This document shows, one piece after another, positions 1 to 64,000 of a DNA stretch of 64,000 bases (position 1 is the first letter of the stretch; each line of letters starts with the position of its first letter). The notes beneath the pieces are model-generated. The model was not told the DNA's origin. It saw only the letters and a list, made by a program, of their open reading frames with translations, and searched no databases. The position numbers and the translations under genes were made by a program. The DNA lies in the IMG/VR virus record IMGVR_UViG_3300037423_000611, positions 8,501 through 72,500 of that record, one strand, 5' to 3'. Origin of the DNA: a virus. Taxonomy: Duplodnaviria; Caudoviricetes.

Positions 1-3000
1 ATAAATCATTATTTGTAATAATATTTCCAGTACATAAGGAAGCAATATTAACACCATATCTTGGTTGATTAGTTAAGGTTCCTTTTCTAAAAATATTACT
101 CTGTACGTTATTATAACTTGCATTACCAGTTATAATAAGATTGTCGTAAGTATTATTAGCTTGTTGGCTATTTGCTGTAATTGTATTACCGTTAATGTTA
201 TTATGAGCAGAATTTTGTTCTATTATTAAGCCTTCTTTATTATTTTCTGAGAAAGTGTTTGCTGTAATGGTATTATAATTTGAATTATATATATGAATTC
301 CACGATCTGAGTTCTGAGAACTCGTATTCCCACTAATAGTGTTTTTATTAGAATAATATACATATATCCCATCATAAACACATCCTTTGATTGTGTTCCC
401 AGTAATAGAATTATTGCCTCCGCCATTACTCAATAACGAAATACCATAACTACTGCTGTTGTTACAAATATTATTTGATGCTACATTTCCATAAATCCCT
501 GTTGATATATCTACATAAAGAATCTCTACACCAGTTGAGTTATTATTGCTAATATTTGAAGAAATAGTGTTATATGATCCTTGAACCACTATTCCATCGG
601 CTGTACAATTGGTGACGGTATTATTGGTAATAATTCCATTTGTTATGTTAGTAAGATGGATGCCTCTACCTTTCACGCTATTGATCCTTACATTATCAAT
701 AACAACATTAGAACATGCTCCTGCCGTGTAAATACCAATAGAGGAGCCAGTGTTAGTTTGATTGATTGAATTTCCTTGTATACTTAAATTTTTTATTTGT
801 ATATTTGTATTGCCATTGGTGGGATCAGAGTTTGTAAACATATATAACCACGTTCCACTAGCCCCCACTGAATTATTGGCTAATTTAATTATTGTTTGAT
901 TTCCCTGCCCCTCTATTGTTATATTCGAAGGGGTAGTAATCTGACCACTGATTGTATACGTCCCATCCATCAATACTACTTTTCCGCCATTTGAAGATAT
1001 TGAGTTGATGGCGTTATTAATGGCTACTTGTGCATTAGTAGCATTAGCAGGGACTACATAATCTGCTCTTTTTGTATTATTAGATGTAGAACCATCGGCT
1101 ACAATTACTGTTGCAGGGGTTTTACTTACACTATCATAAGCAATTCCACCAATAGTTCCGGTAATGTCTCCATTAAATGTTACACTACTACTAGGTCGAT
1201 ATGGGTTTTCTTCTGTAATAGAAGGTTTTACAATATCAGATTTCAATATCCCACTTGAGTTTATATCCTGATCCACTATCCTGTATGCCTGTACACCAAA
1301 TGTGTAATATTTATTTGCAGCCACACCATAGAGGATAAAAGATCGTTTTTCAGAAGACACATAAAATACTTGTTCACTAGCAGGGGTAGTGCCAAACGTA
1401 TAAGCAAAAGATGAACTAGATTGGTATACATATATAATGAATCCATCTATGTCATACGCATTTCCCGTTCCACTATACACCCACTCGAAACTGATATCTG
1501 CACTTCCATCTGTGTTAATGGTATGGTCAACTGCTGTTGTATCTGTCAAAACTATTGAATTGGCAGGAGTTACGTTATTTCTATCGTTTCGATTGTTAAA
1601 GTTGGTGGCAGTTGTATCCCATGTAGATTTATTGGTATCTAAAATACCTTTCGCTGTATCCCCATTGTAGGCTTGAGTTGTTAATGTGGAGGCACTTACT
1701 CCGTTGACCGTCCCAGTAATATCTCCACCAAATGCTACACTCGTACTAGGTTGATATGGATTCTCAGCAGTCAAACTTGGCTTGATTATTGCTGACTTCA
1801 AAAACCCAGTGGAATTTATATCATTATCCACAGAACGGTATGCTTGGATTCCAAAGGTGTAAAAATTATTAGCAGGTACTCCATAAAGGATGAATGCTCT
1901 TTTGTCTTTGTCTACGAAGTACGACTGTTCATTGGCAGGAGTTGTACCAAATGAATAAACAGAATTACCACTAGAAGAGTAAACATACACAACAAATCCA
2001 TCAATATCATAGGTATCTCCTGTACCCGTAAAACTCCATTCAAAACTAATATCAGCAGAACCATCAGTGTTAATAATATGGTCAATGGAAGTTCCATCAT
2101 TGGCAATGGTTGGATTGGCAGGAGTAGTTGATATTCTGTCATTTCTACTATTAAAATTTAATGCTGACTGAGATACCGTTCCAGAAGCAACCGAATTTAT
2201 AGTGCCTGCGACATCCCCTTGAAAAGAAACTGTTGCGCTAGGTAAATATGGATTTTCACCTGAAAATGTAGATTTAACAATATTTGATTTTAATACACCA
2301 TCCGGTGCAACGTCATTATCTACATCCCGATAGGCTTGAATACCAAACGTATAATAGCGATCCGCAGGTACACCATGAAGAATAAACGCTCGTTTGCTTT
2401 TGTCCACTACAAAAACCTGTTCTTTTGTAACTGTTGCACCAAATGTATACGAACTATTTTGATCACTAGAATAGATAGATATAATAAATCCATCAATGTC
2501 GTATTTGTCATCTGAAGAATAATTGGGATTGAAAGTCCAGTCAAAACTTATATCTACAGAACCATCAGTATTTGTAATGTGGTCAATAGCTGTACCATCA
2601 TTAGCAAGTATGGGATCGGCAGGAATTGTAGTCTTTCTATCATTACGGGTATCAAAATTGAGTAATAAATTATCCCAATAATGCTTCTTATTAGTTAAAT
2701 CTGTGGTAGTCTGTATAGATTTATAAAGGGATTTATAAAACTTACGCTCATCAGATTCAAAACGAGAATTGGAAGTAATAGTTAGATTTATTTTTGCTTC
2801 TTCAAAGTTTGTTTCAATCTCTGTAATTTGTGCTTGAACATCTACTTTTAGTTTGTCATATTGTACAGTAACTTTATCACCCAAAACCAACTTATCCCAG
2901 TTTCGCTGTTCAGTGACACATGCTAGGAAATTTACAATGTCCGTTTTAATAATTAATTGTGGCACATTGATTGTTTGCATTTTCTTAACTGTTGCATTAT

Positions 3001-5077
3001 ATAAATCGATGTGGTCAATGTAATTTTCATCCGTCCATTCCTGTTCTATAATGAAGGGCATTAATTCTTGATATTGTTCAGTTGTAAAGTTAGCAACATT
3101 AGTGTAAGACAGATCATTATTCATAGTGGAAATTTGACTGTTGATATTAGAAATCGCCGTATTTACATTATCTATTTCCGTTTGCTTACTTGTGATTTGT
3201 GCTAATTTATTGTCAATACTATATTTATCAACAATATCTTGAATAGGTTTTGCTGACCCCACGACCAAAGGAATAGACTGATTGTATGCTGTAGTTATCG
3301 TACTCCCTTGATTTGTTTCCACTGTTACAGCAGTAGAAATATAAATGTTTGCACTAGTAACTCCCGTTGGGAATGTTGGCAAAGTAACAGTTAACTGATT
3401 CCCTGAATCTACTGTGAATACTGATTCTGGACTTGGATTAGATTCCCCAAGAGAATTTACCCATGTGTACTGAACATAGTATGTTCCTATAGGAAGAGTT
3501 GAACTAGTATTTGCCGTTTGAGACAAAGTAGGTGCTGTGAATGGTGTTTGGGAAACATTTGTGGCGTATGCAGTTGCGTTATATTCTGCATCTGTGATTT
3601 TTACAACGACAATTTGAACATCTACATTGGTAGCAGTTCCATTTACTACTACAGACGCAACAGTTGTATTGGTAAGTTTACCTAATAAAGTCCATGTATT
3701 TGCCGTTAGTGTTTTGGATGTTCCATTTAGCGTCACATTTAAGTTAGTAGTGGAAGATACTTTCATTAATACAGCATATTTATTTGTGTTTATCAGGGTT
3801 GCAGCATTTGTTGTTAAAGTGCCATTATATGTATAATTAAAATTTGTGAGAGTATTACTCTGTTGTTGTACATATAATGTGTCTAAAATTTGTGATTTTT
3901 GCAATTGTAGACTAGACATCTCGTCTTGCTTTTGTGTGAGTAAAACTTGATTGTCTTGTAATTGATACATCAACTTCCCAAACGTACCATCTTTATATTT
4001 ACTAATTGCATCTCCAATAGTTTGACCAGTGATTGTGGTAACTGTGAAATTATTTGCATCCACAACTGTTACTTTACTGTATACATTTCCTCTGCTACCA
4101 TTTGAAATATAGTCTCCAGTAACTAAACCATGATTTGTTATGTTTATATTAGTTGCAGTAGTTCCTGTTTCCGCATAAGATGTGGTTGGTTGTTTGGTTA
4201 AGAGTTTTGCATTATAGTCAAGTATGGCGTGAGATAATGAGTCTGAAAGGTAATCACTACTTTTAAGTACATTTCTATTTGAATCACGTTGAAATGGTTG
4301 TAAGAAATAACTAAAATCATCAATTTCAACTGAACCTGTTGGATTCGCCAATTGAATAGTCAATCCATCTTTACCACTTGGCTTCAAACGGGTACAAATT
4401 TCATCTAGATTACTTTCATTATTTAACCCTTGTAAATACTGACCATACATAATTCTAAAGCCTTTATCTTGACCTATGCTTTCAGGTTTATACATATTTA
4501 CTTTTCTAAGTTCAGTATCATATGTCGCAATAGCATTATTAAATGTTTCTGCCACTTGAAGCACCATGTCTAACTTACTTTTGCTAGATACATCAAATGA
4601 GCGATATAGTAGGTCTAAGTCAGGATCAATGTAACCCACAGTCCAAGAGGTATCCGTTAATATCTCATTTAAAACTTGAGTACAATTATAGGAAGTAACT
4701 TTATAATTCCGCAATAGTTTATATTTAAGTTCATAGCCCAATGACATACATTGAACTTGTAATTCATCTTTGTCACTAGACATGACTTTTGTAATCTTTG
4801 TGATGATATACCATTCATTTGAAGTTCCTATTAAGGCTTTAACAAGGTATTTTTCCTTGATGTTATCAATATACGGTGTTCGAATTAATACATGATTCAT
4901 ATCAATTTGATATGGAACTGTAAAATTCAATTCATTAATTTTCGAAAGTATTAGTTTGTTATTTTTATTGTAAGCATGTGTAATTTTTGCGATAATTGTT
5001 CTGTTGGTATCAGGTTTAGCCAAAAACAAATCTATTTGTTGAACTTTTTTATTCAAATCCAAATCTCCGAGAGCCAT
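1..5077 (-). CDS. Large tail/baseplate-hub to tail-spike protein (3' end runs off the window): N-terminal phage tail endopeptidase-like region, three ~146-149 aa tandem repeats, C-terminal parallel beta-helix (pectin-lyase/NosD-like)
   Basis: Missing from the ORF track because it has no stop inside the window. Manual translation from ATG 5077 (GGAG RBS upstream) gives MALGDLDLNKKVQQIDLFLAKPD... and stays open to base 1. C-terminus has N/I/G-rich beta-helix repeats (e.g. NTISGNTSSQNSDRGIHIYNSNYNTITAN). Lies directly after Dit. Confidence 0.85.
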   Translation of the reverse strand, partial: MALGDLDLNKKVQQIDLFLAKPDTNRTIIAKITHAYNKNNKLILSKINELNFTVPYQIDMNHVLIRTPYIDNIKEKYLVKALIGTSNEWYIITKITKVMSSDKDELQVQCMSLGYELKYKLLRNYKVTSYNCTQVLNEILTDTSWTVGYIDPDLDLLYRSFDVSSKSKLDMVLQVAETFNNAIATYDTELRKVNMYKPESIGQDKGFRIMYGQYLQGLNNESNLDEICTRLKPSGKDGLTIQLANPTGSVEIDDFSYFLQPFQRDSNRNVLKSSDYLSDSLSHAILDYNAKLLTKQPTTSYAETGTTATNINITNHGLVTGDYISNGSRGNVYSKVTVVDANNFTVTTITGQTIGDAISKYKDGTFGKLMYQLQDNQVLLTQKQDEMSSLQLQKSQILDTLYVQQQSNTLTNFNYTYNGTLTTNAATLINTNKYAVLMKVSSTTNLNVTLNGTSKTLTANTWTLLGKLTNTTVASVVVNGTATNVDVQIVVVKITDAEYNATAYATNVSQTPFTAPTLSQTANTSSTLPIGTYYVQYTWVNSLGESNPSPESVFTVDSGNQLTVTLPTFPTGVTSANIYISTAVTVETNQGSTITTAYNQSIPLVVGSAKPIQDIVDKYSIDNKLAQITSKQTEIDNVNTAISNINSQISTMNNDLSYTNVANFTTEQYQELMPFIIEQEWTDENYIDHIDLYNATVKKMQTINVPQLIIKTDIVNFLACVTEQRNWDKLVLGDKVTVQYDKLKVDVQAQITEIETNFEEAKINLTITSNSRFESDERKFYKSLYKSIQTTTDLTNKKHYWDNLLLNFDTRNDRKTTIPADPILANDGTAIDHITNTDGSVDISFDWTFNPNYSSDDKYDIDGFIISIYSSDQNSSYTFGATVTKEQVFVVDKSKRAFILHGVPADRYYTFGIQAYRDVDNDVAPDGVLKSNIVKSTFSGENPYLPSATVSFQGDVAGTINSVASGTVSQSALNFNSRNDRISTTPANPTIANDGTSIDHIINTDGSADISFEWSFTGTGDTYDIDGFVVYVYSSSGNSVYSFGTTPANEQSYFVDKDKRAFILYGVPANNFYTFGIQAYRSVDNDINSTGFLKSAIIKPSLTAENPYQPSTSVAFGGDITGTVNGVSASTLTTQAYNGDTAKGILDTNKSTWDTTATNFNNRNDRNNVTPANSIVLTDTTAVDHTINTDGSADISFEWVYSGTGNAYDIDGFIIYVYQSSSSFAYTFGTTPASEQVFYVSSEKRSFILYGVAANKYYTFGVQAYRIVDQDINSSGILKSDIVKPSITEENPYRPSSSVTFNGDITGTIGGIAYDSVSKTPATVIVADGSTSNNTKRADYVVPANATNAQVAINNAINSISSNGGKVVLMDGTYTISGQITTPSNITIEGQGNQTIIKLANNSVGASGTWLYMFTNSDPTNGNTNIQIKNLSIQGNSINQTNTGSSIGIYTAGACSNVVIDNVRINSVKGRGIHLTNITNGIITNNTVTNCTADGIVVQGSYNTISSNISNNNSTGVEILYVDISTGIYGNVASNNICNNSSSYGISLLSNGGGNNSITGNTIKGCVYDGIYVYYSNKNTISGNTSSQNSDRGIHIYNSNYNTITANTFSENNKEGLIIEQNSAHNNINGNTITANSQQANNTYDNLIITGNASYNNVQSNIFRKGTLTNQPRYGVNIASLCTGNIITNNDL
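1166..2659 (-). repeat. Three tandem ~146-149 aa repeats in the tail protein (approx. 2213-2659, 1721-2158, 1166-1603)
   Basis: Each unit reads NFxxRNDR..PA.......T.(I/V)DH..NTDGS.DISF(E/D)W....YDIDGF....YxFG...EQ.F.V...KR.FIL.GV.A..(Y/F)YTFG(I/V)QAYR.VD.D...G.LKS.I.K....ENPY.PS..V.F.GD. Confidence 0.9.
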
Positions 5078-5091
5078 TCTATACAACTCCT

Positions 5092-5874
5092 TTATCCTTG
5101 CATTAAACGATAACTATATCTAAACTGTAATTTACAGTTACCTTTTACTAAGAGATTGTTAACTCCAACTAGCAATTCAAGCCAATTATTATTAAAATTG
5201 CTATAACGGTATTGTCCAACAACATCTGTTGTTATGAATTGATTAAAGTTATCAATGTATACTGTCTCGTTGGCATTCAAACTTACAAATTTAAACTCAA
5301 TATTTCCATTACTTTGATTAAATATAGAGACTGTTTGGTTGGCAGTAATATTGGTAATCCATATTTCTGGATATAGAGACAAATCCCCATTGTTCGTAAA
5401 TGTCAGTGTCGTTCCTGCTACTGGATTAGATGAATAATCGTATAATGGACTTGCATAGATTGGACTATAAGCGTAAGCATCAGAGCATCTAAACTTAAGT
5501 TTTACATACCCTTGTTTTAGACTGTTATGCACTAATGTTGGACTGTCAACTACAACTGCCCAAAATATTCGGTCTGGATTATCTGAAAAATATAAAGGCT
5601 TATAATAGGACTTCAATAGCCATTGACCTATTTTACGAATAGAAGTATTATCCCACGAATCTATAAAGGCAAATTCAACTTCAAACTCAAGTGGTTTTTC
5701 TCTTATTTCTTGAAAGTATGGTACAGTTCTTCCACGCACAGTTTGTTCTAGTATTTCACGTCCATTTGAAAAGGGCTCTTCTTGCATACCAGAAGATACG
5801 TTGACATTGTAAAGTCCCATAGTGGCACTAGACACTCCATCATAAGTAAAATCCAAAGATTCTCTAATAGTCAT
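5092..5874 (-). CDS. Distal tail protein (Dit / Sipho_tail family)
   Basis: 260 aa with typical Dit pattern (FTYDGVSS..., LYFSDNPDRIFWA, NNGDLSLYPEI, WLELLVGVNNL). Sits between tape measure and tail spike. Confidence 0.85.
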   Translation of the reverse strand: MTIRESLDFTYDGVSSATMGLYNVNVSSGMQEEPFSNGREILEQTVRGRTVPYFQEIREKPLEFEVEFAFIDSWDNTSIRKIGQWLLKSYYKPLYFSDNPDRIFWAVVVDSPTLVHNSLKQGYVKLKFRCSDAYAYSPIYASPLYDYSSNPVAGTTLTFTNNGDLSLYPEIWITNITANQTVSIFNQSNGNIEFKFVSLNANETVYIDNFNQFITTDVVGQYRYSNFNNNWLELLVGVNNLLVKGNCKLQFRYSYRLMQG

Positions 5875-5926
5875 AGATTTTCTACTCCTTTCTATAAAAT
5901 AAAAAAGGAGTAGAGTAATCTACTCC

Positions 5927-8900
5927 TCAAATGTTACCTCCCCATTTCTTAACTTCGGTTACAACCTTAGAAAATAACCAATCCGCACCCTTCTGATCAC
6001 CTGAAATAGTATTTCCTGTAATATTGATATTGATTGTCTTTCCATCACCTACCGCAGCAGATGGCGAGAGTGTTGGTAAAGAAGGTAATCGTAAATAGTT
6101 TGCTAAATTCCTAACAATATCTACAGTTTTCAATATGTTAGAAGTATCGAATTTATTAAGAACTAGTTCCTTTTCATGTAATAAAGCAATCTTGCCATCA
6201 GACCCCCAACTCGGTGTCATCCCCCCAGTGTCGTACCCTTTTGCACCCGCTGCATGTAAAGCAGAAGACAAGTTACTGTATGAATTCCCTCCATAACTCC
6301 ATCCACTTGAAGTTTGGGTGACTCCATCTGATGAACTACTACCACTATGACTTGAAGAAGACCCTGAAGATGAACTATTAGATGATGAATGACTTCCCTC
6401 AGACGAAGAAGAACTGCTTCCAGATGAATAGTTGCCACCATTATGTTGAGATTCATTATAAAACACTGTACCTGCTGGAATTGTAACTCCATCGATTACC
6501 GTATCTTTAAGAACAGTAGTCGCTCCGTCACTATTAACTGATACCGAATCAGAAGGAAACGATGCGCCACCTACAGAAACGCCACCTTGTAGTGGTAACT
6601 GTAATTGTTGTTGAATTTGAAGATTTAATTGTTGAAGCATCGCTAAATTTTGCTGTGCTTCTTTAAGTTTGTCAATCAATCCATTCTTGATGTTTTCTCC
6701 TATACCAGACATAGTGCCACTTAAAGATGAAGTGAAACGATTTAAATCAGACATTACCGAATCTAAATGACCTTGCATGATTTGCTCTCGAATCTGTGCA
6801 AATTTACGCTCGTCACCAATTAAATCATCATACATTTTTTCTGTGGCAGTTTTTTGTTTGTCTAGGGAATCCTTAGTGGCATTATATTTATCATCTTCTG
6901 CCTTTTTCTTATCTTCTGCTTCATTTTTATTAGTGTCGAGAATATCTTGTAGAGTTTTCTTACGAATATCTTTCTCATGGTCATGCTTTAACTTTTGAAT
7001 TTCCTGATCTTGTTTTAATAAATCCTTTTGTAATTCGTCACGTTGCTTTTTACCTTCAGGACTATTATCCAAGTTAAGGAGATTCAATTTATTTTGTGTT
7101 TCTTGACGCTCTTTTTCTTTTTGCGCTAATTCTTGAGCATATACTTCAGCAGAATACTGATCGTCAATTAACTTTAATTTTGCACTGACTACATCTTCAA
7201 ACTTTTTCTGCTCGTATTCTAAATTCTCAACGTAAGTTTTATGACGTAAATCTTCTGCTTTAACTTGTTCCTCAATAGCATCAACAGCAGCTTTTTTCTG
7301 TGCCTCGTAAATTTTCTTGTAAGCGTCAATGACTTCATCAGCAATCTTCGATTTCTCTTCATTAATGTCATGTTGAAGTTGGAATGATTTTGTCTGAGAG
7401 TCGATTAAATCCTTCTCAAGTTTCTTACGTTCATCTTCAGAAAGTTTTTGTGTGTCAAGAGTATTTCGGATGGACTTTTGATATTCTTGCTCAAGAGCAA
7501 TTTTCTTAGATGTTAGAAGTAAGATTTGTTGCGTTTCATCAGTATATTGCTGTGAAGTTTGGTCGAATAAGTCACGTTGCGTTTTATGTAAGTTGACTTC
7601 TTGATCAATGGAGTCGATGAGTTCACGTTGGGCTTGTAACTGACTTTCAACTTGGTCAACCTTTATCTTGCTAATTTGTTGTTCATAATTCCACCAAGAA
7701 ATTCCAAGTTCAGTTAACTTCTCATTTAGTGAATCTACTTGAACGGCAGTCAATTTGTGTTGCTCATCTGCTTCTTCATTGGCTTTTAATGTATTTCTTA
7801 TTGACTCAGCTTCCAAATGCAAGTTGTCTTGTTTTTGCTTTAGTAATGGAATTTGCTTACCTAATTCAACACGATACTCTTGAGAAGTGTTATTATATTG
7901 AAATAAATGAGAGTTAGATGCCTCGATATCTTTATCTAGAAGTTGGTTAGCATGTTCAAATTCTTCAAGTTGAGAAGTAACTTGCTCGAAGTCTAGATTC
8001 TTCAACTCTTGTTTCCACTGGTCAATAGACTTCTTGCGTTCAAGTAGAGTTTTCTGGAAGTCGGCATCAGATACAGCGTCTTTCCCTGTGGTAATTCCAC
8101 CAAGTTGACCATAAAACTTGGATACACCATTTGCCCAATCCGAATTCATGTTGTTAGGGTCATTGTCAGCACCAATTGGAGCGTACTTCTTCTGAATATC
8201 AGAAATAGACGTTAAACCTTGTTGAATATAATTTCTAGCAAGATTAGACACCATTGCATAGATACCTTCTGAAAGGTTATCAAAATGCATCTTACCGGAA
8301 GATGTCATCATACCACCAACATTGTTATAGTTGGTGTTTGAGCCATTTCCAGTTTCGTGCATAGAAATAGCCATAGCAAGTAGGGGATCTACACCGAATT
8401 TATTGGCTGCTTCAACAAATGTAGATTCGTAACCTGAGAGATTACCACCAAGTTTACCGGATGCAGAAGTGACACCATTGTTGGATTGAACAAGTTTCTT
8501 CCCACTAACCGCTTTTCCCGTTTTCTCCATAGTCGCCAAGTCTTTTTCAGCAAGAGCTATTTTATCTTCAATAGCCTTTTTCTCTGCTGCCAGGGCTTTG
8601 CGATATTCTTCGGAGTATTTAGGGTAATCTTGGAGTTGGTTTTTGATGGCATCTAGGGCTATATCGAGTTTGTTAATTGCGAGAGTGTAAGCATCGGTTG
8701 CTTGGGTGGATTTGTTGGTTTCTTTAGGGTCTGCTAGAAGAGCATCTTTGACAGAAGAAAGATAGGTACTTTGATTTTTTAATGCTTCAAGTTGTTTATT
8801 TAAATTATTAAGTTCTGTGACTCTTCCTGATCTTCTTCTTTCATCTTCCGTCATTAATGTGCTTTGTGTATTTGCTGCATTAATCCTTTTTTGAAGTTGA

Positions 8901-11900
8901 TCTATATATTCGTCTGTCTTGTTCTTTTCATCATCAATCCACTTGATATTTTGTTCTTTTGCATTTTTGATATAATCAATAACTGCATCTTTACCTTTAG
9001 AAAGGACACTTGCAAAATCTTGATGTTTTACAATTAACTTATCTAGTGTCTCAGCGGAGATATGACCTTGATCACGCATTTCAGTAAATGCTTTATTAAG
9101 AATATCTATTTCTTTACTAGACTCTTCTACTCTTTGAGTCAAAGCACCAAGTGCCGAAGTTTTTTCAGATGTTTCGTCATTTTCTTGAACTGCATTTATA
9201 TTCTTTTTTAATGCGTCTGTGGCGCTGACAACGCCATTTTTAAAATCCTCAATAGCCTTTTGCCTATCTTCGATTCCTTTTTTTTGGGCTAGTAAATCAT
9301 CTTGTTTTTGTAAAGCCTTAGACAATTCTGGAGCCTTGGACATGTAAACAGAAATTTCAGAAACATATTTACCAAATTCTTCGTACGCCTGATTAGAACG
9401 GTCATTCAGTTGATCGACCAGAGATGTATTGCCAACTTTCCTAGCATCCTCTATTTGTTGGTTGTATAATTTTTGTCTTTCTTTATACTCAGTTTTAGCA
9501 TCTTCAATCGCTTGAACATGATATTTCTGTTGATATTGATAAATATCGTCAGATGTATTTTTCATTTTTGATTCATATTCATCGATATCTTTTTTGTTCT
9601 TCTCTAAATCATTGTTGACAATACTTAAATCAAGTTTGTTTTTCAAGTCTGCGTTCTTAAGTTGCTCATCACTCATCTTCTTTAATGTATCTGTGAACTG
9701 TTTGGCTTTAGTCGCATTGATATCTAATGAGTCTCCATACTTACCCATACTTTCGACAAGTTGAGGAGCGATGGATTTAATTTGTTGCATAACTTGATTT
9801 AATTCGTCTTGTTTTTGTTTATTATTTTCTGCTTGAGGTTTTAATTCGTTATACTTTTGAACTAATTTATCAATGTTGTCTGCTGTTTCTCTAGTTTTTA
9901 ATCCATTTTCCATTAAGGATTGTGCGCTGCTATCAGCAGATTTAGAAACACTCATGAAAGATGCTCCCAAAGTTTCAAGAGCAACCAAAGTAATACCAAT
10001 CCATCCAGCAGATAATTTTGCAACTTTGAATGCTTCAGATAAAAATATAATAGCTTTACCTAATCCATATACGCCTGCTGCAATAATTGGAAGTTTGACA
10101 TTCCATCCGTCTGTCGCTTTTGTAAATTCAGTGAATCCATGAGTTAAACTTGTAACAGCATCAATTGTCCCTCTAAAAATATTAGTTAAACCAGAACCAC
10201 CAACAACAAGACTCAATTCAGTCCAATTAGTCTTTAGTTTATTAATGGACGCTTCGATACTTTGAAGATAACGTTCATTTTCTTGAGTTGCCGAACCAAA
10301 AGATTTTAGAGATTTTTCCGAAGCGTTAGTGGCTATTTGAAAATTGTCGAATAAGGCAAGAAACCTCGTTAATTGAAATCTACCAGCCTCAGCAACAGCA
10401 ATATTTTCTTTCTGTGTGCTCGTGAGTGAATTCCAACGAGTGGCCAAATCTTTAATAATGTCATCGACTTTTCTAACTTCACCTGTATATTTATCAAATA
10501 CATCAACACCTACAGCAGATAGAGCATTTACAGATTGATCAGAAGAAAATCGGGAGAAAATTGTTTTTAAAGAGTTACCAATTACATTACCCGATTCTCT
10601 GGTAACTGAACCTATTGCGGTTATATATCCCAAGACATTATCAATACTTGCCCCATAGGTGTGCGCTGTAGCTGCGCTTTTACTTAAAGCATCACTTAGC
10701 GTTTTAGTATCAACAGCAAAGTTGTTAGAAACATTATTTAATTTGTCAACTATTGTTATTGAATCTTTAGCTGCAATACCGAAAGATATCATTGTTGCAG
10801 TGAGGTTATCCATCGATTCCTTTGCACTTAATTCACTAACGTTTGTTTGAAGCATTGCGGTATGAGTCATAGCAAGTGCATCTGCTGCGCTATAGCCTTG
10901 TTGTGCAAAGCCAATAAGAGCCTCATTTGTATCTGATAAAGATTTTCCTAATTCATTACTTATTTGTAAACTACCTTGTAGAATTTGATTCATGTTAGTT
11001 CCAGCATCCATAACACGAGACAATTGTGTCATTTGTGTGTCTATTTCTTTGATTGTGTCCAACATTGAATGTAGTGCTCGTTGCGCTCCAAATACCAAAC
11101 CACCACCAACAGACCAAAGAAACATTGAGGATATTGCGTGACTAACTTTCCCTGAAATTGAGTTTGCTGTTTCAGTAGCATCAACTTTTAATAATTTCAA
11201 TTCTTGTCTAAGTTTAACTAATTCTGTTTCTGCGCTTACGCTTGCAGGATTTATTTCTCTTATACGTGAGACTAAGTTTTCAAGTTGTTTAGTATCAATA
11301 TTACCATGATAAGATGCTTGAGCCTGTTTTGCTGCAATAAGTAAATCTTCTTGAGACTTTGTGTTATTTTGAGACTGTTTTTGCAACTGCTCTGCTTGTT
11401 TTACTTCGTCTTTTTGAATCTTAATTATTTCGTTTTGTTTTCTTTGTTCTTCTTGAATGGCTAAATCAGCCAATTTCTTCCTTATATTTTGCTCTTCTTT
11501 AAGAACAGATTCCCTTTCTGCTTCTGCTTTTTTTGCTAACTTAACCTCATTATCAAATTCTTTTTGTGCTTCTTGATCTTTCTTTTGTTGATACTTCAAT
11601 TCATTTTGAAATAATTGTTCATTTAATTTATCTGATTGGTCGAGTATTGTTTTAGCAGATAATAAAAATTGCGTATCATATGAACCATTTTTGTTGGCAA
11701 CATACAATGGCGTATATTTCATTTTTTCAATAATGCCATTTGTTTTCTCTAATTCGATGTTGTAATTTTTAATTCTGCCCGTTTCTTCATCAATATTTGT
11801 TTTGATTTTAACTTGACCAAGTTTTTTATATTCGTTTTCAATATCTTGAATAGTTATTTTGATATCTCTGCCATCTTGTTTAAGTTTTTCTATGTATTCA

Positions 11901-12109
11901 GGATCTACAATTTTAATTCCTTTTAAACTTGAACCATTAAGCATTGTTTGTAACGATTTAATTTGTTGATTTAAATTTGCCAATGCTTTAGTATCAATTC
12001 CAATGTCAATTTTTAAGTCTTTAATTTTATTTAATTCAGTTTGTAAATCGCCTTTTATTCCATCTTTAAATTTCGCTTTTATGAGTATCGATAGATCATT
12101 ATTAGCCAT
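5927..12109 (-). CDS. Tail tape measure protein (TP901-type core) with an internal glucosaminidase/lysozyme-like domain; SPbeta YomI-like
   Basis: 2060 aa, coiled-coil rich. TMP core (GSVTRESGNVIGNSLKTIFSR). Muralytic motif AANKFGVDPLLAMAISMHETGNG...NNVGG. Ser-rich linker near the C-terminus. Confidence 0.93.
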   Translation of the reverse strand: MANNDLSILIKAKFKDGIKGDLQTELNKIKDLKIDIGIDTKALANLNQQIKSLQTMLNGSSLKGIKIVDPEYIEKLKQDGRDIKITIQDIENEYKKLGQVKIKTNIDEETGRIKNYNIELEKTNGIIEKMKYTPLYVANKNGSYDTQFLLSAKTILDQSDKLNEQLFQNELKYQQKKDQEAQKEFDNEVKLAKKAEAERESVLKEEQNIRKKLADLAIQEEQRKQNEIIKIQKDEVKQAEQLQKQSQNNTKSQEDLLIAAKQAQASYHGNIDTKQLENLVSRIREINPASVSAETELVKLRQELKLLKVDATETANSISGKVSHAISSMFLWSVGGGLVFGAQRALHSMLDTIKEIDTQMTQLSRVMDAGTNMNQILQGSLQISNELGKSLSDTNEALIGFAQQGYSAADALAMTHTAMLQTNVSELSAKESMDNLTATMISFGIAAKDSITIVDKLNNVSNNFAVDTKTLSDALSKSAATAHTYGASIDNVLGYITAIGSVTRESGNVIGNSLKTIFSRFSSDQSVNALSAVGVDVFDKYTGEVRKVDDIIKDLATRWNSLTSTQKENIAVAEAGRFQLTRFLALFDNFQIATNASEKSLKSFGSATQENERYLQSIEASINKLKTNWTELSLVVGGSGLTNIFRGTIDAVTSLTHGFTEFTKATDGWNVKLPIIAAGVYGLGKAIIFLSEAFKVAKLSAGWIGITLVALETLGASFMSVSKSADSSAQSLMENGLKTRETADNIDKLVQKYNELKPQAENNKQKQDELNQVMQQIKSIAPQLVESMGKYGDSLDINATKAKQFTDTLKKMSDEQLKNADLKNKLDLSIVNNDLEKNKKDIDEYESKMKNTSDDIYQYQQKYHVQAIEDAKTEYKERQKLYNQQIEDARKVGNTSLVDQLNDRSNQAYEEFGKYVSEISVYMSKAPELSKALQKQDDLLAQKKGIEDRQKAIEDFKNGVVSATDALKKNINAVQENDETSEKTSALGALTQRVEESSKEIDILNKAFTEMRDQGHISAETLDKLIVKHQDFASVLSKGKDAVIDYIKNAKEQNIKWIDDEKNKTDEYIDQLQKRINAANTQSTLMTEDERRRSGRVTELNNLNKQLEALKNQSTYLSSVKDALLADPKETNKSTQATDAYTLAINKLDIALDAIKNQLQDYPKYSEEYRKALAAEKKAIEDKIALAEKDLATMEKTGKAVSGKKLVQSNNGVTSASGKLGGNLSGYESTFVEAANKFGVDPLLAMAISMHETGNGSNTNYNNVGGMMTSSGKMHFDNLSEGIYAMVSNLARNYIQQGLTSISDIQKKYAPIGADNDPNNMNSDWANGVSKFYGQLGGITTGKDAVSDADFQKTLLERKKSIDQWKQELKNLDFEQVTSQLEEFEHANQLLDKDIEASNSHLFQYNNTSQEYRVELGKQIPLLKQKQDNLHLEAESIRNTLKANEEADEQHKLTAVQVDSLNEKLTELGISWWNYEQQISKIKVDQVESQLQAQRELIDSIDQEVNLHKTQRDLFDQTSQQYTDETQQILLLTSKKIALEQEYQKSIRNTLDTQKLSEDERKKLEKDLIDSQTKSFQLQHDINEEKSKIADEVIDAYKKIYEAQKKAAVDAIEEQVKAEDLRHKTYVENLEYEQKKFEDVVSAKLKLIDDQYSAEVYAQELAQKEKERQETQNKLNLLNLDNSPEGKKQRDELQKDLLKQDQEIQKLKHDHEKDIRKKTLQDILDTNKNEAEDKKKAEDDKYNATKDSLDKQKTATEKMYDDLIGDERKFAQIREQIMQGHLDSVMSDLNRFTSSLSGTMSGIGENIKNGLIDKLKEAQQNLAMLQQLNLQIQQQLQLPLQGGVSVGGASFPSDSVSVNSDGATTVLKDTVIDGVTIPAGTVFYNESQHNGGNYSSGSSSSSSEGSHSSSNSSSSGSSSSHSGSSSSDGVTQTSSGWSYGGNSYSNLSSALHAAGAKGYDTGGMTPSWGSDGKIALLHEKELVLNKFDTSNILKTVDIVRNLANYLRLPSLPTLSPSAAVGDGKTININITGNTISGDQKGADWLFSKVVTEVKKWGGNI

Positions 12110-12165
12110 ATAGCTTCTCCTTTCTCATTACAAAAATAAAAAAGAAGTGGCTATATGACCACTTC

Positions 12166-12540
12166 TTAATCCTCTATATTCAACCTTTTCTTAAAATCCT
12201 TTGACGCTTTTATATAATCATCTATTGATGATTGGCGTAACGTTTCGTTATGCCTTGCATTGGCAACAATATTTTCATTTAAGGCAACACTCATGTCTAA
12301 AAAATCATCCATAATCTGCTTTCCTTTTTCGTCTTTTCTTATTTCAACGTATTTCTTTGCGAAGACATCTAATGTTTGTTGTTCTTGTTGTGAAAGTTGG
12401 TCACCAGTTTTCATATGTGAATCCATAATTTTAATGATTTCTTTGGAGTCAGATTGTTGTAATTTTGCCACTTCGCTTGAAGAGCATCCTGTTAAAAACA
12501 ACACTGTGGATATAATTAAAAAACATATTTTATTCAACAT
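12166..12540 (-). CDS. Lipoprotein (accessory gene, possible superinfection-exclusion factor)
   Basis: Start ATG 12540 after GAGGTG RBS. Signal peptide with lipobox MLNKICFLIISTVLFLTG-C. Confidence 0.75.
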   Translation of the reverse strand: MLNKICFLIISTVLFLTGCSSSEVAKLQQSDSKEIIKIMDSHMKTGDQLSQQEQQTLDVFAKKYVEIRKDEKGKQIMDDFLDMSVALNENIVANARHNETLRQSSIDDYIKASKDFKKRLNIED

Positions 12541-12547
12541 AAATAAC

Positions 12548-12596
12548 ACCTCAGTGAATGGTATTTTAATAACCATTATATACCATTCACTGAGGT
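12548..12596. promoter_or_regulatory. Perfect 16-bp inverted repeat covering the lipoprotein RBS, with TATAAT in its loop
   Basis: ACCTCAGTGAATGGTA (12548-12563) pairs with TACCATTCACTGAGGT (12581-12596) across a 17-nt loop. Confidence 0.8.
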
Positions 12597-12607
12597 TTAT
12601 GCTATAA

Positions 12608-14284
12608 TTATTTAATCGTGGATAATTTACTTTTTAAACCTTCTAGGTCATTTTTAAGATCGCTTGGATAAACTGCGACAAATTTGTAACTAGGTAATTC
12701 TGAAAAATAATCTATTTTTCTTTTAGTCTTTTCTCTATAACCCTTAAATGTTTCATTTTCACTCTTCTCATTATACCAACCAAAATATTCTACAATAATG
12801 TTATTGTTAATAATCCAATCTGGAACATAATTCTCATTTGTTTTAATATTAAACCATTTATTTTTTTCTAAAACATTATTATAAAAATATTTCACATTTT
12901 TAAATTCTTTTTTAAGAAATTGATGGATTAAAACTTCATCTCTGGAATCAAATCGTTCTCCATCTTCTGAGTAAACCTTATTTATAAAATCTTGATGGTT
13001 AAATGTATTTGAATAAGCAAATGAGAATAAGAATCCTATATCATTAAATTTAACGGTTAAAGTTCCTAATCTATATTCATTTAATAATTTGTTGACCGGA
13101 AGTTTTGCAATATCTTTTACAGAAGAAACCAATTTATCGTCAATAACTTTATTAATAAACCAATCAATTGCAATTCTAACGTTATTGCCTTCATTCCAAT
13201 ACCCAGAAGGGACTTGTTGAAATTCCCAAGGCATCCACTTATGCGGATATAAAAAATTAAAAGATTGATAGGGAGATAAATTAAAACAATTCGCTAAAAA
13301 AGAGAAAAGCCCATATTCCTTAAATAAATTCTGTGAAACTATTTTAGGAATATCTTCTATAGAACATATTTTCCTATCTTCTATTAATTTACTCACTAAC
13401 CATTCCATTATTTCTTTTTTATTTTCATCACTTTTATAAAAGTTTTTGGGTACAGTTTTTAACTGCCATTCTTTATATTTAAAAGGGAATAAATAATTAA
13501 TAATATTATAGTTAGAAGAATTAAAGAACTTAAGATAAATTGAGTATAGATTATATTCTTCCATAATATTTTTGAAATTTAATTTCAGGAAGTCTTTATC
13601 ATCAGAAACTATACCCGATATATACAATTTGTTCTTGAGCCAGTTCATCGCCATTTCGATATTTTCTTCATTAGACCAATAATTGCTAGGAACTCTGCTT
13701 TTATTAAATTCCCAAGGTTTAAAATATCCATCAAAAGCTATTTCCAGTATATTGTAAATACCATAATTGTCAGTTAATGTTACTAGTTTATATTTTATAA
13801 ATAAATCCTTGTTGATAACATTTAATATGTCTTCACGTTTATTAATAATTCCATCATCTTTTAATTTATCAACGAAGCAAAATACTAACCCTTTTATATC
13901 TTCACTACTTAAATCATTGAAAAACTTATCAGGAAAACCTTTTAAATCTGAATTTAATACTTTTTTATAAATCAGAACTTTTTCCTCAGTGCTTTTCAAA
14001 CTCATAATTTCTTCTTTTTTATTTGAAATGCATTTAATACAACAGTCTTTATGAGTTGGATCTAAATTTTGGGTTGTGTAATTTCTAAAATCTTTATAAT
14101 ATTTTTCCTTACAATAATCACATGACACAAGCACATCTACTAGTGTTCCTTTAGATAAATCTTTTACATTGACTTCAAATGTGTCTCCCATCTTTGTAAA
14201 CGGATAACCTATAGAAACATAATATTCTTTGTTTTTACTATGCCAATTCACATTAACCTTCTGTGGTAATATCAACATTACCAA
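12608..14284 (-). CDS. Putative free-standing endonuclease: Zn-ribbon N-terminus, repeated 'VP..YW..E.N...A..W' units (DUF4046-like), C-terminal PD-(D/E)XK-like domain
   Basis: SCDYC motif; repeats PWEFNKSRVPSNYW, EWQLKTVPKNFY, PWEFQQVPSGYW; C-terminal DSRDE...YVPDWIINNNIIVEYFGW. Confidence 0.6.
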   Translation of the reverse strand: MVMLILPQKVNVNWHSKNKEYYVSIGYPFTKMGDTFEVNVKDLSKGTLVDVLVSCDYCKEKYYKDFRNYTTQNLDPTHKDCCIKCISNKKEEIMSLKSTEEKVLIYKKVLNSDLKGFPDKFFNDLSSEDIKGLVFCFVDKLKDDGIINKREDILNVINKDLFIKYKLVTLTDNYGIYNILEIAFDGYFKPWEFNKSRVPSNYWSNEENIEMAMNWLKNKLYISGIVSDDKDFLKLNFKNIMEEYNLYSIYLKFFNSSNYNIINYLFPFKYKEWQLKTVPKNFYKSDENKKEIMEWLVSKLIEDRKICSIEDIPKIVSQNLFKEYGLFSFLANCFNLSPYQSFNFLYPHKWMPWEFQQVPSGYWNEGNNVRIAIDWFINKVIDDKLVSSVKDIAKLPVNKLLNEYRLGTLTVKFNDIGFLFSFAYSNTFNHQDFINKVYSEDGERFDSRDEVLIHQFLKKEFKNVKYFYNNVLEKNKWFNIKTNENYVPDWIINNNIIVEYFGWYNEKSENETFKGYREKTKRKIDYFSELPSYKFVAVYPSDLKNDLEGLKSKLSTIK

Positions 14285-14289
14285 TCAAC

Positions 14290-14400
14290 CCCCATTGATC
14301 TATGTATCCTCCACATATATAAAAAGAGATGGGATCAAGAAGTGGAGGCCTCTCTTTACCACAGATGATCAGTCCGTGATTTCCCATCTATAAAATTATA
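14290..14400 (-). ncRNA. Structured 5' leader A (cis-regulatory RNA candidate)
   Basis: After TATAAT: outer stem AGAUGGGA/UCCCAUCU followed by a U-run; inner hairpin with loop CUGAUCA; loop CCUCCAC complementary to downstream GUGGAGG. Confidence 0.6.
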
Positions 14401-14431
14401 CCCAATATCAATCTACAATTCTACCAATCTA

Positions 14432-14644
14432 CTAAAATTCATCTTCACCTATTACATTAATGTTCTCAGACCTATAATCACATACTGTCATTCCCTTATC
14501 TTCAATCAACTTCTCAATATGTATATCCAAGCCTCTCGTCTTGCTATCAATCAGTTCTGATAAATCACTATTCACATTATGTTCGATATCAAAACTCAGT
14601 ACCATCTTAACATCCATAAATACTGTCGATTTTGCTAATTCCAT
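14432..14644 (-). CDS. Small acidic hypothetical protein (70 aa)
   Basis: ATG 14644 after a GGGAGG RBS; divergent from the RHH gene. Confidence 0.6.
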   Translation of the reverse strand: MELAKSTVFMDVKMVLSFDIEHNVNSDLSELIDSKTRGLDIHIEKLIEDKGMTVCDYRSENINVIGEDEF

Positions 14645-14822
14645 CGTTAAAACCTCCCTTGGAATAGTATTTCCTTCATGAGTTAATAGTAACATCATGT
14701 GCAAGCACCGTCAAGCACTTTATTTCAACTGATTGCACTTTTCAAATTTGTTAATATTTGATACAATAAAATTAATTAAAGTGCTTGCAACTTCTAGAGA
14801 GTACCTTAACCTTGGAGGTATT

Positions 14823-15008
14823 ATGGAAAAGAAAATGTTAAAAACGAGAACAAGATTTAGTAATTCGTTACGTAATGACTTACATGAAGAACTCCATAAA
14901 TTGTCTTCTGTAAGTGATATACCAGTGTCTAAACTTCTGGATAGAGCAGTGGAAATGCTATTAACTGATTTTGAATATCTGCCAAAGAAATCCCCTGACA
15001 AAGAGTAG
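14823..15008 (+). CDS. Ribbon-helix-helix DNA-binding protein
   Basis: GGAGG RBS; TRTRFSNSLRNDLHEELHKLSSVSDIPVSKLLDRAVEMLL fits the RHH pattern. Confidence 0.75.
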   Translation: MEKKMLKTRTRFSNSLRNDLHEELHKLSSVSDIPVSKLLDRAVEMLLTDFEYLPKKSPDKE

Positions 15009-15028
15009 GGGATTTTACATAAATAAAA

Positions 15029-15086
15029 ATACTCCACCTAAGACAATAAGCAGGAAAACCTGCTCAGTTCTATTAGGGGAGTATTT
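15029..15086. terminator. Long hairpin between convergent genes (likely bidirectional terminator)
   Basis: aatactcc.cctaa...agcagg aaaa cctgct...ttaggggagtatt. Confidence 0.6.
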
Positions 15087-16122
15087 AACCATTATCTTGT
15101 TGTTTCTTATTCTTCTCTTCTGCCATTTTACGCTTCATTTCTAATATTTTGTCTCTTGTTTCAGTTTTAGACTTTGGCTTGATGTAACTGGCTCTTGTTG
15201 TTTCTACTGACTTATGGTTAGCCATATCTGCTGCAAGTGCCAAATCTCCAGTCTTTTCATAAATTTCGTTAAGTGAGGTTTTACGAATACAGTGGCAGTG
15301 AAAATCTTCCAATCCTAATATGCGACCAATTTTTCTTACACGATCTTGGATTGTGCCATATGTCATTTGCTTGTACTCTCCATGATACTTTGTAATAAAT
15401 AAAGCATCGATTTCAAGATTATCCATTTCGGACTTTCTAATTTCCAACCATTCTTCAATTAAACTTTTTGTATTTTCCATAAAAGTAACTTCAACTCTAT
15501 ACCCACGTTTTTCACGGATCTCATTAAACATCATACTGTCCAAGTCCATTGAGGATAAAGTTAATTTAGATATTGCCCCAACCCTATTGGCACTTTCTAA
15601 CATAAGTGACCATATTATATTATCTTGGATGTCATACTTTTTTTCATCTAACAAACCTTCATTTATACGTTGAATTTCTTGATCGTTAAGATAATAGTGG
15701 TTAATGATTTTTTCGTCATTGGCACCTTTCATACGATCTAATTTCTTATCAAATGGATGGTGAGGAATCAATCTTCGTTTCATGCTCCATAGATAGAAAC
15801 TAGATACGGTACTAATTTTTGTATTGATAACCTTTTTATTATTCTTTAATATTTCTTGACAAAAATATATGTAACTCTCCATAATATCTACGGCATTATC
15901 CATGAACTCTTCACTATAAAAATTGATGTTATTCCATTCTTCGGCAATGAAAACCATGAAATGATTCATATAGTTTTGATATACTTTATAAGTGGTATCT
16001 TTTACATCGCGGTTCTTCATTATTGAACTTGTGAGGTATTTCTCATATATTTTTTTATTTTCATCTGAAATTAATGCCAATCGGTCAGGTGTAAAATATT
16101 TTATTTTTGTTACTTTAGCCAT
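15085..16122 (-). CDS. Tyrosine recombinase within the tail module (SPbeta YomM-like position)
   Basis: Catalytic pattern R (SANR), HxxR (HCIR), H (ANH) and Y (RASY). Confidence 0.88.
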   Translation of the reverse strand: MAKVTKIKYFTPDRLALISDENKKIYEKYLTSSIMKNRDVKDTTYKVYQNYMNHFMVFIAEEWNNINFYSEEFMDNAVDIMESYIYFCQEILKNNKKVINTKISTVSSFYLWSMKRRLIPHHPFDKKLDRMKGANDEKIINHYYLNDQEIQRINEGLLDEKKYDIQDNIIWSLMLESANRVGAISKLTLSSMDLDSMMFNEIREKRGYRVEVTFMENTKSLIEEWLEIRKSEMDNLEIDALFITKYHGEYKQMTYGTIQDRVRKIGRILGLEDFHCHCIRKTSLNEIYEKTGDLALAADMANHKSVETTRASYIKPKSKTETRDKILEMKRKMAEEKNKKQQDNG

Positions 16123-16146
16123 TCTTTCACCTCCTTATATCACACA

Positions 16147-16611
16147 TTATTTAATTTCATAACCCTTACTTTTCATTGCCTCTTTCAACGCCTCTACATG
16201 TTTACCACTTTGCTCTAAAGCGTCTCTCGCAGGTTCTACAAAGTGTCTAGGTTTTTCGTAACCATATCCCCATCTATCTTGAATTGAATAAGGATTTTTA
16301 CCTTCAATAATCGAAGCCACATAAACATCATCACCATGTCCATCTGTGCCTTCTCGTGTACTATAAATGGAAACGCCATTATCTACTGGTTCTGCTTCAA
16401 AGTTAGCAGGGTCAGTTAAACCACCATGCTCCATATGTCTCGTATATAGAGAACTAGGTGAAGGAGTGTAAGGTGTATAGACATTCTGTTCAATACTAGG
16501 AATTAGTTCATCCACTACAACTTTTTTAATTTTAGGGTCTTGTTGTAATGATTTTTCAGCATCCTTGAGAGCATATTTAAGCAATTCTTCTATAGAATTA
16601 AAATTAGCCAT
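16147..16611 (-). CDS. Putative tail-completion protein (HK97 gp10-like position)
   Basis: 154 aa; C-terminal PRHFVEPARDAL; synteny. Confidence 0.55.
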   Translation of the reverse strand: MANFNSIEELLKYALKDAEKSLQQDPKIKKVVVDELIPSIEQNVYTPYTPSPSSLYTRHMEHGGLTDPANFEAEPVDNGVSIYSTREGTDGHGDDVYVASIIEGKNPYSIQDRWGYGYEKPRHFVEPARDALEQSGKHVEALKEAMKSKGYEIK

Positions 16612-17110
16612 CTATATCATCTACATCATTATTTTCATTTTCATCAACCATTCCACCGACCTGCGCTTTGAACAGCAACTCACCAATCATCTCTTGTGCC
16701 TGTGGTAAGTTTTTACTCATTCTCTCTACAGCAGCATTGAGTTTCTGTAGTTCATTCGCATCATATGAATTCCATAATTCCTCAAATATATCTAGGTTTA
16801 TAAGGTTATGTACAGTTGCTACTAAGACCTCATGCCCACATTCGCCATAGGGTATATTTGAAAAATATTTCAAAGTCAATCCATACATCACATATGTTAA
16901 ATAGATCATCGTATCAGACGCATCCATTTTGCTTCCGTTAGTTTTGAGTTCGTTGATAATGGATAAATAGTCGATAAGTAACTTTTGTAATTGTAATGGT
17001 TGAAAATGTTCATTAATAATAAACTCAAAACCGCCAATTTCAACTTTACGTTTAGCGTTTAGTTTAGATGCTTCTTTACTCAAATTGCTTAGAGTAGGTT
17101 TTTTAGCCAT
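16604..17110 (-). CDS. Putative tail assembly chaperone
   Basis: 168 aa; GGAGG RBS; lies between tail tube and tape measure genes. Confidence 0.5.
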   Translation of the reverse strand: MAKKPTLSNLSKEASKLNAKRKVEIGGFEFIINEHFQPLQLQKLLIDYLSIINELKTNGSKMDASDTMIYLTYVMYGLTLKYFSNIPYGECGHEVLVATVHNLINLDIFEELWNSYDANELQKLNAAVERMSKNLPQAQEMIGELLFKAQVGGMVDENENNDVDDIDG

Positions 17111-17256
17111 AATAAATACCTCCTTGTGGTATGGGGTAGAGTGGGTATAGATAAAAGAAAAAGAGCCTACTGGTGAGTAGACTCTGTTTGGGTGTTATAA
17201 AATTATTTTAGTTATATATTATTTTATATTTACACTTGCGCATTGTGTAAATATAA

Positions 17257-18570
17257 TTATGAAGCATATTGTAAATACTCTTCTTTAACAGAAATATTAT
17301 TTTCCATTAATATTTTAGTTATAAATTTAATATCATGCCAAGGATCTTCACTGCTGATACGTAACATTGTATAGCCATGTTCTTTTACAAGTTTATCTTT
17401 TAGTTTATCGTTCTGCTGTGTTATAAGAAAACGTTCTTTTCCACCAAAATCCTTTACTGGTTCTCTATGTTGTCTTCCATCAAATTCAACTACTAAATTT
17501 AATTCGTCATAAAAGCCATCGCAAAATAATAATGAATTGAATACTCCTCTTAACCAATCCCATTTTTTCTGAGGTTCGTAATCTACCCCTGTAATCCTTT
17601 TAATTAAATCCAATACAATTTTTTCAGCCTTGTTACTTGTTGAATCAATTTTGTAACCATAAAACTTGCACAGTTCATACCATGATTTCTTATATTTTCC
17701 TCTATAACCACTTTCAGTAATATTTGATAACTGATTAAATAACTTTTTTGTCGGATATTGTCCATATTCCCTTTTACAATACTCAAATACCCTTATGAAT
17801 TCATTCTTATAATCTTCATCACTGTAAGTTGCAGACATACCACCTGTCAATTTTCCAGCTTCTTGTTTTGCTTTCTTGCCTCTTAGTTTATATTCTTTGT
17901 ATTCATCATCGGTAACAATTGCTTTAACAATTTTCTCATATTTTTTATTATTTAATCCAAAATGCGATTCACTAAAATATGCAGTGAAGGATATTTTACT
18001 ATATCTCATAAATTCACTATAAATAGGCACACCACCAATTAAGTCCTTAATTTCATAAAAATTATCAACTAACTCTTGCTCAGTGTAACGAAGTTTTCTT
18101 ATGTCGCAACTATCTCTAATACCATCTCTTCCTATTTCTCTGGTAATATTATCAGTAATATAAGGATGAGTTTTTTCGAACCTTTTTACATTCTGAGAAT
18201 TATTTTCATCTTTGTATTTTAAAAATTCATTGATTACATAAGAATGTAGTTGGTCATATTTACCATATTCTTTTACAATATCAGTCCAAGATATATTAAA
18301 ATAATTTGTATACGATTGCGCTTTAATCAAAGAAACTTCATTAAATCCTTTTGGAGTAATCGCTTGTGGAGTTTTTATAATACAAATAAGAAAATTATTT
18401 TCGAGTTCTTCTTCATTATATTTATTTTTAAATGTTTTCTTATGATGTTTATGTAAAGTTTCTTTCCTTACAATTTTTCTACAATACGAACAATACCTTG
18501 TTGCAATATCTACATCAAGCATTTCTATATTACATCTTTCACAGTTCTTACTTTTAATTTTCTTTGCCAT
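17257..18570 (-). CDS. Putative free-standing endonuclease with homing-endonuclease-associated helical repeats and a C-terminal Vsr/DUF559-like nuclease domain
   Basis: CERC/CSYC Zn motifs; repeats such as YSDEDYKNEF...YPTKKLF...SWYELCKFYG; C-terminal FCDGFYDELNLVVEFDGRQH. Confidence 0.7.
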   Translation of the reverse strand: MAKKIKSKNCERCNIEMLDVDIATRYCSYCRKIVRKETLHKHHKKTFKNKYNEEELENNFLICIIKTPQAITPKGFNEVSLIKAQSYTNYFNISWTDIVKEYGKYDQLHSYVINEFLKYKDENNSQNVKRFEKTHPYITDNITREIGRDGIRDSCDIRKLRYTEQELVDNFYEIKDLIGGVPIYSEFMRYSKISFTAYFSESHFGLNNKKYEKIVKAIVTDDEYKEYKLRGKKAKQEAGKLTGGMSATYSDEDYKNEFIRVFEYCKREYGQYPTKKLFNQLSNITESGYRGKYKKSWYELCKFYGYKIDSTSNKAEKIVLDLIKRITGVDYEPQKKWDWLRGVFNSLLFCDGFYDELNLVVEFDGRQHREPVKDFGGKERFLITQQNDKLKDKLVKEHGYTMLRISSEDPWHDIKFITKILMENNISVKEEYLQYAS

Positions 18571-18574
18571 TTTT

Positions 18575-18712
18575 ATCACTCCTCTGAATGATTCCTCTTC
18601 TACATAAAAAAATAGGAGAAACAGGTTAGAGGATGCCTGCTTTCAATCGAATTGATCAGATTCAATCTATCTCCTATTCAAATAATACCACCTTTATTTA
18701 ATTTAGTAAATG
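18575..18712 (-). ncRNA. Promoter plus structured 5' leader B
   Basis: TTTACT-17-TATTAT promoter; outer stem AAUAGGAGA/UCUCCUAUU plus U-run; inner loop CUGAUCA; loop UCCUCU complementary to downstream AGAGGA. Confidence 0.6.
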
Positions 18713-18730
18713 ATTATTTTACGTTTGTAA

Positions 18731-19498
18731 CTAAGTTAAGAACACTACATCATAGTAAACGTAGTCAGAACCTTGAGTTACAGCATACATATCTAATTCC
18801 ATATCCAATTTTGTAGCGTTCGTGCTCGAAAGCGCAAAGTTAAAATTAGGTTTGAATTTAGCATTGTAAATTGTAAATGCGCAAGCCTTGTCCGTACCAG
18901 TAACCTGATCTCTTGCAATACCTTCTCCGACAAGTTTCATAGGTTTAACAAACTTATTAGCTTTCATGGAGAATTTAGTGGCAGTATTAGGAGTTGCATA
19001 AGTATACCAAACTACAATCTGCTTACCATTATCTGCTGTATCTACAGTGATAGTTGTACCGCTAATTGAATACTGTCCTGCTGTTGGTGCAGATGCAGTT
19101 ACAGTTAATGGAGTGCCATTATCACGAGTGCCATCTAGATAGAATACAGAAGTAGTTGTTCCTGCCACTGGAGCAGAAGATAAAGTTGCCGTTCCACTAG
19201 CAACAGTTAACACTTCACGTTTTAAAACGTTCTGTGCTCCTGTTGCAACCGTATCTCCCATCAAAGATGCCATTAAGTTAATATCAACCAGTGGTAAAGA
19301 AAGTTTCATGCTAGAAACCTTTGAGTGGTCGAATGAAAGAAGTCTGTAATTCCCCTGACCTCCGGTTAAATCAATTCTTGAACCTTGGTTGTCTATCTCC
19401 GTAGTTTCCGCGTAATCGATATAAAAAAGCGGATCATTTGTTGAAAAATCTAAGCACTGTAGGTTTAATACTTCCTTTATCCCATATTGCATGGACAT
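18731..19498 (-). CDS. Major tail (tube) protein
   Basis: 255 aa, strong AGGAGG RBS, Thr/Ala-rich internal Ig-like insertion, synteny. Confidence 0.75.
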   Translation of the reverse strand: MSMQYGIKEVLNLQCLDFSTNDPLFYIDYAETTEIDNQGSRIDLTGGQGNYRLLSFDHSKVSSMKLSLPLVDINLMASLMGDTVATGAQNVLKREVLTVASGTATLSSAPVAGTTTSVFYLDGTRDNGTPLTVTASAPTAGQYSISGTTITVDTADNGKQIVVWYTYATPNTATKFSMKANKFVKPMKLVGEGIARDQVTGTDKACAFTIYNAKFKPNFNFALSSTNATKLDMELDMYAVTQGSDYVYYDVVFLT

Positions 19499-19521
19499 AA
19501 TGTAATTCCTCCTTATATAAT

Positions 19522-20244
19522 TTAAGTGTTTATTTTAGACGCTAGATGATTTTTTAGTTCAGATGAATTAGGGTCAGATGAATGTGGTAATAAATATATC
19601 TGAGTTTCATAATTCTCCTTCATCATCAAGCGAATATAAATCGTATATAATTGATACACTGTTAAATCCCAAACGTTGAACATGTTCAAATTTCCACTAT
19701 AGGTGGCGACAATGCTAATAATGTCTGATAAGTTCAAACCTTCTTCAGCGTTTTTTTCTTTTACTTTTTGCCTGAAATGTTTTAGTTTCTCAATTAATTT
19801 TGCTGCCTTTTCGTCATGAGGATTAAATTGTTCTTCCTCTTCTTTATTGTCTTTAATAAAGTTCTGTTGTTTAACTAATCGAACAATCTCTTCATAAATC
19901 TCTGGAGTTATAATCCGTTGATGATTTATATCTCCTAAATAAAAAAATCCGCCTTGATGTAAGTGGATTTCTTCTTTAAACAATATATGTAATGCATGGA
20001 TAATCACATTTCGAAATGTCTCATCGCTTAAACTGCAAACCATTAGCGTTTCAAATTTGCTTAATTTTTTACCTTCAATTTTTAAAGTTTCTTGATTGAA
20101 TATGATTGAAGAAAGATATTGATTATATTTTAGTTCACCAATTTTAGATATTTCATCCAACTTTAGTGGGTGAATTTTACCAAATCGATAAACTTCAATT
20201 GGTAGACCACGGAGCAACTTCAAATCCATATCATTGTTTCCCAT
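19522..20244 (-). CDS. Tail-region hypothetical structural/assembly protein
   Basis: ORF with AGGTGAT RBS in the morphogenesis operon. Confidence 0.6.
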   Translation of the reverse strand: MGNNDMDLKLLRGLPIEVYRFGKIHPLKLDEISKIGELKYNQYLSSIIFNQETLKIEGKKLSKFETLMVCSLSDETFRNVIIHALHILFKEEIHLHQGGFFYLGDINHQRIITPEIYEEIVRLVKQQNFIKDNKEEEEQFNPHDEKAAKLIEKLKHFRQKVKEKNAEEGLNLSDIISIVATYSGNLNMFNVWDLTVYQLYTIYIRLMMKENYETQIYLLPHSSDPNSSELKNHLASKINT

Positions 20245-20253
20245 GACTATCAC

Positions 20254-20727
20254 CTAATTCAATTCATTCATTTTATAAGCAATATAAATCCCAAAATACT
20301 TATCATTCACGTACATTTCATCCATTTTGTAAAATTGAGGTTTTCCAATTCCAATCCCTCTTTGTTGGTTCATCAACTTATCAATTTCAGACAAAATATA
20401 ATCTGACCTCAACCAACCGTAATCTGTTTGCATCAAGTTAATATGTACCAATACATTAATATAGATATATCCTGATTTAAATGAGGTGTTAACTAAGTCA
20501 TAGTTTCTAAATGACAAAGTGATATAATTGTTTGCATTATCATCTGCCACCGGAACAAATTTATAAGGATAAATTTTGTTGTAGATTAACACACTTGTAT
20601 CTTCAATATCGGGTTGATCTAAAAAATTAGATTGACTATAATTTAATGCCTTACAAATATTTTGAGAACCTAGCAATCGCATCATTATTGTTACTTTGTC
20701 ATTAGATAAATCCATTAATCGACTCAT
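20254..20727 (-). CDS. Putative tail terminator/completion protein
   Basis: 157 aa; RSDYILSEIDKLMN...GIG pattern; synteny. Confidence 0.55.
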   Translation of the reverse strand: MSRLMDLSNDKVTIMMRLLGSQNICKALNYSQSNFLDQPDIEDTSVLIYNKIYPYKFVPVADDNANNYITLSFRNYDLVNTSFKSGYIYINVLVHINLMQTDYGWLRSDYILSEIDKLMNQQRGIGIGKPQFYKMDEMYVNDKYFGIYIAYKMNELN

Positions 20728-20737
20728 TTTACACCTC

Positions 20738-21970
20738 CTAAATCAGACTCTTCATCTGTACTCTAAACCAACCAATGATACTGTTGTCACTCTGCAACAT
20801 AGTTCTTACCTGAACATATCCATTCGTAGCATTATTATTTACAACTGTACAACTCTTACCATCTTGACTTGATATTTTTGCTAATGTAGTAGTGGACACT
20901 TTATCGTCAGCAAATATATCAAATGTGACCAATTGGTCATTTACAACCACACCGTTATTGGTAACAGAACTAGTATACGTACTAGTTTGATTCTGTTTAA
21001 TTACACTAGACCCACTTATACTCACACTGTAATTATCCGTCACTACAGCAACCACATTTACACCTATTGTAGCGTAAATGGATGTATCGCTTGTCATCTC
21101 AACAGTAATTGTAGCACTACCACTCGTCACAGTAGTAACAAGTCCATTGCTATCTACGGTAGATATTGCAGTATCACTACTTGTATAAGTTAAACTTGGA
21201 CTACTCACTATGTTCCCATTGTCTGTAACAGTTATACTAAGTTGTAATGTGGAATTTGCGTTCATGGATACAGATGAACCATTAGTTATGGAGATTGCAT
21301 AGTTATGTGTAATATAATCACACACTCTTAAATCTACATTGTCAGTGGCCTCGTTTACTTGATCCTCTTCTAATGTTAGGTTAATCAGACCTGTGTTCAA
21401 ATTGCTAATGGAATTGACTTTCCAACAACGATTACCATCAAATATAAAACGCTGACCCTTTTTAATTTTAGATGTGTCTGCGTTATTCTGTATGGCAATA
21501 TATCTCCGTTCACTACCTAAAATGAGATAGTTATCTTGGTTGATCCCAAGGCTATTGTTATATGTTGTTGTAATGTAGAATGGGGCTTCTTTGATGGAAC
21601 CTGTGGAATCTTGCCATTTGATGGAAGAGACACACAACTCAATACTCCCTCGTCTATATATGCCACCCATATCATCTACAATCAAAGTCAACCAATAATC
21701 ATTTCCCCATTTAACCAAATCTCCAACAGATAAGGATGTAGAAAGTGCATCATCTGGTTTAGTGGTCAATCGTTTAAGAGATTTAGATTCTGAGTCATCA
21801 ACTATCCACACATCTGAGGGTGTGGGAGAAGAGTTGATGGTTACTTGGTAATAGGAAGGGGAATCATAAAATCCTGAAAGTATGCTTTGTTTCAGTGATT
21901 CCTTTTGAGAACCTAATATGCTTCCACCTCTTGCATCCAACAATTTTCTATAAGTGTCAAGATAACTCAT
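20738..21970 (-). CDS. Head-closure-like protein with C-terminal Ig-like (Big_2-type) domains
   Basis: Ig signature LTYTSSDTAISTVDSNGLVTTVTSGSATITV. Confidence 0.7.
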   Translation of the reverse strand: MSYLDTYRKLLDARGGSILGSQKESLKQSILSGFYDSPSYYQVTINSSPTPSDVWIVDDSESKSLKRLTTKPDDALSTSLSVGDLVKWGNDYWLTLIVDDMGGIYRRGSIELCVSSIKWQDSTGSIKEAPFYITTTYNNSLGINQDNYLILGSERRYIAIQNNADTSKIKKGQRFIFDGNRCWKVNSISNLNTGLINLTLEEDQVNEATDNVDLRVCDYITHNYAISITNGSSVSMNANSTLQLSITVTDNGNIVSSPSLTYTSSDTAISTVDSNGLVTTVTSGSATITVEMTSDTSIYATIGVNVVAVVTDNYSVSISGSSVIKQNQTSTYTSSVTNNGVVVNDQLVTFDIFADDKVSTTTLAKISSQDGKSCTVVNNNATNGYVQVRTMLQSDNSIIGWFRVQMKSLI

Positions 21971-21981
21971 ATGACACCACC

Positions 21982-22386
21982 TCAGTTTGTATAATGGTAA
22001 AGTGTCAATAAATCATTTACGTCACTTTCCAATACTTCTTTTAGATTAGTTATTTCTTTCAAAAGATTAGCCGGACTATATGTGGTGTAATCTTTACTCC
22101 CTAAAGTATTGTATAGATGTTTCTCACTCATTAACTTGGGCATCAGCCACTCTAGCCCCATAAAACTAGCCAATATGTTTTGTTCTTGAAGGCTTAACGT
22201 AATGTTAAATGTCCTATTTAAATCATCGCGATTATTTAAATCTTGAACACAATTATAAAATCTTGAAATTGCGACTTTGAGATATTTATCTGTAATTTCA
22301 TTTACCTCATCATCAAATAGTTTTGCCAATTCAAATGAAGTGATTTTATTTAAGAAAAAATCCCTTATCTCATCATACGAGGTCAT
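21982..22386 (-). CDS. Putative head-tail adaptor
   Basis: 134 aa, downstream of capsid genes. Confidence 0.55.
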   Translation of the reverse strand: MTSYDEIRDFFLNKITSFELAKLFDDEVNEITDKYLKVAISRFYNCVQDLNNRDDLNRTFNITLSLQEQNILASFMGLEWLMPKLMSEKHLYNTLGSKDYTTYSPANLLKEITNLKEVLESDVNDLLTLYHYTN

Positions 22387-22412
22387 TTCAACACCTCTCT
22401 TTATACAATAAA

Positions 22413-22856
22413 TTATTCGACATCTTCATAAATTTTCATTTTTGATTTTGCTTCGATTAGATCAATCTTTGCCTTACTATCAACCTTTAGTTCTCTTGCA
22501 ACCTCAACAAACTGTAAAACAATGGTTTGTTCATCAATTTCACCTAAAGCTTTTTCAAGTTTCTTGTAGTTACCTTGAACTAATTCCACAATTTCATCAT
22601 GACGAAGAACATTTTGATTCGTTTTAGTCCCATCTGGTTGTTCTAATCCAAGTTCTACTCTCTTTTCTTTGTCTTCAATCCAAAGCATTCCTTTTTGAAT
22701 AATTTCTTGATTGATATGAATATAATTTACTTCATCTTCTTCAATATCTAGGAACGCACCTTGTCTTGGTAAAAGTCTAAAAGACTCAGGAGTAGGGTTA
22801 AGATAGAAACCAAGTCCACCATGAATATTATTAACAACTTTAATTTTTCTTCCCAT
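22413..22856 (-). CDS. Hypothetical head-module protein
   Basis: 147 aa with GGAGGA RBS, directly after the capsid gene. Confidence 0.55.
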   Translation of the reverse strand: MGRKIKVVNNIHGGLGFYLNPTPESFRLLPRQGAFLDIEEDEVNYIHINQEIIQKGMLWIEDKEKRVELGLEQPDGTKTNQNVLRHDEIVELVQGNYKKLEKALGEIDEQTIVLQFVEVARELKVDSKAKIDLIEAKSKMKIYEDVE

Positions 22857-22906
22857 TAGAATAAATCCTCCTTATAATAAATAATTATTTTAATAGCAAT
22901 AAATAT

Positions 22907-22938
22907 ACAGAGGGGACAGGGGGATTAATCCCCTCTGT
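22907..22938 (-). terminator. Hairpin after major capsid gene
   Basis: acagagggga / tcccctctgt 10-bp inverted repeat followed by an AT-rich tract. Confidence 0.6.
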
Positions 22939-22948
22939 CAAAATTTAA

Positions 22949-23914
22949 TTAAGAAATAGTAATTAGACCAAGGTTAGGAACTTGAAGTACGTTTACTCCA
23001 ACCTTTTGAAGTGTCTTCTTAGTTACAGAACCATCATCAAAAGATTGTTGTTCAAGCATTTCGGCTCCGCCTTCGAACGTTACTTTTACAGGCTTGTCAG
23101 CCCCAACTGGCATAACGTAGATGTAGTTGTTGCTTAAAGTCCAAGTAGTGTTCGTTTCATCAGTGAATGTATTAGGAAGTTGAACTAGTGCGCGACCTTC
23201 CCATACACCAATAAATCCATCGCGATTGAAAGCGTCTTTCATGGTATCAGACATAGCAGATTTAAAGTTAGAATCACTAGTAATGTTAGATAGTGCAATA
23301 GCAGTACCAACAATTACAGGGCGACCATATGCAGAAACAGTGTTTGCTACGTTACGAACTTGAGCAAGAGAAAACGCACCGGAATACTTATTGGCAGCAG
23401 GTGCAGAACCCATTGCTGTAACGAATGTATTTTGGATAGTCTTTAATACTTCTTCATTGATTGCATCTGCAATTTCATTGATCATATCAGTGAAGGATTC
23501 AGCGCGACCTGCAAGAATATCATCCCACTCAGCATAAACGCTTGCGCCTAATGCTTTAGGTTGAGCAGTAATTTTACCCTTGTAGATTTTTTGTCTACGG
23601 ATTTCAGAACCAAGAGCAACGTATTCAACTTTTAATTTTCCGTTGCGAACGTTGTATTCTTTCTTTTCTCCATGTCCAACATAAGTTACATCAGCAATAA
23701 TATCCAATGCTCCATCAACTTTAACTTTAAGAACTTCATTTACGTTTTCTTTGATGATTGCGTTAATTTCAGTTTTGTTACGATCATAATCCTTGATTAA
23801 AATGCTAAACAACTCGACTAATTCAGCCTTACGTTGTTCCGCAGTTTGTCCTTCTACAGAAGAACGTCCGTATCTTACGTCCATGCAAAGTTCTAAAACT
23901 TTATTCTTATCCAT
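22949..23914 (-). CDS. Major capsid protein (SPbeta YonB-like)
   Basis: 321 aa, strong RBS, follows scaffold and decoration genes and precedes a terminator; strongly biased codon usage. Confidence 0.8.
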   Translation of the reverse strand: MDKNKVLELCMDVRYGRSSVEGQTAEQRKAELVELFSILIKDYDRNKTEINAIIKENVNEVLKVKVDGALDIIADVTYVGHGEKKEYNVRNGKLKVEYVALGSEIRRQKIYKGKITAQPKALGASVYAEWDDILAGRAESFTDMINEIADAINEEVLKTIQNTFVTAMGSAPAANKYSGAFSLAQVRNVANTVSAYGRPVIVGTAIALSNITSDSNFKSAMSDTMKDAFNRDGFIGVWEGRALVQLPNTFTDETNTTWTLSNNYIYVMPVGADKPVKVTFEGGAEMLEQQSFDDGSVTKKTLQKVGVNVLQVPNLGLITIS

Positions 23915-23951
23915 CTATGTATTCCTCCTATTATATAATTGATAATTTTAA

Positions 23952-24422
23952 TTATGCTACTTCAACTTGTAATACAATTGCATCTTTACCATTCAATGCA
24001 GTCTTTTCGATTACACGGAATTTCTGTGCAGGTGGTGTAGTACCAGGGAAAGTGGAAGCAACTGTGAATTTACCTCCAACTTTAGCATAAGCATAATCTC
24101 CAACTACAACAGCAGCAAAATTAGCACGATCTCCACTAAAGTCAATTTGAGTAGTTGTGAAAATGTCATCAACTTCCAATGTGTATACTCTTGCTTCCAT
24201 ACCACCTACTTCATTGCGGAAATCAGACTCATCTAGAGAGTCATAAAGATTTGCAACTGAAGCTACTAAACGCTGTTTTTTAGTTGCATCAGTGGTAGCA
24301 GCAATTTTATTTGTTGCGTAGTTTACCTCTGCCAAAACACCATTTTCAATCGCTGTATCAAAACCATAACCTAAAGCATGTCCTTTTACTAAATCCAATC
24401 TACAAATGCCGTATGCACCCAT
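23952..24422 (-). CDS. Putative capsid decoration protein
   Basis: 156 aa between scaffold and capsid genes. Confidence 0.6.
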   Translation of the reverse strand: MGAYGICRLDLVKGHALGYGFDTAIENGVLAEVNYATNKIAATTDATKKQRLVASVANLYDSLDESDFRNEVGGMEARVYTLEVDDIFTTTQIDFSGDRANFAAVVVGDYAYAKVGGKFTVASTFPGTTPPAQKFRVIEKTALNGKDAIVLQVEVA

Positions 24423-24468
24423 CGTATAATTCCTCCTTATAATTTAAAAAAATTTATTTTATATTTAA

Positions 24469-25959
24469 TTAACCCTGTAAACCGTATTTTTGAAGCAAGG
24501 TTTGAGGGATTAAATCTTCTTGTTTAGAAGCTGTTACTACTACTTGTTCAGTTTTAGAGTTTGTCTCAATAACTTTTTCTTTAGCAATTTCTTCAACTAC
24601 AATACTGTTGAGTTCGATTTCATTGCATTCTTCAAGAGCGTTAACTACTCTTTCAGACTTCATAGTGTCTTCTGGGAGTAATTTTGAAAACTTCTCAACT
24701 AGAGCAGTCTTCTTTGCTTCTTTTTCAGCAACCTCAACCTGTTCTTTGTATTTAGATAGGTCTTCGATTTGGGAGTTTAATTCAGAAACTTGTCCCTCAA
24801 GAGATTTCTTAGACTCTTCTTGGGATACGATAGTTCCGTTTAATTCAGCAACCTTAGAGTTAAGTTCATCAACTTTTACATTTGCAGCATCAAGTTGAGA
24901 TTGAAGTTCTTTAATTTGTTCTTCAGTCATTCCTTGTTCCTCCTTCAATTTGTTATTTAATTCAGTTACTTGCTGCTCTTTATCAACAAGCAACTGATTA
25001 ATATTTGTCCCCACTGGTTGATATGTAATTTCTACTTGTTGCCAAGAATCCTTTGCGTCAAGTGAAACAACGTTGTTTGTAATCGAATAATTAGCCTTAA
25101 ACATCACTGCCGAATTATCCCAGTCTTCTAGAATAACATATGTCTGATACAATTCTCTAATCCAGTAAGTGTATGTTCTTTCATCTGTCTGAGGATCAAT
25201 GGGATTGACGAGATTATACAATTGATCTCTAATATCCCCATATGATAATTCATTAGTTTCAACCTTACCATGATATTTGACTTCATATCCTTTATTAAAT
25301 AAAGCCTTTTCAGGTTTTGACATAGGCTCATCTCCTTTCTTATTTGATTTCAAATCTTGTTGCACAGCACTCGCTACCTCTCTTTGGAAGATATTTGTTA
25401 CTCCAGCATCAGAATCAGCAGGTGTAACAGAACTACCTAATAGACAATTTGCAAGGTAACTATAATTAGTAGGGTATCTATATTGCTTTGTTGGATTATC
25501 TCCAAACTGATATATTTCAACCTCAACAGAACTTGTGCTTTGATTATCATTAAATAGACGTTCTATACAACTCATAATTTGAGGGTATTTATAACTCCAA
25601 ACAACTGCTTTCGCATACAACGCCTTTTTAACTGTTTCATCATTTATTTTATAATCATCTATCCAAACATCAGTAATAGTTCCAATAGCGAGAGTCCTAA
25701 GTTCTACTATATGACCATTTTCGTCAAATACAGGTTCGTGATCACCTAAATCATCTTGAAGTGGATAATAGGAGCAAACAACAGGCTTATCAATAAGAGT
25801 ATTCATAAATTGCTTTGTGTGTTCTTCTCTAAAGTCTAATCCATTTCCATTTACATGGTCTAATTTATGAACCAACATAGTGATTTCTCTTGTATTAGAA
25901 TCTTTATTTGAAATTTCGATGATGGTGGAGTTAAGTGTGAGTTTTTCTGTCACTTTCAC
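24469..25959 (-). CDS. Prohead protease-scaffold fusion (YonD-like)
   Basis: GTG start after AGGAGG. N-terminal protease-like region (HVNGNGLDF, DLGDHE, SSVEVEI) and C-terminal coiled coil. Confidence 0.75.
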   Translation of the reverse strand: MKVTEKLTLNSTIIEISNKDSNTREITMLVHKLDHVNGNGLDFREEHTKQFMNTLIDKPVVCSYYPLQDDLGDHEPVFDENGHIVELRTLAIGTITDVWIDDYKINDETVKKALYAKAVVWSYKYPQIMSCIERLFNDNQSTSSVEVEIYQFGDNPTKQYRYPTNYSYLANCLLGSSVTPADSDAGVTNIFQREVASAVQQDLKSNKKGDEPMSKPEKALFNKGYEVKYHGKVETNELSYGDIRDQLYNLVNPIDPQTDERTYTYWIRELYQTYVILEDWDNSAVMFKANYSITNNVVSLDAKDSWQQVEITYQPVGTNINQLLVDKEQQVTELNNKLKEEQGMTEEQIKELQSQLDAANVKVDELNSKVAELNGTIVSQEESKKSLEGQVSELNSQIEDLSKYKEQVEVAEKEAKKTALVEKFSKLLPEDTMKSERVVNALEECNEIELNSIVVEEIAKEKVIETNSKTEQVVVTASKQEDLIPQTLLQKYGLQG

Positions 25960-26089
25960 ATTCACCTCCTTTCGAACATGAATCACATTCACATTTTTTA
26001 CTTGTGCCAAATTCTAACCATGATAATTCTTTTGTGGATTGACTGTTAAGTTCAGATGTAGAGAAATGCTGCCATTGTTTTTGAGACAT
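25931..26089 (-). CDS. Small Cys-cluster protein (52 aa) between portal and protease
   Basis: ATG 26089 after AAAGGTGGTGAT; MSQKQWQHFSTSELNSQSTKELSWLEFGTSKKCECDSCSKGGECESDRKTHT. Confidence 0.55.
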   Translation of the reverse strand: MSQKQWQHFSTSELNSQSTKELSWLEFGTSKKCECDSCSKGGECESDRKTHT

Positions 26090-26102
26090 AGTATCACCAC
26101 CT

Positions 26103-27623
26103 TTAATCTGAAGGGGATGGATTATCATTGGACCCATTGCCCTGACTCTTTGCCGTATTATCATTGGTTGGATTTGAATTAGACGGTCTTCCACCTGAAT
26201 TATCCCCTGATTGCGTGTATGAGGTAATATGAATAGGAAGAATTTCATCCAATTTAAGAACTTCATTCTCATATTTAACTTGGGCAAGCCAGTGATCGAA
26301 GTCATATCCGGCAGACTCAACATAATGTTTGAGACTTCCACGACCTTTAAGATATAAAGATTCGGCTTGTTTAAAACCTGTCTCTTTGTCGAGAATAGTT
26401 GCACGACTAAATTTAATTTTAGGATTAAAGTTGCCACTTGGCACAAGGAAACTCATATATTCATTTAGAGCCTCTTCTACATCTTTAACTAAATAGAAAA
26501 TAATAGAATAAATTTTCTCTACGTTTATGGTGCTGGAACCAAAACTTTGTCCATTACCACCACCTGAGTTAAGGCTCTGACTATAACCCAACTTTTTGTA
26601 AATATCACTATCAATTCGTTCCCATATTTCTTTTGGAAAAGTAGTCATATTTATTTCCAACTCCTGTATTTCTACAAAAGAAGGAACGGTTAAAGGCGCA
26701 GTGGAAGCATTGTCCGTAGAAGCACTATCATATTTCTTCTGTAATAGGCTTTTAAGATTATTGTGATATTGTTGCACAAGTTCTTTTGGAACAGGCAAGC
26801 TTGTTTTCCCATCTTGTCCTATCAAATTACCAATCTTTTGCACGATAATTTGATTAGTTATACGATCAGCTAATGCCTTCTCAGTTTTCTCAAGTAAATC
26901 TTTATGTATGATCGAACTTAAGGCAGGAATGCAATAAGGAATGCCAAATGGTTCATTCCTTGAACCTCTTAATTTAAACACTTGTGTTTTTTTGATATCC
27001 AATGGAACATATCTTTTAGATGAGTCCTTTTTGTAGGCATTGTAGATACCTATAGTTACTTCATCAGGAGCAGCATTAATTTGTTGCTCTAATCCATCCT
27101 TTAATTTAAATGAATCAAAGTAACTTAAATCAAACAAAACCTGCCACTTTCCATCAACCATGTATTCAATTCTTATCTGCTCATTATCCAAAAATTGGAT
27201 ATATTTATTTTTACGATTATACCAAACGCATGTTCCTTCTTGAATTACAGTAAATATGGTGTCGCGTGTGAGCCTGTCAACTTTAATGGAATTGAGGAAA
27301 GTATCTATAGTTTTCTTTTTTGAATTAAAACTTTTTTGCTGCATATTTTCCCAAAGAATAGAATAACTAAGAATTGGGAGAACGTTAAAAAGATCGTAAA
27401 CGTCAGTTACGATTCCTTCTTTGTTGTAGTAATATTTACTTAATTTAATTAATTGTTTCCTGTAGCGTGGAGGATTCTTTAGCCATGTCAGGAGGTCTTT
27501 GATGCTTACATCAACTAATCCTGCACCACTTGAAAAAGACTGAATCCATTCAGCAAACGAAGCCAATTCATAAAAAGATTGGTCTATTAAAGATTTATTT
27601 TCTATTGTAATCACCCCTTTCAA
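26103..27623 (-). CDS. Portal protein (YonE-like)
   Basis: 506 aa directly after the terminase; RGSRNEPFGIPY motif; low-complexity C-terminal tail. Confidence 0.8.
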   Translation of the reverse strand: MKGVITIENKSLIDQSFYELASFAEWIQSFSSGAGLVDVSIKDLLTWLKNPPRYRKQLIKLSKYYYNKEGIVTDVYDLFNVLPILSYSILWENMQQKSFNSKKKTIDTFLNSIKVDRLTRDTIFTVIQEGTCVWYNRKNKYIQFLDNEQIRIEYMVDGKWQVLFDLSYFDSFKLKDGLEQQINAAPDEVTIGIYNAYKKDSSKRYVPLDIKKTQVFKLRGSRNEPFGIPYCIPALSSIIHKDLLEKTEKALADRITNQIIVQKIGNLIGQDGKTSLPVPKELVQQYHNNLKSLLQKKYDSASTDNASTAPLTVPSFVEIQELEINMTTFPKEIWERIDSDIYKKLGYSQSLNSGGGNGQSFGSSTINVEKIYSIIFYLVKDVEEALNEYMSFLVPSGNFNPKIKFSRATILDKETGFKQAESLYLKGRGSLKHYVESAGYDFDHWLAQVKYENEVLKLDEILPIHITSYTQSGDNSGGRPSNSNPTNDNTAKSQGNGSNDNPSPSD

Positions 27624-27626
27624 TGG

Positions 27627-29408
27627 TTAGTTGTAGAAGAAGAAATTGTAATCATCGTGATTATCTTCTTTAAACAATGACCTTTCCAATTCAGATGCGA
27701 TAAAGTTTCCGTATGTTACAGAACTATAACGGTCTTTGCGCTTGGATCTTGGCTCCTTGAGTTTAATTAAACCACTATCTGTTCTTTCTCCTTCAAGGTT
27801 AATCATTTCGTTAATAAGAAGAGTGGTTTGAATAAATGGTGCTTCAAAAGTTGTTTGTATGTCCAAAGGCAAATCTTTAAATTTACTAAGTTTCTTTAAA
27901 AACTCTTTTCCTTCAAGTTCACTTGTAAGTAATTTTACTTTACCTCTTTTTAATCCATCTCGAAGAGTTATAGCGCATTCACTATTGAATTGAGCATTAC
28001 CCTTGATGCTATAAATAACTTTTTTGGCTTGAGGATATGCGCATCTATCGCTCATTTTTTCGTCATTTATACAATTCCAAGGTTCGTATTCTTTATTTCT
28101 GTCTTTGTCATAAAGTGGTTGAACTAATTGGTCATAAATTCCAAGACCAATACTCTGTGTATCTAGAACAAGATAATCACAATCAAAGTCTTCATATAAC
28201 TGTCTAATTCTTGTGGCCTGCGTAACAGTATGACCGCCCACCATGCTCTCCATGTAAACAATATGGCGGTCAAAACCCTTAGAAGTTGGAATTAATCTAA
28301 AAATAGTGTACACACTGGCATCGTTCTCTTTTCCTGCCATACCTGCAATATCACAACTTATGAGTCTAATTTCGCCCATTCTCTTTGTTTCATATGTGAA
28401 ATTTTTATCTTTGACTATTGAATAATAATCTTTAGGGTATAAAGGCCTTGGCAACTTTCTATTTTTCTCAAGTTCCTCAAATTTAAAGAATGCTTTTTCT
28501 GATTCACCAAAGAATAGACATTCCATCTCCATATACCATGCGACCTCATCGAAATCATCTTCTGACATTTCATCTTTTACTTGTTCTTCATCAAGTAAAT
28601 TCTCTTTAATTGCCAATTGGTACGGCAAACCACAAACAAAATATTGTTTACCTTCTGACATTGAATTAAAGAAACTCTTTAACTTTTCCCATGACCAATG
28701 GTGTTGGTACCACGCGGAACTTAAATATATTTCCTTGTTTCTTTCTTTCAAGTGTGCATATTCGGGTTTATTTAAATATTTTGGCTGTCTCGGAGCAGAA
28801 AGGAATTTACGCAAAACAGTGTTTATAATACTTAAATCAATCATTCGAAACTCGTCAGCGATAATACAGTTTGCTCTTTTACTTCGCGCATTCTGATTCG
28901 AAGCGACTACTTTTATCCAACTACCATTGTGAAATTCTACCTTTGGGTCATTTGATGAAGTACTTAAATCACTAATCTCTCTATGTAAGTTAGGCGAATT
29001 TTTCCTAAGATCATCTATCTTTTCAATTACTTCTCTTGCTTGACCTTTAGTACCACTGGCTATGACAATTTTCGTTTCAGGCCAAAGTATTGCCCGAACG
29101 CAACAGTAGATCGCAGTAATCCAAGTTTTTCCTTGACCTCTAGAAGCAAGATACATAAAATAGTGATTGTAATTCATCATATACATCAAAATAACTTGAA
29201 ATAATTTTAGATGTATACCTAAATATTCTCTTACAAATCTATGTGGATTTGCTCTATAGAAACTTGCCCAAATACCAATACCATTCATTAATTTATCTGA
29301 CTTTGTTAATTTGTCGTTGTTTTTGTTAAAATTACGACCTTTATTAAATATATTGATACCTTTGTGTTCTTTGTTTCTTTGAACTTGGAAGTTTTGAATT
29401 CCAGCCAT
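27627..29408 (-). CDS. terL: Terminase large subunit
   Basis: Walker A ASRGQGKT, Walker B IIADEF, nuclease motifs SCDIA and KDRYS. Confidence 0.92.
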
Positions 29409-29409
29409 T

Positions 29410-30345
29410 CTATACCACACCCTTATCCGAATCTTCCTCAAACTCAGGTGCTTCCACTTTATATTTATTAATTTCTTCATCGTACTCTTTTGAATGTTCA
29501 TTTTTAATTCCTAGCATCTTACTCAAATGACCAAGGAACCAAACATTGACATACTTACGTACTCCATCTACGTCTTTCCATGCTTCATCCGGTTCTGGAA
29601 TAGGCTTTTCATTCTCATACTTTTTAATAAGAGTGCCAAATGTAGCCTGTTCAACAGCATTTGCACCTGTTTCTTGGGCAGGTTTAATATTAGCACTTCC
29701 AAGCAAATCTTGTAGGGTTTTTAATTCTTTATCAACCGAATCGCCTTTTTCACGTCTCTTTTTAATAGTCAAACGCTGTTGTGCTGCTTCTTGAAATAAT
29801 AATTCCATAGCATAAGAGTCACATTCGTAAGAGTTCAACAATCTTTGATATTCATTGGTTAAAAAATAATACTCATCTTGGTTCAGACCTCTTCCCCAAA
29901 ATTCTTGTAACTCATACAACTCTTCTGTGGTGAATAATGGATTATTATTTTTTATATCTAGTTCAATATTATCTTTGTCTACTGTTTTATAAACAATTTG
30001 TTGATTTGATGCATTGAAATCACTATCAGCAAATGTTTTTCCTCTATACTGAGGAAAAGAACTCAATTGAGGTATGTATTTAGTCCAATCACTTCCTCTG
30101 CTTATCCACAAATCCATGATTAGAGGTTTATTTAAAATAGCCAAGACCATTTTTACACGATCTAAATATCCAACACTGTCTTTTTCACCAATGTAATCAT
30201 TTAAACATTTTTTACAAATTACAGATTTTTGAGTTGAAAACAACTCATTCTCATTCATATAATAATTAGAATCAGCTAATTGTCTTTTACACTTTAAACA
30301 TTCCAATTTTTCAGATTGGGGTTTTTGAACTTTTTTTCGTGCCAT
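29410..30345 (-). CDS. Putative terminase small subunit
   Basis: CLKC/CKKC Zn motifs; directly upstream of terL. Confidence 0.6.
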
Positions 30346-30386
30346 TGTCTCACCACCTTTTTTGCAAAACAAAACAAAAAGAGGTG

Positions 30387-31667
30387 TTATAAGCACACCT
30401 CTTGCTGGTTATCTAATAATTCTTTTCTAAATTGATAATAGCTTTTTAAATCTCCGTAATCATAACCAATTTGATATTGGCTACACTTTACATCTCCTGA
30501 ATCAATATCAAATTCTATCCATGAATGACCAGACTGAAAATATTTTTTCGCATAACTAATCATTTCAATTATTTTATTGTCAGATGGTAAACAATCTTTT
30601 CTTGATGTTATTGCAATTTCCTTCCACCCTCTTCGTCTCAAAGCATAGCGTCTTTCTCTTTCATATACTTCAAATTCTTCTTTTGTCTTTTGACCAAAAT
30701 GTATTGCTAACCAATGTCCCGATCCATTGTATTCAATATAAAATTTATCTTCTAGGAATGCCACATCCAATGAAGATGTAAATACTGGATAATTTATCTT
30801 TCCACTTAGTAAATTAGCTATATGTCGCTGTTGCATTGAAACAGGTGCAGTTTGGTTATTATACATTGTTTGCCTTCTTTTAGCATCAGCACATCTTTGA
30901 CATCTAGCTCCATTAAGTAAATTGTATAGAATAGTGTAATCTTCTTTTCCACACTCGCACCTATATCTCATTGCCGTGGAACTATTTATATATTCTTCTT
31001 CAGTAATTAATAACTCGCAGTTTTCATCTTTAAATAGTTCAACAACTTCTTCAAATGGTACTCTATTCTTTTCAGAAATCATTCGAAGTTTACATACGTT
31101 ACATCTTTGACCTGCTTGAAACTTATCAAATGAAGTATTCCCTTCATTTCCACAATCACATATATAATTTAACTTTTCTTTGGCGCTATTGTATGTCTTA
31201 GAAAGTAATATACAGCCACTAGATTCAAATATATTTTTAACATAATCATATGTTAACTTTAAGTTTTCACTAATCTTTTTTAGACCGCAGTTATAACACA
31301 ATCGGCCAGAAGACAGTGCCATTAAACTAATTTTATTTTTCTCTCCGCAAACACATATGAAGTCCAACAATTCTGTGCTGTTTTTGTAAGTTGTGGATAG
31401 AAGAGCGCATCCAACCTCTTCAAATCTACGCTTAACTTCATCATAAGTTAATCTTCTAATGTTCCCACACTTTACTTTCTTGCATTCTTCACACCTTTTA
31501 CCTCGTTTAAAATTATCAAAGTTTGTTGTAGATTTATTCCCACAAACACAAATATAATCAAGTATATCTTTCTGTTTTGTAAAAGAAGTGCTTAACAAAA
31601 AACATCCTTGTTCTAAAAAATAATTAAATATTTCTTCATAAGTCCAGCGCTTTCTTTTATTTTCCAC
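30387..31667 (-). CDS. Putative free-standing endonuclease with about five Cys-rich Zn-ribbon repeats and a C-terminal Vsr/DUF559-like domain
   Basis: Repeats of type GC.LLS..Y......L.YIC.CG.......F..GxRC..C; C-terminal SLDVAFLEDKFYIEYNGSGHW. Confidence 0.7.
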   Translation of the reverse strand: MENKRKRWTYEEIFNYFLEQGCFLLSTSFTKQKDILDYICVCGNKSTTNFDNFKRGKRCEECKKVKCGNIRRLTYDEVKRRFEEVGCALLSTTYKNSTELLDFICVCGEKNKISLMALSSGRLCYNCGLKKISENLKLTYDYVKNIFESSGCILLSKTYNSAKEKLNYICDCGNEGNTSFDKFQAGQRCNVCKLRMISEKNRVPFEEVVELFKDENCELLITEEEYINSSTAMRYRCECGKEDYTILYNLLNGARCQRCADAKRRQTMYNNQTAPVSMQQRHIANLLSGKINYPVFTSSLDVAFLEDKFYIEYNGSGHWLAIHFGQKTKEEFEVYERERRYALRRRGWKEIAITSRKDCLPSDNKIIEMISYAKKYFQSGHSWIEFDIDSGDVKCSQYQIGYDYGDLKSYYQFRKELLDNQQEVCL

Positions 31668-31671
31668 ACCT

Positions 31672-31806
31672 CATCAATCCCCCTGTCAGATTGTTTCCTG
31701 ATATGTAAAAAGTAGAGGAGAGGGTTCAGGAATACCCTCAATCAAGGCTCGCGACTTCCTTGGTTTTCCCCTAAGTAAAATTTACCACATAATTCATAAT
31801 ATGTAT
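31672..31806 (-). ncRNA. Promoter plus structured 5' leader C
   Basis: TGG-TAAAAT extended -10; outer stem UAGGGGA/UCCUCUA plus U-run; inner loop containing UCGCGA; loop UUCCUGA complementary to downstream UCAGGAA. Confidence 0.6.
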
Positions 31807-31901
31807 ATATTTTTTTTAAAGATTACTAATAATTTTATATCTATAAAAAGAATCCTAACACAGTGTCCACCATTCAGGTAGACACTGAATAATACTCTTT
31901 T

Positions 31902-32246
31902 CTATTGTTCTTCATCTCTATCACTAATACTCAATATACTAGCCAATGATTTCGATACACTATGCAACATTTCAACTTTAGCATCTTTCGCACCCTGAAA
32001 ATAACCATCATAATATAATTGCGACAATACACCTAGCATTGCATCTTGTGATACATCAAATGCTTCCATAGCCTTGTAGAACGCTGCCTCTATAATTTCA
32101 TAATGGTCAACATCCGTGTATTGGTGAGTAAGTTCGTGAATCTTCATGCTTGTGCATGTGTCACATATATGTTCAAACTCACGGTCATTGTTATTAGGGA
32201 AGTTTACAATTTTATCTGACAAGGGGAGACTCCTTTTATTCATCAT
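31902..32246 (-). CDS. Hypothetical protein
   Basis: ORF track; true start may be TTG near 32222 after AAGGAG. Confidence 0.55.
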   Translation of the reverse strand: MMNKRSLPLSDKIVNFPNNNDREFEHICDTCTSMKIHELTHQYTDVDHYEIIEAAFYKAMEAFDVSQDAMLGVLSQLYYDGYFQGAKDAKVEMLHSVSKSLASILSISDRDEEQ

Positions 32247-32520
32247 AGGTTACATGATTTTTGTTAAGCATTTCAACAGAACGTAGAATCATTGCAAGCA
32301 ACAAATCCTCTTCTACCATATTTCCTATCTCGTCCACGAGCATTTCTATTGCTCCAGTTAATTCATCTTTAAAATTCTGTTTCTTCCTTAAGTCATATAT
32401 CATCTCAACATAGTTGTCGATAAGTTGTGAATAACTGAGAGACCTACGCTTTATTGTTACAAATGTTAAATCTCTATCATCTTCATAATAAAGATCATCA
32501 TGTTCTTGACTCATAGGCAT
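32236..32520 (-). CDS. Hypothetical protein
   Basis: ORF track; AGGTG RBS. Confidence 0.55.
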   Translation of the reverse strand: MPMSQEHDDLYYEDDRDLTFVTIKRRSLSYSQLIDNYVEMIYDLRKKQNFKDELTGAIEMLVDEIGNMVEEDLLLAMILRSVEMLNKNHVTYDE

Positions 32521-32533
32521 TGCACCTACTTAC

Positions 32534-33751
32534 TTATTTTAGTTTTAAATCATATGTAGTAGTGATTCCTTCACCATTTTCCAAAAGCAACATTTTAACT
32601 GCTGGTTTAGCAGCCTTTTTCAATTTCATAGCATAATCGTCTACTCCACAGAATGATGGTGCTTGTATGAAATCAATATTCATATTTTCATTCATGCCAA
32701 TAGTTTTGGAATGATTGTGATGCAGATGTCCAGATACCACAAGATCAATTTTATGTCCGTATGAAATCATGTAATCTTTTAATGATTGCTCCATGTTCTT
32801 TTCATATTGCCCATGTACCATTAATGTCTTAACACCTGAAATCTCTCGATAATGGAAATTTCCACAATTATGTATGTTAATATTTTTATTATCTTTAAGC
32901 ATAGACATTAAAAACCAATTGATTACACGTTCAAAATTTTCATCGTCAAACTCACCGCGAGATGAATTTAAGGTTCTCGTTTCTGAGTGATTGCCTAAAA
33001 TAGAATAGTAGTCGATTGTCGTATACTTAGAAAGTTCGTTTAACCAATAAACCATGAAGTTTGCATATTCCATTGTTTGGTCAACTGCACCCATCTTTAA
33101 CTTTTGCAATTGACTCGCTCTAAGAATGCCATCTATCGCATCTCCAAGATTACTTAGATGTAAGTGATTCAAGTTATCTTTTTCAAGTTTAGATACAATC
33201 CAATCCAATGCTTTCCACATTCTACTTTTGAATACTTTGGGGTTGTATTCATTTATCACTTCTCCCAACAGACCTCTAACGATTTCATCTTTTCCGAAAT
33301 GTTGGTCAGCAAGAAGAACAAGAGGGGAGACATGGAGGTTTTCTTTAGTTTGTCTCCGTGATGGTGGGGTTGGTTTATCTAATTTTTCAATTGCAGAACT
33401 TAAAGATTCAAAAATTTGCTCTGAACGAGATTGTTCACGAATCCATTTATTGATTTCAGGCTTAAGCGATTGTAGTTTATAGCGTTCTTTTTGCAATTGC
33501 AGTTTTGCTTCTTCTATCTCATCAAGAATAGAGTGGTCGGCTATATTTTCTTTAATAGCTTCTTCATATCCCTCAGAATACGCATACCACCATTTGCGAT
33601 ATTTTGATTCTCCCCATTTATCACCTGTAACTTTGTTAATAAGATCAGTTATATCTTGCCAAGATATAGAGTAAGTATCCTTATTGCTACATAAGCGAAT
33701 TTTATATTGTTTAGTGTTTTCGTTTGGAAGTTTGTTTAATTGAAATTGCAT
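32534..33751 (-). CDS. Calcineurin-like metallophosphoesterase (SPbeta YonJ-like)
   Basis: Motifs ADQH, GDAIDG, GNH, HG and GHLH. Confidence 0.85.
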   Translation of the reverse strand: MQFQLNKLPNENTKQYKIRLCSNKDTYSISWQDITDLINKVTGDKWGESKYRKWWYAYSEGYEEAIKENIADHSILDEIEEAKLQLQKERYKLQSLKPEINKWIREQSRSEQIFESLSSAIEKLDKPTPPSRRQTKENLHVSPLVLLADQHFGKDEIVRGLLGEVINEYNPKVFKSRMWKALDWIVSKLEKDNLNHLHLSNLGDAIDGILRASQLQKLKMGAVDQTMEYANFMVYWLNELSKYTTIDYYSILGNHSETRTLNSSRGEFDDENFERVINWFLMSMLKDNKNINIHNCGNFHYREISGVKTLMVHGQYEKNMEQSLKDYMISYGHKIDLVVSGHLHHNHSKTIGMNENMNIDFIQAPSFCGVDDYAMKLKKAAKPAVKMLLLENGEGITTTYDLKLK

Positions 33752-34671
33752 AATTCACTCCCTAAGATATTGTTTATATTATTAAATTCAAAGTAAGGTA
33801 TTCTTAAAAGTTGAATATTATTTTCTTTGCAATATGTATTTTTAATTTCATCATTTTCTTTTGTATAATTTAAACTTTTTTCTCCACCAAAATAATCTAC
33901 CGATTCAAAATGCTGTCTTCCATCATACTCTATTAATAGCGACAATTTATTTTTATCATCGAATATTGCAAAATCAAAAGGTAGTGGGTTTACTCTTCTG
34001 CAATCATGAATCCTATACTGTGATATATAATTTATTTTATTTTCAATTAAAAATTCCTCAATCATTACCTCTCCTCTAGATTTGATACAATTGGGGCACC
34101 TTTTGTCGCGTAAAAAATTATGAGGAGTAACAGGATACTCGTAACCACATGTAGTATGTTTCATATTCATCTTTATATTTGCTTCTATGTATTCGCCTAA
34201 AACCTGATATTCTCCATTTGTTAATTCAAAAACTTCCTTGATAAATTTTTCAGTCGTTTTTAAGGATTTATTTTTACATACCCCACATCTTCTACCTATT
34301 AAAAATTGACCAAAGTTTGTCTTTGCTTGATTACCACATGTTAGGCATTCATATACAAAAGGGGTTCCAGAATCCTTGTATTCTGATTTGATTAAGTATC
34401 CGTTATTAAATAGATAATCTTCAACAAATTCCTTAGTATATTTCGTCCTACATTCTGAATTGTAATCATTGCTACATTCTTTACATCTGTGACCTTGTTT
34501 AAAATTATCCCAAAGTTGTTCCATTATATGACCATTTGCGCATTTTAAAACTATAAATAACCTATTCCTACCGTTACTTGCTGTTTTATAAAACATGTCC
34601 AACAATGATACATTAATTCTATTATCAAATATAAATTGTTCAATATCTTGTCTTGTTTTTCTTTTTGACAC
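33736..34671 (-). CDS. Putative free-standing endonuclease with Zn-ribbon repeats and a C-terminal Vsr/DUF559-like domain
   Basis: GTG start after GGAGG; CANGH/CKEC, CLTCG/CGVC and CGY/CPNC repeats; SRGE...LPFDF...LIEYDGRQH. Confidence 0.75.
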   Translation of the reverse strand: MSKRKTRQDIEQFIFDNRINVSLLDMFYKTASNGRNRLFIVLKCANGHIMEQLWDNFKQGHRCKECSNDYNSECRTKYTKEFVEDYLFNNGYLIKSEYKDSGTPFVYECLTCGNQAKTNFGQFLIGRRCGVCKNKSLKTTEKFIKEVFELTNGEYQVLGEYIEANIKMNMKHTTCGYEYPVTPHNFLRDKRCPNCIKSRGEVMIEEFLIENKINYISQYRIHDCRRVNPLPFDFAIFDDKNKLSLLIEYDGRQHFESVDYFGGEKSLNYTKENDEIKNTYCKENNIQLLRIPYFEFNNINNILGSELCNFN

Positions 34672-34675
34672 TAAA

Positions 34676-34800
34676 TTTCCTCCTCTCAATATAAAAAGAC
34701 TGATTCTATCATCACGACAGTATCAGCCTCGAAAGGAGGTAGAGGGGATATCATCACGACATGCCATACCTCTTTATAATTTTTCATTGGGCAATTGACT
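34676..34800 (-). ncRNA. Structured 5' leader D with a duplicated 13-nt motif
   Basis: UGUCGUGAUGAUA occurs twice (34749-34761, 34707-34719), each in a hairpin. The second hairpin GGCUGAU/AUCAGUC is followed by UUUUU. Confidence 0.55.
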
Positions 34801-34817
34801 TATCATCTAATCACCTC

Positions 34818-35012
34818 TTATTCTTCGTCTGCCAAAAATTCAGAGTCATCTTCCTCAAATGCAATGGTAAATTTGACTTTCCCACCCGTATATCGGTTTA
34901 ATACTTTACGTAGGTCGTAAGTTTTTATTTCATCCTTTGTCTCTTCAACTAAAGTCATCGAGTCTTGATCCAATCTACCTGCTACGGAAAATGAATTATT
35001 TAATTTACCCAT
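34818..35012 (-). CDS. yonK: YonK-family protein
   Basis: MGKLNNSFSVAGRLDQDSMTLVEETKDEIKTYDL... resembles SPbeta YonK in size, pattern and position. Confidence 0.65.
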   Translation of the reverse strand: MGKLNNSFSVAGRLDQDSMTLVEETKDEIKTYDLRKVLNRYTGGKVKFTIAFEEDDSEFLADEE

Positions 35013-35090
35013 TATCCGATTCCTCCTTGTATTGTCCATACAATTTTTGATATACTATTGTCATATCAGAACATTAAATTTATGGTAATT

Positions 35091-35612
35091 TTACTTGTGA
35101 TTATCTATCGAGCCTTTTAACATTTCCACACCATTTTTAGCAACTATCTGACTGAACCACATTGGAGCAGACGTTTCATGTATTCCAGTTCCTTTTCCTC
35201 TGTGATGGAGAGGGCAGAGCACTAACAAGTTGCGAATATCATCGGGAGATTTTACAGGTTTTCCTTTTAATTTTTTACTATATCCGTAGAAGTCAATGAC
35301 TCCATCATCAAACAGTTTTTGTACTTCTATTGAGTCTGCATTCTCCCATTCTGCCCACTCCACTACAAAATGGTGTGTTTCCAAATGTTCAGAAGGTAAC
35401 TTTTCCATTCCGAGTCTATTACACACGAAACAGGGGAGTTTTAAATCATCAATCAGCAAATCATGGTTCTTTCTATATTCAGCACTCTCAGACCTGTGAG
35501 GATGAGTAGGGTACTCTAAAATTTCTACTATGGTATGTACTTGTTCGTGCGCTTCTACTTTTCTATCTTCCAAATCAATCAACCCATCTTCTGATTCTGT
35601 TCTTTTTCCCAT
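35091..35612 (-). CDS. HNH-like / Zn-binding hypothetical protein
   Basis: CFVC...LETHH...NLLVLCPLHH pattern. Confidence 0.55.
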   Translation of the reverse strand: MGKRTESEDGLIDLEDRKVEAHEQVHTIVEILEYPTHPHRSESAEYRKNHDLLIDDLKLPCFVCNRLGMEKLPSEHLETHHFVVEWAEWENADSIEVQKLFDDGVIDFYGYSKKLKGKPVKSPDDIRNLLVLCPLHHRGKGTGIHETSAPMWFSQIVAKNGVEMLKGSIDNHK

Positions 35613-35882
35613 TCACTAATAACTACACCTTGGGAATCTACGCTATATGTATCCATCTCTGCTCGTCTCTCCTCTAAATAGAAAAAGGATGGATTACTCC
35701 ATCCTGCGACCATTTATTTTATTCTTGCGAAAATCTTGCTATGGATTTTGCGACTAGTACATGAAGTGAATTGTTTGCATCATAGTTTGATTTACCAAAA
35801 TCTACTTTGGAGATTAGTGTTACAAGTTTAAAGTTTGTGTGAGTTCCTAAAATCATTAAGTTAAGCACCTCTAATATATATT

Positions 35883-37169
35883 TTACTCTAACAACTCAGC
35901 CAATGAAGCTGTGTCGCTGCGTTCAATCTTATCAAGTGTTACTTGTCCATATAACTTTTGGTCTCGAAGAATCTTCAATGCCTGAAGTCCACTATTTCTA
36001 GCAAATTTATTCCTATCAGACTGTTTCAAATCGCCATTCAACCAAAGTTGAGAACCTTTGCCAACACGACCAAGTAATAATTGTACATGTTCTGTTGTAT
36101 TATTTTGCACCTCTGTTACATAAATCAAGGAGTTCTTTATGTCTCTTCCACGTAGAGTACCTAAGTGTTGAATTTCAATCTTTCCTTGCATAAGTAAGAA
36201 TCTAAGACCCTCAAGACCTCCAACATGGTCAGCTAAAGGCATTGCAAATTCTATTAACTTCTCAATCTTATCTCCGGGCAAAAATCCAATTGGCTCAGTA
36301 TCCTTTAGTTCGATGTTATTTCTAACCCAAACAATTTTCTCGAAACCACCATGAGAAGGTGATTTATCCAATAATGCCATTGCATGAGAAATCATACAAA
36401 AGTCTTTACCGACACCAAATTTTCCAAAAGCACTCTTCACTGTAATGTCTTTATTTTGTAGCATATCAAACATTGCTTCTTGTTTGACATTAATTGGCTT
36501 TACAGTTTCACTTAAGAATCCGCTAGATAAATTTTTATATTTTAACCTTGTAAGTTTATTTCCATCCCATTTAAAAGGTTTTTCCAATGGTTCATAACCT
36601 GTATGTTTTCCATCTTCGTTGTATGTAGGTTTTGTCAAATCCCATATCACCAAATACTCATTGGTGGCTAACTTTTGAGAATTATACTCTGGAACCTCAT
36701 ATAAGTCTGCTAGGATTTGTTGATGCTCTGTATTGTTTTTGTCTAGGTATATATCTTTAATTCCTAGATAACCGTTATCTACAGTTCGAGTATCTAAGTT
36801 GACAATATCAATATCAACATTCATTTCTTTTTGTAACCATTTACATTTTTGTTTAAGAAGTTTATCATATGTAATTACACCATAGCCATTGTCATAAATG
36901 GCCTGTAGTAGTTTGTTGTCTACGTATGAGTCATCAAAATCACTACTCAAAGTACACTTATAATCTTTTAAATCATATTTAATTTTATCTTCATGTGTTT
37001 CAAGATAATCAGTTGCTCTACGAGCGAGAAATGCCAAAGCACCATCTCTACCTGATTTATGCTTTTCGAGTTCTCGAATTACATGAGAGGTAATAACAAT
37101 ATTGTAGTTATGAAGAATATCTAAATTGTCGATCAAAACATTTGTGTCCACCAAATAATACTGTGACAT
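35883..37169 (-). CDS. phoH: PIN-domain PhoH-family ATPase
   Basis: N-terminal PIN motif LVDTNVLI; P-loop GKFGVGK; IGFLPGD, RGRDI and LNGDLKQSD PhoH motifs. Confidence 0.9.
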   Translation of the reverse strand: MSQYYLVDTNVLIDNLDILHNYNIVITSHVIRELEKHKSGRDGALAFLARRATDYLETHEDKIKYDLKDYKCTLSSDFDDSYVDNKLLQAIYDNGYGVITYDKLLKQKCKWLQKEMNVDIDIVNLDTRTVDNGYLGIKDIYLDKNNTEHQQILADLYEVPEYNSQKLATNEYLVIWDLTKPTYNEDGKHTGYEPLEKPFKWDGNKLTRLKYKNLSSGFLSETVKPINVKQEAMFDMLQNKDITVKSAFGKFGVGKDFCMISHAMALLDKSPSHGGFEKIVWVRNNIELKDTEPIGFLPGDKIEKLIEFAMPLADHVGGLEGLRFLLMQGKIEIQHLGTLRGRDIKNSLIYVTEVQNNTTEHVQLLLGRVGKGSQLWLNGDLKQSDRNKFARNSGLQALKILRDQKLYGQVTLDKIERSDTASLAELLE

Positions 37170-37330
37170 GGGGAATACCTCATTTCGATGGGGTAGAATA
37201 GAGGGGGACAATTAAAATGGTTATCCTCCTATTTGCTGTATTCTGTCGGGTCGAACTCTCCAGTTTTTCATGACGACAGATAAAAATAAAGAGGCTCACT
37301 GTTTAGCAAGCCTCTATTTCGATATATCAA

Positions 37331-37624
37331 TTATTTAACTGCTTCTTTAAGCCCTTTACCTGCTGTGAATGCTGGTTTTAAACTAGCCAAAATATCGATT
37401 TCTTCACCTGTCTGAGGATTCCTTCCCTTACGAGCAGCACGTTCTTTTACCTCGAAATTCCCGAATCCAATTAGAGTGATTTTCTCTTTACTTTTTAGCG
37501 CAGTAGGGATGATACCAAGATTTTCAGGATCTACAGAAATTAAAGCGTCAATAATCTCACCAGACTGTTTCTTAGTGATTCCAACTTTCTCAGCAAGTTG
37601 ATTTACAAGATCCGTTTTTGTCAT
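37331..37624 (-). CDS. hup: HU-like DNA-binding protein (YonN-like)
   Basis: MTKTDLV...[24 protein letters not shown]...[14 protein letters not shown]. Confidence 0.95.
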
Positions 37625-37775
37625 TTTATAATTTCTCCTTTAAATATAAATTGATATTTTATTTTTATAAAGCAAGAACCTTGTTCAAGCCTTATTTTAT
37701 CTTTCTTCCATAATCAAAAATAGACTCAATCATTCATAAACATAGAATTACCAAGGCTTTTAACGATTATCTATT

Positions 37776-38498
37776 TCAAACATTATTTTTATTTCTATTT
37801 TCAATCGTTTTCCGTATGTTTTCTACTCTGGCACACTCTTTGCAAAATCTTTTTTTATTGTTTGTTTGTTTAATCGCCTTATTGCAAGTTTCACATTTTG
37901 AATACCCGTCTTCGCCAACACACAACAAGTATTCGTAAATAAATTCATCGAAGTCTTTTATAATGATTGTAGGTTTGCCTTTTTTATCAGCGAACTTAAC
38001 CCACCGTTTACTTCCCATTGTTATATCAATTAATTCTTTAGAAGTTAGTGATTGCAGTAATTCTAATTTAGTCTTTGAGTTCAAATTCAACTTACACAAT
38101 CTATATAAGTCTTCGATGCTAATTTCAAATTTTTTATATCCATAAAACTTATACAATACCAATAACACAAAGGCGACCTTTTGTTCATTTAATTTCTCTA
38201 ATGATTTGATGCAATATATTTCTTTTTCTGTGATTTGAACTTCTCTTCCTGTAATCAGTTTCCCGTTATATGCAGTGTTAATTGTTTTATTGATTATTTT
38301 ATACCATTCATCTTTGTTGAAATGTTCATCAAATTTCTCACAGAATTTTACTACACATTCCTTAACTTCATCTTTAGTTTTTCCTTCGGCAAAATAATAC
38401 TTAGATAATACATATAACTCAAATACGTTCTTATGTTTGGTTAGATATCCTTTTTTCAACATCTCTTCAGCATACTTTTTCTCGTCAAATATGATCAA
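37776..38498 (-). CDS. Conserved hypothetical protein coupled to the RNAP gene, C-terminal Zn ribbon
   Basis: ATGA overlap with the RNAP stop; CETC/CKEC. Confidence 0.7.
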   Translation of the reverse strand: MIIFDEKKYAEEMLKKGYLTKHKNVFELYVLSKYYFAEGKTKDEVKECVVKFCEKFDEHFNKDEWYKIINKTINTAYNGKLITGREVQITEKEIYCIKSLEKLNEQKVAFVLLVLYKFYGYKKFEISIEDLYRLCKLNLNSKTKLELLQSLTSKELIDITMGSKRWVKFADKKGKPTIIIKDFDEFIYEYLLCVGEDGYSKCETCNKAIKQTNNKKRFCKECARVENIRKTIENRNKNNV

Positions 38499-41302
38499 AT
38501 AACAACACTCCTTAAACTGTATTTCTTCCCTAAGTACTCTTTTCCTTTGTGGTCAAACATTGGTATTTCTACTTTACCATCACTTTTATCTTTAATAATG
38601 TTCAATATCCCCTCAATGCCGATACTCCACGCAAACTCTTTAGACTCTGTTGGATTTAATTGATAAGTGATATATACTAAGTGATTTGCTAATTCTTTTG
38701 CATTAGGGCATATAGCAAATGCTTCATTCCTAATCTCCTCATAGAACTCATTCATTCTTTTGTCGCTTTCATTGTCTTCCTCAACTTCAAAATCAATATG
38801 TTTCAGAATGTTGTTTTTAAATTTAAAATGACGTTTCTTATTAAATTTCTCATACAGCTTAATTAATCTATCTAATTTAGTCTGGTCAATTTTTATAGAT
38901 TGGTCAAAAAGAACATTGAACATATCTCCAATATTTTCGTCATTCTTAGGTCTTTTATATTTAAAATCAACTTCCTCAACCATATTACAAAGTGTATTCA
39001 TAACTGAATGATTTTTAATCACTGGCATTCTTCTATAATATTCAGATACATAGTAGGACTCTTGCTTTGTCTTATTTTTCTTCTTAAGCAGTTGATCTAA
39101 AGAACACCCAAATTTTTCCTTACATGTTCTTTCACATTTCTTTTTATACTCTCTGTATTCATTTTTAATTCTATCGTAGATATAAATCATAAAGTATGGC
39201 TTTTTATTAGCAACAAGGTTGTTATGATAATATTTATTTTGTTTTACTTCATCTGAATCATCTTCGTTAATATATTCTCGATTTTTCCATTCGGAAGGAA
39301 AGGGCTTCATCTTGATACCTTTGGCCTGATCAATTGAGTCCCCGATGTATCTACGTAGGAGTTTTATTCTTTCAATCAATTCATTATACTCCTGTGAACC
39401 TTCTTTAAAATTAGAAAGCATGGATATAAACGCAGTAGAATAATTCGTTATAACTCCAACTTTACAATCAAAACTCCTTAAATCAGTTTGTAATATATTT
39501 GTATTGTTTAACCTCTGACTTGGGGCAGAAACTTTGTCGTATGTAATCACATTCTTATTAGGATATATATTATTGAGCATCACTTCATTGTCGGTAGTAA
39601 AAACAATATCATAATCCCAATCTGAATCCGAGTGTCTTATGGTGTCAACACCCCACACATTGTAGATGATGCCCGATTTTATGTATTTGTACCATTCTTT
39701 TGTGTCCTCATTGTTTATAAAATTTAAAGGATTATGTTCGTGAAAATCAACCATTGGACTTCTACAAGCATCAACTTTTGTAACATTTCTTTCATTCCAG
39801 AAATGAGAATAATGTTCATGTTCTTTTAGTAATCCAGTGACTTCGTCATTGTCATCCTTTCTAAAAGCCCATTGCGCTTGGCCATATGGATCACTTACCA
39901 TTGCTTGATAGTTTCCTCTACTCCATACGCGTCCAATTTTCGCATCTTGAATTTTTGTGGCAATATTGTCATATAACTTCTTTTTTATATATGGGTCTTT
40001 TAATAAAGAGTCGTTATACAAAATAGCCTTTACATAATCATTGTTAGATTTATCAAATATTTTAGCAATAGAATCCGATTCTTTGCATGAACCAAGTAAG
40101 AACAAGAGCGTGTACAATTTATCTCCGCTGCAAATCTTTTCTATCCAGTTGATCGTTGGTTGTATTAAATCTTTTATTTTGTGCCTGTCGAGCGCAAGAG
40201 TCTGTATATATTGGTAATTTAGTAGACTCATTTCATTATCTACTCTTGGATTTACTTTTGTAACTCCCCATGAATGTCCATGATATTCATGAAGTTGAAC
40301 ATACTGAGACCAAGATGAATAGAACTTATACATTTTAAATTGGCTTACGCTCAATAGGATGTCAATTTGGTCAATATCCCAAGTATCTCCATAATAATCA
40401 ACAATTTTGGTTGTTTTTGCTATTTTGGCAGCGTGTTTATGGAAATCGTAGACCACCAATTGTCCTTTTACAAAAGCTGAACGAATTCCAAATTGTGACG
40501 GTAAATAGTCTAAATCTAAATCTTCCTGCCATAATTCAGCCATTCTTGGAGATATTAAACCTTGACCGTCCCACATGTTTGGTACAAATTCAAAATCTTC
40601 TCTCACTGTCATTCTTCTTCGATTAATCTTCTTTCCATTTTCTCCTTGCAGTTCAACGTCCTCTACCCAATCCACCGCTTTGGGTAATTTATACTTTTCA
40701 CAGTCTGCAATCAAACACACTCTCGGTGTTCTTACCTCATATGTAGCAGACATGTGAAGCCCGAAGTAGGCGTTATATTTTGCCACGTTAATTTTCTTAA
40801 TGTTTAATCCACAGTTTAGTCTTTTTTCTAATTCATCTTTAATCTCAACATTCACAAAAGATGCAGTACTTCGTCTAGATTGGCCTGAACCACTGCACAA
40901 TCTAAGAAAACGTATTCCGTTAATGCTGAATCCATTTTTGAAAATTTTCTTATAGACTTTGCGGTCATCAACTTTTACATTAATGATATCAGGAACAAAT
41001 AAAATATCATCGATCTCTTTTTGTTTTTCAGTAATGAGTGTAGCGTTTTCTTCTGTAGATTCTAATTCTTTAAACTGATTACGTTCTTTAACTAACTCGT
41101 CTAATTTACTCAAATCTACATCAGAATTCCTAATACTTCTGATTGAACGAAATACTTGATTATCTCCAATTTGAACAATTTCACCATTTAATCTTGCTTG
41201 AGCAACAGTTAAACTTTCAATGCTACACCCAGACTCATTGAGTCTAGATGTAGTTATTTTAAAAACGTAATATTGTTGTAATTTCACCATGCAATCACTC
41301 AC
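38495..41302 (-). CDS. yonO: Single-subunit two-barrel RNA polymerase, SPbeta YonO / RdRP-like family
   Basis: 935 aa; WDGQGLIS, QFGIRSAFVKG, CRSP and catalytic DxDxD (DWDYD) motifs; synteny with HU and YonK. Confidence 0.85.
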   Translation of the reverse strand: MSDCMVKLQQYYVFKITTSRLNESGCSIESLTVAQARLNGEIVQIGDNQVFRSIRSIRNSDVDLSKLDELVKERNQFKELESTEENATLITEKQKEIDDILFVPDIINVKVDDRKVYKKIFKNGFSINGIRFLRLCSGSGQSRRSTASFVNVEIKDELEKRLNCGLNIKKINVAKYNAYFGLHMSATYEVRTPRVCLIADCEKYKLPKAVDWVEDVELQGENGKKINRRRMTVREDFEFVPNMWDGQGLISPRMAELWQEDLDLDYLPSQFGIRSAFVKGQLVVYDFHKHAAKIAKTTKIVDYYGDTWDIDQIDILLSVSQFKMYKFYSSWSQYVQLHEYHGHSWGVTKVNPRVDNEMSLLNYQYIQTLALDRHKIKDLIQPTINWIEKICSGDKLYTLLFLLGSCKESDSIAKIFDKSNNDYVKAILYNDSLLKDPYIKKKLYDNIATKIQDAKIGRVWSRGNYQAMVSDPYGQAQWAFRKDDNDEVTGLLKEHEHYSHFWNERNVTKVDACRSPMVDFHEHNPLNFINNEDTKEWYKYIKSGIIYNVWGVDTIRHSDSDWDYDIVFTTDNEVMLNNIYPNKNVITYDKVSAPSQRLNNTNILQTDLRSFDCKVGVITNYSTAFISMLSNFKEGSQEYNELIERIKLLRRYIGDSIDQAKGIKMKPFPSEWKNREYINEDDSDEVKQNKYYHNNLVANKKPYFMIYIYDRIKNEYREYKKKCERTCKEKFGCSLDQLLKKKNKTKQESYYVSEYYRRMPVIKNHSVMNTLCNMVEEVDFKYKRPKNDENIGDMFNVLFDQSIKIDQTKLDRLIKLYEKFNKKRHFKFKNNILKHIDFEVEEDNESDKRMNEFYEEIRNEAFAICPNAKELANHLVYITYQLNPTESKEFAWSIGIEGILNIIKDKSDGKVEIPMFDHKGKEYLGKKYSLRSVVI

Positions 41303-42797
41303 TTTCTTTTAAGTATTTTACGTTTGTGAACCCATAAGAAGTAAAATAGTTAATTATTTCTTGATTAAAATTTTCAATGCTTATATATTTATTAAATCCA
41401 AGTGAATTAAAATAATAATGATATCTGGGTATCATAAAAATATATTTATCTACATTTTTTCTTCTTAGAAAATTCAATTCATTAATAAATACTTCTTGCA
41501 TGTAGGAATCGTTTGCTTTAAATTCTTTTAAAAATTTAAACCTTATAGCGTTGTTTATTTTTCTGTTCTTATTTGCATTAATTAGAAAAATCTCTTTATC
41601 TAAAAAATCCTTCAACAAATTAAAGAATTTATCTTTCTTTTCTTGTTTCAGTTTTTCTTCTAACACTATTTTCTTTTTGCGTCGATTAACAACATTGTCA
41701 ACTATATCTTTAATAAATGAATTAATGATATCCTTGTCTGTTAAGTCACATTCAACGCTATCTACATTTTTGTATCCAGTTGACTTTCTCCATCCCAAAC
41801 CTCCACGCTTTCCTCTAAATGGAATAGACCTTTCATATTCAACACAACAATCAATTTGATTATCTTTAATAAAAAATGTAAATTCTGTATCATGATTTGT
41901 AAAATCAATAGCACAAATATAATATTTGCCAGTTCCTTTTCTATAAACAAAATTGCACGTGATATCTTCTGCCTTAAAATAATTATTTAATTCTATTACC
42001 ACTTCCTGAGAAGATTTATTTATGTATGTGTCAAATGCTACTCTGTTTTGTTTTATATCATATAAACGTTTATCTTCGTCAATAAATGGTTGTAGTGCTT
42101 CATTGTTAAGTGTTAAAGCCTTATGTTCAGAATTTACCTCAAAATTCGTTAGGTCATATGTATAAAATTGACTCAAATACATGATCTTATATGGAAGACT
42201 GTTGCTGATAATATCTCTCCCTATATAAACTCGACCTGTTTTAGCATCTAAATATGTATCTGAATGCTGTTCTATTGTTTTATAATGCATACTATGAGTA
42301 ATATAATCTTCTTCAATATTTAAATTGTACTTTTCTAGTCCCAATATCCATATGTCCGTTATATTTGCTAATTGATACAATCTCCTTCTTTCTATAAACT
42401 CAGTAGCAATAGGAGAGCATTGAAATTCAAATACATATTTCTGCTCATCGACTTCAAAATAAATATCTGGTCTTTGTTTGGTGGAGGGGATGTATGATTC
42501 TAATTGCAGATTCTTAATTTTTCCATCTTTCTCCAACTGTTCAAGCCAATTATATAACAACATTTTACCTTTAATATGCTCTTCGGTCTCTGGCTCAGAA
42601 TATAAACCTTCACAACTCCTATTCTTTTCACTATGTCTAAAATAAGGTAGTTTAATTTCACCATGACAATATTCATATCTGCTTCCACAGTCAGGGCAAA
42701 ATAATTTCTTTTTATCTGACCATTTCTTTAATGTGTATTTGTCATATTTACCATCGAAACAATTTATTATTGTCTCTCCAATTTTTGCAGTTAGCAG
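41295..42797 (-). CDS. CoiA-like (PD-(D/E)XK) nuclease-family protein, apparent CTG start
   Basis: In-frame extension upstream of track ATG 42563 gives (M)LTAKIGE...CPDCG...PYFRH...EPETEEHIKGK; QRPDIY...FEFQCS motif. Confidence 0.75.
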   Translation of the reverse strand: MLTAKIGETIINCFDGKYDKYTLKKWSDKKKLFCPDCGSRYEYCHGEIKLPYFRHSEKNRSCEGLYSEPETEEHIKGKMLLYNWLEQLEKDGKIKNLQLESYIPSTKQRPDIYFEVDEQKYVFEFQCSPIATEFIERRRLYQLANITDIWILGLEKYNLNIEEDYITHSMHYKTIEQHSDTYLDAKTGRVYIGRDIISNSLPYKIMYLSQFYTYDLTNFEVNSEHKALTLNNEALQPFIDEDKRLYDIKQNRVAFDTYINKSSQEVVIELNNYFKAEDITCNFVYRKGTGKYYICAIDFTNHDTEFTFFIKDNQIDCCVEYERSIPFRGKRGGLGWRKSTGYKNVDSVECDLTDKDIINSFIKDIVDNVVNRRKKKIVLEEKLKQEKKDKFFNLLKDFLDKEIFLINANKNRKINNAIRFKFLKEFKANDSYMQEVFINELNFLRRKNVDKYIFMIPRYHYYFNSLGFNKYISIENFNQEIINYFTSYGFTNVKYLKESE

Positions 42798-42858
42798 ATT
42801 GTTTCCTCCTCACTATTTTTATTATTTTTTTAAATTATGTATTATTTTATTCCTATGT

Positions 42859-43050
42859 CTAATAATAAATCTTTCCAACAACGTTTCCCCTCATATCCTT
42901 AATCACTTTCTCTTCGGCCTTATCATAATAATCATAACTCGTATCCACTCTTTGCATATCCATTAATTCCAACAGTCTGCTTTCATTCCAAGAGCCATTG
43001 TATTCCTCTTCTACTCTCATTCTTGCTTGCTCATTATTCAATTTAGCCAT
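42859..43050 (-). CDS. Hypothetical protein (63 aa)
   Basis: AAGGAG RBS; near the start of the leftward operon. Confidence 0.6.
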   Translation of the reverse strand: MAKLNNEQARMRVEEEYNGSWNESRLLELMDMQRVDTSYDYYDKAEEKVIKDMRGNVVGKIYY

Positions 43051-43141
43051 ATTTCATATCTCCTTTGTTGTGTATTATTTTCAGGTATGTCAAGATCCAC
43101 TTCACGAATCCTCACCCCCTTTTGTTTAACTTTCTATACAC

Positions 43142-43172
43142 ATTATAACTGATTATTTTATATCTGTAAACA
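43142..43172 (-). promoter_or_regulatory. SigA-type promoter of the RNAP operon
   Basis: TTTACA-17-TATAAT on the minus strand; 23 bp identical to the promoter at 51793. Confidence 0.75.
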
Positions 43173-43336
43173 AGCAGTTTTAAAATGGTACAAGCATAGT
43201 AATATTTTCTTTTCTTGGACTGGCAATTTCTAGTCATTTGCCCATATAGTAAAGTATCACCAGTTAAACACTACATTGAAATTTAGAAGTGGTGTTGAAA
43301 TGGTTAAACAGTACTTATACAACAAGAGGTGATTAC

Positions 43337-44158
43337 ATGAGTGAGAACATAGCCATAGACAACGGGAGAGCATTTAATAAGATTGCTACCCAATCAAAAA
43401 CATTCTCTTACCCCTCAGTCTTAGGTGAATGGAAAGATCGTTCAGGATTTAAGGAAACAAAATTTGGTGAATATGACTTGGAGATTGAGTTCGAATCTAA
43501 ACGTTGGTTCGGAGGGACGCTCGCTTTAAACGAATCTACATTCCAATGTACTATGCACACAGAGACGAAAGACCGATTAGAGAATTTAGTCAATATCCTA
43601 ACAAGCATTCACTTAGCGACAGAAGAATCTAACATAAGAGTAATTACTTGTCAACCAATCAAAGTTCACACTGATGAGAATAAACGAATAATTAAGGAGA
43701 TGTTGTTGGGGAGTAAAACAATCACAGTAAATGGAATAACAAAAACCTTCAATATAGAAGATGTTCTAATCGCATGTGAAGGTGGGGTGGCTGCTTATTC
43801 GTTATCTTCCTATCCAAAACTTCTACGTTTGATAGATGTAGGTTCCGCAACCATCAATACAGCTACATTGAGGAATGATAAGTTTATATTGAACGAATCT
43901 TCAACTTTACCATTTGGCCTTGATACAGAAGAGGATATTGATTTAGAGAAGTTAGCAAGCAAGGTTATAAGCGAATGCTCAAAGAAGTGGAAGCCAACGA
44001 ACCATGTTGTTTTAGTTGGGGGAGGGGCAGAAAAGTTGCTTCCTTACATTCAGGATTATTTCAAGAAAACAACTCTTCATCCACATCATCAATTTGCTAA
44101 TGTTATGGGGATGTATAAAGTGGGGTGTTCACAGTGGCAAGTATCAAACGTGTCTTAG
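43337..44158 (+). CDS. parM: ParM/StbA-family actin-like partition ATPase
   Basis: Actin-fold motifs IAIDNGRAFNK, EGGVA, LIDVGSATIN, LVGGGA, FANVMG. Confidence 0.88.
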   Translation: MSENIAIDNGRAFNKIATQSKTFSYPSVLGEWKDRSGFKETKFGEYDLEIEFESKRWFGGTLALNESTFQCTMHTETKDRLENLVNILTSIHLATEESNIRVITCQPIKVHTDENKRIIKEMLLGSKTITVNGITKTFNIEDVLIACEGGVAAYSLSSYPKLLRLIDVGSATINTATLRNDKFILNESSTLPFGLDTEEDIDLEKLASKVISECSKKWKPTNHVVLVGGGAEKLLPYIQDYFKKTTLHPHHQFANVMGMYKVGCSQWQVSNVS

Positions 44159-44349
44159 TTTGCTTTAATGAAGAAAATAAGTCACAAAATGATTTATGGC
44201 AACTGTTAGTTAAAGAATTTGGTACAAATTTATCTGGTGGTGTTAAAAACGTGTTGTGGTCATACTTCAATGGATCTCTAAGCAGACCACAACAGCCACA
44301 AATTGAGATTAAACAAGAAAAATCTTCATCAATGGAAAGTGTCTTATGA
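44134..44349 (+). CDS. Small protein overlapping parM; candidate ParR-like adaptor
   Basis: GTG start, 71 aa, coupled to parM; function inferred from position only. Confidence 0.5.
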   Translation: MASIKRVLVCFNEENKSQNDLWQLLVKEFGTNLSGGVKNVLWSYFNGSLSRPQQPQIEIKQEKSSSMESVL

Positions 44350-44426
44350 TTTCTCAGATTCCCTCATCTTTTCAACGTCTCTTTGAACGTCTTTAGCTTC
44401 ATCTTTAGTAATATTAGGAACAGCCA

Positions 44427-44894
44427 TTGCAAATCCCTCCTAGAAAGGTGATTAGATTGAGTAAAGAATTGACCATTAAACTGTCTGAGGGTTTATATGA
44501 CAAGGCATTAAGTTTTGTCCACGTCTTAAATTATCTTAATGAGAATGTAGAAAGAGAAGTGACACTTGAAGAAATCATCAAGACCTCACTCCACTATTAT
44601 CTTTGCCGATTTTACGACAACCTAATCAACGAACACAAAAATGAAAAGGTCATTACTTTAGGAAATCCAGACTTACCACTTAGATTTAATCTTGAGCCAT
44701 TTATTGAAGAAAAGAATATGCAATATACTCACATTGCAAAGCAATTAGGAGTTAGTTTAGGAACCTTAAAGGGTATTATCAACAATAAGCACATGCCCTC
44801 TGTAGACATCTTTATCCGTTTGTGGGTACTCATAGGATGCCCACCACTTCATGAAATCTTATACAGGGAAAAGGAGAATGATTCAAATGACTAA
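44427..44894 (+). CDS. XRE-family HTH transcription regulator
   Basis: C-terminal YTHIAKQLGVSLGTLKGIINNKHMPSVDIFIRL. Confidence 0.75.
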   Translation: MQIPPRKVIRLSKELTIKLSEGLYDKALSFVHVLNYLNENVEREVTLEEIIKTSLHYYLCRFYDNLINEHKNEKVITLGNPDLPLRFNLEPFIEEKNMQYTHIAKQLGVSLGTLKGIINNKHMPSVDIFIRLWVLIGCPPLHEILYREKENDSND

Positions 44895-45018
44895 ACTTCA
44901 GGTGTTAAAAAGTGAACTTCAAGACAAAATGGAATATTTCCAATGGCTTGTTCAGGATATTGAGGCCACACTTAATCAAATTGAAACGCTAGAAAAAGAA
45001 GGTGAACTTCATGTTTAG
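44878..45018 (+). CDS. Small coiled-coil hypothetical protein (46 aa)
   Basis: AAGGAG RBS; MIQMTKLQVLKSELQDKMEYFQWL...; below the track length cut-off. Confidence 0.5.
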   Translation: MIQMTKLQVLKSELQDKMEYFQWLVQDIEATLNQIETLEKEGELHV

Positions 45019-45199
45019 ATATCATGACGTAGGCTTTTGGAGCATTTTTAAGCGCAGAGTGTATCTCGTAGCAACTCAAACTACCGTTAAACATGTTGAA
45101 GCAAGCGCATTAGACCGCTACATTAAACGTAGTGAGGATGCTTGGAGATGGACAATTCAATATACAATGTATAGATACTTTAAGAAACAAGGGATGTAG
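45011..45199 (+). CDS. Hypothetical protein
   Basis: GAAGGTGA RBS; overlaps the previous ORF stop. Confidence 0.5.
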   Translation: MFRYHDVGFWSIFKRRVYLVATQTTVKHVEASALDRYIKRSEDAWRWTIQYTMYRYFKKQGM

Positions 45200-45200
45200 G

Positions 45201-45705
45201 GTGCGAGTATTTTTAAATGATAAAGTGAAGGAATTGGTTATTACAAGTGGTTTTCATTCAGTAGATACGGTTCACAAAACACCGCACACTGGAATTGATA
45301 TTCAAATGAACATGAATACCCCCATATTAAGTCCGGTCAAAGGTTACGTATCAGAAGTATTCAATTACGGTAGTCAAAATGCAGGGCTTGGTCTTAAAGT
45401 TAAAATGGAAAACGGGTCAGAATTGATTTTCGGTCATATGTCATTCGTTTCCCAAAAGGTGGGTGATGCTATTAGTGTAGGTGAGCAACTTGGCCTAAGT
45501 GGAAATACAGGTTGCTCTACTGCACCCCACTAGTCACTTACATGTAGGTTTAAAAGTAAATGGATCTTTTGCAGACCCCTCATATTACGTAGACTTGATG
45601 CAACAGGTATACTACAACTACTCCCACCACATCACTCAATTCGCTTCAGATAATTCCCATCTATATAACGCTGTTCACAGTATCATTCAAGCATTTACAA
45701 ATTAA
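45201..45705 (+). pseudogene. M23-family peptidoglycan peptidase disrupted by a 7-bp insertion in the HxH motif
   Basis: HTGID and GNTG.ST.PH motifs, then TAG. Removing 45531-45537 restores ...TAPHLHVGLKVNGSFADP (165 aa). Confidence 0.8.
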
Positions 45706-45917
45706 TCTTTAATCACATCATATTCTTTCAGTACACTTATAATTTCATCCAATTTATCTACATTTTTAATACCTAACTTATCCATAATTTCAAATCTATA
45801 TTTATCAAGATTTTTTTCCCAATCTTTCATATACAGTTGCCACATGTGCATGATTATCACCTCAAGTTTAGTATAACCGTTTTAAAAGTAAAAATACATG
45901 AGAGAAGGTTGTTAATA

Positions 45918-46067
45918 ATGACAGGTTTTGAAGGTCTATTGCTTACTACAATGAAGATTTGTGCAGGTTTTGCGATTATATTTGGAGTCCGTATTGCTGC
46001 TAATTTCTACTTTGGTGACGCAGATAAAGGAGGTAAAGGCAATGAATTCAAGCGTCTTGGTCGCTAA
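45918..46067 (+). CDS. Small membrane protein (49 aa)
   Basis: MTGFEGLLLTTMKICAGFAIIFGVRIAANFYFG; hydrophobic. Confidence 0.5.
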   Translation: MTGFEGLLLTTMKICAGFAIIFGVRIAANFYFGDADKGGKGNEFKRLGR

Positions 46068-46641
46068 CATCAAAGCAAGAAAAAGCGAGGCTACTGTTAA
46101 AACTGAAAGTAAAACAATCACTATTGACCATAGAAAGCAATTCGTTCCTGTGAAAGAGACTGTAAATTTTCCTTTGGAGATAGAAAAGGTGGTGAGAAAG
46201 AATCTCCAAAACAAACTATTCTCACTACCCATTGTAACAGTCACGGGGTTAGCATCCGTATTGGTAGCAGAGCCAACATTAGCACAGGAAGTAATGGGAG
46301 CAGCGCAAGCAACAGCAGACCCACTCATGTCAGGAGAGTTAGTAAAGTTCTTCATCAAGTCTGCATTATGGATGGACGTAGTAGCGTTAGGGGTGTCAAT
46401 AGCATCATCTCCAGTAATAGGGTTCGTGAGTATATTCAACGCAAATACAGCAAAAGAATGGACTCACAATCTGTTAAAAGGGATGGGAATTACGCTGTTC
46501 CTACAAATGTTATTAATAGGTCTCATTTATCTAGGTCATTTGCTGTTTGGGGAAAATCCATATTACATCGACCCTTGGGCTATCTTAGCACCATGTATCA
46601 AACCTGCTATTCTAGAAGTAGTAAGATCCTTCAAGTCATAG
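46042..46641 (+). CDS. Multi-TM membrane protein, possibly VirB2/pilin-like
   Basis: GGAGG RBS; hydrophobic segments, AxA-like site (TLAQE) and two further TM helices; family assignment is inference. Confidence 0.5.
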   Translation: MNSSVLVANIKARKSEATVKTESKTITIDHRKQFVPVKETVNFPLEIEKVVRKNLQNKLFSLPIVTVTGLASVLVAEPTLAQEVMGAAQATADPLMSGELVKFFIKSALWMDVVALGVSIASSPVIGFVSIFNANTAKEWTHNLLKGMGITLFLQMLLIGLIYLGHLLFGENPYYIDPWAILAPCIKPAILEVVRSFKS

Positions 46642-47801
46642 GGCTTTCAACGTTTGGATTTGGTTTATTCCCACAATTCGCTTTCGCAGAAGGCAACAAT
46701 CCTTCATTTTGGGATAAAGCAAGTACTTTTTTCGAGTATATGGGGAAGTTCTTTGCATGGTGCGATAAAGCACTAGATTGGATATATAACCTACCTCAAC
46801 ATATCTTAAACGGTTCTATACAATTTCTAGGATGGTTATATGAAATAATTGCTGATTTCATGTTGGGCGTTCCATCTGAGTTATTCACTAGTAATTGGTT
46901 TACAACAGCTTCAATTGTGTTTGGACTCATAGGTTGTTTATTCTCTATAGCATTGGGTAGTTATGAAGGATTACGACACGCAATCTTTCCCTTAAATAGA
47001 AGTCAAAGTAGTACATTTACAGACTGGAAAACATTATTTAAACGAATCCCCATAGCGACTATTGGAGCCGGATTTGCGCCTAAAGCATTCGAGATAGTAT
47101 TTACCTACTTAGATAAATTCACATCTGCTTTAATTCACGCAGGAAAGGATCAAATTGTTACTGCTGCTACCCATGCTAATATTGTTGGATTTGGTTGGTT
47201 CGATGCAATTGCACTTGTATTATTTGATATAGCCTTTGTTGTAAAAATGTACCCATTATTCATGCAATTGGCCTCTAGATATTTTAACCTCCTAGCACTT
47301 GGAGCATTAACGCCTTTAGCGTTAGGCTGTTGGGTGTATGATGAGCATCGAGGTTGGTTTGATGAATGGCTAGATTCCCTTAAGAAGATTATCTTCTCTA
47401 TGATTTGGTACGCACTATTCCTTACCGCAATGGGTGTCCTGATTGTCGGTATAGGTGGAACCACAACATTTAAAGGATTATTTATTAAGTTGCTAATCAT
47501 CATTGGCTGTGTAATTACAATGACAAATCCACCACATATCTTAAAAAGATACATTAACAATGGTGAAGATGTATCAGATATGATTAAAAAATTCAAAGAT
47601 GTAGTAATGATGGAGAATATTAAGAGAAGCAGTGGAGCAAAAGGAGTTAAATTCATAAAAGGTTATTACTCAAAAGAGGCGATTAATGAGCGCAAAGATA
47701 ATAGAAAGCAGAAAATAGAGGCAACCACCAAGAAACAAAAGAAGACAATTCTAAATGGTTATGTATTCTGGCATCTGCTTAAGAACAAATTTAAGAAGTA
47801 A
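46593..47801 (+). CDS. TrbL/VirB6-like polytopic membrane protein (start uncertain)
   Basis: Multiple TM segments; RYFNLLALGALTPLALGCW...WFDEWLDSLKKIIF resembles the VirB6 core. Confidence 0.6.
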   Translation: MYQTCYSRSSKILQVIGLSTFGFGLFPQFAFAEGNNPSFWDKASTFFEYMGKFFAWCDKALDWIYNLPQHILNGSIQFLGWLYEIIADFMLGVPSELFTSNWFTTASIVFGLIGCLFSIALGSYEGLRHAIFPLNRSQSSTFTDWKTLFKRIPIATIGAGFAPKAFEIVFTYLDKFTSALIHAGKDQIVTAATHANIVGFGWFDAIALVLFDIAFVVKMYPLFMQLASRYFNLLALGALTPLALGCWVYDEHRGWFDEWLDSLKKIIFSMIWYALFLTAMGVLIVGIGGTTTFKGLFIKLLIIIGCVITMTNPPHILKRYINNGEDVSDMIKKFKDVVMMENIKRSSGAKGVKFIKGYYSKEAINERKDNRKQKIEATTKKQKKTILNGYVFWHLLKNKFKK

Positions 47802-47813
47802 AGGAGATTAATT

Positions 47814-47918
47814 ATGAAAGAAGTTCTAATCATTAACACCATCATGATTGCAGTAAACACATTGGTTATCTTCATAGCAAGTAAAATTATTGAGGGGAGA
47901 AATAGACATGATTATTAA
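47814..47918 (+). CDS. Small single-TM peptide (34 aa)
   Basis: AAGGAG RBS; MKEVLIINTIMIAVNTLVIFIASKIIEGRNRHDY; overlaps the ftsK-like start. Confidence 0.5.
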   Translation: MKEVLIINTIMIAVNTLVIFIASKIIEGRNRHDY

Positions 47919-50247
47919 TCTAAATAAATTACGTCAATCATTCACGAGTACAATCCAAAATAAAATTAAAGAGAGTACGCTATTATCTAAAACTTTTTCC
48001 CTTCAAGAAACTCGTACATTCACACTAAGTAATCCATCATCTGTAAAATCCTTTCTTGCCAGAAGGCAGGAGGGGATTTTCGGATTTGAATATTACAATT
48101 CACTTGGTACAATCAAAAATCATTTCTTCACCACCGACCAATCTCACATCTCTTTACCTTCTACTACGCCAGTAATCTTAGACCACACAAGAGAAGATAT
48201 AGAATGTTACTATATGACATTCAGAAATCATTCGTTTGCTCCATTTATCTTTAACTATCAACATAACTTTTGGGAAACTCTCACCAAATATTTAAAGGGT
48301 TCTACTGAAAAAGGGAGCGTCTACTTGCAATTAATATTTAGCCCCTTCCAATCAGATAAATGGAAGGATGAACTGTGTGACATGTATGATGCTTATTTAG
48401 ATGGGATTAATCAACCATCAACCAATCAAATGTTACTCAAATGGCAATATAAACTACATGATGTACTAAAAGGTAGAAGGAATGCACCAATTCGAGAAGT
48501 ATCACAAAAGGTCGATCAGTATGGTTATAGCACATGCGTCAGGCTTATTATTCAAGGAAGCGAGGGTGATAGGAGACGCATAAAGGAACGTATTAAATTA
48601 GCATTGAGCAATCTTAATTATGTAAATGGATTAAACTTTGCTTTAGTTAAAAATCATCAGCAATTCTTGGAGAACATGCAGATACGTAACTTTAACAAGA
48701 AATACTCACATCAAATCATGTGCAGTAGTGAAATGATTGGATTCTTTGGTGGTATGAGTGAAAATGAGTCTGAAGAGATGAAACAAGTGTTAATGCCTAA
48801 ACCGAAGATTCCGATTGAAGAAATAATGAATGATATTGAAATACTGCCAAGTGTAAATCAACAGTCATTTAATGAAGACGACAAAGAACTAATTGACGAG
48901 TTGACTGCTGCAATGCTCAGACTAAATCTGCTTAAGAATGCAAAAGACATGACTGTTTTAGAAGTTAAAGAAGGTCCAACACTTAAATTTATTGAATTTT
49001 TAAGACCTGATTATCTCTATCTACAAAACGCAAATAGAAGGCTTGCTGATTTGAGGATTGAAATGAATGAACCTAATTTGAATCTTACTGGAGGAAACAA
49101 CAAGGGAACTTTCTGTATCAGTTACCCAAGATTAAAAAGAGAGTATATAGACTTAGCAAAAATTCTAGAAAGTATTGAGTTTAAAAGAAAATGTGATGAG
49201 TACGAATTGCCAATATGTGTGGGTACTGACATGAATGGTGAATATAAATTTTATGACTTCGTAGACCTTGTTCATATGTTGATTGCAGGTGCTACTGGCA
49301 ATGGTAAGTCGGTCTTCGTCACTGCATTGTTATTAATGCTCACAGAGGCAAGAAGTCCAGAAGAATTAGAATTGCATTTAATTGATATGAAACGAGTAGA
49401 GTTAACGGACTTCAGAAATTTCCCCCATGTTAAAAAAGTAGCTACAGATGCACGAAAAGCATTCATGATATTGGCTAATTTAGTTAAGGAAATGGATCAA
49501 CGTTATATGCAACTTGAAGCAGAAGGATTAAAAGGAATTAAATATCATAATAGAAGATTCCCCGATAATAAGTGGTCATATAAACTTTGTGTTATAGATG
49601 AATTTGCAGATTTAATGCTTAATAAAGACTTTAAAAAGGAAATTGAGGATATGGTTCAACGGCTAAACCAACTTGGTAGAGCATCAGGCATTCACGTTAT
49701 ATTAGCCACTCAACGTCCTTCTGTGGATGTTGTAACAGGAATAATAAAGGCCAATATGCCTGCCAGAGTTGGGTTTGCATGTGAAGCGAATGTAGATTAT
49801 AGGACTATCTTTGATAAGATTCCTAATTTTAATCTAATAGGTAATGGAGATGGTGCAATCAAATGGCATGGAAATAAAGAATTATTTGTCCGATTCCAAA
49901 GTCCAATTAATTATGATGAAGAGATATACGAAAGGATTATTAATAAATGGGGTAGCAAGGGTAATCAATTGCAAATTGAAGAGGAACTTGATGATAAACT
50001 ATACGAAGAAGATACTGACGAAAAGTTTTTGCTATTGAAGAAAGTTATTTGCGAAACTGGGGAAACTCGAATCAAACAACTCAGGGAAATGACAAAATTA
50101 AATCAAAATAAGATTCAAGAATATTTTCAGCAACTAGTTGAAGAAGGTTGGCTAGAAAAAGGAAACTCTAGACAGAGTGGATATAAACTTAAACTTACCG
50201 ACATAGAAAGAGAGATATTTTTAGATAGCCTTACAGATAACGAGTAG
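47908..50247 (+). CDS. FtsK/SpoIIIE-family DNA translocase
   Basis: Walker A HMLIAGATGNGKS, Walker B VIDEFADL, GRASGIHVILATQRP, C-terminal winged-helix-like domain. Confidence 0.92.
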   Translation: MIINLNKLRQSFTSTIQNKIKESTLLSKTFSLQETRTFTLSNPSSVKSFLARRQEGIFGFEYYNSLGTIKNHFFTTDQSHISLPSTTPVILDHTREDIECYYMTFRNHSFAPFIFNYQHNFWETLTKYLKGSTEKGSVYLQLIFSPFQSDKWKDELCDMYDAYLDGINQPSTNQMLLKWQYKLHDVLKGRRNAPIREVSQKVDQYGYSTCVRLIIQGSEGDRRRIKERIKLALSNLNYVNGLNFALVKNHQQFLENMQIRNFNKKYSHQIMCSSEMIGFFGGMSENESEEMKQVLMPKPKIPIEEIMNDIEILPSVNQQSFNEDDKELIDELTAAMLRLNLLKNAKDMTVLEVKEGPTLKFIEFLRPDYLYLQNANRRLADLRIEMNEPNLNLTGGNNKGTFCISYPRLKREYIDLAKILESIEFKRKCDEYELPICVGTDMNGEYKFYDFVDLVHMLIAGATGNGKSVFVTALLLMLTEARSPEELELHLIDMKRVELTDFRNFPHVKKVATDARKAFMILANLVKEMDQRYMQLEAEGLKGIKYHNRRFPDNKWSYKLCVIDEFADLMLNKDFKKEIEDMVQRLNQLGRASGIHVILATQRPSVDVVTGIIKANMPARVGFACEANVDYRTIFDKIPNFNLIGNGDGAIKWHGNKELFVRFQSPINYDEEIYERIINKWGSKGNQLQIEEELDDKLYEEDTDEKFLLLKKVICETGETRIKQLREMTKLNQNKIQEYFQQLVEEGWLEKGNSRQSGYKLKLTDIEREIFLDSLTDNE

Positions 50248-50276
50248 GGGAGAATGTTCGGATTCTCTCCTTTTTA
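50246..50276 (+). terminator. Rho-independent terminator after ftsK-like gene
   Basis: ggggagaat...attctctcc followed by ttttt. Confidence 0.65.
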
Positions 50277-50640
50277 TCATATGACCAAAAACTTAACATA
50301 GGTAAATACGGTAGTATGGTCAATTGGTCATTTGATATTCGCATGGTCATTTGAAGTATTTGATAATTTGATTACGAACATTCACTCACGTACACCATTC
50401 CATTGTTCGACCTCTCAGAATCAATTCTGAGACCGCTAGAAAGCCCATAGACGAGTTTAAATCTGTTCCGAGTGTAATTGCAACCCCCTACGATAAACCA
50501 TCTATAATCGCTTTATTTCATTATATTAGTTTTATAACATTTATTTTTACTTTTGTATTGACTTTACCATATCCTACCACTATAATGAAATTAAATAAGT
50601 AACCTAATAAATCAAAGGTTACAAATAAGGAGGAGTTAAC

Positions 50641-51720
50641 ATGAATACAGCAAATGCGATGGGTAAAGTGATCGGGTTCCAAAGTGCAAATATATTAGCA
50701 GAAGATATTATGACATTTCTTAATGATAAGGCATTTTCACCTAAGACGAGAGAAGGATACACTACAAGCATCAAGGAGTTTATTCATTACTTTTGCAAAG
50801 GTAAAGACATTGCAACTGTTACTGAAGAGGATCTAGTTGAATATGAAGATGGTAAACCAGTTAAGTTTAAATTTAGCAACGCACAAATAAAAAAATATAG
50901 GAATTATCTAAGTGACAAGGGATTGGCAAATGTAACAGTGAATACAAAAATGTCCGGCATTAATTCATTGTTTACTGAGTTAGCAAAGGATAGACCTTAT
51001 TTTAATATTGCAGTGTTTAAGGTAAAACCATTGGCAGACACATCTGAGAGTTATGGAGATTTTTCGAAAGAAGAAATTGAAATGATGCTAGAAGAGGTTA
51101 AGAAGTATCCTGATGGCTATCAGAAGTATGTCGCAATTAAGTTACTTTGCATCACTTCTTTCAGGGTTAGTTCGATGCTTAAACTTACATGGTCTAATAT
51201 CAAGAAACATGATGACAATACTTATGTAGTTAAGGCCGAAGGTGCTGCTATTGGTAAGGGTAACAAAAAGGATGCGAAGTCAATTAATAAGGAAATGTAT
51301 GAAGAGTTGTTGATGTTGAAAGGTGAGCACGATGATAACAAGATATTCCATATGCACAGGAAGACTCTTTGGGATACGATTAATAAATTAGTAAAAGATT
51401 TGGAATTAGATCCTCAGAATGAGCGTAATTTGTGTGTGCATAGCTTGAAAAATTTCGGAATCAATAGGATTCTGGAAACCGGAGGCACAATTGTTGCTGC
51501 TCAACGTCAGGGTAACCATAAATCTGCCAAGACCACGCTTGAAAAATATGCTCGTTTCACAGATGACCCTACACAAAACCCAAGTCTCACAATCATGCAG
51601 GATGTTGACACGAGTATTATTAAAGAAGCAAGTATTGAACAATTGTTAATTGCTATAGATGGATGTGGGGATGCACTGAAGGTACAATTGGTGAAAAAGT
51701 TAAAAGAGATAATGGGATAG
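50641..51720 (+). CDS. Tyrosine recombinase (integrase/resolvase-like) with SAM-like N-terminal domain
   Basis: Own promoter TTGACT-17-TATAAT; TSFRVS, divergent HSLK (HxxR position), GNH and KY motifs. Confidence 0.82.
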   Translation: MNTANAMGKVIGFQSANILAEDIMTFLNDKAFSPKTREGYTTSIKEFIHYFCKGKDIATVTEEDLVEYEDGKPVKFKFSNAQIKKYRNYLSDKGLANVTVNTKMSGINSLFTELAKDRPYFNIAVFKVKPLADTSESYGDFSKEEIEMMLEEVKKYPDGYQKYVAIKLLCITSFRVSSMLKLTWSNIKKHDDNTYVVKAEGAAIGKGNKKDAKSINKEMYEELLMLKGEHDDNKIFHMHRKTLWDTINKLVKDLELDPQNERNLCVHSLKNFGINRILETGGTIVAAQRQGNHKSAKTTLEKYARFTDDPTQNPSLTIMQDVDTSIIKEASIEQLLIAIDGCGDALKVQLVKKLKEIMG

Positions 51721-51792
51721 AGTAGATGTGAGTCTGCTCTATTTTTCTTTTTGTGGGAGTGGGGAGGTATAAAAGAAAAGAGTAAAGAAAAG

Positions 51793-51823
51793 TGTTTACA
51801 GATATAAAATAATCATGTATGGT
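51793..51823 (+). promoter_or_regulatory. SigA-type promoter of the replication operon
   Basis: TTTACA-17-TATGGT; shares 23 bp with the promoter at 43150-43172. Confidence 0.65.
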
Positions 51824-51877
51824 TATAAAAAGACAGGGAAATTTGTCTTTAATTTATTTTTATAAGGAGGCTCAACT

Positions 51878-52639
51878 ATGAGTAAGAAATTTATTTGCTA
51901 CCTATGTTCCACCCACGGTATTAAAGATGAAATGATTAGAGAACAAGTAAGTCCAAACACTTCCAGATATTATCATAAGGATTGTAAAAATATAAATACA
52001 CTAAACAAAAGCATTCATTCAGGGTTACATAGAAAAGAGAGTAAAAAACATCAGGGAAGTAAACGTGTGATATTTGAACTTTTAACCAATGGTGATAGGG
52101 TACTCATAGATCAGCATCTACAGCAAGTTAACTTGGATTTCGATTTCATTGCTGTTGAATCTCCAGTAACCCATATACATAAAAATAAAATTCCATTCTT
52201 AGATATTCATGACTGCACCAGTTGTATTGAACAGTATAAGAAAGATAATGAATTTAATTTAGAGACTGTAGAGGAATTTCACAATCAGATTAATGTGAAT
52301 GCCTATAAATCAGTAACTACGCAAGATTATTTTTATCAACATCCATGTCTTAATTGTCCGTTTAATCATCTAAGATACAAATATATATTTGACGTAGGGA
52401 TCGGGAAAGAGGGTAATTACACCGCAGCGTTTGAAATTTTACATACAAGTAAAATTAGTAAAAATAAAATAATTTATTGTATAAATAATGATATCCAGTT
52501 ATTTGAAATACATACTATAGAAGCACGTAAGAAAAATAAAAAATTAAAATGCGAACGTGTATGGTGGAAAGATGCAGAAGGGAATATCCAGATTTGTGTT
52601 TCCTATAAAGGCTTGTTCAATGAAGAGGTGATTTCATGA
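51878..52639 (+). CDS. Cys/His-rich hypothetical protein coupled to the rep gene
   Basis: 253 aa; ATGA overlap with the next gene; possible degenerate PD-(D/E)XK motif (FDVGI...AAFEI). Confidence 0.65.
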   Translation: MSKKFICYLCSTHGIKDEMIREQVSPNTSRYYHKDCKNINTLNKSIHSGLHRKESKKHQGSKRVIFELLTNGDRVLIDQHLQQVNLDFDFIAVESPVTHIHKNKIPFLDIHDCTSCIEQYKKDNEFNLETVEEFHNQINVNAYKSVTTQDYFYQHPCLNCPFNHLRYKYIFDVGIGKEGNYTAAFEILHTSKISKNKIIYCINNDIQLFEIHTIEARKKNKKLKCERVWWKDAEGNIQICVSYKGLFNEEVIS

Positions 52640-54486
52640 AAATCATGCTCGACACAAAATCATATACACATAAGCCTGAATCAGAAATTGGCATTGTCAC
52701 AAAAAGAATCATGCAATACCCAGTTGATATTACTCCTCAGCAACTAACACAAGAGATATTAAAAGGTAAAAGTTTTATACCTGCTTATATAGGAACTCCA
52801 AATAGCAAAGGTGTAGTAAAAAAGTCTAATGAGTGTTGGACATATCAAGAATTATTATGTTTAGATTTTGATGAAGGAATGATGTTAAAAGAAGCATTAG
52901 AAGAATTTAATAATACAGCTATGTTTATTTATACAACATTCAATCATAGTGTTAAACAAGATAAATTTAGAGTTGTATTTCAATTAGATAAGAAATTAAC
53001 GAATTATAAAGACTTTAGTGATATCATTACCTATTTAATTGATAAGTATAAAGCAGATATACAATGTAAAGATGGATCTAGATTATACTTTGGTGGTAAG
53101 GAAGTATATGAATTAAATTATAATAATAAATTAAATGTTGATGAATTATTAATTGTTAGTAGAGAGTATGTTAGTAACAAAAGTAAAAATAACAATAAAA
53201 ATAAAAATGTGAGAAAAAGTACCCATCATATATTAGATATGGGTAGTAAATATCTATCTAATATACAAAGGGTACTAAAATCCCACCATGAGAAATTAAC
53301 AAGAAATAGAACGACTGAAGCAAAGGAAATAACCAATAAGTTAGATTTAATGGGATATTTATTATCTAGAGACTTATATACATATCTTAATATTGAAGAT
53401 GGATTAACTCCATTCTGTTGTATATTTCATGACGATAAGAAGCCATCAGCTAGTATTATCAAGAATCAAAAGGGATTCCAAATATACAAGTGTCATAGTT
53501 CTAAGTGTGGATTTACAGGTAATATATTTAGAATCACCGAGAGATTATTTGAGTTAAATAATGTAGAGGCCATTGATTATTTGTGTGATGTGTTTAATGT
53601 ACAATTGGTTGAATCTGAATGGTATCAAAAACAAAAGAGGATTTATGAACAGAATATTTACTATCTGCTAAGTGGGGCAATGGAATATGAACATGAGTAT
53701 CTATATAAGGTGATTAAGAGACATATACCATTGCTGGTGATATTGAATCAAATTGCCATCATGACTATGGGTTCTGAAATGATTAAGCGAAACGAGGAGC
53801 CAATATTCTTTAAGCCTATGAAGGAAATTATGAATATGTTTGCTGCTTTTGTTGCTGAAATTAAAGAGATTGAGGAAAAAGATAAGAAGTTTACAAGAGA
53901 TTTGAAGGAACTAAATAAGCGAATCAATCTATTTGCTTTATTGGGTGTAGTGAATAAGTTACATATATCTGATGTGCCTACAGACATTTATAAGAGATAT
54001 ACAGCACTACAAAAGCAAGTGACTGGAGATGAGAAATTAAAGATCCCAAACTTTTATTATATCCCATCCTACTCAGATCAAGTGCTAACTAGCGCTAATC
54101 AATTAGCTGACCAGTTCAAACAAACTATGAGCATGAAAGGATTCTCCAGAGAAATGATTATGAGGGCTATGGGAGAAGATGCTGCGAATAGAGTTTTCCC
54201 TATGAAGAAAGGTAAAGAGTTAACTAAGACGAGTGATAAACTGGCCTTAGAGATGAAAGATTTAGTGCTGAGTCTATTGGATGATAAGGGATATGTAATT
54301 GAGAAAGAGATATTTGATTATACATATGGAAGCAAAGAGAAAAATTTGAGGGTACTGAAAAGATGCTTACAAGAAATGTTAGACGAATATGGATTGAAGA
54401 GAGTAAGGTTGAATAAAGAATTGAAAAATGGATTGGGTATAGTAGTGGAAGGATATCCAAATGTAATATTAAGAGATAGTGAGTAG
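52636..54486 (+). CDS. Replication initiator / primase-like protein with CHC2-type zinc finger
   Basis: LCLDFD...YTTFNH...KFRVVF...D.QCKDGSRLYFG (AEP/VirE-N-like); CCIFHDDKKPSA...YKCHSSKCG; origin-like region immediately downstream. Confidence 0.7.
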   Translation: MKIMLDTKSYTHKPESEIGIVTKRIMQYPVDITPQQLTQEILKGKSFIPAYIGTPNSKGVVKKSNECWTYQELLCLDFDEGMMLKEALEEFNNTAMFIYTTFNHSVKQDKFRVVFQLDKKLTNYKDFSDIITYLIDKYKADIQCKDGSRLYFGGKEVYELNYNNKLNVDELLIVSREYVSNKSKNNNKNKNVRKSTHHILDMGSKYLSNIQRVLKSHHEKLTRNRTTEAKEITNKLDLMGYLLSRDLYTYLNIEDGLTPFCCIFHDDKKPSASIIKNQKGFQIYKCHSSKCGFTGNIFRITERLFELNNVEAIDYLCDVFNVQLVESEWYQKQKRIYEQNIYYLLSGAMEYEHEYLYKVIKRHIPLLVILNQIAIMTMGSEMIKRNEEPIFFKPMKEIMNMFAAFVAEIKEIEEKDKKFTRDLKELNKRINLFALLGVVNKLHISDVPTDIYKRYTALQKQVTGDEKLKIPNFYYIPSYSDQVLTSANQLADQFKQTMSMKGFSREMIMRAMGEDAANRVFPMKKGKELTKTSDKLALEMKDLVLSLLDDKGYVIEKEIFDYTYGSKEKNLRVLKRCLQEMLDEYGLKRVRLNKELKNGLGIVVEGYPNVILRDSE

Positions 54487-54515
54487 ATCATCTGAAAAGG
54501 TGGTCTATTTTTTAT
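54484..54515 (+). terminator. Terminator after rep
   Basis: tagatcatct gaaa aggtggtcta tttttt. Confidence 0.65.
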
Positions 54516-55372
54516 GTGTGTAAATTTATATGTCGGTATATAGTATCGAGAGTGTATTTGAAATGGATCTAAAATATGCCCCCGTGGTAGGTTGAGCGTA
54601 GATTGGATAAGGGATTGAGATGTATTTTTGATGTGAGAATGTGAATGAGTGATGAAAGTGTAAAATCGATTGTGTGATGGAATGTGAGTGTGAATCGAGT
54701 AGAGTGTAGAGAATATGTGGATTCTAATACAATTTAGAGTGGAAATTAGGGTAATTTGGATTAGGGTAGGGTAGTTGGAAGAGTAATAGTGAGGAGTGGC
54801 GAGAGCGTGTTATAGAGGGATTGAGACGATATATGCTGCGATGGTGAACGCGATATGGGAATAGTAAGTGAGGGTGATAGGGAGAGAGTATGATAGGGAT
54901 ATGTAAACTTTGTGGTGAATGTGAGTTTACATATAGATGGAAATTAATGGATAGTTGGTAGGGTGATCTAGTGTAGAAGATAGGACGGAAATGTGAAGAT
55001 TAGATGAAGGGAAAGTCTAAAATTTAGGCTGAGTGTGGAAATGGAAGTGTTGCGAGGATATTTGTCGAATAATGTCGAATTTTGGATGTAAACCACGCCC
55101 CCACCCTTGATATATAAGGATTATTCAAACTCCATCTAATAGCAATGTAACCCAATGTTATTTATGTTACCTACATTCATACCTACATTTGCACGATACA
55201 GACCAACCAAAAAGCCCAGTCTGTAATATGCGTGTATAATACAACAATTGTAGATTGCATGGGAACGAATGTTACATATTTTCCTATGATATCATCCATC
55301 ATTCACGGCTCGTAATTGGTCTGACCAATATCGAAGAATAACATGGAAACCGCATATGAAGACTTCACATAC

Positions 55373-55407
55373 TTATCCACAGTTAATTGTGTATATCTTG
55401 TTGATAA
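55373..55407. promoter_or_regulatory. DnaA-box cluster
   Basis: Perfect TTATCCACA (55373-55381) plus two inverted 1-mismatch boxes TGTGTATAT (55388-55396) and TGTTGATAA (55399-55407). Confidence 0.65.
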
Positions 55408-55411
55408 TATT

Positions 55412-55427
55412 TGTTTCACGTGGAACG
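55412..55427. promoter_or_regulatory. parS: Host-type parS (Spo0J/ParB binding site)
   Basis: TGTTTCACGTGGAACG; its reverse complement CGTTCCACGTGAAACA differs from the consensus TGTTNCACGTGAAACA at one position. Confidence 0.75.
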
Positions 55428-55732
55428 TTTTATAATTATTTTACATTCATATTATCTATTCTATCTGCAATCCTATCCATAATTATATATAAGTTTTACT
55501 TATCATCACATCATTATTAATAAGTTTATATTATTATCATCTTATTATCATATTATCCTATTCCATTTCCCATTATATCTCTCCAATGATCTAATTATTA
55601 TCAGTTTTACACACTCGCATTTATACAAATAAAATAAACACGAACAATATTTTTCTTTACATTTACTCACTATAGGTTTATAATTATAAGCGTAGATAGT
55701 TAATACATATTAATTCTTAGGAGGTTATTATA

Positions 55733-55978
55733 ATGCTAAAGTTAAAAGAGCAATTCGAAGTATACGCCAATTACTACAATGTAGAAACCGATAGTGTAGA
55801 CTCTAATAGGGAATTCGAAGTACTTTCAAATATGCTCGATTCATTCTTAGATTACGAAGAATTCTCTCCATTGTTTGATATTCTTTGCACACTAAACAAT
55901 GATAAGAAAATAAACATAAAAGAAAATTGGAATAAATTTTCTCTAGCATTAATTCAAAGTATCACTAATACACTTTAG
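55733..55978 (+). CDS. Hypothetical early protein
   Basis: Promoter-like TTTACA...TATAAT and AGGAGG RBS. Confidence 0.65.
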   Translation: MLKLKEQFEVYANYYNVETDSVDSNREFEVLSNMLDSFLDYEEFSPLFDILCTLNNDKKINIKENWNKFSLALIQSITNTL

Positions 55979-55991
55979 GAGGTTATCACTC

Positions 55992-56261
55992 ATGAACACT
56001 CTAAACGATTCTTTAAACGCTCAATACAATAAAGTTCTGCTATGGGAGAAGGGATTTGCAAAGTATATTGAGGCATGTGATAAAATTGGATATGGTAGAG
56101 GTAACGCACATTTAAACCGCAAACTTAATGATGGTATTCGCATGATGGCCATAGCTGATTATGATGGAATGGTAGAAGTAGTAAATAATCCTTGGTTGAT
56201 TAGGAGAGCGTTAAAAAATATTGATTTTAATGAATTAATTAGGAGTATTTCACATGTCTAA
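55992..56261 (+). CDS. Hypothetical early protein
   Basis: AGGAGG RBS. Confidence 0.65.
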   Translation: MNTLNDSLNAQYNKVLLWEKGFAKYIEACDKIGYGRGNAHLNRKLNDGIRMMAIADYDGMVEVVNNPWLIRRALKNIDFNELIRSISHV

Positions 56262-56463
56262 AATATGTAAATGTCCATACTTAGGAAAATTGGTTTCTAG
56301 TTATCGTTTTTACGGTTTCTATTGTCACATTCAATTTAAAAATGGATGGAGACATGGTGATATATTGAAATGGACTAAAGAAGAGCGAACAAATAAAATG
56401 AAGGAATATGGATGCTATAATAATGGGGAAGAGTGTCCTTGGAGAAAAGAACTAAATAAATAA
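56254..56463 (+). CDS. Small Cys-containing hypothetical protein
   Basis: AGGAG RBS; overlaps previous stop. Confidence 0.6.
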   Translation: MSKICKCPYLGKLVSSYRFYGFYCHIQFKNGWRHGDILKWTKEERTNKMKEYGCYNNGEECPWRKELNK

Positions 56464-56607
56464 TACTTAGATCCATTTATATGGGTCTTTTTCTCTTCTC
56501 ATCATTCCATATAATAATCTAACATTTTATTTTACTTTTATAATCCATTATGCTATAATTGTATTAAGTTAATAAACCATATCAATACATATTAGGAGGC
56601 GTTAACA

Positions 56608-58323
56608 ATGGAAAAAATTCATGAATCAGGTGTAGAGACTGCAAAGAAAATCAGAAAAGAACTAAAAAAGGCATTCCCTTCTATTAAATTTTCTGTACGC
56701 TCTGATTACAATTCTGTGCGTATCCATTATACAGATGGAGCAACAAAGGACGAAGTAGAAGCCGTTACAAGCCGTTTTGAGTCCGGCCATTTTGACGGTA
56801 TGACCGATATGTATGAATATAATAACGGCTATGAATACGAAGGTAAATTATATTCAGGTGCAAAGTATATCTTTGTTAACCGTGATTTATCTGAAGAATA
56901 TCGAGCACAATTAGAAGCTTATGCAACATCTAAAGGTTATGACATGAGCCGTAACAATTGGGACTATTACCAAAATCTAAACAGAGCAGAAAAGGAAATG
57001 TTATCCACTCAACAACAATCCATCACAGAACAACCTTCCACTAATGAACCCGTTAATACTTCAATGACATCCAATAACATCACAGTAACACTAAATGAAG
57101 AAAAAAATGGTATTGAGATTCAATTCAATTCAAAACCAAGTCAAGAAACACTTGACCAATTACATTTGCACGGTTTCAAATTCTACTATAAACTAAACAA
57201 AAAATGGATAGCGAAACAAACACCGGAACGCCTAAACTTCGTTAACCTTCTTATATCTGATTCAATGGTAGAAACTGAACAGACCAACGAAGAGCCAATA
57301 ACAGTCGAGTCTGTAGATGTGGAACCAGTTACCATTGAAACATCATTAAATATTGTTGATACTATTTCTGATATTTCCTCTTCATTCCTTTCTAACCATA
57401 ACATTTTACATTTTAGCGATATGACACCGGAACAAAGAAAAGAGTATAAATCATACATGTTTGAACAATTGCAGCAACGTGCAATAACAATTGATAAGGA
57501 TCTATTATCTAAACTCTCTTCTAATGGTTACAATTGCATAGTTGAAGTATTAACATTAAATGAAGAACAGCCTCAACAAATTAAAATCAAGTCAATAACC
57601 TTTAAATGGTCTGAATCATCATTGGTCAAAGATAACACTATTGTAAACTCATTCAAAGAAGCAAATACCATTATTCACTCTATAGCTATGGAAAACGGTG
57701 ATATAGGTTACACTAAAACAGCCTTTATTATTGAATGGGTGGACGGTAGAACACATGATGGAAGAATAGATATCAACTCTAAACATATGAATAAATCTAA
57801 TCCATTAGGCGAACATGTAAAATACTTTTATGAAAACTTAGCAGGAATGAGAAAACCAATTGACTGGACATGGGAGCAACATAAGAACCATTTGAAGTCT
57901 ATTTATCAAATAGATGAACAGCAAATGGAAGAAATGAAACAAATTCTAAATACTTATCTATTGGATGATGTCGAAGAAAACAAACCGACTCCAAACAATA
58001 AGAATAAAAATAACACTAACGTTATAGATTTTACCACTATAACAAGGCCACAAAGACCTGATAACAACAAACCTATAACAGCCTCGACACAATCAAATGT
58101 AGTCAGTTTAACCGATAGACTGCAAGCCAAACAAAAACAAAAGGAGGAACGCGAAGCAGAAGAAAAGGCGTTAACATTTGTTGTGAATGAGATATTACCA
58201 TTCATTACACCTGAAGAACACAAGCAAATGTTAACATTATCAAATGATCCAGATAAGTTTATGTTGTTTCTATACGAATTGGATCTAAAAATTAAACTTA
58301 GGAACAAAAATAAAATTAAATAA
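56608..58323 (+). CDS. Polyvalent-protein-associated multidomain protein (LPD29-like N-terminus, LPD25-like central domain)
   Basis: TAKKIRKELKKAFPSIKFSVRS...FDGMTDMY and WSES...F.EAN...GY.KT.F.I motifs recalled from LPD families. Confidence 0.6.
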   Translation: MEKIHESGVETAKKIRKELKKAFPSIKFSVRSDYNSVRIHYTDGATKDEVEAVTSRFESGHFDGMTDMYEYNNGYEYEGKLYSGAKYIFVNRDLSEEYRAQLEAYATSKGYDMSRNNWDYYQNLNRAEKEMLSTQQQSITEQPSTNEPVNTSMTSNNITVTLNEEKNGIEIQFNSKPSQETLDQLHLHGFKFYYKLNKKWIAKQTPERLNFVNLLISDSMVETEQTNEEPITVESVDVEPVTIETSLNIVDTISDISSSFLSNHNILHFSDMTPEQRKEYKSYMFEQLQQRAITIDKDLLSKLSSNGYNCIVEVLTLNEEQPQQIKIKSITFKWSESSLVKDNTIVNSFKEANTIIHSIAMENGDIGYTKTAFIIEWVDGRTHDGRIDINSKHMNKSNPLGEHVKYFYENLAGMRKPIDWTWEQHKNHLKSIYQIDEQQMEEMKQILNTYLLDDVEENKPTPNNKNKNNTNVIDFTTITRPQRPDNNKPITASTQSNVVSLTDRLQAKQKQKEEREAEEKALTFVVNEILPFITPEEHKQMLTLSNDPDKFMLFLYELDLKIKLRNKNKIK

Positions 58324-58403
58324 CAATTAACAAATAACAACATCATAACAGGCCATTGGGGAGGTTTACTCCTCTCCTTTGGTCAATATGAGGAGTCTAC
58401 ACA

Positions 58404-58586
58404 ATGCCGGAATATCTGCACGATATTAACACTATACTCTCACACGGTCAATATCTTGGTTATTGCTCTATAAAGGGTAACATTTATTCTGTACCAGATA
58501 AAACCGATAACAACAAATATTATATTGTTTCTGTGAATGATAGCGAGGTTACAATACTATTTCAATTTGAAGTGAATAACAAATAA
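58404..58586 (+). CDS. Hypothetical protein
   Basis: GAGGAG RBS. Confidence 0.55.
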   Translation: MPEYLHDINTILSHGQYLGYCSIKGNIYSVPDKTDNNKYYIVSVNDSEVTILFQFEVNNK

Positions 58587-58626
58587 TAACCAATAACAAA
58601 TAACATACATAAAAGGAGCCTATACA

Positions 58627-58743
58627 ATGAATTCAAACAAACTTACTAATATCATTTGTCTATCTATAACAATCCCATTTGGAGCAGCCGTTATTGCTGG
58701 CCTAATATATTCGTTTACTTTTCTTGCTATGTTACTAAACTAA
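58627..58743 (+). CDS. Small hydrophobic peptide (38 aa)
   Basis: AAGGAG RBS; MNSNKLTNIICLSITIPFGAAVIAGLIYSFTFLAMLLN. Confidence 0.5.
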   Translation: MNSNKLTNIICLSITIPFGAAVIAGLIYSFTFLAMLLN

Positions 58744-58878
58744 ATATAAAATAATAATGTATTATAAATAACAGTACACAAGTTATTCCATTCATGATAT
58801 ACTTACTATTGATAGGACAATTGTATATTTATTATTTGTATTGTTCTATCTCATTTTAATTGAAAGGAGTATTCACAA

Positions 58879-59931
58879 TTGGATCTAACAAACATTAAAC
58901 CTAATCAAGTTATTAAAAATTATAAACATCTATGCCAATTACTCAATGTCCCAGAGCTAACAAGCAATAGCAAAAAGGCACAATTAAAAGAACTATCAAG
59001 ATACTGTAATTTCAATAAACTAGGTCATTCATTTACTATTCTAGAAGTCTATGACATTCCATTGAAGAAAATTGATAATAGAGGAGGAAATAATAGTATA
59101 TACAATGACCTAATACAAATCTTAATTATGGATTTATTGGCACAATGTCCACATGGTCATGTATCTATTTCTAGAAGTAAATTGCTATTAACAATCAATA
59201 TGATAAATTCTAATTATAGTAAAGGAAATGAATATGTTCCTCTATTGTCTAAATATACAAATATAAACGAAAGAACCATATATGATTTTTATAATACAAG
59301 TAATAGCAATTTTAAAAGCACAATTGAAACAGCCCTAAATAAACTCATGGATAAACGAATCATAATACATGAAAGAGTTATTAAAATATGCGAATGTGGA
59401 ACGCATAGGCATAGGAGAGCAACAGAAGAGGAAAAAAGCATCATAGCGGAAAATGAAAAAATGATACTAGATAAATATGGATTTAGTGAAGTATCACAAA
59501 TAAGGTGTTCTAGATACTGGAAGAATTTTAAAAAAGAAGTTAAACAATTACTAAACGAAAAAGGAAAAATAGAATATTACTATCATGCTTATGACATTAC
59601 TATAAATAAAAAATATATACATGATGAAAGAAAAACAATGTCTGATTTATTGCTTAAAGATATACAACGAATGGAATACAAAGAGGAATTGAATTTAACT
59701 GTTTATTATCATATTATAGAAAACGCACAAAAACGACATGGCAAAGGGCTTGTCTCTGGTAAAATGGCAAAAGTGAGATCCAACAAAGAATACATAAAAC
59801 ATATTAAAAAATTAGCTGAATTGCTTATAGATGATAATACATCTTATATAATTGACGAATTAAAGGGAATGGAGTTTGATGAGGTATCCGATATTGAACT
59901 ATTAAAAGAATTAGATTATTTATTCGAATAG
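58879..59931 (+). CDS. Basic hypothetical protein (350 aa), possible DNA-binding/Rep-like
   Basis: AAAGGAG RBS with TTG start; followed by a long hairpin. Confidence 0.65.
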   Translation: MDLTNIKPNQVIKNYKHLCQLLNVPELTSNSKKAQLKELSRYCNFNKLGHSFTILEVYDIPLKKIDNRGGNNSIYNDLIQILIMDLLAQCPHGHVSISRSKLLLTINMINSNYSKGNEYVPLLSKYTNINERTIYDFYNTSNSNFKSTIETALNKLMDKRIIIHERVIKICECGTHRHRRATEEEKSIIAENEKMILDKYGFSEVSQIRCSRYWKNFKKEVKQLLNEKGKIEYYYHAYDITINKKYIHDERKTMSDLLLKDIQRMEYKEELNLTVYYHIIENAQKRHGKGLVSGKMAKVRSNKEYIKHIKKLAELLIDDNTSYIIDELKGMEFDEVSDIELLKELDYLFE

Positions 59932-60058
59932 ATATAAAATAATAAAAAAACGGACATTTCAAAGTGCCTATTGTATTAAATAATAAGAGTATACTATAGG
60001 TATTATGAAATGTCCTAAATTTAAAATATTATATTTCATATCCAAGGAGGCCAATACC

Positions 60059-60412
60059 ATGTCAAAAATCAAATCTAACCTTAAATTAACCCTTATTTCC
60101 CTTATTATCTCTTTATTCATCATTCCATCCTTCGCAGGTGCTCAAGTCTATACAATACATGAGACTATAGACCATGTTGAATATGATTCTAATTTACATT
60201 ACTACTCCGCGTTTACTCCTGAGACATCTACAGGATTTTGGTATCTTGATCTATTTCCTTCTAATGACTCGACTATGGAAACTAAATTGAATGAATCACT
60301 CAAAGGAAAATCAATCACAATTGTTTATGATGACAATAATAGTAAACTGAATACAGATTACTGGGAATTGTTACAATGGGACTTTGACAAGGAATATAAC
60401 CAAGAAAAATAA
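60059..60412 (+). CDS. Secreted hypothetical protein
   Basis: AAGGAGG RBS; signal peptide MSKIKSNLKLTLISLIISLFIIPSFAGA-. Confidence 0.65.
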   Translation: MSKIKSNLKLTLISLIISLFIIPSFAGAQVYTIHETIDHVEYDSNLHYYSAFTPETSTGFWYLDLFPSNDSTMETKLNESLKGKSITIVYDDNNSKLNTDYWELLQWDFDKEYNQEK

Positions 60413-60547
60413 TATTAGCTTATAGGCTGCTTTTACAGTGGTCTATTTTCTTTTTTTTATATTTATTTTTACTTGTGATTATTTTATTTACATGATATAA
60501 TTATCTTAACTTAATTATACATATTTACCAATTGGAGGTTATGCCAC

Positions 60548-60982
60548 ATGTTTATGAATGAAAATTATTCAAATGCATGTTATAGAATTGTTGGTATTTC
60601 TGACGAAGTAATAACTTGTGAATGTTGTGGACGTGATAATCTAAAGAAAACCATTGTTGTGATGGATCTAGAAGGAAATGAAAGATATTTTGGCTCTAAT
60701 TGTGCTAGTAAATATTTAAAGGTTAAATCTAAAGAAGTAAATGAACGAGTTAGGGAATTAGAAGTAGCAAAGAAACAAAAAGAAAAGGAATTAAAAGAGG
60801 AAATAAACAAATTTATAAATAGTCACCCAGTAACAAAACAAGTATGGAATGAACAAAAAGAAGCAAACGAAAAGAATATATCTTTTAAACAACGTCAAGA
60901 AATGGGATTAATTAAACGTTGGTTAGAAATGGATAAAAGAGTGAAAGAAGAGGCCAAACAAAAATATAATGTAACAATCTAG
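60548..60982 (+). CDS. Zn-binding hypothetical protein
   Basis: CECCGRDNLKKT...YFGSNCA. Confidence 0.65.
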   Translation: MFMNENYSNACYRIVGISDEVITCECCGRDNLKKTIVVMDLEGNERYFGSNCASKYLKVKSKEVNERVRELEVAKKQKEKELKEEINKFINSHPVTKQVWNEQKEANEKNISFKQRQEMGLIKRWLEMDKRVKEEAKQKYNVTI

Positions 60983-61203
60983 GCTGCCTTTGTGCAGTCT
61001 TTTTATTTTCCCTTATATTCACCTATGGGAACCCGTAAAACGTCACAGAAGGCCATATAAACGGTTCAAAGTGTATTCTGTTTGGTCTGTATTGTTCCGG
61101 TTAAATCTGTGTAAAACATAAATTTGATTGGAAAATATTACTTGCATTAAACGTAAAAATAAATTAAAATATAAATATAATAAACGATTGGAGCCGTGAT
61201 ACT

Positions 61204-61509
61204 ATGTTAGTTAAAATTTATGGAATCATTAGCGAGGCATCTGACAAAATCAACTATAGAAATCTAAATAAAAATGTGAATGTTAAATACTTCAAAGGTG
61301 AAAATTCACATATGGAAATAGAAGTTACTGAATGTCTTGTAAATGACTCTAGAGGCTTTGAAGCTTACAAAGTACCACATAAAAAAGAAAATGACGTTGT
61401 TGTTTTCAGAATGACGAACCCAGAAAATAATAAATCAATGGTATCAATAAGTAGTGAATTTGCTATGAATGGAATTTATAGAAACTTTATTAAAAGACTG
61501 GAGAAATAA
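61204..61509 (+). CDS. Hypothetical protein
   Basis: ORF track; shared 16-bp leader. Confidence 0.6.
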   Translation: MLVKIYGIISEASDKINYRNLNKNVNVKYFKGENSHMEIEVTECLVNDSRGFEAYKVPHKKENDVVVFRMTNPENNKSMVSISSEFAMNGIYRNFIKRLEK

Positions 61510-61684
61510 AATCTAGTCTTTTTTTCTTTTCCTATACAACTAGACTTTCATCGGAACAAATGTTTACATCATAAAAGTAAAAATAAATATAAAAATATAT
61601 TGTATTATTACCAAAATCTGATATAATTAAAAGTGTCAAAGGTTATACATATTCAGTCCATTAGGACTATGGGAGGCTGTTAAA

Positions 61685-62098
61685 ATGATTAAAAAAGACT
61701 TTTCTTCCATTGGTTTAGTAGTTCGTTTTATTTCTCGTAACTCTTGGAAAAAGGAGGTTCAAACTGGTGTAATAGTGGATTATATTCCAGCCTCTAATTG
61801 TCTCACTATCCGCACACCTAAAGAGGATATTGTAAGCAGTAACTTTGATATTGTAGAAGTATTAGAAGCAAAGTTACCAGATAAAGAAACCCTTGAGAAG
61901 TATATCACATTAATAAATCAGCAGCAGGAATTAAGTAAAAAGGCCGATGATATTTTTTATAAAAATGGCATGATCCATTCAGATGGAATTGACACAGATG
62001 ATTATGAAATGGTTATGGAGCGTATTGGATACTTTGCACTATGCGAACAAATAGACGAATATAGAGAAAACATGATTTCCTCTTGTGTGACTTGCTAA
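61685..62098 (+). CDS. Hypothetical protein
   Basis: GGGAGG RBS. Confidence 0.6.
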   Translation: MIKKDFSSIGLVVRFISRNSWKKEVQTGVIVDYIPASNCLTIRTPKEDIVSSNFDIVEVLEAKLPDKETLEKYITLINQQQELSKKADDIFYKNGMIHSDGIDTDDYEMVMERIGYFALCEQIDEYRENMISSCVTC

Positions 62099-62231
62099 TA
62101 GATAGCAGGTCATTTTTTGTCTGGGTTCCAATCAAAACATAATTTTAATTAATACATTATTGATTATTTTGGTTTTGTGGAGTATAATAAAAGTATCTTA
62201 AAAATACGGCTTTACATAGGAGGTTATATTA

Positions 62232-62468
62232 ATGAGAAGTGAACTAAGAAATAAAATTATTGAAGAAAATAAATATCGCAATTTATTACAAGAGTTATTT
62301 TCCGCACACAATACACAAAATGATTTTTTCAAATTTCATGGTGCTGATATGAAAAATAATTGGAAGCGCGTTTACTCTCATACGGTGAATGGATCAACTA
62401 AATGGATGTATTTTAGCACAAACAAAGAAGCATACAATAATTTAAAAAATGAATTGGAGGTTATGTAA
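62232..62468 (+). CDS. Hypothetical protein
   Basis: AGGAGG RBS; TTGATT-17-TATAAT promoter. Confidence 0.6.
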   Translation: MRSELRNKIIEENKYRNLLQELFSAHNTQNDFFKFHGADMKNNWKRVYSHTVNGSTKWMYFSTNKEAYNNLKNELEVM

Positions 62469-62469
62469 A

Positions 62470-62757
62470 ATGAAAGTATTAGAAAAAGGAATTATGCCTA
62501 ATGGAACACCTATTCAAATTGAGGAATGGAACGAAAATTATTCATTTATGCCATATGGCAGCATGATTGCAAGTTATCCAAAATCAAAAGTTAGCCATGA
62601 TGGATCATACGCACCAAAAGGAAACCAAACTTATAGGTTTTCATTTGATACAGCAGAAGAAACAAAAAAGGCATATACTGAATTAATATCAGGAGTTAAA
62701 ACATTAACCGATTTTAAAGAAAATTTATCGCGTAAAGAATATGAAGATTGTATATAA
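62470..62757 (+). CDS. Hypothetical protein
   Basis: GGAGG RBS, ATG 62470. Confidence 0.6.
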   Translation: MKVLEKGIMPNGTPIQIEEWNENYSFMPYGSMIASYPKSKVSHDGSYAPKGNQTYRFSFDTAEETKKAYTELISGVKTLTDFKENLSRKEYEDCI

Positions 62758-62805
62758 TAATTAATATAAAATATTAGTAAATAGATTGATTGGAGCCGTG
62801 ATAAA

Positions 62806-63069
62806 ATGTTTATGTTTAATAAATCAATGGTTCAATATTTTAGAAAATATGCCATTGCTCATAATAAAAACAGTGAAAGCAAAGCAGCCGACAAAACATA
62901 TGATGAATTATATGATCTAGTTTCAAATAATTTTGACGAAGATAAAACAGAATATATTATGAATACACTTTGTAAAATAAAGAATAGAAAAATTGACTTT
63001 CTTCAAAATTTATGTGTATTAGATGAAAGTGGAATATCTGTAGATTTAAGAAATGTGAAAGATATTTGA
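62806..63069 (+). CDS. Hypothetical protein
   Basis: ORF track; shared 16-bp leader. Confidence 0.6.
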   Translation: MFMFNKSMVQYFRKYAIAHNKNSESKAADKTYDELYDLVSNNFDEDKTEYIMNTLCKIKNRKIDFLQNLCVLDESGISVDLRNVKDI

Positions 63070-63228
63070 ACCCAGTATTTATAAGGGTTCATTTTTCTTT
63101 ATTTCCCTTTAAAATGCATCATTTACGGGGTCTACACAAATAAAAATAATACTTGTAATGCGAGATATTAAATGGTAAAATATAACTATCAAATACATAA
63201 GCGGTTAACGCTTAAGGAGGTTTTTCGA

Positions 63229-63435
63229 ATGACAGAATTTTATTTTTATATTGTTGTCGATGGTGAGGAATGGTACTGGAATGGTAGAAGATTTCACGGT
63301 GATTTTGATAACTGTCTAGAATATAGTGCAAAAAAATCAAAACAATTCGTTTTAAACAATTATAAAGATACTCCATTCTATAGGGAAATGATCGAACATG
63401 CTGAACCAGATGAAATAATGATTAAAATTTATTAA
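63229..63435 (+). CDS. Hypothetical protein
   Basis: AAGGAGG RBS, ATG 63229. Confidence 0.6.
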   Translation: MTEFYFYIVVDGEEWYWNGRRFHGDFDNCLEYSAKKSKQFVLNNYKDTPFYREMIEHAEPDEIMIKIY

Positions 63436-63451
63436 AAAGAGGCTAAACCGT

Positions 63452-63706
63452 ATGAGCACAATAACGATTAAATTAAACTATAACCCTATTCCATTTGCAG
63501 GTATATGTAAAAATGATTGGGGATTTACAAAGGAATTCGATCATATTAAGGTTAAAACATTTAGTTCTTCAAGGGTCTATATTGCAGCCATTAAAGACGG
63601 TTTAAAACTAATGGAGATAGGTAAACAAATGAATTTTAAAGAAGGCAATGTTTATATCACATTTGGCAAAAAGAAAATAAATATAGGAACATATGAGGAG
63701 GCTTAA
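63452..63706 (+). CDS. Hypothetical protein
   Basis: ORF track; GAGG RBS. Confidence 0.55.
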   Translation: MSTITIKLNYNPIPFAGICKNDWGFTKEFDHIKVKTFSSSRVYIAAIKDGLKLMEIGKQMNFKEGNVYITFGKKKINIGTYEEA

Positions 63707-63708
63707 AC

Positions 63709-63963
63709 ATGTTAAAATTTAATGGTGTAAAATTAACAGAAGAATCTATTCAAAAAACTAGAAAATGGTTTTCTGATAATTCCCTTGCATGTATTGAAGA
63801 AGTAAAAAGCGGAAAAGTAAGGGTAAACGATCCCGAATACTATTTTAAATGGAGAAATGAAGCAGCAAAAGAATATATGGAAGGACAACATGATCATACT
63901 GTGACATTTTTACAACGTGCGTATTTTATTCAAACGGGTGAAAGTGTAGCTTTATTGCCTTAA
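63709..63963 (+). CDS. Hypothetical protein
   Basis: GAGGAGG RBS. Confidence 0.6.
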   Translation: MLKFNGVKLTEESIQKTRKWFSDNSLACIEEVKSGKVRVNDPEYYFKWRNEAAKEYMEGQHDHTVTFLQRAYFIQTGESVALLP

Positions 63964-64000
63964 TAAAATAAATTAATATTAGGAGGAATAGAAAATGATA

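Follow-up and report, generated by a model that had tools for sequence, protein, structure and literature searches.

Do the four free-standing nuclease genes of an SPbeta-like phage carry a common RNA leader, and what could such a leader do? The window analysed here is a stretch of 64,000 nt of viral DNA (IMGVR_UViG_3300037423_000611:8501-72500) from a contig of 72.5 kb in all. The four genes are homing-endonuclease-like (PHROG 559, 12131, 9084), and a first-pass annotation had placed before them four leaders, A to D, of one fold. Leaders A, B and C are genuine conserved three-way-junction RNAs before three of the four genes, with coordinates, minus strand and motifs as claimed; leader D folds into two hairpins and is a separate element. 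An RNA-based brake on nuclease expression is the most economical reading of these leaders.

Three leaders of a single Y shape

Folding gave one Y shape for all of A, B and C. Each is a three-way junction of 61-70 nt on the minus strand, in which a -10 box is followed by a helix, P1, that closes onto a U-tract. A palindromic hexamer lies in the P2 loop, and the P3 loop has its complement in a box just beyond the U-tract. The recognisable -10 boxes claimed for the three leaders were confirmed. The elements of cassette A are as follows.

14395-14400, minus strand: -10 box TATAAT, ending 5 nt before P1 (sequence)
14327-14389, minus strand: leader A three-way junction (folding, contig scan, model R3)
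14321-14326, minus strand: U-tract CUUUUU, directly after P1
14308-14314, minus strand: box 1 GUGGAGG, complement of the P3 loop (duplex -13.8 kcal/mol)
14289-14294, minus strand: box 2 UGGGGG (duplex with the P3 loop -11.5 kcal/mol, one G-U)
12608-14278, minus strand: nuclease gene A, likely ATG at 14278 (PHROG 12131 homing endonuclease match at the N-terminus)

P1 of leader A is AGAUGGGA/UCCCAUCU (8 bp), the P2 loop is CUGAUCA and the P3 loop CCUCCA(C). The leader scores 57.6 bits with R3, a covariance model made from A-C and their relatives. Box 2, located by folding in a small hairpin, is likely the Shine-Dalgarno sequence (SD) of nuclease A. Cassette B has the same order of elements.

18682-18690, minus strand: extended -10 box TGgTATTAT (sequence)
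18610-18679, minus strand: leader B three-way junction (folding; int-alpA 27.8 bits)
18593-18598, minus strand: box 1 AGAGGA (duplex with the P3 loop -9.0 kcal/mol)
18580-18585, minus strand: box 2 AGAGGA, the SD of nuclease B (duplex -9.5 kcal/mol)
17257-18570, minus strand: nuclease gene B, ATG at 18570 (PHROG 9084/559)

Here P1 is (G)AAUAGGAGA, 10 bp, and runs into U7; the P2 loop is again CUGAUCA, and UCCUCU is held in the P3 loop CAUCCUCUAA. The P3 loops of leaders A and B also cross-pair, each with the boxes of the other leader. The third cassette is C.

31779-31787, minus strand: extended -10 box TGgTAAATT (sequence)
31713-31773, minus strand: leader C three-way junction (folding, contig scan, model R3)
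31695-31701, minus strand: box 1 UCAGGAA (duplex with the P3 loop -9.7 kcal/mol)
31678-31685, minus strand: SD region CAGGGGGA (sequence)
30387-31667, minus strand: nuclease gene C (PHROG 559/681/12131)

Leader C (40.1 bits with R3) has a P1 of 7 bp, UAGGGGA/UCCUCUA, with CUUUUU right after it, UCGCGA in the P2 loop, and UUCCUGA in the P3 loop AUUCCUGA. This loop would match its own SD only weakly, with four Watson-Crick pairs plus G-U. The entire cassette C is missing at the corresponding site of a related contig.

Single-sequence folding energies of A-C were modestly better than those of shuffled sequences (z -1.5 to -2.3), so that folding alone is little proof. A custom scan of both strands of the whole 72.5-kb contig gave no further compact junction closing onto a T-run, and within the window the covariance model detected A, B and C only (next best match 17.9 bits, E 0.12). 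The idea that fragments of a group I intron surround the nuclease genes was rejected: Rfam gave zero intron matches in the window, and the nuclease genes lie between ORFs, not inside them. Simple terminators are found behind nuclease genes B and C, and behind the ORF next after A.

The leader family and its relation to int-alpA

In MAFFT alignments A1, A2 and A7 of leaders A-C, P1 was out of register; these alignments were therefore not used for models, and a model was bootstrapped from a single sequence instead. A covariance model of B alone recovered both other leaders, A with 36.7 bits and C with 14.9. With the model made from A-C alone, an unrelated contig yielded three copies, and a homing endonuclease gene lies downstream of each. 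Extending the covariance-model search beyond the window, as the first-pass annotation had suggested, the wider model R3 matched 67 times, in 33 of 50 records, with nearly all copies before nuclease genes.

In 48 of 53 distinct copies an ORF, 80 aa or longer, begins 0-67 nt downstream; the searched records had been picked for holding a related nuclease gene, which biases this association, although whole records were scanned. Forty of these 48 ORFs cluster with the window nucleases, four are GIY-YIG, one is HNH and three are without clear type. At least three unrelated nuclease types are represented among the free-standing homing endonuclease genes that follow the leader, and the tie to such genes first noticed in the window extends to the family.

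Pairing was present in 94.3% of cells across the 53 copies, a count somewhat inflated by the fitting of the alignment (A12) to the model. Double-sided changes were seen in 23 of 23 pairs, and all three helices covary. The covariation score was 0.732, compared with 0.213 for shuffles (0 of 500 reached 0.732) and about 0.1 for slid controls. The fold, the P2 palindrome and the P3 pairing of A-C are far above chance. The earlier view that RNA structure is selected, rather than a primary sequence common to the leaders, is supported by these changes.

A cultured carrier is Sporosarcina phage Lietuvens, in which a copy without promoter and without U-tract lies upstream of ORF4. Megablast and blastn detected no close relatives among GenBank phages. 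SPbeta and 13 SPbeta-like IMG/VR records gave no convincing copy, 151 sampled Bacillota genomes gave none under strict filters, and no true copy was seen in PBS1, Internexus, Lactococcus AM9 or a Staphylococcus Twort-like phage, the PBS1 matches being plain terminators.

The leaders had been thought to lie outside any named Rfam family, and this has to be corrected. Judged by covariance-model matches, leaders A-C are a divergent branch of Rfam int-alpA (RF02996), whose gathering threshold is 35.8 bits. At that threshold the window itself had no int-alpA match; below it, leader B reached 27.8 bits, and A and C gave nothing at E up to 10. In a relative, L068, a phage copy upstream of a nuclease gene scored 39.9 bits with RF02996, above threshold. 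R3 matched the same L068 copy at 28.5 bits (E 0.0099), and this one copy, recognised by both models, links the window copies to int-alpA by homology. Another relative scored 35.2 bits with RF02996. The Rfam model picked out only two places in the 20 records holding the leader family.

Like A-C, int-alpA is a three-way junction closed by P1 and followed by a U-run, and its C/U-rich P3 loop (CCUU) is matched by a purine tail (AAGGG) after that run. The int-alpA consensus has UAG in J12 and GAAAA in J23. Most relatives stand close to it, with UA(G) and GA(A/C)AA; in the window J12 and J23 read UA and GAA in B, A and AAA in A, and AAAC and AUU in C. The consensus P2 of int-alpA is short, with the 4-nt palindrome ACGU in its loop, whereas the phage leaders have longer P2 loops with 6-nt palindromes and are AT-rich. 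The phage leaders also adjoin homing endonuclease genes, and not integrase or alpA.

We take int-alpA to be one of the candidate motifs of Weinberg et al. 2017. The main text of that paper (PMC5737381) does not name it. In the literature searched, neither the two-box design nor a nuclease link is described for int-alpA, and no functional test of it was found. Two other assignments were discarded. A hammerhead or other small ribozyme does not fit, as CUGAUCA lies in a loop and not in a junction, and there were zero Rfam matches; a box C/D or K-turn reading of leader A came down to snoRNA noise (E 3.8-4.8).

Loops, boxes and restraint of the nucleases

Box 1 lies 8-20 nt beyond P1, and box 2 overlaps the SD region. 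The claimed complementarity of the second loop to a segment past the U-tract was borne out in A-C, and the pairing is kept through sequence change. Between the P3 loop and the proximal box, a Watson-Crick run of at least 6 was found in 33 of 50 copies (null 4%) and one of at least 7 in 20 of 50 (null 0.2%). Between the P3 loop and the SD region, a run of at least 6 occurred in 22 of 50 (null 7%). By the criteria used here, 39 of 53 copies have a P3 loop that fits both sites, the nearby decoy box as well as the ribosome-binding region, and 14 of 53 are without one of them. Some loop and box sets are not purine-rich; one copy, for instance, has an 11-nt UUUGUUAACCG loop that both of its boxes match. 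The proximal box would usually be a decoy copy of the ribosome-binding region, the P3 loop being able to pair with either. This two-site nature of the downstream segment had been missed before.

We consider that the leader is a 5′ module of homing-endonuclease cassettes in Bacillota phages, braking translation in cis and, in this phage, adding termination; we would give this reading a probability of about 55%. The P3 loop would act as an anti-SD whose pairing with box 2 blocks ribosome loading, and box 1 would be a decoy competing for the same loop. The balance between the two boxes would keep nuclease translation low on every leader-bearing transcript. A cis brake would be a portable RNA module that keeps mobile nuclease genes harmless to their phage host. 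The weak match of loop and SD in copy C and the 14 copies missing one site count against it.

Attenuation, as first proposed, fits A-C: a G+C-containing stem, P1, is followed in all three by U5-U7. It does not extend to the family, as a T-run of at least 4 follows P1 in 21 of 53 copies and a full -35/-10 promoter is present in 7 of 53; terminator and promoter are therefore not family-wide. The U-tract is the least conserved feature of the leader family. In the window phage, P1 and U5-U7 may serve as an intrinsic terminator just after the -10 box, so that host-polymerase transcripts from the cassette would mostly stop as an RNA of about 70 nt. No antiterminator competing with P1 was seen in A-C, the pairing of loop and box lying beyond the U-tract and leaving P1 undisturbed. 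The phage has a polymerase of its own.

38495-41302: YonO homologue

SPbeta late genes are transcribed as one operon by YonO (PMC5467207). A polymerase of the YonO type is expected to ignore hairpin terminators because its flap domain is missing, and the YonO-like late polymerase of this phage would probably read through P1 and the U-tract.

If P1 and the U-tract did no more than terminate transcription that enters the nuclease gene from outside, with functionless loops, then U5-U7 behind P1 in A-C and the simple terminators noted above in cassettes B and C and after the ORF that follows A would be accounted for. We regard such a plain insulator as very improbable: the U-tract is just what the family conserves least, and a terminator needs neither the pairing of loop and box nor the palindrome, both of which are kept by covariation.

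The palindrome is of at least 6 nt in the P2 loops of 42 of 53 copies, against a null of 8%, and in the P3 loops of 2 of 53. Its letters vary, with at least nine different hexamers, so that what persists through covariation is a self-complementary hexamer in a loop of about 7-10 nt. Two leader RNAs can probably kiss through this loop, and, if the model is true, bacteria or phages would offer an example of self-recognition by kissing loops. In a purely cis model the conserved palindrome has no job, which speaks against the cis brake and for a main product acting in trans. On this second account an sRNA of about 70 nt, ending at the U-tract without box 1 and therefore with a free P3 loop, would dock by its P2 palindrome on the full-length mRNA and mask the SD; expression would depend, as with P1 C4, on the amount of short RNA relative to long. 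A palindromic loop is the sole way for two identical sense RNAs to recognise each other, and box 1 would neutralise the loop in cis. The -10 box, 5′-terminal stem and good U-tract of A-C, the perfect TTGACA-17-TATAAT promoters of some relatives, and the Rfam type of int-alpA, 'Gene; sRNA', agree with it. The trans route is nevertheless rather unlikely: the canonical T-run is missing from most members, the Sporosarcina phage copy has neither promoter nor U-tract, and kinetics favour pairing in cis. Moreover, cassettes A and B are not orthogonal, because they have a common P2 loop and cross-pairing loops and boxes.

It is unlikely that the leader is a self-recognising, dose-sensing brake. Leader RNAs of one cassette would meet through the palindromic P2 loop, either a short terminated RNA with a full-length mRNA or one mRNA with another. 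The higher the phage copy number and the level of leader RNA, the less nuclease each genome would then yield. Mobile nuclease cassettes would in that case carry RNA autoregulation of a new, sense-sense class, and the int-alpA motif would have its first function.

The conserved junction strands (UAG-type J12, GA(A/C)AA-type J23) suggest a specific tertiary core, and the RNA could be a protein-binding platform, for autoregulation by the nuclease, for a host or phage RNA-binding protein, or for RNase III, whose substrate would be the stack, about 22 bp long, that two kissing P2 arms form. According to the reference list of PMC3014915, I-TevI autorepresses, albeit at the DNA level. We find a platform improbable: the downstream nucleases come from unrelated families and so have no common binding domain, and a sequence-specific dimeric protein would fix the letters of the palindrome, which vary.

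The nuclease gene partner, the two-box anti-SD design and the covarying palindromic loop make int-alpA function directly testable, and the copy in cultured Lietuvens makes bench work feasible.

Comparable systems and leader D

C4 and CI are small structured RNAs from the 5′ part of their target's transcript, co-directional with it, with loops that pair with downstream sites overlapping the ribosome-binding region. C4 is excised by RNase P, controls an antirepressor and has no palindromic loop. Leaders A-C resemble them as co-directional leader RNAs with a loop complementary to a downstream ribosome-binding region, and the likeness drawn in the first-pass annotation is apt as a way of working. 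They are unrelated in sequence and fold, the Rfam C4 model gave no match to the leaders, and unlike C4 the leaders have a palindromic P2 loop and a nuclease gene downstream instead of an antirepressor. The source for the P1/P7 C4 and P4 CI immunity RNAs is Citron and Schuster 1990, as cited in PMC8201110.

In T4-type phages I-TevI, mobE and segB are restrained by RNA structures that mask the ribosome-binding site (PMC3014915). As in the role proposed for A-C, a selfish nuclease is kept low at translation start. Those hairpins are simple, local and different for each gene, and lack a decoy box or palindromic loop, whereas A-C are a conserved three-way junction moving between unrelated nuclease genes. 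The HIV-1 dimerisation initiation site is a 6-nt palindrome in a hairpin loop of 7-10 nt, whose letters vary between lineages with self-complementarity kept; its virus is a eukaryotic retrovirus, and its task there is packaging of the genome. The P2 loops likewise combine a varying hexamer with constant self-complementarity, and leader dimers are predicted from the sequence.

The element before the fourth nuclease gene is built differently.

34692-34790, minus strand: leader D, two hairpins with identical tip UGUC-GUGAU-GAUA (folding)
34739-34731, minus strand: anti-SD CCUCCUUUC
34687-34679, minus strand: SD GAGAGGAGG
33736-34671, minus strand: nuclease gene D, likely GTG start at 34671 (PHROG 559, E 1e-76)

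Two hairpins in place of a three-way junction, and zero matches by the covariance models run against it, rule leader D out as a family member. The palindromic hexamer loops claimed for all four leaders hold for A and B (UGAUCA) and for C (UCGCGA), but UCGUGA of D lies mostly within the stems (UGUC-GUGAU-GAUA) and not in an open loop. The second hairpin of leader D is a terminator, nested between the anti-SD and the SD.

Nuclease genes in an SPbeta-like late region

The window comes from a 72.5-kb virus record whose terminase shares 68% identity with YonF of Bacillus phage SPbeta. Gene order on the minus strand is that of the SPbeta late region: a 935-aa YonO-like protein (38495-41302, minus), 24% identical to SPbeta YonO across ~500 residues and by its sequence likely a single-chain late RNA polymerase, is followed by YonN, YonJ, YonG, terminase, portal and tape measure. 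The late genes, which in SPbeta form one operon transcribed by the YonO-type polymerase (PMC5467207), have four extra genes placed between them. All four match homing-endonuclease PHROGs (559, 12131, 9084, 681) and have in common a C-terminal xEYDGxxH-type nuclease domain preceded by variable zinc-ribbon repeats. Their leaders are as follows.

14327-14389, minus: leader A, a three-way-junction RNA before nuclease gene A (12608-14278)
18610-18679, minus: leader B, a three-way-junction RNA before nuclease gene B (17257-18570)
31713-31773, minus: leader C, a three-way-junction RNA before nuclease gene C (30387-31667)
34692-34790, minus: leader D, a different element before nuclease gene D (33736-34671)

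In the related contig L012, the site of the 1.5-kb cassette C is occupied by a 50-nt spacer, and a nuclease gene lies elsewhere; by this comparison, therefore, the cassette is mobile. Simple terminator hairpins (minus) are located after nuclease genes B and C (17162-17185 and 30379-30403) and after the ORF next downstream of gene A (12142-12167), so that the cassettes seem to be bracketed by terminators within a region that is a single late operon in SPbeta. The nuclease C stop codon sits in the loop of its terminator hairpin. Short upstream ORFs overlap two of the nuclease starts: AUG GGG GUU GAU UGG UAA at A (14296-14276, minus), whose end UAAUG includes the likely start codon, and AUG AGG UGU GGA AAA UAA at C (31674-31657, minus), overlapping the GUG start. 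The overlaps could reflect translational coupling or chance. A further small ORF, the fifth to resemble a nuclease (173 aa; 35091-35612, minus; PHROG 8048, HNH endonuclease), lies directly upstream of a yonK-like gene.

Fold and relatives of leaders A, B and C

On folding, A, B and C each formed a compact Y, a junction of two hairpins (P2 and P3) closed by an outer stem (P1) with U5-U7 immediately after it. The stems, the CUGAUCA and UCGCGA loops and the loop-to-downstream complements described in the first-pass annotation were exactly confirmed for these three. Single-sequence energies were only modestly better than those of shuffles (z -1.5 to -2.3), and the case thus depends on comparison with other copies. 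A structure scan and covariance model revealed no further such structures within the contig.

With a covariance model from B only, A scored 36.7 bits and C 14.9 bits. With the model from A-C only (R2), an unrelated IMG/VR contig yielded three copies; all three immediately precede homing endonuclease genes, at different sites of the structural module. On 69 loci fetched by nuclease homology R2 gave 34 matches, nearly all of them preceding the nuclease gene on its own strand. When 50 whole records were scanned with a wider model built from 18 sequences (R3), 33 of them held matches, 67 in total; in the window's contig R3 again picked out A, B and C only. In 53 distinct copies, pairing holds for 94.3% of cells, and both-sided changes are seen in 23 of 23 pairs. 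The selection on structure proposed earlier is supported by a covariation score of 0.732, compared with 0.213 for shuffles (0 of 500 reached it) and ~0.1 with partners slid; fitting the alignment to the model favours the structure, and the margin is very large all the same.

The association with nuclease genes also held, in records that had been chosen for holding a related nuclease gene and were then scanned whole: in 48 of the 53 copies the match was followed, after 0-67 nt, by the start of an ORF of 80 aa or more. Forty cluster with the window nucleases, four are GIY-YIG, one is HNH and three are unclear; thus, the leader accompanies unrelated nuclease families rather than a single gene lineage. 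Three of the five copies lacking such an ORF are the window's own short loci. At L002 (IMG/VR 3300024999_000265, 2292-3456) the nuclease gene that follows a leader copy is broken into two overlapping ORFs (140 and 269 aa). It has probably been frameshifted and is decaying, and its leader is still intact.

The first-pass annotation recognised no named Rfam family, and at gathering thresholds Rfam matched nothing in the window. At relaxed thresholds, however, B matched the int-alpA motif (RF02996) at 27.8 bits. It shares the motif's architecture, its C/U-rich loop, its U-run and its purine tail, and its junction letters (UA and GAA) resemble parts of the consensus (UAG and GAAAA). A relative that precedes a nuclease gene (L068), also matched by R3, scored 39.9 bits, above the 35.8 threshold; these matches tie the leaders to int-alpA. 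In 20 records holding the leader family, the Rfam model matched in 2 places only. The int-alpA consensus P2 loop already contains a 4-nt palindrome, ACGU. A literature search, the original supplement being outside its scope, found no paper testing int-alpA or tying it to nuclease genes. At 5951-6455 of the L068 phage contig, a skipping-rope RNA (RF02924, 66.9 bits) adjoins four tRNA genes.

Loop pairing and a candidate translational brake

The P3 loop is complementary to a box 8-20 nt past P1 (box 1), with a Watson-Crick run of at least 6 in 33/50 copies (null 4%) and at least 7 in 20/50 (null 0.2%). With the Shine-Dalgarno (SD) region the corresponding counts were 22/50 (null 7%) and 12/50 (null 0.5%), and 39 of 53 copies have both sites. 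Some loop/box triplets are wholly non-purine-rich, such as an 11-nt UUUGUUAACCG loop with two matching boxes, so the complementarity is not mere SD-likeness. In predicted duplexes, the A loop has two alternative partners, GUGGAGG (-13.8 kcal/mol) and, at the SD, UGGGGG (-11.5); for the B loop these are two AGAGGA boxes (-9.0 and -9.5). The C loop pairs with UCAGGAA (-9.7) and matches its own SD weakly.

The best-supported reading of the leader is a cis translational brake, in which the P3 loop would act as an anti-SD and box 1 as a decoy, nuclease output being set by the balance between the two pairings. Masking of the ribosome-binding site is an established restraint on homing endonucleases in T4-type phages (PMC3014915).

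Of the 53 P2 loops, 42 hold a perfect palindrome of at least 6 nt, compared with 8% of composition-matched random loops and 2/53 P3 loops; a further 9 hold one of 4 nt. The hexamers are of nine or more kinds, mostly UNNNNA. The letters vary while self-complementarity is kept, which argues for RNA-RNA self-pairing rather than a protein site. Since a purely cis model gives the palindrome no job, a trans or dimer model, by analogy with P1 C4, is kept alive beside the cis brake.

The attenuation proposed earlier fits the U-runs of A, B and C, but a T-run of at least 4 follows P1 in only 21/53 copies. A full -35/-10 promoter precedes the leader in only 7/53. The cultured Sporosarcina phage Lietuvens carries a copy (3184-3267) that lies between terL and ORF4, the latter annotated as an HNH endonuclease; this copy shows the junction, both boxes and a UCAUGA loop, and it lacks U-tract and promoter alike. 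Judged from these comparisons, termination is thus an add-on in the window's phage, and what makes up the element's core is the loop-box logic. In this phage, besides the cis brake, host-polymerase transcripts would be terminated at P1 and the U-tract, and the YonO-type polymerase would presumably read through.

Leader D

Leader D, earlier counted as a fourth member of the family, forms two hairpins instead of a Y and was matched by no model. Both hairpins are tipped by the same UGUC-GUGAU-GAUA, and the 13-mer UGUCGUGAUGAUA occurs twice in the leader (34692-34775, minus). On folding, the second hairpin is a terminator nested within an anti-SD:SD helix (CCUCCUUUC / GAGAGGAGG). This hairpin and a terminator at L012 2115-2154, which precedes a different nuclease gene, share 90% identity over 40 nt.

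The 15-mer CTGTCGTGATGATAG has 65 exact matches in IMG/VR (L156-L220), about the number expected by chance. At least 5 pairs spanned the motif in 47 of the 65 (MFE criterion); by eye, in ~25 of those 47 the motif caps a clean, extended hairpin whose lower stem is unrelated and perfectly paired, and a T-run often comes next. CTGTCGTGATGATAG may be a separate hairpin-tip motif.

Follow-up and report, generated by a model that had tools for sequence, protein, structure and literature searches.

What does a phage do with a segregation-type ATPase, T4SS-like membrane proteins and an FtsK-type motor encoded side by side? The question is raised by positions 43337-50247 of the window, the 64,000-nt stretch of viral DNA analysed here (IMGVR_UViG_3300037423_000611:8501-72500). 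It is approached below through the gene content, folds, synteny and frame conservation of this block, all of which were observed, and then through the function that they suggest.

Gene content, surroundings and spread of the block

The preliminary description had placed the genes in one co-oriented block with overlapping reading frames. Indeed, all of them were recovered on the + strand at the coordinates given there, in the order ParM, RHH-like, XRE-type HTH, M23, 49-aa one-TM, VirB2/TrbC-like, VirB6/TrbL-like and FtsK-type, with a terminator at the end. The features are as follows.

43337..44158, + strand: ParM/actin-like (ALP) ATPase, 273 aa (PF17989 ALP_N, E 5.9e-16, 59 bits, cut-off 26; phrog_691 partition protein, E 3e-44)
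44125..44349, + strand: 74-aa ParR-like candidate with RHH-type pattern, overlapping the parM end by 34 nt
44427..44894, + strand: XRE-type HTH protein, 155 aa, N-terminal half unassigned, C-terminal HTH_3 (PF01381, E 2.7e-5)
44851..45199, + strand: two small ORFs (55 aa, 65 aa) from the ORF list, no family match
45132..45705, + strand: M23 (LytM-type) metallopeptidase gene, broken (PF01551, E 5.8e-16, first piece; phrog_7767, both pieces)
45702..45860, - strand: 52-aa antisense ORF between the M23 and small TM genes, no family match
45918..46067, + strand: 49-aa protein, single TM helix at the N-terminus, basic tail, with counterparts before the pilin-like gene
46042..46641, + strand: VirB2/TrbC-like pilin precursor, 199 aa (16-sequence alignment; phrog_3528, E 8e-5)
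46134..47801, + strand: VirB6/TrbL-like protein, -1-frame ORF (ATG-started ORF 46593-47801; PF19597; phrog_3750, E 8e-57)
46164..46194, + strand: candidate -1 recoding site, A-AAT-TTT at 46164-46170, then SD-like AAGGTGGTG at 46186-46194
47908..50247, + strand: 779-aa soluble FtsK-like ATPase (PF01580, E 7e-37; phrog_3551, E 1e-131)
50246..50271, + strand: intrinsic-terminator-like hairpin, 10-bp stem followed by a T run, closing the block

The source contig is a fragment of an SPbeta-like, Bacillus-type phage from soil. Its 72.5 kb represent only ~45% of a phage genome, so partners absent here may still exist in the rest of the phage. The block had been called divergent from the virion genes, which is roughly right, since terminase and tail genes lie in a minus-strand block to its left together with a YonO-like RNA polymerase and PhoH. 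The next gene downstream has its own strong promoter (50558-50586). A tyrosine recombinase gene is found 400 nt 3′ of the block, beyond a cluster of ATGGTCAWTTG repeats; it is a homologue of the SPbeta backbone gene yopP, forms a separate transcription unit and does not stand beside the cassette in Bastillevirinae or plasmids. The block itself belongs to the accessory region that in SPbeta is home to genes for exclusion and lysogeny control, among them yopH and the arbitrium genes. No sporulation-sigma consensus promoter was found in the intergenic stretches of the window or, at 12 loci, in the 300 nt preceding the small TM gene.

The comparison covered 16 related loci with enough flank, in lytic phages of the Bastillevirinae, in phage 0305phi8-36, in proviruses of SPbeta-like type and in megaplasmids of Bacillus. 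All 16 share the core order small TM, pilin-like, VirB6-like, FtsK-like, so the block is not a chance juxtaposition, and the module proposed earlier is conserved as a unit. A sister contig (L029) carries the same 7-kb block with 57-65% protein identity. Phage records with the VirB6-like protein are nearly all from Bacillus phages (158/160); the plasmid carriers are 12 of Bacillus or Niallia and one of ‘Arthrobacter’, the latter with two small genes (0.5 kb) between its FtsK-like gene and an alpha/beta SASP spore-protein gene farther downstream. The Bacillus megaplasmids with the cassette are low-copy and typed non-mobilizable, and the Niallia plasmid has, 30 kb from the cassette, a separate complete Tcp/ICEBs1-type T4SS that includes a coupling protein, a VirB4, a VirB6-like protein and a hydrolase of its own. 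Phage Bc431v3, which is Bastille-like, has its FtsK-like and ParM-like genes in the neighbourhood of phage homologues of sigF/sigG (PMC3601020).

A ParM-type gene adjoins the cassette in loci L010, L012 and L014, the sister contig, Phrodo and 0305phi8-36. The 74-aa ORF gave no Pfam or NCBIfam match; its positional counterparts after ParM (a gene of the sister contig, 0305phi8-36 ORF206, Phrodo 213, SIOphi 630) share the pattern K/R-x-V/I-L..F ... L-V-R/K-D/E..G-K-Y. An actin-like ATPase gene followed by a small RHH-like adaptor gene resembles type II ParMRC systems (R1, pSK41; Alp7A/AlfA of Bacillus plasmids), but no parC iteron array and no parC-like iterons were found near the ParM/RHH-like pair. 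The term prophage-plasmid used earlier finds no support for this SPbeta-like phage fragment: the cassette has ParM beside it in strictly lytic Bastillevirinae as well, and the pair thus does not imply plasmid-type inheritance. Homologues of the XRE-type HTH protein stand directly 5′ of the cassette in 8 loci, including plasmids, and at the position of the 55- and 65-aa ORFs two genes, of 43 and 59 aa, are called in the sister contig.

A wall peptidase had also been assigned to the operon. The M23 gene is present but frameshifted: its two pieces (45132-45533 and 45499-45705) are split by one extra C in a CCCC run (45524-45527), a +1 frameshift that falls exactly at the HxH motif, HxxxD and HLH being read in the first and second frame, respectively. 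When intact homologues were aligned to the window by tblastn, the frame switched exactly at G-x-HLHF. The true start of the gene is probably at ~45204-45210. Contigs from 4 soil or rhizosphere runs have the same sequence at the break, with no indel there; the sister contig has a single unbroken gene of 164 aa. The gene is optional (about 5/16 loci), and with its frameshift the block may be in partial decay in this phage. At the place of the 52-aa antisense ORF, minus-strand ORFs of 53-67 aa occur in Phrodo (gene 214), SIOphi (3880-4041) and the sister contig; a Spo0E-like identity was tried and found unsupported.

The FtsK-type motor and its proposed membrane partners

The ATPase starts at ATG 47908 with the SD GAGGGGAG, and no TM segment was found in its 779 aa. 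It comprises a VirB4-NTD-like domain (aa 27-282), an FtsK alpha domain (aa 322-412), the FtsK/SpoIIIE motor with Walker A GATGNGKS and Walker B VIDEFADL, and a winged-helix-like end (~aa 700-770). The comparison with TcpA/ConQ-type coupling proteins made earlier did not hold: in the PDB, FtsK (2ius) was matched with E 1e-46 and the TcpA coupling protein (6o1w) with E 4e-16. The NCBIfam models gave 161 bits for FtsK and 34 bits for TraB (TraB cut-off 800), and EssC and EccC were matched with E 1e-20 to 1e-11. Judged from its sequence, the motor is a true FtsK-type dsDNA translocase and not a coupling protein of the TcpA/ConQ/VirD4 type. Its C-terminal end showed weak matches to TrmB and MarR and no Pfam match to FtsK_gamma; a putative winged helix there would be the likely DNA-binding end.

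An AF2 model of aa 1-440 (pLDDT 70) places the N-domain on TrwK/VirB4 (7o42_A) with Z 14.5 and rmsd 3.1 over 216 residues, and the alpha domain on that of FtsK with Z 11.8; Foldseek matched the TrwK chains with E 5e-4 to 5e-3 and a probability of 0.95-1.0. In the model, the N-domain thus has the fold of the VirB4 N-terminal domain. This qualifies the earlier statement that no VirB4 is recognisable in the window. The VirB4 ATPase (PF12846, PF03135) and a Replic_Relax relaxase are indeed absent from the 72.5-kb contig, as they are from three complete phages, Phrodo, SIOphi and one of 215 kb from IMG/VR, and Replic_Relax also from two SPbeta-like proviruses, but a VirB4-type domain is predicted on the FtsK-like ATPase. 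With FtsK, SpoIIIE and SftA the protein shares the strong alpha and beta motor match and a probable C-terminal DNA-binding winged helix, and like SftA it is soluble. In contrast to these chromosome-encoded proteins it is phage- or plasmid-encoded, and instead of the 4-TM N-terminal anchor it has the VirB4-NTD-like domain and separate membrane partners.

Three of the neighbouring genes encode such membrane proteins. The pilin-like protein has a cytoplasmic N-part, a basic stretch, a leader TM ending in A-x-A (TLA|QE) and two TM helices joined via a short conserved loop. PF04956 (TrbC/VirB2) matched 3 of the 16 family members (best E 3.3e-7), with no direct Pfam match for the window's own protein; the Niallia homologue is named ‘TrbC/VirB2 family protein’ by PGAP, and the ESM Atlas lead is T4SS_pilin (0.84). 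Immediately 5′ of the pilin-like gene, a 39-69-aa counterpart of the small TM protein, a possible VirB3 analogue, was counted in 13/16 loci (none picked up in L015 and L016; 0305phi8-36 left out). The VirB6-like protein, with a conserved body at ~46710-47560, matched PF19597 (TrbL_4) with E 1.3e-5 and 24.6 bits, slightly below the 27-bit cut-off; 5 of 52 family members were matched, the best with E 6.7e-9. The top six Foldseek matches of its AF2 model (pLDDT 81) were all R388 TrwI/VirB6. The VIA Z values were 9.9, 9.0 and 8.8, with Z 7.0 for the next unrelated fold; at Z 9.9 and an rmsd of ~6 A, the VirB6 match is moderate by the standard of helical proteins. The T4SS homology suspected for the membrane proteins is therefore borne out for the pilin-like and the VirB6-like protein.

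The structural comparison is the inner-membrane complex of the R388 T4SS (TrwK/VirB4, TrwM/VirB3, TrwI/VirB6, TrwL/VirB2; PDB 7o3v, 7o42, 8rtd). Common to both are a polytopic protein with predicted VirB6 fold, VirB2-type pilin topology, the VirB4 N-domain fold on an ATPase and a small TM protein at the position expected of a VirB3-like partner, sequence similarity being at or below Pfam thresholds. Unlike R388, the cassette has no VirB4-type ATPase domain, its motor being FtsK alpha/beta, and no VirB5, VirB7-VirB11, VirD4 or relaxase.

The VirB6-like frame is -1 relative to the pilin frame in all 16 loci. In the window it is stop-free from 46134, 31 nt 5′ of the candidate A-AAT-TTT site; the first ATG/GTG/TTG follows at 46368, and ATG 46593 has no SD. 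This overlap of 508 nt compares with a median of 6 nt in synonymous-codon shuffles and was reached in 0/2000 of them; across loci the stop-free overlap spans 396-508 nt (shuffle P ≤0.0085, mostly <5e-4). The initial 190-350 nt of the open frame contain no ATG, GTG or TTG in most loci, a stretch that shrinks to 45-70 nt in SIOphi and pBFR_2, and no good SD precedes the possible start codons close to the pilin stop. ‘NNT TTT’ at the invariant Phe occurs in 16/16 loci, and an SD-like AAGGAGGTG 15-19 nt 3′ of the TTT in 13/15. A long open frame beyond the shuffles with a conserved T-TTT site at its start suggests recoding, and a -1 shift out of the pilin gene is the probable route to the VirB6-like protein. 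No canonical X-XXY-YYZ heptamer is universal across the loci, and no consistent RNA structure was found downstream of the site (mean z -1.0). If recoded, the VirB6-like channel protein would begin with the first ~40 residues of the pilin and would be made at a fixed low ratio to it.

Relation to described translocation systems

The closest known relatives of the block are 0305phi8-36 orf200-207 and SPO1 gp27.x (PHROGs 3551, 3750, 3528). In 0305phi8-36 the genes and their order are the same (actin-like ParM/MreB, small partner, pilin-like ORF204, VirB6-like ORF203, a tiny ORF, soluble FtsK-like ORF201), and the -1 overlap and the AAT-TTT site are both shared. It differs in the extra ORF200, which combines an HTH with a Replic_Relax-like ‘relaxase’ (PF13814, E 6e-5) and is lacking here as well as in five further carriers, whereas the window adds the XRE-type HTH and the broken M23 gene and lies in an SPbeta-like temperate phage. 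The gene set in 0305phi8-36 and SPO1 was named ‘DNA translocation operon’ and read as a mobilisation operon by Pathria et al. (2012), and deletion of the 0305phi8-36 operon caused no growth defect in the laboratory (PMC3357382). The DNA-translocation idea is thus not new but has been in print since 2012, in a paper that identified neither a pilin-like gene nor a VirB4-NTD fold nor the overlap of the frames (PMC3357382). What stands of the earlier interpretation is T4SS homology and conservation as a unit; plasmid status finds no support, and the coupling-protein type and an intact M23 gene do not hold.

The Streptomyces TraB/clt/Spd system is alike by analogy only: there, duplex DNA passes septal cross-walls without a relaxase, moved by a single ATPase of the FtsK family that ends in a winged helix and works together with small membrane proteins. 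TraB differs in carrying a membrane segment itself, Spd proteins bear no relation to VirB2 or VirB6, and the hosts are Actinomycetes.

Possible functions of the cassette

We give about an even chance to the reading that the block is a stripped-down T4SS-derived membrane machine that moves dsDNA, likeliest at the septum of a spore-forming host. Its assembly, cargo, direction and destination we infer. The soluble motor, as a hexamer, would dock beneath the membrane via its VirB4-like N-terminal domain onto a platform of VirB6-like channel protein, VirB2-like pilin and small one-TM protein; the arrangement would mirror the R388 machine, where VirB4 lies beneath VirB3 and VirB6. The absence of a relaxase together with a dsDNA-pumping motor makes the phage's own duplex DNA the most likely cargo, and the C-terminal winged helix may pick the element's own DNA. 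ParM and its small partner could push or hold this DNA at the pole or septum, and an M23 peptidase, broken in this phage, would thin the septal peptidoglycan. At the septum the machine would put the phage genome into the neighbouring compartment, as first choice the forespore (virospore formation or spore inheritance) and as second a sister cell in a chain. The link of the carriers to spore-formers, with the SASP gene and the sigF/sigG homologues nearby, speaks for this reading, as does the independence from canonical conjugation seen in the complete phages without VirB4 and in the separate T4SS of the Niallia plasmid; the lack of sporulation-sigma consensus promoters in the stretches searched speaks against it. 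Host SpoIIIE, moreover, by itself moves whatever DNA is trapped in the septum during sporulation, so a separate phage pump might not be needed. Lytic phage genomes trapped in spores are documented (PMC12991052), and the missing laboratory defect of the 0305phi8-36 deletion fits a ‘wild-only’ role (PMC3357382).

Alternatively, the dsDNA might be passed, independently of virions and in a conjugation-like manner, into an attached neighbour cell through the T4SS-derived channel. The pilin-like and VirB6-like parts, the VirB4-NTD fold and a hydrolase gene whose product could help at the wall are consistent with this, as is the presence on megaplasmids typed non-mobilizable, and TraB sets the precedent of a single FtsK-type ATPase able to transfer dsDNA without a relaxase. 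The mobilisation reading points the same way (PMC3357382), but the MobC-type relaxase claimed for 0305phi8-36 is missing here and in five other carriers. No adhesin, VirB8-/VirB10-type scaffold or surface component was seen in the block, the TraB model is matched far below its cut-off, and M23 is optional and here broken. With strictly lytic phages gaining little and the Niallia plasmid already having a full T4SS, we regard such transfer as unlikely.

Intracellular housekeeping of a large replicon is likewise unlikely. Here the motor would clear phage or plasmid DNA from vegetative septa as they close, as the soluble SftA of B. subtilis does, or help to resolve multimers; ParM and its partner would see to the segregation of copies, and the membrane proteins would serve just as a tether at the division site. 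The soluble SftA-like architecture, the upstream ParM/RHH-like pair, the low-copy megaplasmids and the recombinase gene behind its repeats would suit such a role. That recombinase is, however, a separately transcribed SPbeta backbone gene, a tether would require no pilin or VirB6 homologues of T4SS type and no docking domain of VirB4 type, and lytic phages do not need stable segregation.

Still less probable is that the cassette leaves the element's own DNA alone and targets the envelope, or DNA or protein coming in from outside, such as by exclusion of superinfecting phage or conjugative DNA, or export of protein or a pilin-like fibre. The usual view of T4SS has VirB4 working on the pilin and not on DNA, FtsK-family ATPases also power protein secretion (EssC and EccC are among the matches), and the accessory region of SPbeta holds exclusion genes. 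Nevertheless, the motor, with its alpha domain and likely DNA-binding end, is far nearer to DNA-pumping FtsK than to EssC, the T7SS partners EssA, EssB and WXG are absent, and PADLOC matched the generic ATPase domain only.

A decaying remnant that currently has no function, as the M23 frameshift at the catalytic motif in four samples and the silent 0305phi8-36 deletion (PMC3357382) might suggest, is very improbable for a block in which all other genes are intact, the Walker motifs are present, the 508-nt overlap is still stop-free, M23 is an optional accessory at other loci and the sister contig retains the whole 7 kb.

An SPbeta-like phage fragment with a divergent block of genes

The contig represents part of the genome of an SPbeta-like temperate phage with a host of the low-GC Bacillaceae type, as indicated by its SPbeta-like terminase and backbone and by near-identical contigs from four separate studies of soil or rhizosphere. 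Its completeness is about 45% (CheckV). The terminase (27627-29501, minus strand) shows 68% identity to SPbeta YonF, and the minus strand up to 42563 carries a YonO-type RNA polymerase gene, a PhoH-like gene and long tail genes. The plus-strand block at 43337-50247 stands in place of the variable yonR-yopO region of SPbeta, and its downstream neighbour, a homologue of the backbone recombinase yopP (E 3.9e-31), has a strong promoter of its own. A megablast search against phage and plasmid collections gave no near-identical record. The preliminary description had spoken of a prophage-plasmid; the plasmid state was not borne out.

The YonO-type single-subunit RNA polymerase homologue (38495-41302, phrog_8308) and the PhoH-like ATPase (35883-37211), both on the minus strand, lie just left of the divergent region in an SPbeta-like arrangement, and the polymerase copy of the sister contig L029 matches PF05183. 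A 440-aa HNH/homing-endonuclease-like gene (17257-18579, minus strand; phrog_9084, phrog_559) is located within the virion block. Downstream of a 616-aa primase-like gene (phrog_25531), a stretch of 1.25 kb (54486-55733) is devoid of ORFs of at least 60 aa on either strand and could contain a replication origin or an unknown RNA; Rfam gave no RNA family over the whole window.

The ORF list together with Pfam, PHROG and NCBIfam searches confirmed every gene that had been assigned to the block, which comprises the following features.

43337-44158, plus strand: ParM/ALP actin-like ATPase (PF17989, E 5.9e-16, above the cut-off), 1.9 kb upstream of the core
44125-44349, plus strand: 74-aa RHH-like partner of ParM, conserved in position
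44427-44894, plus strand: XRE-type HTH protein
44851-45199, plus strand: two small ORFs
CCCC run 45524-45527, plus strand: site of one extra C that breaks the M23 peptidase gene
45702-45860, minus strand: 52-aa antisense ORF between the M23 and small TM genes
45918-46067, plus strand: 49-aa protein with one TM segment
46042-46641, plus strand: pilin-like protein, 199 aa
Ending at 47801, plus strand: VirB6/TrbL-like protein
47908-50247, plus strand: FtsK-like ATPase, 779 aa, with GAGGGGAG before its ATG
50246-50271: terminator-like hairpin closing the block

The block shares a ParM-type ATPase with ParMRC systems, whereas its ParR-like 74-aa gene matched no family and no parC-like iteron array was found near parM (42500-45200). 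Between the window (44125-44349) and the sister contig (6138-6353) the ParR-like protein is 94% identical, whereas identity is no higher than 57-65% for the pilin-like, VirB6-like and remaining cassette proteins of this pair, which points to very strong constraint or recent exchange of the ParR-like gene. BLASTP revealed no similarity of the HTH protein to ORF200 or ORF208 of phage 0305phi8-36. Minus-strand ORFs of 53-67 aa occur at the place matching the 52-aa antisense ORF in the Bastillevirinae phages Phrodo and SIOphi and in the sister contig; a Spo0E-like phosphatase was considered for this ORF and dismissed, as it has no Pfam support and matched no family. In the region that separates the cassette terminator from the promoter serving the yopP-like tyrosine recombinase gene, 70 nt (50282-50353) contain three direct copies of ATGGTCAWTTG (50316, 50324, 50343) and an inverted ATGACCA near 50282. 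This motif is not enriched across the window (9 matches vs. 4.7 expected), and the cluster could be bound by a protein, whether for recombination, as an operator or for recognition by the winged helix of the motor.

Conservation of the core and related operons

Sixteen loci were compared, namely those of Phrodo, SIOphi and 0305phi8-36, eight IMG/VR contigs (including two SPbeta-like proviruses and a 215-kb phage), two metagenomic contigs and three plasmids. The order pilin-like, VirB6-like, FtsK-like is kept in all 16, in agreement with the earlier view of the module as a unit. A small TM gene (39-69 aa) lies directly 5′ of the pilin-like gene in 13 of the 16 loci; none was identified in loci L015 and L016, and 0305phi8-36 is outside this count. 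The genes further upstream vary: an HTH gene is present in eight of the 16 loci, a ParM-type gene in seven and an M23 gene in about five.

Carriers of the block are about 140-160 sequenced Bacillus phages, SPbeta-like prophages and megaplasmids of the B. cereus group. With tblastn the VirB6-like protein matched 160 phage records, of which 158 belong to Bacillus phages, and the FtsK-like ATPase matched 138 phage records covering at least 80% of the protein. An exhaustive HMMER search found 118 relatives of the VirB6-like protein among 1.84 billion cluster representatives; the family is thus small and narrow. The ATPase matched phrog_3551 (E 1e-131, residues 51-772), and its conserved N-terminal domain was aligned with that of relatives. 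The VirB6-like protein matched phrog_3750 (E 8e-57) and the pilin-like protein phrog_3528 (E 8e-5); the VirB6-like gene lies directly upstream of the ATPase gene, with the pilin-like gene before it. All 12 plasmid matches are from Bacillus or Niallia, save one labelled Arthrobacter citreus (strain NEB 577, CP053689.1). This plasmid carries an alpha/beta SASP gene behind the FtsK-like gene, at a distance of 0.5 kb (two small genes), and therefore probably belongs to a spore-former too. It is filed under an actinobacterium, and either the organism label or the real host is doubtful.

Operons of this kind are already described in print. Using informatics, Pathria et al. (2012, PMC3357382) recognized a 'DNA translocation operon' in phage 0305phi8-36, consisting of orf200 (HTH and MobC-like relaxase), orf201 (translocase), orf203 (VirB6 homologue) and orf207 (MreB-like), with a partial version in SPO1; deletion of the operon caused no growth defect in the laboratory. 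The novelty of the preliminary interpretation does not hold in view of this work. FtsK/SpoIIIE and ParM genes were also mentioned as curiosities of unknown role in the genome papers on phages Bc431v3 (PMC3601020) and Grass. In print we found neither the pilin-like gene nor the motor's VirB4-type domain nor the frame overlap. The 0305phi8-36 operon is collinear with the window, and both have the actin-like, VirB6-like and ATPase genes and the −1 overlap in common, whereas the MobC(CloDF13)/Replic_Relax-type gene beside the ATPase gene is absent from the window.

This gene, ORF200 of 0305phi8-36, showed a weak match to Replic_Relax (PF13814, E 6e-5). No match to PF13814 was obtained on the 72.5-kb contig at its completeness of about 45%, nor in Phrodo, SIOphi and three IMG/VR phages or proviruses. 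Since the relaxase gene is missing from the contig and from these five other carriers, a relaxase would lie outside the conserved core and seems peculiar to 0305phi8-36. Like a canonical conjugative T4SS, the cassette has a VirB6/TrbL-type channel protein, but it is without a VirB4-family ATPase domain and without a Replic_Relax match. A Niallia plasmid harbours a complete Tcp/ICEBs1-type conjugation locus 30 kb from the cassette, and this locus comprises a coupling protein, a VirB4, a VirB6-like protein, a hydrolase and a relaxase of its own. Because the two exist separately on one plasmid, the cassette does not represent a stray fragment of a canonical T4SS. MOB-suite nevertheless classified this plasmid (NZ_CP137637.1, 59.9-72.5 kb) as "non-mobilizable". 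The same label was given to pBFR_2 (NZ_CP009606.1, 140-144 kb), which carries a strong but split AAA_10 VirB4 gene in addition to the cassette.

Membrane proteins, motor and frame overlap

Pfam TrbL_4 scored 25 bits with the VirB6-like protein of the window, just under the cut-off of 27, and matched five of 52 VirB6-like relatives (best E 6.7e-9), with no other family recurring. An AF2 model of the protein (pLDDT 81) was compared to the PDB with Foldseek, and the top six matches were all TrwI, the VirB6 of plasmid R388 (probability ~1, E ~0.05). VIA-align gave Z 9.9, 9.0 and 8.8 for TrwI over 226-235 residues, compared to 7.0 for the best unrelated fold. These Z scores are moderate for an all-helical protein; taken together with the sequence signal they lead us to accept the relationship to VirB6/TrbL.

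An alignment of 16 pilin-like sequences revealed a cytoplasmic N-terminal part, a lysine-rich stretch, a leader TM segment with an A-x-A end and two TM helices with a conserved loop, which is the build of VirB2/TrbC propilins. PF04956 matched three of the 16 members (best E 3.3e-7), and the Niallia homologue is named TrbC/VirB2 family protein by PGAP. The pilin-like protein of the window gave no direct match to PF04956, and a profile of the family found none of the solved pilins in the PDB. We therefore infer through its family that the copy of the window is a divergent member of VirB2/TrbC. The T4SS relationship previously proposed for the membrane proteins is supported by these results.

By sequence, the motor is an FtsK/SpoIIIE-type translocase (PF01580, E 7e-37), with Walker motifs GATGNGKS and VIDEFADL. 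Among PDB entries it matched FtsK with E 1e-46 and the pCW3 coupling protein TcpA with E 4e-16, while EssC/EccC were weaker still; PADLOC returned generic ATPase matches and nothing more. The motor is thus nearer to FtsK than to TcpA, and the analogy to the coupling proteins TcpA and ConQ had to be given up. As in FtsK/SpoIIIE translocases, its motor part consists of alpha and beta domains bearing the Walker A and B motifs. Their multi-TM N-terminal septal anchor is lacking: the protein contains no TM segment, residues 1-440 hold no hydrophobic stretch, and the N-domain has a soluble alpha/beta fold like that of the VirB4 N-domain. As to the gamma domain, through which FtsK recognizes oriented 8-mers, winged-helix matches were weak (TrmB, E 0.029; MarR, E 0.15), and in the PDB the last 105 aa were matched weakly and by MarR-type entries alone.

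Residues 1-440 were folded from a 10-sequence alignment (pLDDT 70). In this model residues 322-412 correspond to the FtsK alpha domain (Z 11.8), and residues 27-282 match the N-terminal domain of TrwK, the VirB4 of R388 (7o42_A), with Z 14.5 and rmsd 3.1 Å over 216 residues. This chain ranked first of 48,161, the next match having Z 8.3, and Foldseek independently returned six TrwK chains (E 5e-4 to 6e-3). In the R388 machine it is through the VirB4 N-domain that the ATPase is anchored to VirB3 and to the inner-membrane complex beneath VirB6. Given this anchoring role and the same predicted fold, the "missing VirB4" is, according to the model, present as a docking domain on a dsDNA pump. The VirB4 ATPase domain itself (PF03135, PF12846) had no match on the ~45%-complete contig, and in complete carrier phages the sole VirB4 match was the P-loop of the FtsK-like gene. 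The earlier statement that VirB4 is lacking is consequently right for the ATPase domain on the contig and wrong for the N-domain fold. Over all, T4SS kinship and unit character survive from the preliminary interpretation, whereas plasmid state, coupling-protein analogy and novelty do not.

In all 16 loci the VirB6-like gene is in the −1 frame relative to the pilin-like gene. The −1 frame is free of stops for 396-508 nt over the pilin-like gene; open stretches in the +1 frame measure no more than 6-63 nt. A composition artefact was considered, in which T at the second position of TM codons would forbid −1 stops. Synonymous shuffles that keep the pilin protein and its codon usage (2000 per locus, 13 loci) refuted it: the median open run was 6-99 nt, and the observed run was reached in 0 to 0.85% of shuffles (P 0 to 0.0085). 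The first 190-350 nt of the open −1 frame contain no ATG, GTG or TTG in most loci (234 nt in the window; only 45-70 nt in SIOphi and pBFR_2), and possible start codons close to the pilin stop are not preceded by a good Shine-Dalgarno sequence. The opening of the −1 frame coincides with an invariant Phe codon or precedes it by up to ~40 nt; this codon is TTT and follows a T-ending codon (T-TTT) in 16 of 16 loci (A-AAT-TTT at 46164-46170 in the window). A perfect SD-like AAGGAGGTG is located 15-19 nt after the TTT in 13 of 15 loci, and about nine of 16 loci have an X-XXY-YYZ heptamer. No consistent RNA stem-loop was found after T-TTT (mean z −1.0).

The most economical reading suggested by this pattern is that the VirB6-like protein is produced by −1 recoding out of the pilin-like gene. 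The minor product would consist of the first ~40 residues of the pilin, a hydrophilic linker and then the VirB6-like body. The exact slip site is speculative; the SD-like element may make one ribosome pause and thereby place the next on T-TTT. With the −1 frameshifting of dnaX and tail-chaperone genes (G-GT type) the locus shares a downstream −1 ORF that is open beyond chance and whose 5′ end is devoid of start codons. The overlap also accounts for the truncation or mis-starting of the VirB6-like gene by gene callers. If recoding takes place, it would be a new case beyond those two.

Possible function of the block

Lytic as well as temperate Bacillus phages can ride in spores. To our knowledge, a mechanism for the entry of phage genomes is known for phi29 only, which borrows the Spo0J/parS system of its host. 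We tentatively propose that the block is a minimal machine of large phages and plasmids of spore-forming Bacillaceae, descended from T4SS and free of relaxase and VirB4 ATPase, which would actively bring the duplex DNA of its element through the sporulation septum or through a cross-wall and may represent the missing virospore mechanism. In the most likely mode of action, a hexamer of the VirB4-docking/FtsK hybrid motor would use its VirB4-like domain to dock on VirB6-like, pilin-like and small TM proteins as its platform, and pump duplex DNA; on the bolder reading just given, the channel subunit would be made solely by the conserved −1 frameshift. ParM and its partner would position the DNA as an actin-like filament system, and the M23 peptidase, where intact, would open the septal wall.

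The septum of a sporulating or chained cell is suggested as the site of action since the cassette is confined to elements of spore-formers, its genes lie near sigF/sigG homologues in Bastille-like phages (PMC3601020), virospores of lytic phages are documented (PMC12991052) and deletion of the operon had no laboratory phenotype. Upstream of the small TM gene no strict sigF, sigG, sigE or sigK consensus was matched in 12 loci, and a promoter scan of the window yielded loose −10-like strings alone. The absence of a sporulation-type promoter consensus counts against the septum model, as does the fact that host SpoIIIE already pumps trapped DNA.

If the septum model is correct, a self-encoded DNA pump would offer a direct, testable mechanism for genomes entering spores. 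VirB2, VirB6 and a VirB4 docking domain would then be able to work with an FtsK motor and no relaxase, which would link conjugative T4SS with Streptomyces TraB and SpoIIIE. Even with a wrong destination, the block is a well-defined target: it is dispensable under laboratory conditions, tractable phages of B. subtilis carry it, and its anatomical features are worth an experiment.

TraB-like transfer of element DNA from cell to cell is a less probable explanation: it would likewise use a duplex pump, and the motor scored 33.8 bits with the TraB family model (NF041214), far from reaching its cut-off of 800. An SftA-like housekeeping role, which the soluble FtsK-type motor would fit, is about equally doubtful. 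We regard a role in exclusion or secretion as more unlikely still. That the block is decaying in this phage is the least probable explanation, although the M23 frameshift parts the HxxxD half from the HLH half of a gene that is intact in the sister contig (164 aa). Contigs of four samples have the same sequence as the window in the M23 region; the lesion is therefore a genuine trait of this phage lineage rather than an assembly error in a single sample.

Follow-up and report, generated by a model that had tools for sequence, protein, structure and literature searches.

The Locus and Its Gene Content

The window considered here (the whole stretch of DNA that was analysed, 64,000 nucleotides in length) is part of a 72.5-kb phage contig and contains, at positions 54487-55732, an ORF-free gap of 1.24 kb. 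To the left of this gap lie, in order, a ParM-like partition gene, an FtsK/SpoIIIE gene, a recombinase-fold gene, a 253-aa ORF and a rep-like gene; to its right, a rightward operon of small genes starts at position 55733. The contig is otherwise SPbeta-like, as indicated by its YonO-type RNA polymerase (24% identity, E 2e-29), and the genes for the large terminase and the portal are found on the minus strand, left of the gap.

The rep-like gene (52636-54486, plus strand) encodes a primase of 616 aa (Pfam PF01807; PHROG 25531 and DNA-primase PHROGs), which is primase-polymerase-like in its N-terminal part and also has a CHC2 zinc finger, and it ends in a terminator-like hairpin located by a terminator scan at 54481-54510 on the plus strand. 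Its homologues number 84 in Bacillales and Enterococcus; the nearest one (P0001, on a contig of 3.1 kb) is 88% identical, and that of L001, a 136-kb element of Brevibacillus gelatini which is the closest relative with sequence compared, is 58% identical. Distant copies of rep are also carried by 27-41-kb plasmids of Staphylococcus and B. licheniformis. Metagenome scans for close relatives returned either nothing or only relatives of 23-25% identity, and a scan for relatives with the portal as single protein gave no match.

The DnaA-Box/parS Cluster

In the right arm of the gap, about 310 bp from the conserved core described below, a cluster of putative protein-binding sites occupies 55 bp. A perfect DnaA box, TTATCCACA, lies at 55373-55381 on the plus strand; it is followed on the minus strand by a weak, inverted DnaA-like box, TGTGTATAT (55388-55396), carrying two mismatches against the strict consensus, by a further inverted box at 55399-55407 (TGTTGATAA, that is TTATCAACA on the minus strand) carrying one mismatch, and, exactly 4 bp past the latter, by the 16-mer TGTTTCACGTGGAACG at 55412-55427. 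The first-pass annotation of this DNA, which had described a perfect DnaA box and a parS site 4 bp after an inverted box, is thus borne out by the sequence on both points; of the two inverted boxes with one mismatch that it had listed, the one at 55399-55407 stands and the one at 55388-55396 is weaker than claimed. Also present is the long AT-rich tract that it had placed after parS (55430-55655; GC 19-26%, almost G-free). The position of the cluster downstream of rep is correct as to direction, but the cluster starts 890 bp past the end of that gene, and a pac-type core lies between them.

An ORF of 54 aa runs over the sites (55356-55520); since it has neither a Shine-Dalgarno sequence nor homologues, the DnaA and parS sites are treated as non-coding, and a small membrane-peptide gene across them was rejected on the same grounds.

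Read on the opposite strand, the 16-mer agrees with the B. subtilis-type parS TGTTTCACGTGGAACA at 15 of 16 positions, and there is no mismatch in its 14-bp core, GTTNCACGTGNAAC. As a 16-bp palindrome it also agrees at 15 of 16 positions with the consensus TGTTNCACGTGAAACA of the 10 chromosomal parS sites of B. subtilis (PMC7022226). Natural parS consensus sequences differ at their outermost bases: in S. pneumoniae these are A...T, the parS of M. smegmatis has been described as a 14-bp core, and the consensus of M. xanthus ends in G, as the window parS does (PMC7022226). Judged by this match, the 16-mer is a genuine chromosomal-type parS, as the first-pass annotation had proposed.

Chance is a poor explanation for such a site. 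Across the 72.5-kb contig it is the sole match with three or fewer mismatches; the number of matches with at most one mismatch expected per contig, calculated analytically from the base composition of the contig, ranges from 0.0014 (for this 16-mer) to 0.022 (for the N-consensus), and from 2e-5 to 4e-4 inside the 1246-bp gap. The window parS therefore exceeds chance. A parS-like palindrome serving as a repeated phage operator was ruled out, half-sites being unclustered elsewhere and CACGTG occurring only twice in 72.5 kb. The DnaA boxes are a different matter: with at most one mismatch, 29 are observed in the window against 25.6 expected, three similarly close pairs exist in the contig, and the pair alone is at chance level. 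Moreover, TTATCCACA contains no G, so that the G-poor composition of the arm favours such a box.

As to the protein that could read the parS site, a Pfam ParB_N search of the contig, which is only about 45% complete, gave no match, and ParB_N is likewise absent from the L001 record, from two 100%-complete relatives, from the rep-bearing SPbeta-like contig G004 and from SPbeta. With no ParB_N in the contig, as far as it is complete, or in these five related records, the ParB/Spo0J of the host is the only plausible reader of the site, if it is read at all.

The Surrounding Gap and the SPbeta pac Region

The organization of the gap can be followed from left to right. Past the rep hairpin, a motif census in relatives identified the left copy of a pac-region boundary motif (TCTAAAATATGCCCCC; 54568-54583, plus strand), which is followed by a left arm (54584-55030) whose plus strand is rich in G and nearly devoid of C, with a GC skew of +0.7 to +0.9, the arms of relatives being alike. 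The conserved pac core (55031-55102, plus strand) consists of GAGTGTGGAAATGGAAGTG, a 35-nt spacer and GATGTAAACCACGCCCCC. In the right arm, parts of 55114-55655 are C-rich and almost G-free, with a GC skew down to -0.8, and its AT-rich portion leads to the best sigma-A-like promoter of the rightward operon (TTTACA-17-TATAAT; 55656-55684, plus strand; 11 of 12 matches in a promoter scan). In the AT-rich, G-free tract, TTATTATCAT recurs at 11-bp spacing (55531-55551); these repeats may serve the right arm as phased sites of protein binding or of DNA bending.

Mirror-image skewed arms around a core are a property of the window and of its relatives alike. An nhmmer model of the pac core, for which 38 relatives were used and the window, L001 and L006 (a 194-kb provirus) were left out, found a single match in the contig, at 55019-55092 (E 6.7e-6), and the 35-nt spacing of the core is common to the window, SPbeta, L001 and L006; L001 and L006 have the core block and its spacing, the remainder of their arms being unalignable with the window. 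In IMG/VR the motif variant TGTAAATATACCCCC was matched by 119 loci, of which 52 have an upstream G-rich tract, and in most of these 52 no rep homologue is present in the upstream sequence covered; the same core with skewed arms occurs in at least 50 IMG/VR loci. SPbeta itself is among the matching families, its element lying between yonP and yonR. Written in its general form, as GTGTGGAAnTGGAAGTG, 35 nt, then GATGTAAA..CCCCC between mirror arms, the core can be seen in the window (54568-55655), in SPbeta (L161:5466-6417) and in L001 (7900-8640), and in the window, as in several relatives, the C5 motif occurs a second time, at the border of the G-rich arm.

For SPbeta the function of this interval is documented: restriction mapping by Fink and Zahler 1982, as cited in PMC8270828, placed the pac or genome-opening site in yonP-yonR, and read ends of Goe11-14 and phi3T placed pac in the same interval, with headful packaging proceeding leftward (bioRxiv 10.1101/2021.11.22.469490, Kohm et al.). 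The deposited record of the SPbeta-like phage BUCT083 (ON107264) opens inside the conserved core, between GGAAGT and GCTATGG, and this opening point is a hint at the position of the cut. A role of yonP-yonR as YonO promoter was ruled out, the mapped start of SPbeta being upstream of yonK and outside that interval (PMC5467207). Searches of the gap for other kinds of element were negative: Rfam, with E up to 1, gave no structured RNA match, BLAST of the gap and of 24 kb surrounding it gave no match in collections of phages and plasmids, and iterons sought in the gap amounted to weak short repeats. We conclude that the gap at 54487-55732 is the counterpart of SPbeta yonP-yonR and, by homology, the predicted pac or genome-opening region of a distant SPbeta-like phage. 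The reading as an oriC mimic or rep-linked origin, put forward in the first-pass annotation, finds no support in this homology, nor in the rarity of the pairing in host chromosomes described below.

Conservation among Relatives

Conservation of the parS site in relatives, which had been proposed as a check on its function, was not found. About 24 related records (some 2.7 Mb in all, including SPbeta, the Brevibacillus element, four complete proviruses and the closest portal relatives) were scanned with at most one mismatch, or at most two for the first three, and yielded one further parS only: AGTTTCACGTGGAACA, which shares the 14-bp core of the window site and lies at a different place in G004 (25556-25571; L165:1501-1516), between a yonN-like HU gene and a yonK-like gene. 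As about 0.8 such sites are expected by chance across 2.7 Mb, the G004 site adds little; the idea which it prompted, of parS as an element of YonO late promoters, was ruled out, nothing similar being present in SPbeta yonN-yonK. The window parS is therefore not conserved in relatives. In L006, at about 11515-11535 on the minus strand and at the equivalent right-arm place, there is a palindrome, TTGTTTCATCTAGTGAAACTA, with parS-like half-sites split by 5 nt.

The DnaA boxes have a counterpart in L001, where four co-oriented boxes lie within 45 bp (TTATCCACA, TTATCAACA, TTATCCACA, ATATCCACA) at an equivalent right-arm position (L001:8481-8522), with an offset from the core of +234 as compared to +275 in the window; only three perfect DnaA boxes exist in the 136 kb of L001, and two of them are in this cluster. 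The right arms of the other relatives contain no DnaA boxes or scattered boxes with one mismatch, these being in forward orientation. The module is, on this comparison, a lineage-specific add-on and not a conserved part of the pac region.

Recurrence of the Pairing in Other Phages

The juxtaposition of the two kinds of site was also searched for across IMG/VR, with a pattern consisting of TTATCCACA, 10-40 nt and then GTTNCACGTGNAAC; 28 loci (L180-L207) have a DnaA box followed by the parS core in this way, and a control scan with the parS core reversed, which has the same composition and is still palindromic, returned 0 loci. Most of the 28 have at least two DnaA boxes by parS, and in some parS itself occurs two or three times; several unrelated lineages are represented, their GC contents ranging from 33 to 61%, and two of the loci are in complete genomes with terminal repeats and without a ParB_N match. 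L193 and L197 reproduce the arrangement of the window, with a forward box and an inverted box shortly before parS. The position of the module, where checked, varies: one broad clade has it upstream of the genes for the large terminase and the portal, at a distance of about 1-1.3 kb, a complete 36-kb genome has it between the lysis genes and an early nuclease gene, and in the 6-kb contig L199, which encodes a rolling-circle Rep (PF23343), parS is followed by two perfect DnaA boxes, 265 bp after rep. The last contig (L199:3217-4568) is probably from a small ssDNA phage, given its rolling-circle Rep.

Of 401 genomes sampled from one Bacillota lineage, 1 has a DnaA box and parS spaced by 10-40 nt, which makes a copy of the host oriC a poor description of the cluster; that the pairing was copied from the host chromosome is likewise unsupported by these sampled genomes. 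A full-text literature search found no paper on a DnaA-box/parS phage module. If the module does recur in phages, as seems to be the case, the window contains a weak instance of it that is not conserved.

Spo0A Boxes and a Possible Link to Sporulation

Within the 35-nt spacer of the pac core, 333 bp from parS, two perfect Spo0A boxes stand in tandem, separated by 3 bp (TGTCGAA-TAA-TGTCGAA; 55063-55079, plus strand). Perfect 0A boxes are rare in the 72.5-kb contig, which has only six, two of them in this tandem, and such a site is expected about 5e-4 times per contig, as estimated from base frequencies; the tandem pair was found in none of the relatives examined. A spacing of 3 bp is typical of the footprinted Spo0A sites of phi29 and Nf (PMC2731898), and the same account, citing Meijer et al. 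2005, links the five parS sites of phi29 and its six consensus 0A boxes to the holding back of lytic growth and to spore entrapment; the same idea has been discussed for SPO1 (PMC12991052). The phi29-type set of sites, namely a host parS together with 0A boxes spaced 3 bp, is present here in the form of one parS and the 55063-55079 pair, and the genomes in which relatives occur, those of Paenibacillus, Metabacillus, Priestia and Brevibacillus, all belong to spore-formers.

A Proposed Docking Site for Host Proteins and Its Alternatives

Taken together, these features suggest, with a probability that we put at about one half, that the 55-bp cluster is a docking site of the phi29 kind for the ParB and DnaA (and Spo0A) of the host, placed in the right arm of the pac region. 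According to this proposal, host ParB/Spo0J would load at 55412-55427 and spread over the pac core and the early promoter, possibly recruiting SMC, and DnaA would occupy the boxes adjoining parS; the phage DNA could then be handled as an origin-proximal piece of host chromosome, to be positioned or partitioned with it, and at sporulation it might be drawn into the forespore, as described for phi29, with Spo0A~P on the tandem site in the pac core simultaneously shutting the pac site down. A plasmid that would otherwise be lost can be stabilised by a chromosomal par operon and one parS site, according to the review PMC7022226. Counting against the docking of host proteins are the lack of parS conservation in relatives, the incompleteness of the contig, whose missing half may encode a reader of the phage's own, the presence of one parS only, as compared to five in phi29, and the weakness of the DnaA part, in which a single perfect box is accompanied by a box with one mismatch and another with two.

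The same sites could be viewed as a DnaA-assisted replication origin for the Rep primase, in which the boxes and the AT-rich tract would be unwound and parS would partition an episomal prophage. Such an origin would agree with the location of the site downstream of a primase-type rep, with the AT-rich tract after the boxes, with the similar combination of rep, four DnaA boxes and AT-rich tract in L001, with the L199 contig, where parS and two DnaA boxes follow a rolling-circle rep by 265 bp, and with the ParM-like partition protein, FtsK and Rep of the contig, which fit an episomal phase. We nevertheless consider it unlikely: the gap is homologous to SPbeta pac, whose core and arms exist in SPbeta and many relatives without an upstream rep homologue; in five other relatives that carry rep, no cluster of boxes follows the gene; the G-poor right arm is found in relatives without DnaA boxes; the number of DnaA boxes in the window is at chance level; and no iterons were found in the gap. 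An obvious array of trinucleotides, as in a DnaA-trio, was not seen by eye. That the palindrome and the DnaA-like boxes have no function at all, having arisen by chance or drift in a fast-evolving, skewed non-coding arm, would explain why parS is unconserved in relatives, why DnaA boxes occur at the expected frequency and why the right arms of the window, L001 and L006 are unalignable, and the statistics are post hoc, many motifs having been examined in the first-pass annotation. Chance would nonetheless produce a 16-bp match of this quality 0.001-0.02 times in a contig and about 1e-4 times in the gap, parS and a DnaA box stand 4 bp apart in an arrangement with 28 occurrences in viral contigs against 0 for the control, and the tandem perfect Spo0A site, itself expected about 5e-4 times per contig, is 333 bp away; an absence of function is thus quite improbable.

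Still less probable, in our estimate, is a regulatory or decoy role, by which DnaA and ParB would tune the early promoter or pac cleavage, or phage copies of the sites would titrate both proteins from the host origin. Multicopy DnaA-box clusters do perturb initiation in B. subtilis, and several positions would suit regulation: the sites precede the best early promoter by 230-280 bp and are separated from the pac core by 310 bp, the boxes of L001 are about 90 bp upstream of a consensus promoter, and the parS of G004 is immediately upstream of the yonK-like gene. Set against this are the distance to the promoter in the window, which is large for direct control, and the lack of any parS-like sequence in SPbeta yonN-yonK.

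Returning to the docking of host proteins, the observation made in the first-pass annotation was largely right, and its origin reading is mostly replaced by docking sites in a pac region; the up to three segregation strategies which it suggested for one replicon stand as an inference only. A more general proposal, which we advance tentatively and regard as doubtful, is that a DnaA-box cluster with a host-type parS is a widespread, repeatedly evolved phage module that would plug phage DNA into the segregation of the host origin, through ParB clamps/SMC and DnaA, at genome-end or control regions; in spore-formers it may be coupled to a Spo0A~P site on the region of the pac cut, in such a way that starvation would switch the phage from packaging to carriage in the forespore.

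phi29 is essentially the only phage whose use of host ParB has been investigated in molecular detail, and the same kind of site is now found in a large SPbeta-like phage, beside DnaA boxes and with a textbook Spo0A dimer site on the start of packaging. If these sites are functional, they would represent a general route by which phages ride the chromosome cycle of the host, be it in a carrier state, by episomal inheritance or by spore entrapment; the motifs being those of B. subtilis proteins, their binding can be tested without culturing the phage.

Comparison with Known Systems

With SPbeta the phage shares the conserved core block with its 35-nt spacing, the C5 motif, the mirror G-rich and C-rich arms and a late, YonO-containing gene block to the left; it differs in having, between the YonO block and the pac region, a plus-strand module of 11 kb that contains the ParM-like gene, FtsK, the recombinase-like gene and rep. 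No parS with at most one mismatch exists anywhere in SPbeta, nor does its pac region contain the tandem 0A site, and at the offset of the window cluster SPbeta has only TTATCCACT, a box-like sequence with one mismatch.

P1 oriR, F, pSC101 and RK2 are plasmid or phage-plasmid origins with auxiliary DnaA boxes, and the window resembles them in the presence of a Rep gene beside DnaA boxes and an AT-rich tract; it differs from them in that no iterons were found and in that the tract belongs to a pac-type region shared with relatives that do not have this rep. The chromosomal ParB-parS centromeres of Firmicutes employ the same 16-bp palindrome as the window, the difference being that the window site is carried by a phage and is not near a chromosomal origin.

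A further parallel is offered by the virulent Bacillus phages phi29 and Nf. phi29 is a protein-primed podovirus of 19 kb with five parS sites and six consensus 0A boxes at promoters and origins, whereas the present phage is large and SPbeta-like, encodes a YonO-type RNA polymerase and has only one parS, next to putative DnaA boxes, and one tandem 0A site, located inside the pac core. What the two have in common are sites for the Spo0J/ParB and Spo0A of the host, the want of a ParB gene of their own (as far as the genome is known here), the 3-bp spacer of the 0A boxes and hosts that form spores, which for the present phage is judged from where its relatives occur.
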